From Bugula neritina (taxonomy: Eukaryota; Animalia; Bryozoa): a stretch of DNA of 64,000 bases. The stretch lies in the NCBI GenBank assembly GCA_964035545.1, contig OZ037768.1:7100741-7164740 (forward strand), given 5' to 3'. Made by a program: the position numbers and the translations under genes. The notes under the pieces are model-generated. The model searched no databases and was not told the DNA's origin. It saw nothing but the letters and a program-made list of their open reading frames with translations. Of this stretch, positions 1 through 64,000 are shown piece by piece; the stretch's first letter is position 1; every line of letters starts with the position of its first letter.

Positions 1-180
1 TGAGTTTTTGCTTGTATTGTTGTGCGACATACTATTATTTATTTTAATACAAATTATTATATTTTTGAGTTCTATCTGCTTACATTTTTTCTTTTGTTGC
101 ATTGAGGCTACATGGCATAAAATTTTGGTTTTTACTTTTTGAACAACTTAAGGATATCTTGGATTGTTTCTGCATTTTAG

Positions 181-3100
181 CGAGAATTTATTCGAGAATT
201 ATCAGATGTGGTAGTAAAGGACAAAGAGACGGCCATCTTTGAGTGTGAAGTGTCGCTGCCGAATGTGCCCATAAAATGGTTTGTTAAAGGACAGGAAGTC
301 ACGACTAGCCCTAAATATTCTATTTCCATGAACAAGAAAGTGCACACTCTTCGCGTGGAAAGCACTAGAAAGCTAGATGCTGGTGTAGTCAAGGCCGTGT
401 TCTATCAGGCTGAGTCAAAGGCTTCTCTTACAGTCATAGGTAAGCTCTCAATATCATAGTTTCCACAGCTATTGTGTAGAAATTTTAATGTTCTTGTACA
501 TAGCGAGGATGTCCCAATTTTCAACTGTAAATAGATAATGGAAAAAGTTTTTACATCAACAGAAGTAAAATACAAATCAATCTTTGGTGTTTTTCTTTGT
601 CCAAAGTATGATTTGTTTCTCATATTTTATTTAATCAAATTTTCATTTTTTATGCTTGATTTAGGCACATTCCAATATATTTAATTTTATCTTCAATATT
701 ATGTAACTCACTCTGCTAGGAGTGATGGTTGAGACTATAACTCTATTATGGCAAAATTCTTTGAATATTTTATTACATGTAACTACTTGCATGTTTTTAT
801 CAGTTATTTTTTAAATTTGCCAGTGTTGTAGTTGACTACTAGTTCTGAATATAATGAGAATATTTTCAGTTATTTGAATTTCTTAAGTTATTATTTGTTT
901 TATTTGTTAGTTATTAGTCACTCTTGATTTGTCCAGCGACCATTTCTACAAAAACAAATTTCTGTTAATTTATGTTCCCAAGTTAAACCTATTGTGGATA
1001 ATTTTCCAACAGATTCTGACTCTGATACTGAGTCAATACCAGATAATTCTCCATTAGTCCTAGATGGTAGGTATAGCATGTATTGTGATGTCACATGACC
1101 ATTGCAGTAATGAAAATTATAAATGATTACATTTGTTAAAAGCTCAATAATCGTAGGTGTTTCGACGTTGTGAAAAAATCTAGCGATCAAAGTTTTGTTT
1201 TTCTTTATTTTAAATTTATTTTTAATAAAGCCTTATTTGTACCACAAAGTCATGTGATATCAATATACCCTGGCAGTTTCAAAGGCAGGCATTGCTCTGG
1301 GCACTATTGTTGTACTCTCTGAACAAATGATATGTATAGATGCATTATGTTAGCTCTAGCTCCTTCTTGGTTTCTGTACTGCTTCCAATTCTTCTGATTG
1401 CTCTCTTGTGTGTTCACTACTGAGCATGAAATTATATGCTATGATGTTAGTTAGTAGTACCACTTAGCCATATGATATGTAACACTCATGTTCTATTAGA
1501 ACAAATCTGGGCTGTGTGATAATGGGTTGTCATGGCAACATGACCTCAAATTTTACCTGCTGCAACTGGTAGTAAGTATGTACTGGTACTAACCTATTTT
1601 ATGCATAGGACGTTACTTTTTGTATAGTACATGCACTAAAGACTTGAGTTATCAATAGTATAATTTAACACGGTACATTAGTTTGTGTTTTCCCCGAAAT
1701 AATTTGAATTTTAGTATAGCGACTGAGATTGTCAGTAAACGCAAGTGCTTGGTCACATGATCAACATCAGGTCACATGATTACCAACTTACAATATTTTG
1801 CTTATACTAAGTAACGTGTGATTAGAAGCACAGTTCACTATGCACAGAGTATACTCGGCACTTGTTTTTCATTATTTCAACCATTTATATACTTTTCTAA
1901 AATGTGAGTAGTTAGAAAAATTGACTAATTTGTAATAATTTTCAGGTAAATTTTGCTCTTTCAATATGCCAGCAGTTTAATCAAGTACGACTCTTTTAGA
2001 TAAAGCACCTTCCTTAAAGGCAAAGCTAAAAGACACAACGTGTGTGGAAAACGAGCCTGTGAGCTTAACAGCCGAGTTCAACAGAAAGGTTGTAGCTGAC
2101 AGTGTTCAGTGGTTTTTCAATGACAAACTTATCACACCATCAGATCGAGAGTACTCTATCATCACTGATGGAGCAACCTGCACCATCAAGCTCTTCAACC
2201 CCACACCCCAGACCTCCGGGAAATACACTGTCAATGCAGAAGGATGCACTTCTACTGCCAAACTTACTGTCAGACGTAAGACCTGTTTGCCCTCAATTCT
2301 TGAAAACGCAAATTTACGCCCACATTTACTTTCGCTGTTACATATTTCTGTCTTGATTAATAGCGTATCACGTTATTTATGATTCTTAGTGCTACTTCTA
2401 GTATTAGTGTCATTGCTCAGATTTTCCTAATTTCTTTGTTGCTATGCAATAGTAACCATATATGGAGAAACAATGGTGCTTTACCCGCATTCAACCCCTG
2501 ATTGCATGTGATTCACATTTGATTATGTAACTACTACCCCTCCTTTGGGCACATTTCCAGCTGAGCCTATCAGTGTTATGAAACCGCTCAAGGATGTCTG
2601 TGCCGTCGATGGTGAATCGGTGGAGTTTGTCTGCGAACTGTCTAAACCTGATTATAAGGTCACCTGGATGCAGGCTGACTTTGAAATACCTCTAGACAGC
2701 GATACATATAAACAGGAAACCGTTGGCACGCTGTATAAGTTAACCATACCAAAGGCTACTGTGGATATGACATCAAAATTCACTATCAAAGCTGGTGATG
2801 TCACATCCTGTGCAAACCTCACTGTATCAGGTGGGTGATGAGATGTGTTTTTATTTCTGTGTCGATTTTGCATTGTTGAGCTTTTATTGCATACAGTACA
2901 GACTACAGTACAGACGGAACATTGTGTGTTTTTTATTGAATAGATATGACTGTTGACTTCGACGTACCACTACCCGAGGAGTTGTCGGTCACTGAAGATG
3001 AGCCAATCACTCTAACCGTAACTTTGTCAAAGAACACACCAATTACCTGGACTAGAGATGATGAATCTATCAGTTTAGATGACTTACATTATAGTATTAC

Positions 3101-6100
3101 CCACACAGGCTCTACTCACACTCTTACTATCTCTAAAGCTACGTTAGATGACGCTGCTAAGTACTCTCTTATTGCTGGAGGACAGAAAACAGAAGTTGTT
3201 GTCAATGTCAAAGGTGTGTAAAGTTTTTTCATGTTTGTTGAAAAATTGTTATATATTCAACAGAGTGTATTTGTGTTTCTATTTCTATAAATTATATTTG
3301 TTTTGTACAAGACTTAGCAGTCTGTGATTGTTTAAACACTTGTTATGAAAAATAACATGTTCGCTGTACGTCTCCAGCTCTGCCATACTTCACGGAGCCA
3401 TTACCTGAGACCACCACAGTATATGATACCAAGAGTGTGGCACTGGAATGTCACATCTCAGAACCCGCTCCTGTTACATGGTTTAAGAATTCAGTAGAGA
3501 TTCCTGTTGGACATGAAGATTATATCATCAAGACTGGTAAGTGAAGAATTAAACATCTGTGAGATTAGATGATAGAGAGAAACGTAACGGTAACTGACAA
3601 GATGTTGAAAGTTTCAGAATTTTTTCTGCTGTTTTTAATTTTAGCTGCATTGAACGTTGGGTATTATAATCTCTGAGGACGCCAAAATAGAATTTTTTGT
3701 AATTGCTATTTTCCACTATAAATATTGTAAATCATTTATTCCAGAGGGCACAAAGTTGTCATTAGTGATTCCAAAAGCTACAATTGACCAGGAGGCCAGC
3801 TATTCTGTCAAACTCAATGAGAAAGTTACTCAAACACAACTTCTCGTGAAAGGTACGGTATTGTTACTTGACACAAATATAGCATAGAATAATCCTTATA
3901 TTGATGGCCTAGTTCATAATACTCCAAGGTTGAATTTTGCTGCATGTTTGTAGTCTTGAAAAACCAATAAATATGTTGTAGTTTTGATAACATTATTAAC
4001 GAGCTCAGTCATCAAGCTTAATCAGATATTTTGACAACAGCTTTTTTTGCATTTTTATCATTATTTAAAATAGTTTATACAGCTCCAAATATACATTTAT
4101 AATAAATGAACTTCGTGCTTTTAGATTAAACATGTTTTCCAATGCCTTGTGCAGATATCACAGTATGGAAATGTTGATGAGATAAAATTATTAGCTTTTC
4201 ACCATGCAAGCTTTCAGGTGTCTGTGCAGTTCTTATAACGTGTGCAATACTAAAACTATTTCAGAGGAGCCACTGATGATAGTGAAAGCTCTGAGAGATG
4301 TGACAGTTTCCGAGAACCAGCCATCTGTGCTGATATGTGAGCTGAACAAACCAGACGTACAAGTCCAGTGGACCAAAGGTGACCAGGTCATCAAAACCAC
4401 AGACTCTGTGAAAATCACTTCAGCTGGAGTTTTCCACACCTTGACTATTGAAAAGACAACTCTATCGGATGAAAACGAATACGTCTTAACAGCTGGAGAT
4501 GTATCTTGTAAAGCAGAAATTTTAGTTGATGGTAGGTTGACACAATTCTCCTAGCATTCCTGTATACTTAAATAAATTATGATATTCCCTTTTCGAAGTC
4601 TATGTACTATTATGTACTACTGATCTTTTGAAATAGTACTCGTATTAAAATACTTGCAGTGCTTATATTATTTTATTTGTTTTAAAATTTATAATAGTTG
4701 TTTATCAGTGTTTTTAGTAATTAAAAAAAAATTTTGCTTTTAAAATATTTGAGTTATTGATTTTGTAGAAGCTCCTGTTGAGTTTATAGTTCCGCTGAAA
4801 CCGTTGAATGTGATAGAAGGGAATCCTGCAACTTTCACCTGTGAACTAGGCGGGGTTTCCAGTGACATGCCCGTCACGTGGCTCAAGGATGGTAAAACTA
4901 TACCTGCGGATAGCAAAGACGTGGAGATGAAAACAGTCGGAAATATTCTCAGCCTGCATATACCCGCCACGGTTCTAGACGATGAAGCTGAATATGCTGT
5001 GGTTGTTGGCAAAAGCAGATCCAAAGCAGAACTGCTTGTTGACGGTATGTTTGCAAGCTTATGTTTATTGAAAATCACTGAGTCATATTTAACTGTTAGT
5101 CATTCTTACTAAAAGTGGAAATTAGTTTCTTTTGTACAGTGTTTATAAACAGACTGGTAAATAGTTGATATTATTTACAAATTTAAATATTTTTCTTTTT
5201 GTCTATATTTTCAGTTTGCCTAAAACTGGTAACAGTTTAAAACTAACTTTAGAAGCTAGGTATGTCTGTTTTTGCCGTTGCAAATCTGGGAAATTATTTA
5301 ATATACTACTGTGTTCTTTTGTGTATCAGAAGAGCCTGCGAGGTTCACCAAACAGCTTCAGCCACTGGAATGCGTAGAGAAAGAATCTGTAGAGTTTGTT
5401 TGTGAAGTCTCCAAGGAGACGGCGGTTGTTTGGAGTAAGAACGGCAGCCCACTGGAGGAGTGTGAGAGATACAAAGTGACCAGCACTGGACGAGTACACA
5501 AGCTGACTATATGTGAAGTTGACCTGGATGATGAGGCCGACTATTCTGTTGCTGCTGGGACAGTGACTTCTACCGCTGCTCTGTTAGTCGATGGTGAGTC
5601 GTTAATGGTTTTTAAAAAGTATTTTTATTTGTGCTCAAAATGTCGTCCTAAGCAGGGTATAATCATTATTGTGAAATAAAAAAAAATTTTAACAAAGTGC
5701 ATGATAGGAACAACTTAATGTTTTTCTAAAGTGTCTGAGCGTTCAGGTTTTTGCAGTTTTTCAGTAACAGATTTCTTGAAGAAAGGGTTCTAGGTTTTTT
5801 TAAAAGTTGTTTTTTATTAACAGGTTTTTATTTAACTAAGAACAATTACAAAAGCTGTTCCATTATTTTCACACACTATTTTGCAATTTTAAGAACCCCT
5901 AGACTGAATTTAGTAATTAGGTTGATACCTGAAACATGGCTGCAACATTTTTATAACCAAGGTAAACATTGTTTTAATCAGCATATGTGTTTACAGAAGA
6001 ACCAGTTGAACTTACAAGTGGCCTGCAAGATGTGACAGTAACACAGCTGCACTCAGTCGCAGAGTTTCGCTTGAAACTTTCGAAGGCCGATTGCAGCATC

Positions 6101-8480
6101 TCTTGGCTATGCGGGACCACACCTATAACTGATGGGCCTAAGTATACGACTGGAGTAGATGACCTTGTGCCATTCCTCAAGGTCAAGGATGTTAGTGGTG
6201 CTGATGAGGGAATATTCTCAGTTAAGGTTGATGACCTCTCTTCACAGGCGAAGCTTCTAGTCCAAGGTATAGGAGTCTGATTCTGCAACCAGAAGTTGTG
6301 TTCAAAAGAGTCATTGGAATAGATGGCATGACAGTGAAATGTGTTGGCTTTTTGCAGTAGTTGAATTAAATTTTGCTCCAAAATGCATATAATTATGAAC
6401 TATGAATATATTTTTATACACTAAATTAATTGGACATTCAGACTGTCTGCTTTAAAACCTCATGTTTTACTGACATTTTATATTTCTCATCTAAAATCAT
6501 GAAATTGTAATTTTTAGCTATCTGTGTGACTTTGTCCAACTGATTTATTTTTGTAAATCATTTTAAATATTTTTGTATAAGTTTAATATGACTGAAATGT
6601 AATTTGAATGACATTCGTTACTTTTGCAGTTTCACCCAAGATTTTGAATGTGCAGAAGGAATTCGTACTGAAGGCAGGTCAGCCCCTGGAGCTGGTAATG
6701 CCATTCGAAGCTTATCCTAAACCTGAAGTTTCTGTAGAGATGAATGGTGCACCGCTAACTGCAACTACTCCACACACTCTCAGTGTTGTAGACGATACTG
6801 TACATCTCAAGCTACCCAAAGTCACTAGACCTGAACAGTGTGGAGTGTTTAATCTTCAGCTCACTAATCCATATGGAGAAGACACTGTTTCTGTCTCTGT
6901 TGACATTCTTGGTAAGAAAATTAATTATTTTTGATGTTGTTAGTGTTTAAACTTTTGCACTATTTTGTTATCAGTTTTTTTATTGCTACCTTCATATCAG
7001 CACATAATTATACAGCTTATTTGAGATTTACAAAATATGCAGCTTCTGTTAAATAATTTTTGCTAACATTGCTGAGATCTATCTATCTTTACAGACAAAG
7101 GCATAAAACAAAAGCAGAAATGTAGTTCATAATAATAAAATTACCATATTTATTTTTAAGAGTATCCAACAAAAATAATAATTAATTATTTTTAGATCTA
7201 TGAAAATCAATTTTTAAATTTTTAAATAATGTATTGTCCCTTTATTTCCATCTATCTGCAATGCGAAAAATAAAAACATAATGTTTAGAATTATCTTAGT
7301 ATTAATTTCAACTTGTTGTATTAAATCCAAGCATTCAATGTTCCAATTGCCAGCTGTTTGTTCTAGACAAGCCATCGTCACCGAAGGAAGTTTCAGTAAC
7401 GGAATACGGGCCAACATTTGCAGAGCTGAGCTGGACTGCTCCAGAAGATGATGGTGGCTCCCCAATTACCTCCTACATAGTTGAGAGAAAGGACGTGACC
7501 AGAACTGCATGGATACGAGTGAATGAAGTGCCACACAATGTGCTGACGTGCTCAGCCCGGCAGCTTGTGGAAGGCAACCAATACCTGTTCAGAGTCACTG
7601 CTGCCAATGAGGTTGGCGAGGGATTGCCATGCATAACATCTCAACCCATGACAGCTAAATGTCCTTTTGGTAAGTTATTAAAATAGAGTAGTGCTGCTAA
7701 GTTTGTAGACTATAACGAAAAGTTAAATAAATACTTGATAGAATCTTGGTCATCTCGCATGGATCAAACTCTGGTCAAAATTAGCTTAAAGTTATTTACA
7801 ATATGGCAACATTGTCAAAAAAATATACAATTTTACAATTTCAAATGCACATTTTTTAAACAAATTATAGTAAAAGTATTTGTAAAATTAGTAATAGTAA
7901 TAGGCCTATTGATCTTTGACATAGGTTATTGCGTACTACTTTACTAAAATTGCAAAGAGCTGTTGTGCTTTTAGTTGAACGTGTGAAAAAGGAACCGTGG
8001 TTAATTTTTTATTTTCATATTTAAAATGTTTTTACAACTATAAATTACACTATGCTATAAAAATAACTATTTCTTATTGCAGATGTGCCCAGTGCACCGC
8101 AGAACCTTGAGGTAGTGGAAACAACTCCAACATGTTTCACCATACAGTTTGAAGCACCAGAGTCCGATGGTGGATCTCCTATCACCAGTTATGTGATAGA
8201 GCGACAGCAGACCAACAGGTCAGTATGCTGACTATCTGCCCTTGACCTTAGTACACTCGGTAGACATATTGTGCTCATATGTATTGCAGAGTCTAACAGC
8301 CTCTATATACTTGCAGCACTCGATGGACAAGAGTGAATAAACACAAGACTCTAGAGCTAGTACAGCCTGTAGACGTGTATGAAGGTCTGAACTATCTCAT
8401 CCGGGTTTCTGCTGAAAACGCAGCAGGTCAAGGTCCATCCTGTGAGCCAATAGGACCTCTGCTAGCTCAAGCTCCTATCG
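181..8480 (+). CDS. Titin-like gene, N-terminal part in window: 10 tandem Ig then 2 FN3
   Basis: Exons 181-439, 2000-2275, 2561-2830, 2944-3213, 3378-3536, 3745-3852, 4265-4531, 4769-5044, 5330-5593, 5997-6266, 6630-6911, 7367-7669, 8083-8218, 8317-8480; all AG/GT bounded and phase-compatible. Confidence 0.9.
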
Positions 8481-11400
8481 GTATGCATAGCTTAATGTTG
8501 TCCATCTGTGAAGATTGTCACCGTTTAATACTCATATTTACTTGTTCAGTTTGACTTATGTTTAATTCTGTTGTTTACGTACAGTAGCAGATGAGAAACC
8601 TCGTAAGTATAGAACTACAGTCTGTGTACATGCAGTTGTTGGCTCATAAGCTCTGCATGGCAAACTTTTATTCTCACCTATGTGTCATGTTAAATCTTTA
8701 AGTATCTTTGTTAGAAGTTGCTATAATTAATGACTTTTAACTAGTTCTAACGCTTATTACTAATAATTGATTAAATTATCAATCTTGAATTTATTTTGTA
8801 ATAATGCAAGAAATATAGTGTTAATATGTTTGGTAATCAACATAAATGCAATAAATTTTGTTTGATTTGGCAATTTACATTAACAAATGCTGTCACAGCA
8901 CTTGTGGTTAATAAACACGAATTTTGTCTACAACACCGAGTGTTAATATAAGTATGTTATTGTCGGTCTGTGTAAACATTATCTTTCTACTGTTTCTTGC
9001 ACTGCATGCCCAGCTATACATGTGATGTATGATTAATATAGTATGACAATGTTTTTGCTAGTAAATAATATGTTATTCTAAGGATATACATATTATATTA
9101 ATACTCTTATAATAGTGTAAACAATTTATATATTTTCTATTGAGATATTTGTGAATATACTTTTTATGCATAAATCAACATATACTGTAAACTGTGATTA
9201 GCAATTATAATTGGAAATAGTAAATTTTGAGCTGTTACTTTGAATTATCATGAAGGGACTAAAAGTAAATAGCCATTAGGTAAATAGTTGAATTTATTTT
9301 TTTTTGCAGTTCCGGTAGAGTTTGTTGTGCCACTTAAAGATGTAGACGTGAAGGAAGGCAAGACGGCTGTGCTAACTTGTGAAGTTAACAAAGCAGATGC
9401 TCCTGCCATATGGTGTAAAGATGGTGAACAGATAACTCCCAATGAGAAATACACAGTCACTGTCGAGAACTACACACACAACCTCATTATATCCGATTGT
9501 GATATATCAGACGACTCCGAATATACAATAACAATCGATGAACATACTTCTGTTGGCAACGTTTTTGTTGAAGGTATTAGAAATTCTCACACATTTATGT
9601 GTATCTAATCATCACTTTTTATGTGTATCTAATAGCTAGTTACTGTTTTAGTTATATAGCTAAAAAGTATTATGATCTGAATGAGTAATTGAACTATTGT
9701 TTTTAATTGTGTTTAATTTCTAATCGAAAACTTTTTTATTGAAATTATAAAATTTCCATTGCGTCAACTTTTTTAAAGTATAGTCTTTTGCGTTGTACAT
9801 GCCTGTATCTAATACTATGACTCAAACTATTTCTATACACTTACAGAGGATGTGGTGGGTATTGTGAAGGGATTAGAAGACCAAACTGCTAATCAGTTAG
9901 ATATCAATGTGTCATTCACTTGTGAATTGAGTAAACCCAATGTCAAGGTCACATGGTACAAAGGGAAGACACCAGTAACCAACACTGACAAATATACAAT
10001 AACAAATGTTGACTGTCACTACACTTTACTCATTAGAGGAGTTAGACCAGATGATGAGAGTGACTACACTGTGGAGGTTAAAGGAAAGAAATCCACCGCT
10101 GAGCTTTTCATAGATGGTAAAGTTGTGCTTTGTTGTTAAGTCTATCTTATATGTTATAGTATTTTACAGGTTTCTCTTGCTACTCATTAAAATTGTGTAT
10201 AAAAGTTAGTCTGTGGAATAATTGTAAATGATGGAATGAGAGCATGAGACCAATATTTTAATATAAATTGGCAGCACTTGCAGCCGCTGATGACCTACTA
10301 AAACTAGGTATAACTAAAATTATGCAAATATGGTCAATTCATCAACACAGTTTATAAATTGAATGATACTAACTAAAACTAGTTGAAGCATTGCTTACTC
10401 AAAATGATAAATTATGGTTTAGGTTTGCCACAAGCAACATAGCTTTTACTCTCTAACAGGGTTGCTATTTGTTTTCTCTCTGTTGTCAAACACGAAACTT
10501 TCTATTTACTCTCAGTTGCCCCTGAACTGACCCTGGATGAGAGTTGGAGCAGGAAAGTCACCCTACGAGCTGGTAAGAGTAGGACGTACAAGATTCCGTA
10601 CACGGGACATCCAGAGCCAAAGATTGAGTGGACGTTCAACGGCAGCAGTCAGCTGCCTGCTACGGTGACTACAGCCGCAGACGACAGAGATATTACCATG
10701 AGCTTGAAGAATGTAGTTAGGAAAGATACTGGACTCTACACTCTACATGTAAGCATTAGATGTTCAAGTAAATTGAAATTAGTTGAAACAAATTGTATTT
10801 CCAGAATAATTGTCATTCTTTTATCTTGATTATGTCGAGTCATAACTTTATTTAAAAATTCAGCAAAATCAAAGCTCTTCTTAAATATTGTTAAAAGGTT
10901 AAATTAGATTAAGTGCACTACTATATATGTTACCAGCGTTAGGCAAGGAGTTCCTCCTTATATTAGTTATGCGCTTGTAGAATGTATATATGCTAACTTC
11001 TACTTATCTGTATGTGACACAGGTGTACAATGATATTGGTGAGACGACAGGCAAACTGGATTTAGAGGTTGTGGATTGCCCAACTAGTCCTAAGGACCTT
11101 GCAGTTGATAATATCTCAGAGGATTCCGTTTCATTGAGTTGGAATGTTCCGAATGATGACGGTGGATCTCCTATCACTGGATATCTTGTGGAAAAGAGAG
11201 ATGCTAACCGGTATATATCTACATGTGTTGTCTGTTTAGAAACTCACGCAAGTTTAAAGTCACTATTCCTGTGAGAACCCAGCTGTTGGAAAGGGTTTTT
11301 TTAAATGTGGGCTGAAGACTCATTATTCATATGTGGCACGGGAGTAATTATGACTAGATGCTCTTTCTAACGTCACCAATGGTCTTTACTGGAGATCGAA

Positions 11401-14400
11401 CCCATGACCTCGGGTTTACTAAGCCAGCGCTCTAGCCTCTAGACCACGGCTGCTCCCTTTGTGTTAGCTGCTTTGTTCCTTGCAAGATATTTTGGTATTC
11501 AATATTCATGTTCAGGTTTGATAGATATGCAGATATTTTAGAACAGGTTTTACAGTAACTAGAGATTATATTATATACTGTCGGGTAATTTGAGAGTTTG
11601 TTGCAGGCGTACTTGGCAGACGTTGGAGACTGTGCCAGAGCTAGCCTGTGTTGCAAGTCAACTGGTAGAAGACAACTCCTATGTGTTCCGAGTGTCTGCT
11701 GTGAATGAGTACGGTGCCAGTGAACCTGTAGAACTGCTCAAACCTGTGACGGCAACAAGTAGTATTGGTAAGTTTAGTCAGAGATGGATGTGTTTTTTTT
11801 ATTTAATCTCATCATCATCGGGAATAAAAACAGTTCGTTTGGACAATAAATACTTGTTTCTCACTTGTTATATCAAAAGTTCAATATGCAGTAATTAGAG
11901 CAAACACTAAATGTAAGGAAACAAAGAAAGTTAAATATTTACTATGGAAATTATTTCGCTTAAGCTTTTTGTTTTTGTTTGTTATTTAAAAAATTTGTGT
12001 GTTTGGTGGCATCTTAACAGCAGCAACATAAATATATATATACATAAATATATATATATACATATATATAAATACAAATATGTATATCAATCCAATCAAC
12101 GCTGTATTTCTGCCGTTAGCCGTGCCAGATGCTCCGGGAGCTCCTGTTGTGTCAGATGTGACAGCAACTACATGCCAACTGTCTTGGACATCACCGGAGT
12201 ATGATGGTGGAAGTGCCGTCATTGGCTACTTCTTAGAAAGACAGTCTGATATCAGTCCTCGCTGGATTCGAATCAATAAGAGTGCGGTTAATGACACCTC
12301 CCTATCTGTCAATGATTTAGTCGAAGGAACTGAGTATATATTCAGAGCCATTGCTATTAACAAGAAGGGAGAAAGTAAACCCAGTCTTCCTTCAGAGAAC
12401 ACTCTTGCTAAAAATCCAATTGGTAAGTTGAAATCAATTATTTTAGAAAATTTATATTATTTATATTCTTGTTGCTAAGTACGATGAAATATTTTGTGTT
12501 ATGTTTTCAAGTTTTTTTGTTAATTTTGTTCGATAAGTTTCATTTTACAGATGAATTCCCATTTCAACTAAGTTACTATGTTACTATGATTTGTATTTTG
12601 AGACAGTGTCAGCAATAATGAGGAGCAGCAGAAGCACCCTGTAAATGACCTACACATTTCTCAGATACTTAGGCTACCTACTCTTTCTGTTACCTGCTTC
12701 ACTCTTTCATTCAAATACCATTCCAATCCAAATATTCCAAGTTTCAATTCAGTGCAATACTTATAGTCCCTGAAATTCATTCTATTAGTTCATATTATTT
12801 ACTTTAAACTTACATGTGGCTGATGAATATATTTTATTGTCTAGCTTTTATGTTAGCATTTGGTGGCGGCCAACATAATGTTGAGTTTTTATTTTTATTT
12901 CTTCATGTTGGAGTTTGAAACCGGACAAAGTTTGGTAAACTGCCAAATAGTTAATATATTCAACTGCCTTACTAGTTTATGTCTTTATTAATATACGTTG
13001 ATTTCTGAGTCATGGCATTGTACTATTTTTAAGCGAGTTTGTTTACATTCCTGATGTAGATGTGCCAGGTGCGCCTAGCATACCGGAAGTGTGTGAGATC
13101 ACAGATGAGAGTATGACAATCAAGTGGACATCTCCAGAGTACAACGGAGGTGCTCCTATCAACCGCTATACAGTGGAGTACATGAAACAGGGAGATAATA
13201 AATGGGTGCCACTGGAGACAGGTGGCCGGGGGTTGTCCTACACCGTGCAAGGCCTACAAAAAGGGGCTGGCTACTTATTTAGAGTGTCTGCGACTAACAA
13301 GGTATAGTTTTTGACGCCGAAGCCATATAATATGCATTTGTTAGTAAATAATTTGATATTTTATTCTTTTAAGTTTGTGTTTCTCAAAAAAAGTTACAAT
13401 GTTCAGTATTTAAATTTGAATTTATACTCGTTATTCTCAAATATTTTTAAAACGTTGTAATCTTTCGCTAAACAGTCTGGTACTGGAGAGCCGTCCATTG
13501 TCCATCCTGATAACTATACCATCTGTCAAGCTCCAGTGGTTGGTGATCTGCCAGAGATTCTTCACCCACTGGAAGACATCACGGTGATCGCACCTGAGCC
13601 AATTCTCCTGGAATGTGACCTTGATGTAGGGGAACCAGCAGCAGAAGTTGAATGGTGAGTTTTGCATAAATGGTTTACGGCATAAATGGTTTGTGGAGTC
13701 ATAAAATACCATAGATTTGTTACTTGTCACACAACCAATCGGCTATACTTGTTATAAACATATCAATTAGGTATAAAAATGGAAAGCGAATGGTAAAGGA
13801 AAAAAGAATAAAAAGAAAGGTTAATGCAGATGAAGAATTGGCTAGCCTAGAAATTACGGATTCAAAGCTGTCTGACGCAGGCACCTACAAGATGTTAGTC
13901 ACCAACAAGTTGGGATCTGTTGACTGCAGCTGTGTGGTTACAGTTCACTGTAAGTATGATGAAGACGCCATCTTGTTGTCTTGTAAGCATGAAGAGTAGG
14001 TGTAAAGAGGTGATTTTTTAACTTTAATAAACCAAGTTATTTAAAACGTAACTGAGTTTACTTCATACTACCTTAATAACTCTGTATCAGAGTTGGTTGT
14101 ATACAATATCCCTTAGCTTCTGGACTAATATGTAAATATTCTTAGTATGCTCATATTTTGTGGAGTTCATAAGCTGTAATTTTAAATGATTAATTTTTAT
14201 TAAATTGATGATGTAAGCAATTTATATAGTGTTGCTTATGTGAATTTCTCTACCTTGATGTCGTTACTTTCATGTACATCAGGATGCGTTCATTCAGATA
14301 CCAACTGAAGATATTGATCTGTTGTCCTCTATTACTAGGTAAACCTACGTTGACATATGACCAAGCTCAGCTCTCTACTACGCAGCAGATTGGTTCTAGT

Positions 14401-17400
14401 CTAACAATACCAGTACAAGTTGCGGGTTTCCCTGTTCCAACTGTGGAGTGGACTTTCTCTGGCAAACCAGTGAATGAGTCATACGTCAGCACCGACAGCA
14501 CCTCTACTAATCTGTCGATCAAACATCTTGAGCCTCAACATAATGGAGTTTTCAGCGTTAAAGCATCTAATGTGGCAGGAGAGACAACTGCTGAGTTTGA
14601 AATAATATTGAATGGTTAGTTTTGTTGAAGTATAAAGTATTGTAAGGGATTTGCTGTGATATCAAAATTTTTAGAATTTTTTTGTGATTTTTCTTTATAT
14701 TTTCGCTACTCTATAATAGCTGTGTTGTATGGAGGTATTCTCTCTAATAGTACGCGGTCTATCACTCCTATTTTTATTCTCAGAGACATTGTGAACAGGT
14801 TGAGGCATTGCTTGGTTTACTACTTTATTCCATATTCCATTGCTTGATTTTGGTAGCATTTTTAACTTTACTTAAAAATGCTGTAACTATTTACTAAATT
14901 TTTCTTTAGACAAGCCAGCACCACCTCAGAATCTGGTAGTAACCTCTTTCACAAAAGACTCCATTTCCATCTCATGGACAGCACCTACCTCTGATGGTGG
15001 GTCGCCTTTGACTTCTTATATAGTTGAAAGACGTGATGTGAAAAAGAACACATGGATGACTGCCGGCACCGTTAAACCCGATACTTTAGAGTTTACAGTC
15101 ACCAAGTTGATTGAAGGAAATGATTACATCATCAGAGTGTTTGCTGAGAATGCTGTTGGGGCCAGCGAGCCTGCTGAGACTGAGCCCACTACAGCTAAAG
15201 TACCATTTGGTAAGTATCATCTAGTATTATAGAATTTCAAATACGTTTATTTATATCAACAATCATCAACATATGGGATACACTTGTTTTTTGTATAAAT
15301 TTGCTTGTCATATAGGCCTGTGTATATAACCTTTACTTGAGATAGTTTTGTAATCATTTTTTATGAAGCCTTGCCATTTCTTGTAGACAAGCCAAGTGCA
15401 CCTAAAGACCTGACTGTCACAGACGTTACTGGGTCAGCGGCTGTTTTAAGCTGGAGTCCTCCTGACTCAGATGGAGGCTCTCCTGTATTCAACTATGTGG
15501 TGGAGAAGAGTACGACTACCAGCGGCCGGTGGGTGAGAGCCAGCAAGTCTACGATCCCTGACACTGAAGTTACTCTTTCTGATTTAATCGAAGGAGCCAA
15601 CTATGGATTCAGAGTTTCTGCTGAAAACGAGGCTGGTGTGGGACCACCATGTAAACCAATTGGCCCTGTTGAAATTAAAGAGCCTACAGGTTTGCAAACT
15701 TGTATATTTAAAATATACTCACGGCGTTTCTACTTTTTTGTTGCTATAAAGGCTCAAATATGGTAATTATAATAATATTATTATAGCATTGAAATAATAT
15801 AATAAAAATAAATAAAGTAAACTTATATTTCAAACCCCACTGTATTCATCTTTAGAGTCAATTGTTTCTAGTGATGTTACTAGCCCTAAGGATATTATAT
15901 TAAAACTATGGTATTAATTCAACATTTTCATTATTACTATATCGATAGTATTAAAATGTGTTTTATATTTTTAGTGGCTGTGACGTTTATAACACCGCTA
16001 ACTGACATTGACTGCAAGGAAGAAGAAACTGTAACTTTCACCTGTGAAATCAACAAAGAAGGCTGCACATCAGAATGGAGAAAAGATGGTGAGCCTCTTG
16101 CTGCCGAGCCTCGGTTTGAGACTAAAGTCAGCGGTACTGAGCATTCTCTGACCATCTGTGACGTGACCCTGGATGACGAAGCTGACTATACTGTAGTTAT
16201 TGAAGATACCACTTCTACTGGCGGTCTTTTTGTTGAAGAGGACATAGTGGAGATTGTTTCACCCCTACAGGATGTGATCCTTAGTCAGGTGCCACGTGAC
16301 GTTGTGTTCACCTGTACAGCTAACAAAGGCAGCTGTCATCACAAGTGGATAGTAAACGGCAAGCCACTGCCTGAAGACAATCGATTCACTGCAACCACTG
16401 AAGGCAACAAATATATTTTAACCATCAAGGATGCTACTGAGAAAGATGATGGGGAATACACGATCGTCATAAAGGGGCGCAAATCCTCTGCTGAGCTTAT
16501 TGTAGAAATTCCTCCTCAAATTAAGTTTGACAAGAAATACGCATCACAAGTGGTGCTCAAGGCCGGGCAGATGACTATCTTTGAAGTACCATTCAGTGGT
16601 TGGCCAGTGCCAGTTGTCACATGGATGTTCAATGGGGCACCCTTAGTTACAGACAAGCGTGTTTACGAGGAAACTATTTCTGGTATCAGTTGCATTCATG
16701 TAAAGAACTCGAAACGCACAGACACCGGAATCTATTCGGTCGAGATTGCCAATGACCTTGGCACCGTGTCAGCTGATATTGATCTGTTAGTAGTTGACAA
16801 ACCGCAGCCTCCTTGTAACTTTACTGTAGTGAGTGTGGATGAGAACTCAGTAACGCTGTCGTGGGATGCGCCCAGTGATGATGGCGGACGACCAATATCC
16901 GGATATGTCGTAGAGAAGCGAGATGTTAACAGACGTACATGGGTGCCGGTTGGTGAATGCTCGGATACTACTTTGACTGTAGGGGATTTGATTGAAGGGC
17001 AGAGCTACATGTTCCTTGTGAAGGCTGTCAATGAAGTTGGCCAGAGTGAGCCTGTAGAGACAGAACAGCCTGTTAAACCAATAAGTTCCCACAGTAAGAG
17101 CTATTTTCAGTTATTTTCAGTAATACTTGATTTAATTTCAATATCCTAATTAATTAAAAAGTTTCAGGTTTACATTTCTTGCAGAGTAAATGTGACACAA
17201 AAAAATAGCATAAATATGGCATGTAATGCAATGTTTATGTTTCAATTTAGTGTATCATTTCTATGAAAAAAACTTGTTATAGATTATTTAGTAAAGTTGG
17301 TCATTTTTCTAATCACTACTTGTTTTAAATTTTAGCTGTACCGGATTCACCACAGTCCTTGACCGCAGATGATATAACTCCAACAGACGTTACTCTCACT

Positions 17401-20400
17401 TGGTCACCGCCCACCAATGATGGTGGTGCACCGGTAGAAGGTTATCACGTGGAGAGATGCAGTGACAGCAGTGGCCGATGGGTGCGGCAAACTCGCTCAC
17501 CTGTTACTGAGACAGTGTACCATACTGACAATCTCATGGAGGGAACAGAGTACGCATACCGTGTTGTGGCTGTGAATAGACGAGGGGAGAGTGTTCCTGG
17601 TCAGCCATGTGAGCCGTTCATTGCAAAGAATCCCTATGGTATATAGCTTTAAACTACTAGATTATTAGTTACTACTATAATTTATTTGTATGAATTATTC
17701 TTTTTTGTCATTTCTTTTTGACTAATTCTCAAGCTACTAGTTTCAATAGCTTCAGTGTTTTATTCACTAATGAAAAGCTGTGTACGCATAAAATAGACAG
17801 CTAAATAGGCTAAAACAGGGTATTTTTTTCTAAAAATCTGTATGATATGAGTTGTTATGCTTAATTATGTAATATTTGGTTCCTATTTTTTACAATGTAT
17901 GTGTATCTAGAAATTATTTTGTTTAATTCATAGATGCACCTGGTGCTCCTGATGCTCCAGTCATCTCTGATGTCACAGACACCACTATGAAGGTATCTTG
18001 GCAACCACCAAGTAATGATGGGGGATCACCAGTCATAGAATACTTCTTGGAGCAGAAAATCTCGAGTGACTTCAGATGGTCTCCAGTTACAACTAGTCAG
18101 ATTATTGAGACAAACTTTGTAGTAGACAAACTAAGAACTGGTAAAGAGTACAGCTTTAGAGTAGCTGCAGCCAACAAAGCCGGAACTGGTAAATGGTCAA
18201 CTCCCTCAGAAGATGTGCTGTGTAAAGCACCTATTGGTATGTCGAATTTTTATGTGCTTGTGATTCATATTATTGAAAGTCAGCAAAGCGTAAATACAGG
18301 CTCTAATGTAATGGTTTATTTTATAAACTTTTTACTAAATTAATGTTGATTATCATTTGCAAATTAAAATAATACTACAGACATGAAGGGTGTGATTTTG
18401 TTTTACTCATAGTTGTAAATTCAAGTTGTTTTTATTTTACAGTTGGAAACGCTCCTGAGTTACTGGAAGGACTTGAAGACCTGAAAGTCGTTGCTCCTGA
18501 GGCTATTGAGTTTTTCTGTGATGTGGATCTTGGCTCGCCGAAAGCAACCATAACCTGGTTTAAGAATGACAAGCCATTGACATCTAGTGAAAAATATGAT
18601 ATATACTATGAGGAGAAGAATGAGTCAGCTATACTCTCGGTTATTGACACGACGCTTGAGGACGCGGGATTATACAAAGTAGTAGTTGCTAATGACCTTG
18701 GACAGGTGACCTCTGAAGGGACACTAACTGTTCATACTAAGCCAACTATTTCTGCTGACTCTTCTTCTAAAGTTTCATCTACACAGAAAGTAGGCTCTGT
18801 GTACACTTGCACTGCCAACATCACAGGATATCCAACACCTACAGTCACTTGGCTGCACAATGATGTGGCACTCAGTGGAGCTCTGGTTAATGTCGACACC
18901 ACAGACAGCTTTTCCTGTTTTAAGTGGAAAGACCTCACCATGGAGTCTGCAGGAACTCTCGTAGCTACGGTTTCTAACGAAGCTGGTTCTGCTTTGACGA
19001 CATTCAATTTAGAGATCATTGATAAACCTTCTCCTCCAGAAAGCCTGGAAGTCAAAAGTGTGACCAAGGATTCAGTTGATGTATGCTGGTCTGCTCCACT
19101 TTCTAATGGCGGAAGTGAAATTACGTCGTACATAGTAGAGAGAATGGATGTAAAGAGAGGCAACTGGGTATCAGTTGGTACAGTTAGACCAGATGTTACA
19201 GAGTTTACGGTATCTAAACTTACTTGTGGAAATGAGTATCTGATTCGAGTGTTTGCAGAGAACGAAGTGAATGCCAGTGAGCCTGCTGTGTTGGTAAACC
19301 CTGTTGTACCAAAGAATCCCTTCAGTGAACCGGGACCACCTCAGAACTTGGCTTGCAAAGACATCACTCCTTCTAGCTGCACGATTGTTTGGGCAAAGCC
19401 GTTGTCTGATGGAAATTCTCCTATAACTGGGTACACAGTTGAAAGGAAGTCTCAGTATAATACCAGGTGGACCAAAATTAACAAAGCGCCTGTACAAGAT
19501 CTGGAATTAGAGATTGGAGATTTGGTTGAAGGAACAGATTACGAATTCCGAGTATTTGCGGAGAATGAAGCTGGTGCTAGCGTACCCAGCAAGGCTATTG
19601 GACCTATCACTGCTCAGGAGCCCAGAGGTAATCAGTCACATGTGCAGCATTTTAAATTAATTAATAGTTTTTTAGGTTTAAACTCAATGTTAATTATTTT
19701 TCTCTTTATTTTAATAATTTTTTTTCTGTTTTTTGTAGTGCCGCTAGTATTTGTGAAAGAACTCATTGATCTAGTGGTGGAAGATGAAACGACCGCAATA
19801 TTTGAGTGTGAAGTCAATAAGCCAAACATTTCTGCTCATTGGAATAAAAATGGCACTCGAATTCAACAATCAGAGAAATACTCATTTACTGTAGATGGAA
19901 CAAAACATCGACTAGAAATAAAAGACTGCAGCAAATTTGACGCTGGTACTATTGAGGTAGAACTGGAAGATGTAAAATCAGCTGCTTCACTTGTTGTGGA
20001 AATGGTGACCGTTGAGCTTACAAAACCGCTAGAAAATATTGCTAGTGAAGAGATGCCAAAGACTGTCAAATTCATTTGTGAATTCTCAAAAGCAGATTTG
20101 CCGGCTAAATGGTACAAAGATGGAAAGCTTTTGGAATCGGACAAGAAATACAAAATGGCTACAACGGGTACAGAATACTGTTTAGAAATCAAGAATGCAT
20201 CTGCAGAAGACGAAGGCTTATATTCTGCATCTGTGAAAGGAGCATCAACTGAAGCTTGTCTAAAATTCCTCATCAGACCTTCATTGAAACTTGCGAAGAA
20301 ATACGAAGAAGTGGTCGTCGTCAAAGCCGGTCAGTCTACAGTCTTTGAAATTCCTTTTATTGGATATCCAGAACCAACAATAATTTGGCATTACAAAGGA

Positions 20401-23400
20401 GCCGAGCTGCTTAAATCCAGACGCGTTGAAGTAGAATCTCGTCCTGGACTTACACTTCTCAAGATAAAACAATGTGAAAGAACAGATGGCGGGACTTACT
20501 CGTGCTCTGCTTCCAATGAAGTCTGTGATGTGTCTGCTGATATAACTCTTGATGTCTTAGACAGACCGTCGCCACCTGAGAACTTCACAGTCACCGACAC
20601 AAATGAAGAATCAGTAACTCTAGAATGGGATAAACCTACAGATGATGGTGGAAGTGAGATTACCCACTATATTGTAGAGAAAAAGGAAGTTGCTAAGCGA
20701 TCATATGCTCAAGTAGCGAAATGTGTTGAGCAAACAGCTACTGTGGATGGTTTAAGAGAAGGGCACAAATATATGTTTCAAGTCTCGGCTGTCAATGATA
20801 TTGGAAAGAGTGAGCCTACTGAGCTGGCTAGTGCTGCTGTACCAACCAGCAAGTTTGGTAAGTTAGCTATTAATTTCTTGACTAACTCAAAAGCTTGAGT
20901 TCTCATTAATTCTTCAATTACAAGGTGCTAAGCATTGTTCATTATGAGCTAATTACTAACATTTATCTTCACAATATATATATATTTAATGAACTACGAG
21001 CTCAAATGTTGATGACTCACAATCATTAATTTAAAGCAATCTCATGTTCTGTGTTTTAGTTGTGCCAGATAAACCCAGAGATGTTGAGGTTTCAGATGTA
21101 ACTAAGACGTCTGGTGTAGTTACATGGCAAGCTCCGGCACAGGATGGTGGTACACCAATCACAGGCTATTACTTGGAACGATGCACAAAGAGTAGTGAGA
21201 GATGGGTTCGGCAAAACAAAGACTTGATCTCAGAAACCAGCTATAACTCTGATAATCTGATGGAAGGAACCACCTACATGTTCAGAGTAGTCGCTGTAAA
21301 CAAAAGAGGAGAGAGTTTAGCTAGTGATGCTTCTACACCTGTAACAGCCAAAGATCCTTTTGGTCAGCACTATAGTTTGTCTTACTTCAGAAAATTTATT
21401 TTAAAAATGTTAAAGCTGAAAATTTTTATTTGAAATACTAAAACGATAAACAATTTGGAGTGTTTGTAGTTATATGAAGAAATGCCTTTCGCTTTAATAA
21501 TAGTCACTGTCTAAGTTTTGCTTAAAATATTGTTTATTGTAGACATACCTGTTATGGAAAATTATATGCATATGTAATATTTTATAAAATGTACATGTAT
21601 TCAGAAATTATATTTGTTACTTTATAGATGCACCTGGTGCTCCTGATGCTCCAGTCATCTCTAATGTTACCAACACCACTATGAAGGTATCTTGGCAACC
21701 ACCAAATAATGATGGAGGATCACCAGTCATAGAATACTTCTTGGAGCAGAAAATCTCGAGTGACTTCAGATGGTCTCCAGTTACAACCAGTCAGATTATT
21801 GAGACAAACTTTGTGGTAGACAAACTAAGAACTGGTAAAGAGTACAGCTTTAGAGTAGCTGCGGCTAACAAAGCTGGAACTGGCAAATGGTCAGAACCAT
21901 CTAAAGATGTTCTGTGTAAAGCTCCAGTTGTCGGAAAGCCACCTAAACTAGAAGCAACAATGAATGATTTCACGGTCGTCATGCCTGAAATTGCTCAAAT
22001 GGCTTGTAAAGTCAGACTTGGCTCTCCACCTGCGGAACCCATGTGGTACAAAGATGACCATGAGCTTACCAGAAAGCGTTTTGAAACCAAATATCAGTAT
22101 GGTTCTGCTATCCTATCTCTTAAAGACACAGAGCTCAAAGATGCTGGAAGATATAAGTTAGTTGCCAAAAATCCTCTTGGAGAAGTTAAAACAGAATGCA
22201 ACTTGACGATTCATCAGAAACCAGAGTTTATTCTTGAAGACTCTGCAAAGAAAGAGCTGACAATCAAAGCTAACAGTTCTTTCAACTTGGAAAGCAGCTT
22301 TTGCGGCATGCCTATTCCTAAAGTTGATTGGTTCTTCAATGGCGAACCTCTCAATATGGAAGATATCAAAACTGACGTCTCCTCAGACTTCACCGTATTA
22401 TCTGCTAAGAGATTCCCTGTACAAGGAGCAGGTGTTTACAGATGTGAGATCAGCAACTGTGTAGGATCAGATAGTGTGGAGTACACTGTAGCTGTAGTAG
22501 GTGCGCCATCAGCTCCCCAAGATCTGCAGGTAACATCTGTTTCTAAAGACAGCATCTCCGTTGAATGGAAAGCTCCGGACTCTGATGGTGGTTCACCAAT
22601 TATTGCTTATAATCTTGAAAGAAAGGACATGAAGCGGAACACGTGGCTGGCAGTTGGAAACTGTGGTGCCGAGGTTTTATCGTACACTGTTAAGAAATTA
22701 GCAGAAGGCAGTGAGTACAATATAAGAGTTGCAGCAGAGAACGACATAGGAGTTGGCCCAAGTACAGAACTTAGCCAACCTGTTGTAGCAAAAGATCAGT
22801 TCACTGTTCCTGGTGCTCCACAAAACTTCCAAGTTTCAAACATCACTGCAAGCAGCGCTGATCTTACCTGGTCTAAACCAAAGGAAGATGGTGGGTCACC
22901 CATCATTGGTTACAACATTGAAAGAAAATCACAATTTTCATCACGATGGACAAGGATCAATAAAAGCCCGATTTCCTCGACTAGCATGACAGTATCAGAC
23001 CTCATGGAAAACAGTCAATATGAATTCCGAGTGAGCGCAGTTAATAAAGCTGGAGCTGGTCAGCCGAGTTCAGTGGTAGGACCGATTACTGCAGAAGAGC
23101 CTGTGACTCCAATAGTCTTTACTAGTGCGCTACAAGATGTAACTGTCAAAGAGGATATGCCTGCAACATTTGAATGTGTTGTCAATGAGAAGGATCTAAC
23201 TCCCACGTGGAAGAAAAATGACACAGTATTGAGTTCATCTCCTAAATTTCTGATGTCATCAGAAGGCACCAAGCACACATTGACAGTCTTAGAATGTCAG
23301 GCTAATGATGAGGCTGCGTATGAAATTTCATTCGATAAAGTTTCTTCACAAGCCGTGTTGTCTGTTGAGAAAGAACCTCTTGAGCTTGTAAGACGTCTTC

Positions 23401-26400
23401 AGAATGTGGTGTTAACTGAGTTACCTAAAACTGCCATTTTTGAGTGTGAGATATCTAAACCTGGCCTCAGTATTAAGTGGCTATTCAATGGTGAAGCTAT
23501 TGAGGTTGATGCAAAGAAATATAAAATATCATCTACAGGCAATGTCTACCAACTGCAAGTCAAGAATGCCACTGAAAGTGACATAGGTGAATATTCGATG
23601 CTGGTGAAAGATCTGACTTCTTCTGCTACTCTCTCTGTTCAGCTGAAGCCAACTCTGAAGTTGAACAAGTCTTATGAAGAAACGGTCATTTTGCATGCAG
23701 GTAAATCTACTGTGTTTGAAATTCCGTTTGAAGGTTATCCAAAGCCTGAAGTCATTTGGACACTCGATGGAAAAGACTTACCTCGAAATCGAAGACTTGA
23801 ATTGGAAACAACTGCTGCTATCACCTGTCTACGTATCAAGCAAGCGCAGAAATCCGACAGCGGAGATTACTCGGTTGCTGTCAACAACGAAGTAGGCAGC
23901 GTATCTGCTACTATAGCTTTAGTAGTGCTGGATAAACCTGATCCACCTCAACGACTCTCTGCTAAATGTGCCAATGAGACCAGTGTCAGCTTGAACTGGC
24001 AGCCTCCCCATGATGATGGAGGAAGTCCAGTCACCCATTATATTGTGGAGAAAAGAGAAGCTAGCAAGCGAACCTGGTCACAAGTTGCCAAGGTTACAAA
24101 TGGCACTTCGGTGGATGTCTCGGGACTTGTTGAAGGGCAGAAGTATCTGTTCCAAGTGAAGGCTGTCAACGCTATACAAGAGAGTGAACCCGCTGAGCTG
24201 GACAGTCCTGTGAAGGTCATCAGCTTACACAGTAAGTGACCGCTTGCCATGAGACTGCAGGAAATAATTTTGAATTTAAACTTGGCATTTTTTCATGTTG
24301 AAGCATTTTTTATCAAGTTGCAAAGCAAACATAATTGTGCACATAATCTTTTTTGTCAATTTGCTGCAATCCAGTATTTATGCATGTTTAACGGTTGCAT
24401 CCTTGCGTATTTACAGCTGTACCAGACTGCCCTAAAATGGTGACAGTTAGCGATATATTCGCCACTTCTGCGGTCCTCTCATGGGAAGCTCCTGCATCAG
24501 ATGGAGGATCACCAGTAACAGGATATCTGATTGACCGTGCCACCAACAACAGTGGTAAATGGATCCGTGTGACAAGAAATGAAATAAAGGAGCTGACAAA
24601 AGAACTCAGTGACTTGTCTGAAGGCACAGTGTACGAGTATAGAGTAGTTGCTGTCAACAAGATTGGTGAAAGTGAACCTAGTCAACCATGTGATGCCTTT
24701 ACGGCTAAAAATCCTTATGGTAGGAATTCCTTGTATCTCTACAGCACATACTGCTAGTTTTCCTAGTATATATTCATACAGGTTATTCTTCTTTCGTCAT
24801 TATACAACACTATGTGTATGGTTTTTTATTATATTAGTATTGCTGTAGCTTTGTATTTCTATAATTTTAGTTTTGGTTTGCTTGTTAAACTAAACTTCTC
24901 ACTGCCTAGCTGTAGTTGCTAGTGTTTTGTTTATCCAATAGCAGTTTTTGTGAAATATTAGCATCATTATGAAGAGTAAGCACCATGTTGTAGATGTGCC
25001 AGGCAAGCCCGGTACGCCACTGCCTTCCAATGTGAAGGACACATCTGTCACTCTGTCGTGGAAAGCACCGGCTTCAGACGGTGGATCACCTATCACTAAC
25101 TACAGAATAGAAATGAAGTCATCTGAGGTATACAGGTGGACAGAGGTGACGGCAGATAAGATACTGGATACAGAATATACCGTCACGAAGCTCAAGACTA
25201 GTGACAAGTATGAGTTTAGAGTAATAGCTGAAAACAAGGCTGGCCAAGGAAAGCCCAGTGACTCTTGTAAACCCGTCAAAGCTGAAACTCCTATTGGTAA
25301 GCTATTCATTTGTACAATTTTATAGTGACCGATAGTTTAATAGTTTATTATATGAATAATTTATAACATTCTTTTAGAAATTTCTGGTTTAGTTCCTAAG
25401 GATTTTCATTTCAGCTCTTTTATTGTCAGATTATAATTAGGGATAAACATGTATACTTCAAGTAAAACATCATAATTGGGGTCTTCTTTTGTATTCATAG
25501 GAACTAGTTTAGTTTATACACAGTTTATTCAGGCATATTCGAGATTGTTTGTGTCATATGCTTATTAATTTCAAAATTTAAACTGTAGTTGGATCTGCAC
25601 CTGAGATGCTGAGGAAGTTGAAACCCATCAACGCTCTCACGGGAGAAATAGTAGAGTTTATCTGCGAAGTTGACCTTGGCACTCCAATCTCCGATGTGAC
25701 ATGGGAACGGCAAGGGCGCACGATACGGCCCAATAACAGAGTGACATCATCAGTGACTGATAAGAAGCTGAAGCTGTCCATAGATAACTGTAGCATAGAA
25801 GATGCCGGAACTTATTCTGTGAGAGTATCTAATAAACTGGGCACAGTTGAAAGTGAAGCTGCACTGTCAGTCAACAGTAAGTATTTCTGTTATAATAGTT
25901 CGATTTTGCTTAGCTTCAATACATCTTTTTAAAGCTAATATTTTTATTGTTATTTTTAAAGTTTTAGCTGTTATAAATTTTCTGCCACCTAAAACTTGTC
26001 ATATAATTCATCCATTACATTTAGCATAAACATATCCATGTGCACTAAAAAATAAATTCCTTCATATAAGACAGAAAGCATGCAATATAAATATTCTATG
26101 TGAATTGGAATTATTATATTCTTTTGTTATTGAGATTTTGTTCTTCCCATATTGGGTAATATTTTTACTGTGTGAAAAAACTGTATTTTAATAAAAAAGG
26201 TTAGTAAGTTTTAAGTCTTCTAATAACACAGAAAGTGCTGAATAGCAGGGAATATTTGAATTCTAGCAGCACACACTATTCTAGATACCTGTAGTAGTCA
26301 TATATTACTAACTGGTAGAGCAGCATTAGTAGTTTGTAGATGTAGACAGATGTAAATGTTTTAATGCGAATTGTTTTAGGTGTTCCTATTTTACGCTACG

Positions 26401-29400
26401 ATGAGACCAAATGTGACATCACGTCAAAGGCTGGTGCAAGATACGTATTAGATGTGACCTATAACGGGGTTCCTACACCTCAGATAACGTGGAAAAAGGA
26501 CGGGCAGGTTATTGAAGACTCTGCCTTGATTGAGAACAGAGATTCAATTACTCAACTAGCTATATCCAAACTTGAAATGGCAGATTCAGGGCAATATAGT
26601 GTGACGGCTGAAAACTCAGTTGGCAGGGACTGTGCTGCCTTCTTACTGGAAGTGAAAGGTAAGCAGATTCTGCTCCATGAAAATTTATGCAACTCTGTTT
26701 GCTCTGGCTTCAAAACAAGTCTTTAAAGCCAATATAATATTTGAAGCCATAGACACTGTACAACTGTTGAAACTTTGAGTGAAAATGTTAAGAAAACATA
26801 TTAACCAATTAATTGCTGTCGCATATTTCTGAACTTTTTCATTTTGTTCTGAATGCAGGTGATGTCAATAAACATTGAGACTTCGGTCACAGGGTTGAAA
26901 GGTCACAGGGTTAAAAGTTATAGTTTTTTTGATTGAGTCTAATTATTCAGAGGTTTCTGGTTCTGTTTTAGACAAACCGTCACCACCACAGGATCTCGCT
27001 GTGACAGAAGTATCTGCTGACTCGGTCACTCTCTCCTGGAAGACTCCCAACTCTGACGGTGGGTCAGCAATCAACACGTATGTTATCGAGAAACAGGATG
27101 TCAAACGTGGAACTTGGCTTAACGCTGGAACAGTTCGGGTTAGTTTTCTATGGTATTTTATTATTAGTTGCCACACTAAGTTGGCTCAATAAACTGACAA
27201 CAGTAAACATATAATATTTATGGCGCCCTATGATGCTCTGTATAAACTTCACCATTGTGACTTGATATTTCAATTTTCCTAGAAAAAATATTTCTAATAA
27301 GCAGGATTAACTGGTGGCAAGGATCAAATGAAATTATATTTACATTATTTGACAACCGAATATTGAATATTTTAAATCATTGATTATTCTATAAACATAA
27401 AAAAATCAGTCAAAGATATCGTGGCCCAGTCTTCTTCGCTTTTTCCTTTGATATAACTTTATAGATCTGGCTAATTTGCTAGGGCTGTTTAGATCCGTGA
27501 TTGCATTTTGAACATTTTCCTTAAAACCGCCTTCCTTGTTTCCACCGGGATAGTACTGTGCCACCACAATGGTCCTAACGTACCCAACATGTCCTGGTAT
27601 TTCGCATTCAGCATAGCCTATGCCAAATATTTTGGTTTCTTTCCACACAAGTTGTGTGAATTGGGCTACAAGCATACAATTCATGAATTAGAATATGGCC
27701 ATGTAATGAAAACTGAAACTACTCTCCAAAATGATAAAAATTGCATTACTGGCAATTTAAAAAACTGTCAAATAAACTATAATTGGGTATCTACTGAGCT
27801 CAAAGATTAGGTTGCCTTTGGGACCCACCCACATGTCGTCTACCCAGTATGACATAGCCATGTTCTCTATAATTCTCATATGTACTTACATGTCTAAAAA
27901 CTCTACTAACTTGAATTTAGTTTGAAACTGCTACTAATACGGCTGTAAGTACTAACAATGCTAAAAGGTTTTTCTGTCCATCGTTTTTTGTGTAACATAT
28001 ATGTGTATGCATGTAATGTAATTTTGCTTTCATGTGCTCTGTTATTCGTGCAAGTATAATGTTGTCTTGATAGTATGCTATTCAAACATAGTCCTACTGA
28101 GCTGATAATAGAATGAACTATTCCGATTGTTATTTTGTAATGGACAAAAAATTTGACACAATTTTTATGCCTTACTTAACCAGTGATAAACGGTGTTAAC
28201 AGTTTGTAAGAATTGAATATATTTGATTCTTGAATTCAACAAAACCTGAGTTTGTTATCACCTTTTGCTTTACGAAAATGCGCATTCTACTTAATACAAT
28301 GAGCATACTGTCGCAAATTCTCTTTAATGGTATTACAGCTGCTGTAATAAACTTATGTTTTACATGTTGGCATTTTGAGCATAGAAAATAATTACCTGCG
28401 CTATCTTCAAATTCTCCATCAAATTTGTAGTTTTCCAATTCCTTATACCAGTCAAACACACACTTACGTCCCTCTGGCTGTTGATACTCTTCATGCCAAA
28501 CTAAGTATTCGGACAGATTTTCACCGCAGATGCCAATCTGATAGCGTCTATCCTTTTGCTCACTGTGTTCAAATAAATTGTTGTCCGCGAGCCACTCTGC
28601 ATGCGCTCTGCAAGTCTTTGACAATCTCGTGCACATCTTCAGGGGCGGTGCCCCATGGTTTTGGCGTATTTCATTGGTGGCATTTAAAGCCTCACTTTCA
28701 AATAAGGTGTAAAGATCTCGCCTTGTTTGTCTCGCCAATTTAATATAGTGCATCAGAGGAATCCATAAGCAATTCTGCATGCAGCATGTTAGTCTACACC
28801 CCATGTCCAAGGCTTACTTGTTCTACTAAACATTATAACATTATTTCCATTATATCAACAAGCTCTAAATGAAAATTATGATGACTAGTATCAGTCAGCT
28901 CTCTGATGATGTCATTAACTCAACAATGCTGTAATTGTTGTATAAAATCATTTTTATTATTGCAAGTCAATGTAGCTATATTTTTATATGTATGCTTATA
29001 ATTTTATGTCGATAAATATAGCAGTATCTGATGATAAGATAAATGTATAAAAAAATTAAATAAAAACAGCCGGTATGGATTTTTTATGAAAATATTTATT
29101 ACATCAACCCGCCAATCCTATTATACAGCTATAGAATGTGTTATTTAATTTTTTTTGCCTGCTATGTTTTTAATTAATCTGCTTTTACAGTCAAGAACTC
29201 GTGAGTTCACAGTACCTAAACTTACTGAAGGCTCCAGCTATCTGTTCCGTGTGTTTGCTGAGAATGATATTGGAGCCAGTGAACCTGCAACAACCAAAGA
29301 GCCAACAACTCCCAAGAGTAAATTCCGTGAGTAGCCTGGAGTTTAGTGACTTACAAGTACAGTTAGCAACTTACTTTGTATCAGTTTTCAATAACCATAT

Positions 29401-32400
29401 GATGTTTTGTTCAGGTGTGCCTGGACCACCGAGGTTACTAGAAGCAAAAAATATAACTGCTACGACAGCCTCTTTGTCATGGAGTGCTCCAGAAGATGAC
29501 GGAGGCACACCCATTACCAACTACCTCATTGAGAAAAAGCAGTCAACCGGCACTAGGTGGTCTAAAGTCAACAAGTAAGTTCTAAAGTAGTTAGAGTGTG
29601 TAGTTGTGTAAGAATCGAGTGTTTGAAAATTAGTTTTCCACATTTAACGTGTTGGACGAATTAGACTGCAATAGCATTTTTATGCATTGATATAACTGTT
29701 AATATTAGTCTACTAGCTAATGCCTCCTTTTATATGTATTTTAGGGAGAAGGTGACTGATCATGACTATGAGGTTACTGGCCTTGTGGAGGGAAGTAATT
29801 ACCATTTCAGGATCAGTGCTGAAAATGTTGCTGGTGTTGGATCTTCTAGTAGCGAGGTTGGACCAATTACAGCTAAAGATCTAATCAAGTTCACAATCCC
29901 GCTTGAAGATCAAGACGTAAAAATTGAGGACTCAGTAGAACTTATGTGTGAAGTTAACAAAGACAATGTTTCTGCTACTTGGTACAAAGATGGCAATGTG
30001 CTCAAGTCTAGTGATCGGTATAACATTGTTCAAGATGGCCGCCGTCATCGATTGCTGATTAAAGACGTGACTTTGGATGATGAATCTGAGTATTCGTGCA
30101 AGGTTGTTATATATTCTCTTAATTTTCTTTTTATTATTTCAATTTTCATTGTCCATTTTCGACATCTTAAATGTTTTTGGGTTTTCAAGTGTATGACATG
30201 CCTGTGAATTTTGTATAAGGTTGAAGATGTGACTACCAGCTGTGCAGTGTTTGTTGAGGAAGACGATATCGAATTTACCAGACATTTAGAAGATGTTATC
30301 ATAAGAGAGATTCCATCAACAGTTACATTCAGCTGTGAGGTATGCTGTACACTCTGGTGTTATGAACTGCTGTACTCTCTGGTGTTATGAACGGCTAGCA
30401 TACAAGATTATAATAGCAAGCTTTTCCGATTATAATTTTTCGAACTGAGTTTTTGTTGGACATAATTATAATCTTTATGTTGCTGCTTGTAACACTTCTT
30501 TTATTGCATGAGGTTTTTGCCATTTTAGCCAAACAAAATTAAACGCAGAGGTAATTGTGATTTTACTAAAATGTTGTCTAACTAATCAGGCAGTCGAACT
30601 CTATTCAATTGTTTATGTAATCTTGGTGTAAACAAGCTTGGTCTATGTGTGACCAGTACTTACTTCATGGTAAGAAGAGAATATTATGAACACACTGATT
30701 GGTTACTTGTGCAGGTACCTCGAGAAGGTTTACATGCCAAGTGGCTGAAAGACGGTGAAGCGCTTCCTGACAAACCTAAGAAGTACAAACCGTACAGCAA
30801 GCACCATTCATACGCTCTAGAGATCAAGGATGCTGATGAGAATGATGAGGGAGACTACAGTGTGATTATCAAGGGGAAGAAATCATCAGCTACTCTTTCT
30901 GTTGAAGTATGGAAGCAGTTGTTTTTGTGATTTTTGTAAAAGAGCATTTAAATTTTCAGACTGGTGATAGTCAATTTATAGTAATACCTGACTATTTGTA
31001 GCACATCTAGCTTTCAAATTTTTATATTATCAAATGTGTTTGCTCAACATAATGTGCTATGATTGTGTCATGTCTTGTAGGTTTATCCATCCCTTCATAT
31101 CAACGAGAAGCTAACAGAGACTGTCACTGTCAAGGCTGGTTCAGCTACTGTGTTTGAGATACCTTTCATTGGTTACCCCAAACCAGAAATCATGTGGTTC
31201 TTCAACGAGAAAGATTTACAGCAGAGTAAGAGACTACAGGTAGAGACGGTGTCTCGACTCACCTCATTGAGACTGAAGAACATTGAGAAGACTGACACTG
31301 GTGTTTACACTGTGCTGGTCAAGAACTCTGTGGGAGAAATATCGGCAGATATAAAACTAGTTGTGCAAGACAAACCGTCTGCTCCTCAGAAACTGACGGT
31401 TGCTGATGTCACGGAAGATTCAGTAACTCTTGCTTGGAAGGTAACAATTTTAGCTCTATTGTAAGCTTTCAGCTTGTAAGAGGTGTTGATAAAATTATAC
31501 TGTAAACAATTAAACCCAATTTATTATCCAAGCAAAGTTTATTTACTATAAAATTTTGTTAGCTCCAATAATATTTATTATACTGCAATGAGGTGCTCGA
31601 ACTTTTACATGGCAGAAAATAATCTTGCTTTTTATATATCTTTTTAATGTGGTTTCTGTGTGATAAATACAAATGTTCAATATCGTTACTAGTGGAGTTT
31701 GTTTATTTTTGTTTCCTATTCTCTAAATGTTCATTTTGCTATCCAATTATTGTTTTTTAGGAACCAAAGGACGATGGAGGCTGCCCAATCATTAGATACA
31801 TCATCGAAGGTCGGGTTGGTAGTCGTAGAAGTTGGCAACAATTTGTCCGCACTGACAAAATAGAGTATACAATATCTCGTCTTGTGGAGGGAGAGAAGTA
31901 TTCTTTCCAAGTAATGGCCGAGAATGAAATCGGAGTAGGAGAGCCGACGGAGATTGACAAGCCAGTAGTACCTGCTAGCAAATTCTGTATGTTTGAAAGA
32001 TGTTTAACTTTTTGTTAACTGCTCTGTCCACAGCCTCCTCAATGCATGTTGGTTACCAATAAATGATTTATACTAATTCTGATTTTAGCTGTACCAGGAA
32101 AGCCTGCTCCTCCAGATGTTGCAGACGTGTACAGTGATCATGCTACTCTGACGTGGAAACCACCAGTCAATGATGGCGGCACTCCAGTGACAGGATACCA
32201 CCTTGAAAGGTCAACCAACAATAGCGGTAGATGGGTACGTGTCACCAGGGACCCCATCAAGCCTTTGACATACGAAGCCTCTAACCTACTAGATGGTACA
32301 AATTATGAGTGGCGAGTCATAGCTGTGAATGCGAGAGGAGAGAGTGAGCCCTCAGAGTCATGTGACTTTGTCGCTAAAGATCCGTGGGGTAAGTCACACA

Positions 32401-35400
32401 TTTCACGCCACATTTTCTACTTTCAGTAAGAACTTTACATTTCCCCAATATATAAGGCTAAAAGTTTGAGGAGAAATTCAATGTAGAGTTGCGATGAATT
32501 TTTATTTTGAAATTCCTTTTTAGGTAAACCTGGTCAGCCAGAACCTCCGATTGTGTCCAACATCAAAGCTACATCTGTTGACCTGTCATGGCAACCACCT
32601 AAGTCAGATGGCGGTGCAGCGATCCATTCCTATACTGTTGAGTTCAAGGCCGTTACCCAACATAGGTGGATAAAGTCGATAGAAGACGTCTCTGAAACTA
32701 AACACAAGGTCACTGGCATAGTGGAGGGGTATGACTATGAGTTCAGAGTAGCTGCCACTAACAAAGCTGGCACTGGACCATTCTCAGAACCATCCAAGTC
32801 TGTTCTTGTGAAGGAAACTATTGGTAAGCATATTTTGTATTGCTGTCCGGGAAAAACGTATAAGGGTACCTAAATTTTAATATTTGAACTGAAGAATCTA
32901 GCTCTCTTTATTATCTTTTTAAATGTCTGAAAATGAGCAAATCAAATCAGTTTATTACATACATTTTGTGTGCGTGTTTTAGTTGGCAAGGCACCCAAGT
33001 TTACTAAGCGCCTAAAAGACACTAAAGCCACTATTCCTGGAAAAGTAAAGCTTTCTGCTGATGTTGATCTTGGAAAACCTACGGCAGAAATAAAATGGTT
33101 TAAAGACTGGAAGGAGCTGTATCCTGGACCAAAGTATGGTATTAGTCAATCTAAGCACAAGGCAGAGTTGGAGTTTAAGGAGCCGCAGGTTAATGATGCT
33201 GGCAAATACAGGTGCTTAGTGAGAAATGCCCTCGGAGAAGATGAGTGTGAAGCCATCCTCACCATTAACTGTATGTATATGATATACTCAGTACCTTTGA
33301 ACTAATTGAAATTATGTTTTATATATTTTATTTTTCCAAAATAGCTTTGTAATATTTTTATTTAGTATTTTCAACTATTAATATATTAACTTTTTTCACT
33401 TTTGATTTTGGAAAACACCAATTTTTAATAAATTCCGTGCTTGGTTTTTTTGTAAAAGCCTAAAGCTATTGGAAAACTTATTGGCTTTATGTAAAGTTTT
33501 TTCAAGTTCTACTAATATTGTGCAAAAGTAATAAACTGCAATGTGTGGTATTACACTATTACATGACTTTAATCGCCAACTGTTGTGTTATAGGTAAACC
33601 ATCCTTGAGCTGCAGCCAAACCAGCCATATTGTCAAAGCCGGCACATCATTACTTTGTGAGTGCACAGTTTCCGGCTCTCCCCAACCTAACGTCACTTGG
33701 ACGTTCAATGACAAACCTGTTGACGCAGATTATGTCAAGGTAGCAGATACCTACACCATTGTGTCTCTGCCTAAGATAACGGCAGCTCAAGCAGGTAGCT
33801 ACAAGGTCGTAGCTGAGAATGCTGCCGGAAAAGATGAGCTCACAGTCTCTGTTACTGTACTCGGTAAGTTACCTGCTATAAATATGTAGACTGTGTTGCT
33901 AACACAAACTGGTTGTAGTTCTGGGGCTCTGTATATCAAATTTTAAACCAATTTACCTCAAAATTACATTCCCATACAATTACTGCTGTAACTTTTATGC
34001 TATTAAAGTGATAATTGCTTTTAGGCAGTGATATACGTGACAGGTTTTGTTCAGTTGGTGTATTGAAAATGGACTATAGTAAATGTAATAAAATGTTCTT
34101 ATAACAGTGATACTTCATTTTGTGTTAACATGATGTGTTATAAATCTAATAACTACTTGATAGTACTTCGACATGTTTTCCAATTTCTTGTGTTAAGTTG
34201 TTTTTTATGTTATAATTTGTGTGTTCTAGATAAACCAGCTTCTCCTAAGGACTTCAAAGTGACTGCCACTCATAAGGACAGTGTTGAGTTGAGTTGGAAT
34301 ATTCCAGAATATGATGGAGGTTCGCCAATCACTCAGTATGTTATTGAGAAGCAAGATCTGTCTAGAGGCACCTGGTCAGCTGGTGGTAAAGCTCGGCCGA
34401 GTGCTACAGAGTTTACAGTAGGCAAGCTGACTGAGGGAAAAGAATACTTGTTCAGAATATACGCAGAGAATGAAGTAGGAGTTAGCTCCCCTGTTGAAAT
34501 CAAAAAGCCAGTAACAGCTAAAAGTCCTTACAGTAAGTTTAGGCAATATACTGCTTTGTGTTTTTAATTGGTTTCAACAGATAAATGTTTTACATGTATT
34601 TTAAAGTGGTTTGCTGTAAAAATTTGATATACTTTTTCAGTTTATAATAGCAATTTGCCAGCTACTCATCACCATATACTATATAACATGTTTTGGCTGC
34701 AGCTTGTGTCACAAGTATGAAGATTTTAACTGCTTATTGTATCATAACAAGTAAAATGGGATCACAATTTATACAGTGTTAGTATTTTAAAGTTGAAACT
34801 ATTTTGAGTTGTTCATATTTTCTATCATCACCTTTATGAATTGCGATATTATTTATTTGTAGACCTACCCAGTGAACCTTTAGCAGTAACAGCTTCAGAC
34901 ATTAATAGTGGCTCTCTAGTTCTCTCATGGAAAGAGCCAGTTAAAGATGGTGGTGCTGCTATATCCGGCTATTATGTTGAAAGAAGGACAGGTTTCAACC
35001 CGAGGTGGGCAGCTGTAAACAGAAAACCCGTACACATTACTAAGATGAATATAGATGACCTGGCTGAAGGCAGAGAGTATGAGTTTAGAGTTGTTGCTGA
35101 AAATGAAGTCGGCGTTTCCAAACCCAGCGAGATTGCTGGACCATTCAAAGCACAAGAGCCATATGGTGTGTAGAACTATTTGCCTCTCAGAATCTCTAAC
35201 ATTATCATGAATTATTATTAACTAGTTATCAGTTTAATGCGATTGGTATGCTAATTTGTATGTTTGCTTTTTAATTTTTTTCCTCCTATTTATGAGTATA
35301 TCTTTATTCTTTTAGAGCCAATTGAAGTTTTAGCGCCATTAAAGGACACAATTGTAAAAGAAGGTGAAAATGCTGTACTGGAGTGTAAGATTAGTAAACC

Positions 35401-38400
35401 TAGAGTGAAGGCCACATGGTTGAAGGATGGTAAACCATTGAAGGATGAAACTAGAAAGAGTATAAAGCATGATGGCCAGCTTCATAGACTAACCATCAAC
35501 AAAGCAGAACTTTGTGATGTTGGCAAATACTCTGTCAGCTTTGATGATGATGACTGTATACTCGAGGCTAATGTAGACATCAAAGGTACCTCTATTTTAA
35601 TTTCAGGTTGATATATTTTTATATTTCTAGAATTATAGATGTTTATACTGCTGTTTCAATGTTTATTTGTTCAAGTCACTTTATTACTAGTACATTGGCA
35701 GTAAAATCATCTGAAATGGCTTTTTAATACTACTTCATTATTGTATTTATTTATAAACAAGTTACAAATAATAATATACACTGGTGGTCAATAAGTTATG
35801 TTTATAACAAGAATGTTGTGCCCTTTTTTAAAACATCCTTTTTGTCTAAAGATTGTTGTATTAATATATTTATTTTTTTTATTTTTAATATATTTTATTT
35901 GGAAATAATTTTTAGATAATAATATACAATGTTAATCAATGAGTCTAGGTTTATAACAACAATTGTGTTGTGCCTTTTGTTAGATTTATCAAAGTAATGA
36001 TTATATTTTGCAGAAGATGACGTTGAGATTGTTAAGCCATTGGAAGATATGGTTGTGAAAAGTATGGGCCATCCGTTGACATTTGAATGCCATCTATCTC
36101 GCCATGTCGCTGAGTTTGCTTGGATGAAGAATGGTAAACCGTTGATCTCGGATAAACACTACAAGCTGATGCAGAGCGACGCTGTATATAAACTCCTTGT
36201 CAGCCATGTTGAGCCCGAGGACGCTGCAGAATACACCTTCTCGTGTCGGGGCAAAAAGACATCTGCAAACCTTATTCCTAAAAGTATGTAGGATATGCTT
36301 GTTTTAATTTTGAATATCTTAAAAGTGAGAAAAAAGAAATATAGATAGTTGAAAGTAAATATTGTAAATGCTGCAAGTGTATGTGTAAGCTTGTATTTTT
36401 ACACAAATTATTCAGAAATTTCATTGATTTGCATAAACAGAGTTATAAAAACTGATCGATTTTCATGCTACTTAATAGACATTTCAGCTTTTTCGTGAAA
36501 ACAGCAATACTTCTTTTCTTGCATCTACAGTACCTCTGAAATATTCTTATGATGCATTTTGTAGTTCCACCAGATCTCAACCATCTTGGCAAGGCTAAGC
36601 GTCACATCACGGTGAAGGCTGGCTCAGTAGCTATCTTTGAAGTTCCATTCACAGCTTATCCAACCCCTGAGGTGAGCTGGAAACACGGCAAAAATGATCT
36701 TCCTAAGGAAAAGCGATTCCAAGAGGAGACCATTTCCTGCGTATCTACGTTACGAATCAAAGAATGTCGGCTGGAAGATGCCGGTGAATATATAGTTGTC
36801 CTGACCAACGATCACGGAGAACTATCGACAACTTACCGATTAACCGTGTTAGACAAACCACAGGCACCAAGAGACTTGAAACTAGACTCCATGACCGAAG
36901 ATTCTGTTACACTATCGTGGATGCCTCCTTTGCATGATGGGGGAAGTCCGGTCAAACAGTATGTCATTGAAAAACGAGAGGCATCGCGTCGAAGCTGGCA
37001 GAAAGTTGGCACGACTCGTGACACTAGATTCAATGTGAAGGGGTTGCTGGAAAGTGAAGGTTACTTTTTCCAAGTGCGAGCTCAGAATGAGTTTGGAGTT
37101 GGAGACGCTGTTGAGATTTCCCAAGCAGCTACCCCTGCCAGTCAGTTTAGTAAGTAATTTAAACATATTACTTGTAAATACTTTATTTGTGAAATTAGTA
37201 TGATTTGAAATAAATAAGATTATGTTTATCAATTCATTATAGTTATGTAATATTGGTTTTGCTTTCTGTTTTTATTCTTTAAAAATGTATGCGTTTATCT
37301 AAAGATAAGTTGCTTGTAACTAGATATACATAATATACATTATGTTTAGGTGTCCCATCAGCACCATTAAAGCTGGAAGTAACTAACCCTACCAATTCAT
37401 CAGCTCATTTAACTTGGCATCCACCTACTAATGACGGTGGAACTCCTCTGATTGGTTATTATGTGGAGCGATCCACCAATGAGAGTGATAGATGGTTGAG
37501 AATCTCAAGAGATGTACTCACACATACCAACTTCAGTCAGTCTGAGTTGATTGAGGGCACAACTTATCAATATAGAGTAGTAGCCATGAACAAGAAGGGT
37601 GATAGTGAGCCTAGTGAGCCCTCCACCCCCTTCACATGTCAACCGCAGATCTGTAAGTTTTATTTCTGGACATTTATTGCATAGTACTTTCCACTATCCA
37701 TTTACTGCTTCAGAATTTATCATGCTTTAAGCAATATCTACTATTTTTTTATACAGCCAAGCCGAGTGCACCTAATGGTCTTCAAGTGCTGGAAACAAGC
37801 AAGAACTCAATTTCACTTGCCTGGAGGATACCTAATACAGATGGTGGCTCCCCTATAACTGACTATATCATTGAGACCAGGATCTCGGGATCCAAGAACC
37901 GCTGGGAGAAGCTGGACAAGGAGCCGTTGACTGAAACCAAGTACATCCTAACTGGACTGAGAGAAGGCAGATATTATGATATTAGAGTCAGCGCTGTCAA
38001 TGCTGCCGGAACTGGACCTGCCACTGAGATCAAGGGAGATGCTGGTTCAAGGTCTACACCTGGTAAGATTTGTTGAAATACTTGTTCTCAGTGCTGCTAA
38101 TGGTTCCACGTTATAATGTAGCTGTATGTAAAGTTCTGATTTGCTCCGTTGGTGTTTTTTTTAGTTTACGTTTGCCTTTAAAGTAAGGTTATGACTTTAA
38201 TATATTTTATATTCAAGTTAAAAAATTAAAACTAAAACTTTCACAAAAACTTGAAAAGCAATTTTTTTAAAAAGCAAAACTATTGCAAATCTTTAGTTAA
38301 TTTTAATTTGAAAGACCCTCAAGTTTTGTTGAAATAATGAAACCGTGTTTTAGGGATTAGTAGTTTAACAACGCTTATTATTTCATTTTCATCAAATATA

Positions 38401-41400
38401 AGATTGTATATTAAAAATTGTAGTTGGCACAGCACCCCAAATTAAGAAGGAACTCAGCGATGTTTCTGTTATTTTGGAAATGCCAGTAACTTTGAAATGC
38501 TCGTATGACAATGGCGGTCTGGATACAGAAGTCAAATGGTACAGAGGTAACAAGGAGATCTCAAAGTCTAGGAAGTATCAGCTATCTCAAACAGGCCGGG
38601 AGGCTACTTTGACTATTAAAGATGTTCAGACTGCTGACTCGGCGCAATACACCTGCCTGATCTCTAACTCAATTGGCAAAGCGTCATCTGCTGCTAAAGT
38701 TACCGTCAGCGGTAGGTTATACGCTGATGCTGTCATGCAATAATAGTATTATAACATAAATAAAGTATACAACAGAAGGTAATCACAACGATTTGTCAAA
38801 TGGTTATCACAATCAGAGATTGGTTCTTCTACTAGGCTATATACCATGGGGAAGTCTTAAAATCCTTACATTTGTACTTTTAGTCAAAAACCACATTCTT
38901 TTTCTCAGAGGGGATCTTTGAAGTACTAACAGAGACTATATTTAAGCTCTTGTTGAGTTTTTTTAACCAAACAAACGCTGTCATTGAGTTTGTTTTCTAC
39001 CAAATACTCCATTCGGATACCTCTCAGTTTATTATTAATCTAGTACTAAAAATATCTCCTGATTTATATTAGATAAAGACAAAAACAAGCGCACAGGTAA
39101 CGTTTACTTGCCAACACGATATGCACTTGGCTTTATGTAACAGCTGGTGCAAGCATTTACTTTAACATATTTGTTTATTTTATCAGCTTTGTAACTATCT
39201 GGTGTGGCAAGCAAAATGTTCAACGTGCTTACGCATTAACTTAACAATTAATATATATATTTTATGCTTCTGCAGCCTCACTTGTAAAGTCATGTATAAG
39301 TGCACACGTCAAGTTTATATGTATATTTGTTATCATTTTAAATTTGCATGATTTCTGTGAAAATAACAACCTACTGCATGCTAATTAACAACCGCAGTTT
39401 GTTTGTACTTTTCATTTTCATTTAAATGTATCATTACGTTTATTAGACTATTTGATTAAATTATAATTTAATCTGTGTTTCCAGAGCCACCTCAAGTACA
39501 CTTTGACAATCTGCCTTCAGCCGGTGTGCAGATTAGAGTTGGTGGTAAGCAAACCATCTCTGCCACTGTGTCCGGTACTCCTTTCCCTCAGGTTTCTTGG
39601 TACAAAGATGGTAAACCCCTAGAGCCATCTGTTGCCAAGACTGAGGTTGGTGAATTCAGCACCCACATTATCTTCACTGATGCAGATATTGAGGCTACAG
39701 GCAGCTACCGAGTTGCAGTGGCCAATGAAGCTGGCTCCAGTTCTGCAGATGTATATGTGACCGTGAAAGGTGGGCAACTCCTTAAGTACAGCAAAACGAT
39801 TCTCTCTTCACTGAACTGAGTCATTTGAAATTAACTTTAGATATATCAAATAATTTGTTTTGTTTTAAATGTCAGGTAAACCTAGTCCTCCTCAGGATTT
39901 GAAAGTCTCATCTATTGACAATAAGAGGGCTGTTCTCAGCTGGTCCCCGCCTGAATTCAATGGTGGATCTGCAGTCACAGGCTATGCTATAGAGAAAAAA
40001 GATACCAGCACCAAGTCTGGTGACTGGAGCAGCGCAACAACTGCCACTGATACAACTGTGACAATCACAAGGCTGATTGAAGGTCACAGCTATTTGTTCA
40101 GAGTGTTTGCAGAGAATGAGATTGGTGCAAGTGAGCCTATCACGACGCAGCAACCAGTTACTGCCAAACTTCCATATCGTAAGTAATCTGGCACATTTAT
40201 AATGTAATTCCTATTATTTTATTTTTAAAAAATACATAATTCATTATAGTTTTTTTTTGTCTCCAAGTAAAAAATGTAAAGTTTCACATTCTCAGTTTCG
40301 GATAGTAATTAACATTTGCCTTTAGTAATAAATTTTGCTTTTTGAATTTACAAATATATTTGTCACTTCATGTTAGTTTTTTCATTGTTTGTTCATATAG
40401 GTGAACCAGGTGCTCCAGTTAATCTCTTCGCTAAAAATAGACATAAAACTGGATTGACTTTATCTTGGGAACCACCCTTAGATAATGGCGGCAATGCAAT
40501 TCTGGGCTATGTCATTGAAAGGTCTCGTGGCAATGCAGCTCGATGGATCAGGGTGAGTGGAACGTTTTCAACACTACCAATAATATGTGCTTACTTTTAG
40601 GACCTTTCTGCATCTAACACTTCTATTATATTATCGGGAAGTCTAAGACTAGCTGATAGTAACCCAAGGTCTTATTTTATATGTGTTTTACGATGTAGAA
40701 AGATATAATATCCAAAAATTATTATTTTATGTCACACTATGCATACACAAAATTAGGTTATGGAATATGTTATGATGCACATATTTTCATGCTAAATATA
40801 TTTAGTCATTCTCAAGTTTTTCATACTATAAAACTCATAGAAGTATTAGACTAAATAACCTTAATAAGTATTCAACACAGTAACAACTAAGCTACTGGAA
40901 CCCAACAAAACTGCAACCTGAGTTCTGCGTTTCTACTTTATACTCTAGAATTTGAAACTTCCAAATCTTTGTTCAATATATTTTATGATTGCCTAAAGTA
41001 GAGCAACACAGAAAAGATAGATTAAAACATACTATAAATTAATTATGTAATTTACTTCAGAAATGTTCAAAACAGTTTAAACATGATTAGTAAAACCATA
41101 CTGCTCAGTTATATCTCACTCATATTATTTCGTATCGCAGCTGAACAAGGACCGATTTAGACTCAATCAGTTTGATGTTGACAATTTGGTTGAGGGAAAT
41201 GACTATTCATTCAGAGTCCGTGCTGAGAATGAGGCTGGACTCGGTGAACCTGCAGTACTCGGGCCAATTGTTGCCAAGGCTCCATATGGTTAGTTGTTTG
41301 TTCTGTTCATTTACTTTGTAAGGTTTTCACTGCTAACTTTAGTGGGTGGCTGCACAAATAATTGGTGTAGCTGATTGACGATGGAATAACATGATCATTG

Positions 41401-44400
41401 TAGGTTGTAACTATTCCTTCTTCTGAAAATCGTGTTAAATTTGCTCATTCGTGCATTTTAAACTTACTTTCTATGTTTTATCTCCAAAAAAACATGCTTA
41501 ATAAAAAAGGGTTAGTAAATTTATGCACTTACATTGTAGATACACCGTCAGAACCTGGCAAACCAACTGCCGAGGTTCAAACGTACACCTCTGTTAATCT
41601 GAAGTGGACAGCGCCCTCTAGCGATGGTGGAGCTCGCATATCGCACTATATCATAGAGTACCGTATGCAGGGCTTCTATCACTGGAGAGAAGTGAAAACT
41701 AATTCGTCTGCACTGAGTCATGTAGTTCAGGGACTAACAAAGAATTCTGTGTACACATTCAGAGTTAAAGCCGTGAATGAGGCCGGCTTGAGTGAACCAT
41801 CTGAAGAATCTGAGGCTATAAAAGTCGTTCCAGCCGGGTGTAAGTTTAATCTCTGGTTTTTAGGCCATTTTCAGACATCTTTGTGGTATGAAACAAATTT
41901 ATTACTCAAATTGCTGCACTCATGTTTTGTTTCAATTGCTTTGATTTACTGTTTAAGACCACTTATCTACTATAGTGTATTTTAACATTTTGTAGCTTGT
42001 GAGCCACCATCTATACACTCAGTTCATAGTGGTGTAGCTAAGTTAGGCACTGAGGCTACAATATCTTGTATTGTGACCGGCAAGCCATTGCCCAGAGTTG
42101 TGTGGAGGAAAGATGGGAGAGAGTTGTATGATGGGCGAAGGTTTAGAATGGATCTGAGAAATGACGGTACAGCCACACTCACTATAAAGTTAGTAGGGGC
42201 AGATGATGACGGAGACTATACTGTAGAGGCTATCAATGACTCTGGCAAGGATAAAAAGACGACCACACTTTCTGTACACGGTATGTCTGTTTCTGCATTG
42301 ACACCTTTGTGTTTGCTTTATATAACTTATACTATATTTCTACTGTAGCTATGCTTTCCACCCATTTTAATATGATGAAACCTACAGATACTTTGGGTAT
42401 TAAGGAACAATAAAAATAGTAACTTAGAGCAAGTACAATAAATTTTAGCACATCAAGTTATTTAGGCACAAGAGTAGATCTAGAATAAGCCAAGTTGAAA
42501 GTTTTATTTTTCGGAAATGTTAGCAATGGTTCTAAATAAACTCAATTTGTTTTATTGAGTTACATTGTATTTTGTATCTCAGATAAGCAGACAATACATT
42601 TTACAGTGCAAGTGTACTCAATATAGACATTTGATGTCATAATCATGTCGTAGTTAATGATGCTATAATAGAGCTTAATGTATCTTCTTATATAGCACCA
42701 CCTGCGTTCCAAAGCAAGAAGATTTCTGAGCTGATAGAAGAAGGGGAGTCGAGGAGAATTTCTGTACACTTCACGGGATTACCCACTCCTGAATGTGAAT
42801 GGAGAATCGGTGATTCTTTAGTGCGTGGAGTACAGATCAACACCACCAGCACTCAGTCTAGTATTTACATTACTCAGGCTGCCAAAAAGCATACAGGGCT
42901 CTACACAGTCACCTTGAAGAATAAGGCAGGCGTGGCAACCACACAAGTTAGAATTCAAGTTGTGGGTAAGAATTATCAGCGATTAACTCGTTATATTTGT
43001 TTTAACAACAAAAAAGGCTACATTCTTTTAAAGATTTTTAAATATACTTTTAGTTGAAAAGTGGTTAAAAACTAATAAAATACTGTATTTAGCAAAGAAA
43101 AATGAAATAATTTTTTACTTCAAGTTGTAGGTCATATTAAAGACCTCTGAATACAAGGTCACAATAGTTTGTTTTGGTAATTTGTAAACATGTTTTTTCT
43201 CTTTTTATTAGGAGTCCCAAAAGCTCCTGAGAACGTCAGTACCGAGGTGGTTGACAGAGATACTATGTTGGTGTCATGGAGAAGGCCTGGATCAGATGGT
43301 GGGGCAGATATCACGGACTACGTAGTTGAGAAACAGGACGTGCCAACCTCGGGCTGGATGAAGGTGGCGACTGTACCGGCCAGCAAACTTAACACCAAAA
43401 TTTCTTACTTGATTCATGGCAGAGAGTATAAGTTCAGAGTGATGGCACGGAATATGGTTGGCTGCAGTGAACCAAGCGTTGGACCTATTGTGCTTATGAA
43501 GAGTCCGTTCAACGGTGAGACACAAATTCCATTTTAACTTTCAAGTATAAAGTAATTCATAATAATTATTTGTTTATAGTGGATGTTGAACTTATGTGTA
43601 CCTAATTATATAGCCGAATGCGATAAGAAGTAAGTACATTTGGCAAATAAATATGGCTCAATGTAATGTTTTAATGTGCCTCACGAAAATGAGACAGTTG
43701 TTCAAAGAAAAGAGAATTAGTAATGATAAGTTAAATAGAATATACACAAGAAATGCTTAACAGGTTTTTGTCTGCAGTGGGGTTAAGATTTACATGGCAT
43801 TTAAGAGTTCAGAAAGAGCTACCAGGGGTCTTTCCAATACACTATAATTATGAAAATGTGTTGAGAAAAATCATATTATAATGAAGTTTTAAAAAAATAA
43901 TGTTGTATATCTTATTTTCATTGAAATCACCCCTCAATTAAAATAGTAATAAGTAATTTTCTTCTTTATGTTACCTGCAAATACTATGTTAATTATTATG
44001 GCAAATATTTAAATGATATGCATTTATGCTTTTATATAGGGATACAAGCTCTCTAAAATGATTCCTCGTAGTTTTACCAGTCTGCCAGTATTCGCTTTCT
44101 GTTTATAGAAAGTATTATTGTCTTGTATATTGCTACTGTTTTATTCTTAAATTCTTCAAAGCAAACACATTAAATTATTCTCCGCTTGACCATTGTTTAT
44201 TTGGTTTGCAGATGTGGTTGACTCTCCTATTAGGCCAACAAAAGTTAGTCAAGAAGCAAGTATACCCAAGTTACCAGCTGTTAGAAAGCCCAATCCAGTG
44301 GAACTCGTACGAAAGCTTCTTGCTGATGAACTTTTGGTTCGACCAGTAAAACTTCCTGTTCAACATACGCCTCCCATCAAATCCAGAGTGAGAAGGCTTA

Positions 44401-47400
44401 AAGATAGAAAACCAACTCTTCCTACCAAAGTGATATTGCCTCCCAGACCTGTGGCTCTTATCGAGAAACCTATGCTTCTGATAAAGCCAATTGCATTGCT
44501 TCCACCACCACGACCGATACGAAAAGCTAGAGTATATCTGGAACCTTCTTATCCAACTACTTCACCCAGGATAAACAGATTGCCTCAACAGCCCAGCAAG
44601 TTTGTTTTACAGTCAAATATATACACCACTGTTTCAGAGCCTAAAATAATTAGAGATGTTTCACCTCTTCACGTGAAACCACTTCCTCCTCGGACAACAT
44701 CTATTTGGACAGATCTTTATAGAAAGCAGGCAGTTAAATTAGCTGATGAAGTTGTCATAGTGCCCGATATCAAGACTCTGCCACCAAGGCCTATTAGAAA
44801 AATCAAACCTCTGAAACCACTACCAGCGCCTGAATCGCCTGCATCTGTTCAGGAGTGGGTCGATTTAACTGATTTTGAAATGCCTGTTAGAGGAACTAGA
44901 AGAAGGCATTTAGTAATGCCAACTGGTAACAGTTTTGAGAAACAAATGAGAGATTTCACTATGGAATTCAATCAACATAGACTTGGCAGAGAAGAATCTC
45001 AAATAAGAAGGAACAGAGAAATTGTAGAGGAAAATATTCGCGAGCGTTCAATTGGCTTTGAAATGGAAAGACTGAAAAGAAAGAAGCGCACTATGAGCAT
45101 GCCACCTAGGCCTCGCAGTCCTTTGAGGGATGCTTCTTTGTTGATGGATGTTTTAAAGAGAACCGAACAAACCCGGGATATTCCCAGAGTAGTTCCATTG
45201 CCTCCTTCTAAGATCAATGAGTATGACAAGATGTTCAAGAGACAAGCTGCTCAGGCTCTTGCTACTTCTTATTCACCTTCAAATAACTATCAACCAGCTC
45301 CTCCCAGGAGGAAATTACCTGCACCTTCCAGACTTTGGATGCCATCTTCAGAGTACCACATTGTTACTGATTACGAAACCGTAAAGGTTCCAGATGTAAC
45401 ATTGCCTGTTGATATTCCTGTAACAGATGATTACAAACTAAAGATGTTGAAAGATGACATTGAGTTGAATAAACGTCGCCGTAACCAACTTCGAGAGCAA
45501 CGTCTGGATGAGCTGTACAATGCAGACTTGGTAAGACCAAGAGACTCTTACACAGAAATTGACATCAGGCATAAACGAATGCAAAGCATGCCTCCTCTAC
45601 AACAAAGTACATCTTTGCGGAGACCATCTCATAGACCGTTTTCTCCTCTTAAACGAGCATCTCCTGAAAAACAAGTAAGAAGTCGCAGATCTGTACCACC
45701 ACAGATCCGGGGTGTATCTCTTCCACCTCAAGTTACTAGAGCAAGGTATGTGCCACACTTACCAACTCAGCCATCCAAATACTGGCTGCCATCTGGAGAA
45801 TATCATCATATCACTGAGGATGAGTTTAGGTACAGAACAGCAGATGAAGGTGAAAGAGCGCACAGTCAATCTCAAGAAAACAAGAAGATGCAAAGACTTG
45901 AGGAAGAGTTTGAGAGAGATAGACTACGCCGAGAAAACAGAAGGGAGTATCATCAAAAGCAACTTGCTCTTGCACAAGAAGAAGAGGAAAATTACAACAA
46001 AAAACTTGCTTTTGAACAACAAAGGCGGCAAACCCGTCACCTCAGTATGCCACCAATGACACCAAAGGAGTATGTTAGAGCTGAGCACATTCCTAAAGCG
46101 TACGCAAAGCCAACCCCACCACCTCAAACTTATAAGCCATCATATTCAAGTGCGCATCAACAAGAGCTTGAAATAGAAACTATCACAAAAAGATTAAATG
46201 AAAATATTAAAGACTATGAAGATTCTCTAAAAAGAAGACAGCACTACGCAGTTCCTTCTAAGAAGGTGGTTGCTGCCTCCTCCATACATCACAAACCAAA
46301 ACCTAAAAGAAAGTGGTCACACTTGTACACAACTGTTAGCCAGAGGATAGAAGACCAGTCTAATGATGAAATGGAGCAGTGGGTGCCTATAAGGAAACGT
46401 AGGAATAAACGGCACTTGGTTCTACCAGCCACAGAAATGTCTAGAGTGTTGACTGATGAATCAGCCATTGTTCCTCGTGTCTTGATTAGTCATCGAAGTA
46501 CTGCTTCCAGACCATCAGTTCATGGCTCATATAATGTAGTGGAGATTCATGAGAAGAATATTGATTATACAAGGCAACCATTACAGAGGCCTCATTTTAC
46601 AGAAGACGCTGATTTTGATTCTGACTGGCACGCAATGGCTCCTCATGTTCATGGACATAAAGCAAGTACGAAAAGGAAAGAATTTACTACAAGGTATGCT
46701 CCACAGTTGCAAGCTCCCAGTTATGACAAGGAAACACCAGTTGCTGATGAATGGTTATCGAGGGGGACATTTAGTAATACCAGCTCTTCTGAAACAAGCT
46801 CCTTAGATAAAGAGAGCATTAAGATAGCTCCTTATACTAAGTCCAAGCGACATTTAGTTACTCCACCATTTTCACCAGGCAGGCATTCTTTAAAATCACA
46901 AGAACCTCTTAGTAGTTTAAGATTGAAAGAGAAAGCTCACCACTCAAAGCACACTCAAATTGAAATGGAGGTGGATGAGCCTGAACCAGTATTCCGTAGA
47001 AGACCTAGAGCATCTCGGCACAACTTAGTTATGCCTGAATGGAATCCGGGCGAACCCACTTCTGGACGAGTTACTCGCCGTGACACTCCACCACGAGCTC
47101 GTATTGTTGCATCTTCACCTCGTGAACTTAGAGGTCATTCGCTCACTCCTTTTGGTGACTCACTTTTCTCCTCACCCTCACCTGTCAGACCTGTTTCATT
47201 GGGTCGTCGGGCCAGTGTCAGTCATTTGCCCAGAGCAACTCCCGCAAGAGATCTCAGTTATGTGTCGAGCTTTGATCAAGTAACTCAGCGACGTGAGTCA
47301 TTGGAGCGGTCGGGCTCTGAGTACAGGGTTCTGGCCAGGGCTTCTGTAGAACCAGAGCATCATGTGCACCCAATGAGAGATACATTCAAATCTGCAGCAG

Positions 47401-50400
47401 AGCGAGTCAGAGAGAAGTTGCCATGGAGACAGCTGTACACTGAAGTTGTAGAGCGTGCTCATCCACGATCACAAGCGAGTGAGTATACAGTTAATTAAAG
47501 AAATTAATGTAAATTCCTTTTCAATTATTTGACAGTGTTTGTCAGCATTTTTTGTTTCAATCAATTTTAACTTATAATTCATAAAGTTATTTTTTTTGAA
47601 GTTTCTTTTTACTAATTAGCAAAACAGTAGATGCGTGTCTTTATCATCCCTTTAATTGTTTTTCAATTGAGCATCATATTTCAATCACAGCCTCATATTA
47701 ATGTACACACTGCTAGTAGTTTTTTTATTTTGCAATTTTTATAAATTTTTAAATTCATATGCTTATTGGTTTTCCTTTTATATGTAGCAACTCCGGATGC
47801 TCCTCAAGGCTTGGATATCATGGAACAAGGAAGAAGTTCTGTTGAACTCTGCTGGAGCAAGCCGGTGCGTGATGGTGGAGCACCAATTGACTCATACATC
47901 ATTGAGAGATCTGAAGGTCGATACAACATCTGGACTCCCGTTGATGAAGTCAGCTCTCTGAGGTTTAACTATAAAATCACTGGCCTTCTTGAAGCTTACC
48001 GATACAAGTTTAGAGTAGCAGCTGTTAACTCTGCTGGCATAGGACACTGGGCTACCGTCAAAGTGAGCTTATTAAATGATCTAATAAATAATAGTGCATC
48101 AAATATTATATTAAATAATATATTAAATATATTAAACAATACATTTTACATACTAGGCGTATCCTGCACCTTATGCACACAGCAACAGCTTGGTTGTTTT
48201 GATAGACGCCGTTTTTATATCTATAGTGTGATAAGATGTTATAAATAAATGAAAATTTTCTGTACTTGATATAAATTAAAATCAATAAACCTTTGGTGTC
48301 AACTTCCTGATGCACTACTATACTAGCCAGATAATTAATGTAGATGAAATCATGTTATATTGGCCAACTCTAATGAGTATGCCTGAAAGTAAACTAACAC
48401 TGTTGTAGATAATCAATCTTAACTGGGTCACAGATAAGCACATGTAGATGCACACTTGCAGTTTTACATATAGTGTTAATTTTATCAAGTATTTGCAACA
48501 TAAAAAGTTGCTAGTGTGTAAAATACAGCAAGTGTACTCCTTACCTAATAAACTAAAAGTTAGAAAGCTAAGCTGTCAGCAAACCTTTATATCTTCTTCT
48601 AATAAGTTTAAACATTCTTTTCCTTCTGTTTATTTGAATTGATAATTTTAGCCCTTTTCATAATTACCAAATTTTAATTTAATTTTTCAGCCAAGTGTAT
48701 GTGTTTGTGTAGCCATTTTGAAAATTAACCAGTTGGGTGCAACACAGAATTTTAATGATTTAAATATTGAATACTTCAGGTTAGCCAAAAAACCACTAGA
48801 CAAGCTCCGCCTTCACCATCTGGGCCGCTGGAAGCCATTAAACAATCTGGAGGGAAACTGCTGCTAGAGTGGGGTTCATCCCGAGATGCAGATAATGTCA
48901 CAGGACTGGTGTTAGAAAAGATGGAGGAGAACAAAGGTCGGTGGGTCACACTGGCCACCCTACCTCCTACTAGAAGATCCTACATGATAGACAGAGTGGC
49001 TTCTGACATCACCACATACTACAGACTGTCGGCAGAGAATATGTATGGGAAGGGACAGCCTATACAGACTTCTTACACTAACAGCCTAGGGCCATCTGGT
49101 ATGTTTCAGCATTTAGTTTTGTTTAAACTTGGTTGTTACTACAGCTAGTATTACTTAGTAGGATCAGGAATTTAGAAAGAATGTAGATTTGAATGTGTTA
49201 TTATGCAGTGAAACTGTTTAAAAACTTCTCAGTGTTTCACTTCTGTTTATAATACGAGTATTAGTCTATTACTTATAAAAAATGTAATAATATTTTTTGT
49301 ATTTTAATTTTTAAGACATTTTAAAAAGTATTGCCATGTAGTTACACAACAGTGTAATTATTTGATTCACCAAGTTTGCCATATTGGTTTACATTTCACC
49401 TATGCATGGTCTAACCAGAGATTTTTCATTTTTCAACATATAGCTAAATGAGCTAAATCACCACTAGTATTGGTATAGGCGTTTAAATAATTTAAAGTGT
49501 AGGCAATACCTTATTTTATTTTGCTATACATTTCACATTTTAGCACCACCTTCAGTACCACAGGGTCCTATACGATCATCTAGCATAACGTCAAACTCTG
49601 CTACTATTCAATGGCAAGCACCCCGCCAACCAGGGAGTAGCCGTATTCGCCGCTACATCATAGAAAAGAGTGAGGGTGGTAGACACTCGGTCTGGACTCT
49701 TTGTGGCTATTCGAGTTCAGAGAACAGAGTCTACCATTTAGCTCATTTAACAGAAGGCAAGCAGTGGCTAGTGAGAGTATATGCTGAGAATGATGATGGA
49801 AAGAGTATACCACTAGAGGGTTCTTTTACCACCAAAACAGGTAATCATGCGCTTATTTCTTATATACAGAGTTTATAGCTGGAGTGGACTATAAAAAAGA
49901 AATACAGCCAGCAATAAAATGGTGGTTTATGATTACAGTGCTCCCTCCGTATCTCACTAAGCTGCGGGTCCCAAAATCTCACTTCATGACATAGTAGAAT
50001 ACCATATTTAACTCACGATCTTTTTCGGACATTTTGTCCCTATACACACATACATGAACCACAAAACAGGGGTCCAAGCCCTTCTCGTGACCTATGAAAT
50101 TTTGTGAGAAATAGAACTGTGAGATATGGAGGGAGCACTGTAGTTGTTGTATAAACATACACCAAGTTCAATGTAGAATTACTGGTAAACTGTTGGCTCA
50201 TAAACATCTATTTGTATTGTTGTAAAGCAGACGTATGCATTTTCAGTAGGGTTTATACAGACAAACTATGCAACAAGTAGTAACCTGAGTTTGATGGGTT
50301 GAATTTTAGGCACCAGAAGCAGTAGTCGAGATGCTTCTAGTCTGAGCAGTCGCAGTGTAACTGAGTACGACACCAGCAGTCGACCACCCGTACCATCATC

Positions 50401-50461
50401 TTCTTTCAGGACCAGTGGCTATACATCTACTAAATATATATCAAAGCGATTTAACAAATAA
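181..50461 (+). CDS. Giant titin/twitchin-like Ig/FN3 muscle protein; 5'-partial, 70 exons in window, about 8,720 aa, about 42 Ig + 37 FN3 domains, no kinase domain in window
   Basis: Chain of GT-AG exons, mostly phase 1 and 260-305 nt, encoding I-set Ig domains (FxCE...W.K.G...L.I......D.G.Y) and titin-type FN3 domains (P.PP..L....V.L.W..P..DGGS.I..Y.VE...W...Y.FRV.A.N..G). The summed exon length is 26,172 nt, an exact multiple of 3, ending at TAA 50459-50461. The start lies upstream of the window. Confidence 0.95.
983..1066 (+). CDS. Candidate 84-nt cassette exon, acidic linker (VKPIVDNFPTDSDSDTESIPDNSPLVLD)
   Basis: CCCAAG acceptor and G|GTAGGT donor; length is a multiple of 3; phase 1-1 like the flanking Ig exons; stop-free in that frame. 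Confidence 0.55.
1090..1780. promoter_or_regulatory. Intronic cluster of four TCACATGA/TCATGTGA E-boxes and an RFX X-box-like palindrome
   Basis: GTCACATGAC 1090-1099, AGTCATGTGA 1248-1257, GGTCACATGAT 1751-1761 and 1770-1780; GTTGTCATGGCAAC 1526-1539. Confidence 0.35.
8585..8602 (+). CDS. Candidate 12/15/18-nt microexon (VADEKP) with tandem NAGNAGNAG acceptors
   Basis: CAG-TAG-CAG acceptors ending at 8584/8587/8590 and donor C|GTAAGT at 8603; all three lengths preserve frame; TGCATG at 8654 and 9003. Confidence 0.6.
9310..15689 (+). CDS. Super-repeat 1 (Ig x3, FN3 x3, Ig x2, FN3 x2)
   Basis: Exons 9310-9573, 9847-10116, 10516-10748, 11023-11210, 11607-11767, 12120-12422, 13060-13301, 13476-13654, 13771-13949, 14339-14614, 14910-15209, 15387-15689 (2898 nt). 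Confidence 0.9.
11248..11457 (-). mobile_element. tRNA-derived SINE, copy 1 (intronic)
   Basis: Minus strand begins GGGAGCAGCCGTGGTCTAGAGGCTAGAGCGCTGGCTTAGTAAACCCGAGGTCATGGGTTCGATCTC, a tRNA-like head with A and B boxes, followed by a non-tRNA body; colinear similarity to 56533-56737. Confidence 0.8.
12027..12086. repeat. Imperfect (TA)n microsatellite
   Basis: ATAAATATATATATACATAAATATATATATATACATATATATAAATAC... Confidence 0.7.
15975..19627 (+). CDS. Super-repeat 2 (four exons)
   Basis: Exons 15975-17093 (Ig Ig Ig FN), 17336-17638, 17934-18236, 18443-19627 (Ig Ig FN FN); 2910 nt. Confidence 0.92.
19739..23106 (+). CDS. Super-repeat 3
   Basis: Exons 19739-20857 (1119 nt, same length as the first exon of repeat 2), 21060-21362, and the first 1479 nt of the 2604-nt exon 21628-24231. 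Confidence 0.92.
23107..29880 (+). CDS. Super-repeat 4 (hosts the nested gene)
   Basis: Rest of exon 21628-24231, then 24417-24719, 24994-25296, 25589-25876, 26380-26658, 26972-27138, 29191-29326, 29415-29574 and the start of 29745-30102. Confidence 0.9.
27406..28804 (-). CDS. Nested antisense CAP/SCP-domain protein, GAPR-1/GLIPR2-like, 222 aa, 2 coding exons
   Basis: Exon 1 28804-28396 (ATG...CAG|GTAAT) and exon 2 27665-27406 (TTGTAG|...TGA); 669 nt in frame. Motifs NEIRQNHGAPPL, FEHS, GENL, WYKELENYKF, QFTQLVWKET, VVAQYYPGGN, FKENV match the GAPR-1-type CAP domain; N-terminus MGC. Confidence 0.9.
29881..35165 (+). CDS. Super-repeat 5
   Basis: Rest of 29745-30102, then 30220-30339, 30715-30906, 31081-31440, 31761-31986, 32089-32388, 32524-32823, 32983-33270, 33594-33863, 34230-34532, 34863-35165. 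Confidence 0.9.
35316..41288 (+). CDS. Super-repeat 6
   Basis: Exons 35316-35585, 36014-36283, 36565-37149, 37350-37652, 37757-38062, 38424-38711, 39485-39769, 39876-40178, 40401-40552, 41141-41288 (2910 nt). Confidence 0.9.
39073..39096 (+). CDS. Candidate 24-nt microexon (DKDKNKRT) between two Ig domains
   Basis: TATTAG acceptor and CAG|GTAACG donor; phase 1-1; stop-free; TGCATG at 39345 and 39375. Confidence 0.6.
41540..43514 (+). CDS. FN3-Ig-Ig-FN3 module after the super-repeats
   Basis: Exons 41540-41839, 41996-42280, 42696-42965, 43212-43514. Confidence 0.9.
44212..47478 (+). CDS. 3267-nt exon: 1089-aa basic, Pro/Arg/Ser-rich non-globular insert with internal motif repeats
   Basis: Long stop-free ORF with TTTGCAG acceptor and A|GTGAGT donor, phase 1-1, in frame with the flanking FN3 exons; no Ig, FN3 or kinase motifs. 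Confidence 0.85.
47788..50461 (+). CDS. C-terminal three FN3 domains and Ser/Arg-rich tail
   Basis: Exons 47788-48062, 48780-49098, 49544-49840, 50310-50461 (GTRSSSRDASSLSSRSVTEYDTSSRPPVPSSSFRTSGYTSTKYISKRFNK*). Confidence 0.82.
49936..50140. mobile_element. 205-bp MITE, Tc1/mariner/pogo type (TA TSD)
   Basis: TA-CAGTGCTCCCTCCGTATCTCAC ... GTGAGATATGGAGGGAGCACTG-TA: 22-bp TIRs with 1 mismatch, flanked by TA, no ORF. Confidence 0.88.
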
Positions 50462-51092
50462 CACTTACAAATATATTTTTCTCTATATATTTACCATACA
50501 AAACTTTATAAACATTATATGATATTTTATCCCTTTTTAATTATAAAGCAGAATTAGAATATTTTTAAGAAACCCAGAAAGCACAATATTTTTTTTCTTT
50601 TCATGTTTAGCTCGTACTATTCTACACACACTTTTATTTTTTGCCGTAACGACAGCGATGGGGAAAGTAGCGTGTATATGACGGTGTGACTCACCTGATG
50701 ACTGAATACTTTTCATGATCCTCAAGAGAGATGCTGTCTCTTTGTATGATTGTCGCTGCCTGCTAGTCACACTGATGCTGCCGGTCATCTGAGACAGAGG
50801 ACTGCGTGTCCGTTATGTATGAATCTGTACAAAGTGTCAGAGGAAGTCTGTCTAAGAAGATGGCTGATTATATATGATGTGTGACTCGGCACCTGGTACA
50901 GCGAATGAATGAGGAAACGACTGAAGATGTCATTTACAGTCACATGTTGCTGAAACCCACTAACTTTCTTTTATTTTTATCTTCATCTCTCACTTCAATT
51001 AGTGCAATCAATGTACTCTGATATTTTTATCTATCAGTTTTTTGCCATACATAAAATATTGCTCCATATAAAATAATTCTATTTATATATGT

Positions 51093-51098
51093 AATAAA
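51093..51098 (+). terminator. Candidate polyadenylation signal of the titin-like gene
   Basis: AATAAA about 630 nt after the stop and followed by T-rich sequence; such hexamers are common by chance in this AT-rich DNA. Confidence 0.3.
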
Positions 51099-52009
51099 CG
51101 ACTATTTATATATTATTCCTTGTACTATAATTTTTAAATTCGTTATTATAAGGTTTTTAAAATGGCTCATTTAAACATCAGCTAAGCTCAAGCTTTTAGA
51201 CCTCAAAAAAGCAGCTCTGGTTACTTCATGGCATAATATTACTTTGCTGTAGCTTTTTTTATTCATTCAACACACTGAGTCTTCCAGGCTCTTAAAGCTC
51301 CTTTGAGTAATATCAATAGCATATTATGTAGGAGAAGTAAAAGCACAAAGGTATGCACCTGGGAACTTGATAACATTACGTCTAGCAGCTTTGCTCACCT
51401 ATTGATGATCAAACTGCCAACTTTTGATACAATTACTTTTAGTCCTATTCAATCCTGGTTCCCAAGTCATCTCTGATTCAGTAGTTTTAAAATTTGGTTT
51501 TGACTTCTGGGGAAAGCAAAATGAGACTAGTGAAAACTTTGCATAATAATTTGTGAAGTAAACCCATATAGGTGTGTGCATACAACAAATAAGATACATG
51601 CTGGCTAGTCCATCTGAAAATAAAAACGTTTGTTTATATATTATTTAAAAACATGATTGTAACATAGGAATTTTCTCTGCCATCTGATTAGAGATGAGTA
51701 AAAATATAGCTCGTCTCACATGCAAACTCTGCTTGCAAAGCTACCAAATAAATATAACACTACAGAAAGAAGCCATTAAGTGTTATTGGCAACGTTACAA
51801 TAAAAGAATAGCTACTTCTAAACTGTTTGGTTTGTGTATTCTACTAGACATCTGCATTATCACACTGCAGTTTCACTGATTTGACCTTTTACTAAAGAGA
51901 ACTCATTGAAAGGTGACAATAAAATAAATACTGGATTCTGACATTTGCAAGCTATCTTGTGCTTGTCATTGTTTTTATATACAAACTTGACATCAACCAA
52001 GAAATCAAC

Positions 52010-54926
52010 ATGGCTGCTATTACAGGTAAGATACCATAATAGATTCTAAAAGGTTTCCACTTGAAATAAGAACTGTTATAAAACTGAAATGCCAGCATTA
52101 ATGACTAATAGCTGGACAATGTTTTAGCCTGACATGAATTAATGATTCAGAAATTTTTAGAATTCAAGCATGAAGAAGGTCATCCATTAACACTCTCTCC
52201 AGAAATATTGAAAGCATGGAGAACTGATGGTGTTATTATTGCAAGGTACTAAATGCATTTTTAATTGAAATTGTTAGTCTAAACACTTATTTAAGGTATA
52301 TGCTGTGCGGTAAAATCGTTAAAAGTTGGTTGAAACTTTGTTATAAGGGAGCATTTCTACAAAAAATAGAGGTAGTGCAAAAAATGCAAGTGTTATGCTG
52401 CAGTTCTTGTTGAATTATTGACATGTTGCCCCTGTTACTTACAAAAACAAACTTTTATTACATGTATGCATTGCTGATGAAATACTAGTTTGCATGCAAG
52501 TACATTTCACACTTTTATGACTAGCTTATATGCTTAGCTGCAAACCATGCAAGAATAACTTTACAAAAATACTTGGTTTATTCTTTTACAGAAACCTGCT
52601 GCTTCCAAATGAAGTTGAGAAACTTAAATTGAATCTGGAGTGTGAAGCATTACAAAGATTTGCATATGAGGTGCTTATAAACTTTAAATTTTAGGCTCGC
52701 ATGTTTAGATGCAATTGTTCTGTGAGGGTATAGTAAATGCTGCCAGGTTGTTTCATCAGAATATTGAGGCAGCAACATTAGCTTGTCATTTTGCTCTACA
52801 ATTCTTGCTCTAACTGATCAGTGGCTATTTTGGTTGATTACATTCATGTTTGCAAAACGACTATGTCTCTAAAGTAAGAGGTAAAACCAAGCACCACACT
52901 AGCATAGTTCTTGGGAGATTCTGGTGAATCCAATAGATTATCATTCACATTCAAAGGGCTTTCATGCAGAAACATAACATTTTACAACTGTTTAGCCAGT
53001 TATTTAAACTACTATATAAGATTACCATGCCAAAAATCCATACAACATTAGAACAAGTAAAATGTTTTAAAACATCCAGGAAAGAGTTGCCGTTAGCCAA
53101 ACCAGTATTAATTATAGAAGAGCTGAATATACACTCTTACTGTAAGAACAAAGGTGTTGGTGGTGCTGAGGTATCTTCAAAAACATGTAATATTTTTTAG
53201 AACATATAATACAAAATGTTGTCAATTCTAATTATATATTTTTAATTCACTTGCTATAATACAAGACAGATGATGGAACTGGACTTACAAAGAGCAGGTT
53301 TGTTCTGTGGAACCAGCCAGGCAGGGATGTCTCTGGTGTTATTGCTAGAAGTGAAAAAGTAGTACACACCGCAGAACAGGTTGGTGAAAAACTTGCTATC
53401 CAAAACTTATCTAGAGACTAAAAATACACTAGAAAGCATTCCAGAAGGTGCCATGATGGCATATTTCATAATTACTGGACACTGTTGCAGGAGCTTTTTT
53501 GTTGTAGCTTTGAGAAAAGTATTGTGTGATGAAAGCTGTTTGTGAAAGCTTTTGCAATAGCTTTTTACTAATAGTTTTTAAGTCAGTTTAGCTCATTTTT
53601 CCTCATGGTAAAGATGCAGGCAACTTAAACTTTATTGCCCAAATAATTGTTACGGTTTGAGTTTTGTGAGAGAAATAAACTTTTAGCATTAGACAAAAAG
53701 TACAGTTGTGGCCTGCATTTGTGCATCTGTGCAACCAGCATACAGCATCCGTGCTACACATAAGCATTCGTGCCACTCAGACACAGACACCTAAAGCATT
53801 ATTCCTTAGCGTAATAAACTTATAAAGATTTTAGGCGAGGAGGTGTTTCATTATCATAGCAAACTGGTTGCTAAACAGCCACACACTGGTGGAGTATTTC
53901 AATGGCACCAAGACTATGGCTACTGGTATAAAAATGGCCATCTCACTCCTGACATGTGCACAGTGTTTATTGCTGTTGACAGATGTGACACAGAAAATGG
54001 ATGTATTGAGGTACTACGTGGTGATTACTGAAAAAGCCATGCTTCATCATACCTATAATGTTTACTATGTATTCTCCTGCTATTATTTTTGTAGGTAATG
54101 CCAGGTTCACACAGATGTGGCCGAGTTGATCACGAGCCAATAGGAGGCCAGCAAGCTGCAAACTCTAAACGAGTTGAGTTGTTGAAAACTCGATTTCCTA
54201 CGATACCAGTTGTTTTGAACTCTGGTAACTTGCATACAGTTTAGTTGAGAGCTTATTTTCAATTTTCAGTATATTTTTGGATTCAATAATTATTAATAAC
54301 AAAATTTGTAAAAGCTTATTAGCACTGTGGTCCGTTCACAATAGGAAACAAAGTTTCAAGAGCATTTAAATTATAAATTAACAGCACATTATTGCATCAC
54401 TACTTGATGTCTGCACGCATCATGTACATGTTATTGTGAAAAAAGCTGAATTGACTAGACATGGCAGATATAGTGTTCCCTTTTCTATTCTACAGGAGAT
54501 GCTGTGTTTTTCCACTGTAACATTTTGCACAAGAGTAATGCTAACAGAAGTAATCGTAGGCGATGGGCCTATCTTATAGCTTACAACACAAAAACGAATT
54601 CCTCTCCTATAAAACACCACTGCAGCCAATATGTACCAATTGATGTTGTGAGTAACACAGCCATCTTATGCAGCAATCAAATATAACCTAACCTACCAAT
54701 GTTTTAATTACAGGTACATAAATAGAATTTTAACTATAAAAAGTTCATTGAATACATTAGAATATCTTTTTATAATTTAGTTTTTATATTTTAGGTTCCA
54801 GATATAGAGATAAAGAAGTGTGTTAATATCAGCGATTTGACTGGGAAGGAGTTTATGGACGTAAGAGATGACAAGACAATAGTTGCACCTTACTATGTCA
54901 GTCACCCAACTCAATACAAAGTGTAG
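52010..54926 (+). CDS. PhyH-family Fe(II)/2-oxoglutarate dioxygenase (L-proline trans-4-hydroxylase/ectoine hydroxylase-like), copy 1, 296 aa, 8 exons
   Basis: Exons 52010-52025, 52161-52245, 52592-52670, 53266-53379, 53828-54010, 54095-54224, 54496-54647, 54795-54926 (891 nt). Motifs WHQDYGYWY (HxD), ENGCIEVMPGSH, GDAVFFHCNILHKSNANRSNRRR (distal His and 2OG-binding Arg). The first six exon sizes equal those of the paralog. Confidence 0.9.
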
Positions 54927-56532
54927 AAAATCTTCCCTCATCTTGATCCTTCAAAGTTTATTTTTGCAATATTTAAACATATAAATATTTTATGTAGTCA
55001 ATCTTCCCCTTACCACATCTGAACATTTATCGAAGGCGGTAAAGTTATTTGAGTTGTTTCTCCAACACTTTGGTTGAGAGCTTTATATATTTCACTTTTT
55101 GAAAAAATTGTGCTTTTTGGTGCAAAATTATTTACTTATATCACAAATAACAAATGAACATTTGAAAAGATAAACAATATGTCATTGTTGCAAACTTTTT
55201 ATAACATATTCATAGTTAATATCTTCAAAGTCAAACAAGAAGTAAACTATATACTTCTGCTTTTTTATTACTTGCAACTATCCACACCTGTTGCCAAGTG
55301 TGATGCTACAATTTGTCGCGGCATGATGGTTGGTACATGAGTTACTACTTTGTCTTTCTGCAATGTGTAATATAATTGACAATGCCGACACAAAAATGTA
55401 ACTATTTTTGTAGCTGAAGCTTATTAGCTATATAGCAAGGATTTTTAGAAACTTTTATTCAGTTACCTCTTTCTTAGTCTGCATTGTCACTGCAAGTTTG
55501 TTAGCTATCATGGCTGCTCATTATAATAAATATTGGTGTTCCTTGTTTAGCTGCTTTGCAGCTAAACAAATAAACAAACAAATTATTATATTATTACAAG
55601 AATATTATTGTTTGTGCAGCTTCTGATTGGTAGAAAAGGTGGTGTCATCTCAGATAGACGCTATTTATTTATTTTGATACAATATATATTTTATGTGCAA
55701 TTTATTTGAATATTTTTTAAATATATGTATATTTAAATAAATTTGGAACAATTGTTTGTTATTTAGCACATAAACAAATTCCTTTGATCTGCATTAACTT
55801 ATTAATTTTACATTTTCTATACTTCTTGTTGTTTGAAAAAATATTTTGTTAGTAAGTATTTATTAAAAATAATGTCTATTATTAATGTATCACTGTTTTC
55901 GTCCCCCACAAATCTATGAAAATTAGAATATTATTCCAGATAATTCATGTTAGCTATTATAGCTATTAGCATATTAGCTATTTAGCAATCAATTTAACAG
56001 TTATATAGGTATATGTAGGCATATTAGTATTACTGTATTATATGGTAGGCTAACAAAATAGAAAATAGCGTCTAACTGGGATGAAACCGACAAGACCAGT
56101 AACCTGATTTAGACTATCAAAATGTGGTAATTATTATAAATTCAGTTCTGTGTAATTTACTTTAACTCAACTTCGTAACATGATGTGATTAGGTTTTCTG
56201 TAGTATGCCAATATTATTGTGTTTTTTTAGTTTTTAGCTTTCAGCTAAATGCAGCCCAACACTATACAACTAACTATATTCCTATTGTATTCGTAACAAC
56301 CCACAGGTCTTTCTACGGCTGACTACAGATATCCATGCTATTTTGTTTAGCTGTTTAGGCAACAACAATCTAATTACACAATATGTATATGCTAGAATCT
56401 AGATTATATAATCAATAAAGATAACATTTCACCTGGTCTGCAGTCACACTGTTGGCTGAATTAGTGGATACTCAAATAATTCCTAGTGGAAGAGAGAGCT
56501 GTGTTTTTATACATACTTGTGTCAGCAAAGAG

Positions 56533-56737
56533 GCAAGTTTATAGTCGCTATCCCTGTGAGAAACCCCTGATGGAAAGGGTTTTTGTTAAAGCGGGCTCAG
56601 GACTTAGATAAATGATGCACAGGAGCAATTATGACTGGATGCTTTTCCTAACATCATCGATGGCCTTTGTCCGGCTCGAACCCATGACCTCGTGTTTACT
56701 AAGCAAACATTCTAACCCCTAGACCACGGCTACTTCC
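56533..56737 (-). mobile_element. tRNA-derived SINE, copy 2
   Basis: Minus strand GGAAGTAGCCGTGGTCTAGGGGTTAGAATGTTTGCTTAGTAAACACGAGGTCATGGGTTCGAGCC (A and B boxes); body aligns with 11248-11457. Confidence 0.8.
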
Positions 56738-57900
56738 TGGGCAGTTTATGATATAATAAAATGTAGAGTGGGCAGAGGAAATAGAGCTGGTTCGGTCTCC
56801 TCTGTCTTTCAGGTTACCTGCAGAAATATTATGCAAAATAATTACCTGCAGAAGTATTATCTAGAATGACTGTCATGAGCGATTAGCTTGTCCAATGAAT
56901 GTCTGCAACCCACCTCACCTAAAGCTGCTTATATATTATTTTTTACACTTGAACTAATTTTCATATTGCTAATTTCTATAGGATCCAAAAATCTGTTTGC
57001 ATTTCAAAGTTTGCTACATGTTGCAATGCGATGTATGTTTTACTCTGTTTGCCTTAGAACTCAGTATAACATCTACACGACATCCTATGTCATCTGTGAC
57101 TGCTATAGACTACCAATTTCATACGGTAGAGAAAGCAAATATAGCAGAATCTATATTTTGTCAAATTTTAAAGTTTTGTATAGAACAGCTGTGACCCACC
57201 AACATGTAGCATAGTGTTATATAATAATATATTGTGAAATATGACGTACATGGTACTTTCACATCTGTAATATGTGCACATGCAGCACATGTTTACATAA
57301 AAGTTTTAATGCCAGTAAATAAAATAAGTTTCAATGACACTGAAATAGGATTTATAGAACTACTTACCTCATACAATGGTTTTGTGTTGGCAAGCTACGC
57401 ATGCAATTGTTTGTGTATATTCTTACAAATTACCAGTTGCAAATAAAGAAAACCCTATTGATATATTATCTTATAAATACTCAGACTTTTAAAGCAAATT
57501 CAACACATTCCTAATAAAATACACATCTCCTTTTGAGTAGCAATTTAAAAGCATAAAGTGAAGCACTGGGTTACATAGCTTTTAAAGGAAACAACTTCTC
57601 AAAAAACATATTTAATGTGAAAACAAAACAATACATCCTAAACAATTGCAAAAACCATTGTATTGTAAACAGTAATATATAAAACAATCAGTGTAGAGGT
57701 TAATTGCAACAATAAGACACTAAATTTCCTTATATAGTTTGTACCTTCTTCCCAACAATCAAACTATTGCCATTATTATTAGATTATTTAAATTAGACAA
57801 AATGGAGGTTCTAAGAGATATTTATTATTTCAGTATTCCTTTATTGCAAACGATATGTGTACTTTTATTACCTTTTTGCATCTACTGCTTGATTATGAAG

Positions 57901-59356
57901 ATGGGTGCTGCAGAGACTTTTGTGTACCCGTAAGTTGATTTGATTATTTTTGAGATAATTGAAGTCAATAGGCTTTATTGATCATTTAATATTTATTTAT
58001 AATTTAAGAAACAACTTATTGTATTGAGTGCATGTCTCCACTATCGAGCAATTAAGCCTTTAAGTATGAAAGACATTTTAAGTGGGTTAAGCCTTAGACC
58101 ATGCTTGCAACATGTTCTGGGAGTTCTTACTGTAGCTCAGGAGTAATTGTGCTCAGATACTCTTCCTGGCATCAATATAGACCTTAAATACTATAGGCTA
58201 GCTACAGCTGCTACCTCCATCTATTAATGTAGTATTATCGATAGTTTTAAGAGTATAGTCTCTTACTTTATGAATGCTGTATATTTCAACTGTAAAAAGT
58301 TACTGAGCAAACATGTAGCATTGCAACTTCAGCTAAGTAGACATAAGCTAAGTGTAAATAATACTTTTTAGATTGACAAGTCATGGATCTGCTGGGGTGA
58401 TAGGAGATGAGGTGGTAGAGAAGGATGATGATAACTTTAAGGAGAGAGAAGATAATGAAACAGAAAGAAGTAAGAGTAAGAGAGGACTCATTGAGACAAA
58501 GCCAAGGGAGGGAGAAAAGGAAAATGGGAAGCAGGACAAAATGAATTTGAAGAGCACTGATGAAGGAGGGACAGTGAAAGTAAGAGAGAATGGTAATGCT
58601 AAAGACAGGCTTGCTCAAAAAGATACTGAAGTTGCAATTGAGAAAGTAGTGGCTGAGAAGGAGAATAAAGCAAAGCTAGATGATGGGGCCGTTGAGAAAG
58701 GAAGGCGTGAAAAGATATACGAGGAGGGAGTGAATTATGAAATCAAAGAAGTGAAGGATAAAAGTGAAGTTTTAAATAAGGAGAAAGTTGACTTGGAGAA
58801 AGACGAAGATAAGCAGAATGGCAAAATAATAATGGAAGTAGAAATTGGTAAGGAAATTGTGGAGAAAGAAGTGACGGAGCAGACCATTGGAAAAGCTGAT
58901 ATGGCAGCAGTTGAAAATGTAAACAAGCTAGAGCTTCCTGGAAATGTACCAGCAGTGAAGAAAGTAGAAACTGAACAGGCAGAAGGTGATAGAGCTATGG
59001 CAGAAGTCAGTGGTATTGAGAAAGGAGAGGAGGGTAACAGAATGATAAAGAGAGCTAATGAACCTGAGTTGGCAGCTGAAGAGGAAATCAATACTAATGT
59101 ATATAATAATGGTGAGTTAGTGCTCAACATAGATACATACACCTTATTGTCTTTATTTAGCACCTCAAGATTATTTAATATCTTGTTGTACAATGATTGG
59201 CCTGTGCTGTATAAAGTATGACGACTATAAGCAACACTGACAACCCTTTCTGTTGTAGGAGAAAGAGTGGCTGAAGAGAGCAGCTCTCAAAGAAGCAGAT
59301 TCGCAAGATTTATGCGAAGGATATGCTGTTGTTGCGCCCCAGAGAGAGACGAATAA
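57901..59356 (+). CDS. Uncharacterised Glu/Lys-rich disordered protein with C-terminal basic segment and CCCC; about 288 aa from ATG 57901 or 321 aa from ATG 57802 (start uncertain)
   Basis: Exons ...57929 (CC|GTAAGT, phase 2), 58372-59111 (purine-rich, stop-free, G|GTGAGT) and 59259-59356 (ERVAEESSSQRSRFARFMRRICCCCAPERDE*); phases all compatible; AATAAA at 59412 and 59462. Confidence 0.72.
58135..58185 (-). mobile_element. Degenerate fragment of the same SINE body
   Basis: GCTCAGGAGTAATTGTGCTCAGATACTCTTCCTGGCATCA resembles GCACAGGAGCAATTATGACTGGATGCTTTTCCTAACATCA of SINE copy 2. Confidence 0.4.
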
Positions 59357-60305
59357 ATTCTGTGTGCGTCAATGTGTATCTATAATCTATTTTTGTTAAT
59401 ATGTTAATTATAATAAACATATACATTATAATACAATGTATATTATGCTAACTATTTTTTTAATAAAATGCAGAAAATATGATCATCACCGTGAATGTTT
59501 ACTGTTTATTGGCAATGGACACTATGGTAGTATGCAATAAAAATAACATATCATGAATAGAGTACATGAAATATTTAAAAAGTTGATATGATTATGTCTA
59601 TGTACGAATAATTCTGTTTAAAGAAATAAGCCAAGTTGTCATAACAATCTAATCAATTCTGCTCTCGCTATACTAACTATAGTATTGAAATCACAGCCTA
59701 TGAGAGACCTCAAGTATTTTCGCACTTTACCCCACACATTGGGGGGATAATTTGGACTGGCAATACCTGCAAAGCAATATTACATATTTTATTACAATAA
59801 AATGAGATTAGTAGATAATAATTACATATAAAACTTTATGAGATGGCTGCTGAGAACAATTAGTACACTGTAATTGGGCAGCTTTAGGTTCCAGAAATTG
59901 TATATTTATAATTGATGGGACAACTCTTAAAATAGAAACGGTACTTAGCTTGTATCTACAGCAGTTTTAAAAAAATGCTGCCCAACTATAGCTGAACACT
60001 GTTGCTAATTAACAATTTAAAGTAATGCTTGAAACATCAAGTGCCTCCAAGTACCTCCAAACACTTTAGGACCAAAGGCTTTACTTACCAGACAATATCT
60101 TAGCAACATCTCTACCAGTAAAATCATAGTCAGAGCTGTACGTGCCAATGAAACTGGAGACTTGGGAAAGTATTAATTCTTTTCCCTGAATGTCTAAAGT
60201 CTACAACATACCAACATAATATTCATATGCAAGATGCAATTATTATATACTGTATATTTTGTAACAAAGTTTTGTATAATATAATTTCACACCTAGAGTC
60301 TAGAC

Positions 60306-60648
60306 CAGTGCTGTCCAACAGGCCACCCCAGAGCCAGATGTGGCTCTAGCCTACATTTATGTGGCCCTCAAAGGCATAAAACTAAAATTATTTTTTTACA
60401 GTATACATGAATTAGATAGAAAAACCATTTTTTAAATGTCTTTTTTATACACATGCTATAAAACATGGAGCCTGCATTGACTATTGGGACTTCATTGTGC
60501 AATGATTCATAAGAATTTGGAATAAAATAATTTGAAAAATACTGTCGCTGTGGCCCCCAGCTCAAGCTGCAGAAGTTTACAATGTGGCCCTCACCACCGA
60601 AATATTCCCTTTCAGTGGCCCTCACTCTGAAAAGGTTGGACACTCCTA
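60306..60648. mobile_element. 343-bp non-autonomous hAT (Charlie-like) element
   Basis: Ends CAGTGCTGTCCAAC ... GTTGGACACTCCTA; 8-bp flanks GTCTAGAC / TTCTAGAT (NTCTAGAN pattern); repeated subterminal TGGCCC motifs. Confidence 0.8.
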
Positions 60649-61189
60649 TTCTAGATTATATAATTTATAATGCATCTGTTCACTTTAATGTTTGCTGAGA
60701 GAAGCAAGTGACATTTTCTGCTAAATGTGAAGACAGTGTTTACAAAACTTATAAATCACCTCCCTGCACAGATATCCAACTCATCAGTTTCATTATACAG
60801 TGATGCCTTTGCAACAGCCAAGGAAAAATTGCAGTATCAGTCTTTGTTATACCAGCTGTTACTAAATTTTGAATTTTTTACTTTGTATCCTATGCAGCTA
60901 AATCTAACTTTTGACATATTGCATAGCATTGCATAGCCTAGTTGTAGCTTGTATACTCATGATCCGTAAATTAATTCATTGTTTGTTATAGAATTTCAAA
61001 GTTTGACAGCTGTTATAGGTTAGATTATTGCATTTGACATTGACAGCTTGGAATGTCATGTTACATATACCACAGCAGTTGAATGAATGCAGAACTGCGA
61101 ACCTGGCAAGATTTAGAGCAATGTTGCCAATAATAATATGCTCTGTTTCATTTGCTGTATAACCTGCAAGCTACCTGCATAGTCCTACT

Positions 61190-63992
61190 ATGGCTGCTCT
61201 TAAAGGTAAGTCTATACTAATCAAACTCGGCCAATTGACTGTGAATTGCATTATAACAACAACATACCACACTGTCAGCTAACCCGTCTATGTAATTTTG
61301 ACTCTATAGTACTTTTACAATATAAATGAGCAAGTTGAAGAATTGAGGCGTTGATTACTAAGTTTTAGCATTTAATGTGTAGAAGCATCGACTTTCTTGT
61401 AGCATTAGTATTATTGTATACTTGCAATATTTCTGGCAGCCAATTGGTACCAGAAGGTCTTCATGAGTATGTACCATGCAGTACCGGTCAGCTCTGTTGA
61501 GTATACTTTAAAATTTCTCCCTAAGTCCCAATAAGTCATTGCCTGAGCAAAATCATTGTTATGTTATATCATAGCCTTATACATAATTTTATGTCAAGGA
61601 GCTACTGACTGCTGATTAGTTCAAGCAGTACAAGTAAGTTATTATCATGTTAATAAATAAAATACTTTATTTCATTTGAAATTATAATGAACATAAATGC
61701 ACCATTGAAGCATTTTTCAAGTGTTTGATTAGAAAATTTTACACGCAGCATGTTCCCCACTAACTACCTTGAGTTGTCATAAAGATATTAAAGAGCAATA
61801 AACAGAAAACATGTCATACTGTTATGCTTTTTTGATATATATTTTCATATACATTGCATGACCTTATCTCGTAGAGTTCAACTTTGTACAAGGAGAGCAA
61901 CTTGAGGTTTCTCCTGAAATGCTAGAAGCCTGGAGGACAGACGGAGCATTTATTGTGAGGTAGATTGATGATTGTAAACCTTCTTTTACCATCTATAATC
62001 AAATTATTTGTATTTTATTATATTATCATTGTAATAATATATAGCTTCAGTGGTAATTTATTGTGATATTATTTCATTTAATGACTTGCAGTCAGTTACC
62101 AAGATGCAACGAAACTCTCTTGCTGAGCTTACACTGTGAAAGGTGTGCACATCGTTCCATCAGCTTCAAACTGCAGTCTATGGTTTTCAATTTTGTAGAA
62201 ATTTTATTCTAGAAAATGAGATGAAGTTGTTGAGGAAAAACTTAGAGTGTGATGCAATCAGGAGTGCTGCTTACGATGTGAGAGTTATTACATAATAATG
62301 TAGCACCGCGTCTTCTAAGGTTACCATTAGTTTGGAAACTTTTGTAAGCTGAGAATTTACAGCGCTTATTTAATTGTTTAAAGGCTAAAAAGCTAAAAAG
62401 CCCTTGTCATCAGGGATTCTCACAGGAATAAGGGCTTTACCATACTAAAAACCTTTAAAAATTATTTGAAGCATGAAAAGATTGACGGTTTGTAACATGT
62501 AGAGCTTGTAAATATTAGACATATACAAAATTTAATTTCTCAAGTATATATGTATTTTTTGCTTAAAGTTATAGTGGAAGAAAACAGTAAACCACAACAG
62601 ATAGATATGTGGTTGTAGTTTGTGCAACTTACATAATGTCTGTATTATTTTAGTAGCTGGTACCATTTGACTTTCTCATTGTATGAGTGCAGTATATGTT
62701 GTGCAAATAGACTATAAAGAACAGGCATACATAGTTTGAGAATAGCTCACATTGATGCTCTGGTAGATAGATGATGGCACAAAGAACACCAAAAGCAGAC
62801 TTGTTATCTGGAACCAGCCAGGAAATGATGTTTCTGGTATCATTGCAAGAAGTGAGAAGGTGGTTCGAACGACTGAAAAGGTTTGTGGGATGAATTTGGA
62901 TACATTCTTGCGAAATGAAACAAAGCAGTGCTTATCAAAGGCTATATTATATGTATAAAGTCTAAACTTTATGGTACACTTTTAGTAGGTTAAAATTTGT
63001 AAAGGTCATTTATTCTTGGAATTTTTATGCATTGTGTCTTTAAATAGGAAATTATACATGCATGGACAAGTTACAGGTTTTACCAATATTAGATTTTTTC
63101 AAAATCAAACAACCAGTTAGGAGTGTTTTAATGTTAATTTAAACTTTATTATTTCTCTGTTCAATGGCAAAACAGTAAATATTTAAAAAGATTGCAAACA
63201 TAAAAGTTATTGACTTCAACAGTATAATGTATATCCCACACAAATAAATAAAAAAGCCATGTGTATTTCAGTGTGAGATTTTTATGTGAATATTTCTATC
63301 TTAGCACTGTTAATTTTGTGTTAAACCTTTAAAAGGTGTTGAGCTATAAGCCAGCACAGTTTCATGTGAATCTATGTTTGACATCCACCAGCTTCTAGGT
63401 GGGGAAGTGTTCCATTATCACACTAAGCTCATACCCAAACAGCCACGCACTGGCGGAGTATTTCAATGGCACCAGGACTATGGCTACTGGTATAAAAATG
63501 GCAATCTCACTCCAGACATAAATACAGTTTATATTGCTATTGACAGATGTGACACCGAAAATGGATGCATTGAGGTTTGGTTTATCTAAGATTTGTTTCA
63601 TATTTGTACAAGCAAAACATAGGAATGAGTATTGCAAGGTTATGTTTATGGCAGGCTGACATATATATAGATGTAAACTAAAATGAATTACAAAATAATA
63701 TCCGATATAGTTGACCTTATAAATCAATTAGAAAGCATTGGTTAAAACTGTGTAGTTTGTTTCTTCAAATCGCTTATAAACTAATTGTCACCAGTATTGG
63801 CAGTTTGTTTAAAACTTTAAATCAACTGACATGTTTGTGATTCCTAAAAATGTGTGTTGTAGATTATGCCAGGTTCCCACAGGTGTGGCCGTATTGATCA
63901 TGGACCAATAGGAGGCCAGCAAGGGGCAAATCTTGAACGTGTTGAGTTGTTGAAAACTCGATTTTCTACAATTCCAGTTATTTTGAATTCAG
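61190..63992 (+). CDS. PhyH-family dioxygenase, copy 2 (3'-partial, 6 exons in window)
   Basis: Exons 61190-61205, 61875-61959, 62199-62277, 62767-62880, 63392-63574, 63863-63992; sizes 16/85/79/114/183/130 identical to copy 1; WHQDYGYWYKNG motif. Confidence 0.9.
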
Positions 63993-64000
63993 GTAACAAA

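What the first reader, a model, noticed from the sequence alone, without database searches (positions are those of the whole stretch)
9310..41288. Unfamiliar 10-domain super-repeat (Ig x3, FN3 x3, Ig x2, FN3 x2) x6: candidate thick-filament ruler
Seen: six consecutive units with identical domain order and nearly constant length (966, 970, 967, about 965, about 961, 970 codons). Position-specific signatures recur: Ig2 ends KGKKS.A.L, Ig3 has KAG....FEIPF.GYP.P, Ig7 has C.VDLG.P...W, FN5 has GY.LER.....RWVR. Known: vertebrate titin uses 7-domain (Ig-FN2-Ig-FN3) and 11-domain super-repeats, twitchin/projectin use FN-FN-Ig, and the 11-domain titin unit matches the roughly 43-nm myosin repeat. Inference: at about 4-4.5 nm per domain a 10-domain unit spans about 40-45 nm, so this may be an independently built ruler. 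I do not recognise this architecture as described.
Basis: partly seen in the sequence, partly recalled or inferred. Interest (0 to 1): 0.85.

Follow-up and report, generated by a model that had tools for sequence, protein, structure and literature searches.

The report
Bryozoan titin with 10-domain super-repeats
The Sallimus-type (I-band, kinase-less) titin gene of a probable moss animal ends in six copies of a 10-domain block related to the myosin-binding end of titin and twitchin; several other spiralian phyla multiplied the same block to almost the same length, apparently separately, but nothing yet shows that it measures or binds thick filaments.

Summary
In detail: six units of Ig3-FN3x3-Ig2-FN3x2, 962-970 aa each, at 9310-41288. 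Domains cluster by position (57/60 nearest neighbours).

The array is the C-terminal part of the Sallimus/connectitin-type titin gene. SESTD1-type spectrin repeats, Ig domains and PEVK-rich exons lie upstream. RNA contigs splice unit 6 into a kinase-less tail. Two twitchin-type kinase loci lie elsewhere.

Positions 3-10 align with the pre-kinase (last C-zone plus P-zone) segment of titin and twitchin; positions 1-2 are I-band-type Igs. The module is single in a bivalve and a rotifer. It is multiplied in bryozoans, a nemertean, annelids, Lingula and an unidentified marine animal, in two 10-domain registers (about 962-987 aa) and one 9-domain form, and units mostly group by lineage.

I found no description of this repeat; 'mixed' lophotrochozoan titins are noted in PMC12063666. 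Ten domains span 38-44 nm, so a match to 43 nm needs a straight chain. Six units span only about 0.25 um, which suits a filament-tip anchor better than a length ruler. Function is untested. The scan had not reported this repeat on other DNA.

The parts
181..6266 (+). Tandem array of 10 short I-band-type Ig domains (same class as unit positions 1-2); continues the gene from upstream of the window
6630..8480 (+). Pre-array Ig (position-3 type) followed by two FN3
9310..15689 (+). Super-repeat unit 1 (966 aa, 12 exons)
15975..19627 (+). Super-repeat unit 2 (970 aa)
19739..23105 (+). Super-repeat unit 3 (967 aa); its FN6 exon is 91% identical in DNA to that of unit 2
23106..29877 (+). Super-repeat unit 4 (965 aa); FN9 is split by a 2052-nt intron
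29878..35165 (+). Super-repeat unit 5 (962 aa)
35316..41288 (+). Super-repeat unit 6 (966 aa to the start of the next FN3)
   Evidence: RNA contigs join its last exon to 41540
41540..43514 (+). Tail FN3-Ig-Ig-FN3; the Ig-Ig-FN3 stands where titin has A168-A170 (position inferred from domain order)
   Evidence: splice joints in RNA contigs
44212..47478 (+). 1089-aa Arg/Pro/Ser-rich exon with no Pfam match, lying where titin and twitchin have their kinase
   Evidence: spliced to 43514 in four runs
47788..49840 (+). Three further, more divergent FN3 exons (47788-48062, 48780-49098, 49544-49840); the last coding exon is not fixed
   Evidence: in-silico only

Best explanation
This is the C-terminal, A-band-like part of the Sallimus/connectitin-type titin of a bryozoan (species assignment inferred). 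Shown from sequence: the gene has no kinase and ends in six tandem copies of a module made of two I-band-type Igs plus a segment collinear with the last Ig-FN3x3 and the P-zone Ig-Ig-FN3-FN3 of titin/twitchin. The module is single in some spiralians and multiplied in others. Inferred history: tandem duplication at domain-boundary introns, in the bryozoan line before the window's species split from the animal of L023, after which each unit was kept as its own orthologous position. Inferred mechanism: the N-terminal Ig/PEVK part spans the I-band as a spring, as Drosophila Sallimus does. The array lies along the outer ~0.25 um of the thick filament and binds myosin tails through its FN3 and position-3/8 Ig domains about once per 39-44 nm, giving a long multivalent anchor roughly in register with the myosin repeat. 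It would stabilise and centre the filament tip rather than set whole filament length.
For: Upstream, same strand: SESTD1-type spectrin repeats (PF25075 E 1.3e-9, PF24915 E 3.6e-4), Ig exons and exons with over 40% P/E/V/K, the order described for connectitin (PMC12198301). An 84-exon GT-AG chain from 15.6 kb upstream to 47478 is open for 11,293 codons. No kinase near the gene; twitchin-type kinases with FN3 arrays lie at C4:13.8 Mb and C5:4.95 Mb. RNA contigs splice unit 6 to the tail and the Arg/Pro exon. A whole-unit HMM matches titin and twitchin best in the pre-kinase segment (positions ~180-964, 516-662 bits) and spiralian relatives at 770-1174 bits. Best PDB matches are A-band titin and MyBP-C. 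Units mostly group by lineage, and L023 units pair one to one with window units 2-5 at 100/100. Sallimus C-terminal Ig/FN3 reaches the start of the myosin filament (PMC9886278).
Against: No localisation, binding or muscle-expression data. RNA support covers only 41.3-47.4 kb; the link to the upstream PEVK part is in silico, though relatives' protein models join the Ig tandems to the array. Positions 1-2 and 7 are not typical A-band Igs. Lineage clades for bryozoans, L028 and Lingula have moderate support only (81-91 bootstrap), Helobdella's two units do not group, and one origin for the bryozoan and L028 arrays is not rejected (p-AU 0.49). Concerted evolution could mimic independent amplification. 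A kettin-type linker motif was not found.
Confidence: 0.6

Rival explanations
1. True ruler or template: each unit spans exactly three myosin crowns (about 43.5 nm) and the number of units sets the length of a thick-filament zone.
For: Straightened titin domains repeat at ~44 A (bioRxiv 2023.04.11.536274), so ten span ~44 nm. Periods of 962-987 aa occur in bryozoans, L028/L030, Tubulanus and L031 in two different registers. Position-specific surface motifs are kept across phyla.
Against: At titin's native packing a unit spans 38-39 nm. Six units are about 0.25 um, shorter than typical half thick filaments (my knowledge). Lingula has 863-867 aa units. Invertebrate filaments have uniform crowns and very variable lengths.
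Confidence: 0.2
2. The array is a stiff spacer or a repeated docking scaffold (for example for P-zone-type partners, or matched to the ~38.5-nm thin-filament repeat), not a myosin-tail binder.
For: The estimated 38-39 nm span equals the troponin/tropomyosin repeat (value from my knowledge). Half the domains are Ig. Position 1 is consistently acidic (mean net charge -10.7). The unit contains a P-zone-like Ig-Ig-FN3-FN3.
Against: The FN3 and position-3 Ig domains are of the A-band type. No actin-binding motif was identified.
Confidence: 0.12
3. Length-neutral tandem duplication: the ~10-domain period reflects duplication mechanics on a module with internal 5-domain similarity, and selection acts only on the total number of binding domains.
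For: Positions 4/9, 5/10 and 3/8 resemble each other. Introns flank most domains. Bivalve and rotifer instead extend a plain FN3 tandem of 13-44 domains after one module.
Against: Two different breakpoint registers both give ten domains. Unit length stays within about 1% over six old copies, and unit order is conserved between two species.
Confidence: 0.08

Closest known systems
Drosophila Sallimus / I-connectin (connectitin locus CG15822-zormin-sls)
   Same: Spectrin repeats upstream, Ig arrays, PEVK-rich exons, C-terminal FN3, no kinase, separate twitchin genes in the genome
   Different: Sallimus ends in only a few FN3 domains (five, from my knowledge); here there are 60 domains in six super-repeats plus a 1089-aa Arg/Pro-rich exon
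Vertebrate titin A-band (7- and 11-domain super-repeats, P-zone A164-A170)
   Same: I-set/FN3 super-repeat with position-specific domains; unit positions 3-10 are collinear with the last Ig-FN3x3 and A164-167; similar scale (966 vs ~1084 aa)
   Different: Five Igs per unit with Ig-Ig-Ig and Ig-Ig runs, whereas titin's A-band has Ig pairs only in the P-zone (PMC12981300); no kinase or M-band part; 6 units, not 6+11
Twitchin / projectin (unc-22, bent)
   Same: Ig-FN3-FN3(-FN3) sub-modules; same pre-kinase segment; I-band-type Igs before the first FN3
   Different: No kinase; not an Ig-FN3-FN3 array; the genome has two other loci with twitchin-type kinases; modules fall apart from twitchin modules in a quick tree
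Lophotrochozoan 'mixed' titins (PMC12063666: Crassostrea XP_034304301.1, Mizuhopecten XP_021365920.1); Lingula XP_023933258.1, Tubulanus XP_074642623.1, Helobdella XP_009016785.1, Pinctada KAK3083483.1, Adineta CAF3878648.1
   Same: The five proteins I could read carry the same module, at 31-44% identity per unit
   Different: Database entries are labelled only titin, twitchin-like or hypothetical; copy number and register differ. The paper notes mixed features but describes no repeat. The two accessions from the paper could not be fetched.
Myosin-binding protein C
   Same: Positions 1-4 align in order with C3-C4-C5-C6
   Different: MyBP-C is a single ~11-domain protein without the third FN3 or the Ig-Ig pair in that place; best read as shared ancestry of domain types

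Membership tests
Sallimus/connectitin-type titin | SESTD1/zormin-type spectrin repeats upstream on the same strand | tested here: met
   (PF25075 above its cut-off; PF24915, PF00435, PF25101 below theirs)
Sallimus/connectitin-type titin | PEVK-rich segments (over 40% in 250-aa windows) between Ig blocks | tested here: met
   38/42, 10/13 and 8/8 windows in three upstream exons
Sallimus/connectitin-type titin | No C-terminal kinase; C-terminal FN3 domains | tested here: met
Sallimus/connectitin-type titin | Kettin-type Ig-linker repeats with conserved linker motif | tested here: inconclusive
   Ig exons with linkers are present, but my motif pattern found almost no matches
Sallimus/connectitin-type titin | One transcript from the I-band part to the array | tested here: inconclusive
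   Open 84-exon chain in silico from -15.6 kb; no RNA laid there; chain not extended to the spectrin region
Sallimus/connectitin-type titin | Z-disc anchoring and I-band span in sarcomeres | not testable with these tools
   needs microscopy
Twitchin/projectin | C-terminal MLCK-type kinase | tested here: not met
Twitchin/projectin | Ig-FN3-FN3 repeat array | tested here: not met
   compare
Chordate titin | 7- and 11-domain super-repeats with single Igs | tested here: not met
   PMC12981300
Chordate titin | Kinase and M-band Igs | tested here: not met
Chordate titin | P-zone-like Ig-Ig-FN3-FN3 then Ig-Ig-FN3 | tested here: met
   (collinear match, partly forced by domain order); an extra FN3 lies between the two parts here
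Thick-filament ruler (functional class) | Repeat spans 43 nm on the filament and copy number sets length | not testable with these tools
   estimate 38-44 nm

The most novel reading that the evidence does not exclude
Several spiralian phyla independently turned one P-zone-like module of their I-band titin into a 10-domain super-repeat because ten straight domains match the three-crown (about 43.5 nm) myosin repeat. That would be convergent evolution of a thick-filament template outside chordates, with natural variation in copy number (1, 3, 6, 8 or more) available to test the titin ruler hypothesis.
Probability: 0.25. Interest if true: 0.85.

Novelty: new variant of a known kind. Interest (0 to 1): 0.62.

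Why it matters
The usual picture gives protostomes an I-band titin without A-band super-repeats and leaves open whether titin split in protostomes or fused in chordates (PMC12198301). A P-zone-like, kinase-less module at the end of spiralian Sallimus-type titins fits an ancestral full-length titin that was duplicated and lost complementary parts (inference). Its repeated re-expansion to about 970-aa periods, with different copy numbers in different phyla, offers a comparative test of whether Ig/FN3 super-repeats are selected to match myosin periodicity and to set filament or zone length.

Tried and rejected
Rejected: twitchin/projectin (no kinase, other order, other loci hold the kinases); chordate-type titin (no kinase or 7/11 repeats); a recent or artefactual duplication (units 34-48% identical; one-to-one orthologues in a second species); a receptor-type Ig/FN3 protein (best matches are titin and MyBP-C; no transmembrane segment seen in the translated exons, not formally tested).
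Led nowhere: the ESM Atlas returned only generic titin clusters. Ten literature searches found no description of the repeat; most subscription papers are not in the library. The Lingula and Tubulanus loci could not be fetched, so Lingula's missing FN5 may be a gene-model artefact. The animals of L023, L025-L031 could not be named. The tree is a quick, unfinished one and includes seven wrongly picked modules; one search is the tree relied on. No structure was predicted, because inter-domain geometry would not settle the span.

Full report
Observation. The window holds a many-exon gene on the plus strand. A 57-exon model of 5997-47478 with GT-AG introns has no stop codon. HMMs built from the window's own domains give II FF, then IIIFFFIIFF six times from 9310 to 41288, then F II F. 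Pfam confirms I-set and fn3. Units measure 966, 970, 967, 965, 962 and 966 aa and are 34-48% identical. Domains group by position: 57 of 60 nearest neighbours share the position, far outside 5000 shuffles. Introns recur at equivalent places.

The gene. Beyond the array come FN3-Ig-Ig-FN3, a 1089-aa Arg/Pro-rich exon and three more FN3 exons. RNA contigs of four runs, 95-99% alike, show the joints from unit 6 to the Arg/Pro exon (three of these runs are only guessed to be RNA, but the joints skip the introns). No kinase lies in or near the window. Twitchin-type kinase exons lie at two other loci that also have FN3 arrays. The Ig1-3 block matches strongly only at this locus. Upstream on the same strand are tandem Igs, exons with over 40% P/E/V/K, more Igs, and spectrin repeats of the SESTD1 type 63-89 kb away. 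This is the order described for the connectitin locus, CG15822-zormin-sls (PMC12198301). A chain of 84 exons from 15.6 kb upstream to 47478 is phase-compatible and open for 11,293 codons; this link is in silico. The genome is 216 Mb. The closest relatives come from marine metagenomes, one of them a plastic-debris sample that I recall as rich in bryozoans. Earlier AI notes call the genome Bugula neritina (unchecked).

Where the unit comes from. A whole-unit HMM matches titins and twitchins best in the segment just before the kinase, over unit positions 3-10 (516-662 bits). This is the last Ig-FN3x3 plus the P-zone Ig-Ig-FN3-FN3, a pattern found nowhere else in titin's A-band and conserved in twitchins (PMC12981300). 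The match is partly forced by domain order. Positions 1-6 also match the start of the Ig/FN3 block of echinoderm twitchin-like proteins (442-447 bits), and positions 1-4 align with MyBP-C C3-C6. The unit thus reads as the start of an A-band region joined to its end, with the middle missing (inference).

Relatives. One copy of the module, followed by an FN3 tandem, is in Pinctada and Adineta proteins and in contig L029. Lingula has two 9-domain units (863-867 aa) and one full module. Tubulanus, Helobdella and contigs L027 and L031 repeat it in another register, Ig2-FN3x3-Ig2-FN3x3, at 974-983 aa (Helobdella's spacing is irregular); L031 has at least eight copies. An unidentified marine animal (L028, L030) has at least six complete units in the window's order. 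A second, probably bryozoan, contig (L023) has units that pair one to one with window units 2-5 at 52-67% identity. In a tree of 31 units, bryozoan (91/98), L028 (88/92), Lingula (81/94), Tubulanus (100/100) and L027+L031 (100/100) units each group together; Helobdella's two units do not. One clade of bryozoan plus L028 units is not rejected (p-AU 0.49). Separate amplification is the simplest reading and is firmest for the two registers, which have different breakpoints; concerted evolution is not excluded. Position-specific surface motifs of the FN3 domains persist across phyla.

Mechanism. Shown: architecture, absence of a kinase, relationship of the domains to A-band titin. Inferred: the N-terminal part is an I-band spring and the array lies on the outer thick filament, as the C-terminal Ig/FN3 of Drosophila Sallimus reaches the start of the myosin filament (PMC9886278). 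In human titin eleven kinked domains fit 430 A, and a straightened chain repeats at about 44 A per domain (bioRxiv 2023.04.11.536274). Ten domains therefore span 38-39 nm if packed like titin and about 44 nm if straight. Six units give 0.23-0.26 um. I rate a multivalent tip anchor in rough register with myosin at 0.6, a true ruler at 0.2, a spacer or scaffold at 0.12 and length-neutral duplication at 0.08. Gymnolaemate bryozoans have cross-striated foregut and tentacle muscles (PMC5992719), where this can be tested.

Known versus new. [quoted passage not shown] Ten searches found no account of this super-repeat, but the library lacks most subscription papers, including work on polychaete connectin-like proteins that I recall. 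The gene is a member of a known family. The repeat, its derivation from a P-zone-like module and its recurring ~970-aa period appear undescribed. Verdict: new variant of a known kind, interest 0.62.

Procedure notes. Database searches were run exon by exon, by reference. The joined spliced model was built only inside scripts and was not sent to any search tool; that joined search was left out.

Noticed in passing
   Followed up: partly
window 17884-18231 and 21578-21925: The FN6 exons of units 2 and 3 are 91% identical in DNA, including about 50 nt of intron, while the units overall are 48% identical in protein: probably a recent gene conversion.
   Followed up: no
window 44212-47478: 1089-aa Arg/Pro/Ser-rich exon with no Pfam match, in the place of the kinase; spliced in RNA contigs.
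   Followed up: partly
L031 1-24792 (JGI 3300012469): Nearly intron-free contig with at least eight units of the other 10-domain register (Ig2-FN3x3-Ig2-FN3x3, 974-981 aa); its units pair with those of L027; probably an annelid, not identified.
   Followed up: partly
L028 and L030: Unidentified marine animal with at least six complete units in the window's domain order at 31-41% identity, in very long exons.
   Followed up: partly
G000:C4:13.78-13.81 Mb and C5:4.91-4.95 Mb: Two separate loci with FN3 arrays and twitchin-type kinase exons (60-66% identity to Anopheles twitchin), suggesting two twitchin genes.
   Followed up: no
G000 small contigs (for example C72, C86, C104): Many kinase hits interrupted only or mostly by TAA/TAG, suggesting contigs of an organism with another genetic code, such as a ciliate, in the assembly.
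   Followed up: no
window 63350-63586, plus strand: PhyH dioxygenase exon of a downstream gene; 53826-54229 and 63390-63997 share about 84% DNA identity.
   Followed up: no
window 58358-59218, plus strand: 287-codon Glu/Lys-rich open frame with no Pfam match; unclear which gene it belongs to.
   Followed up: no
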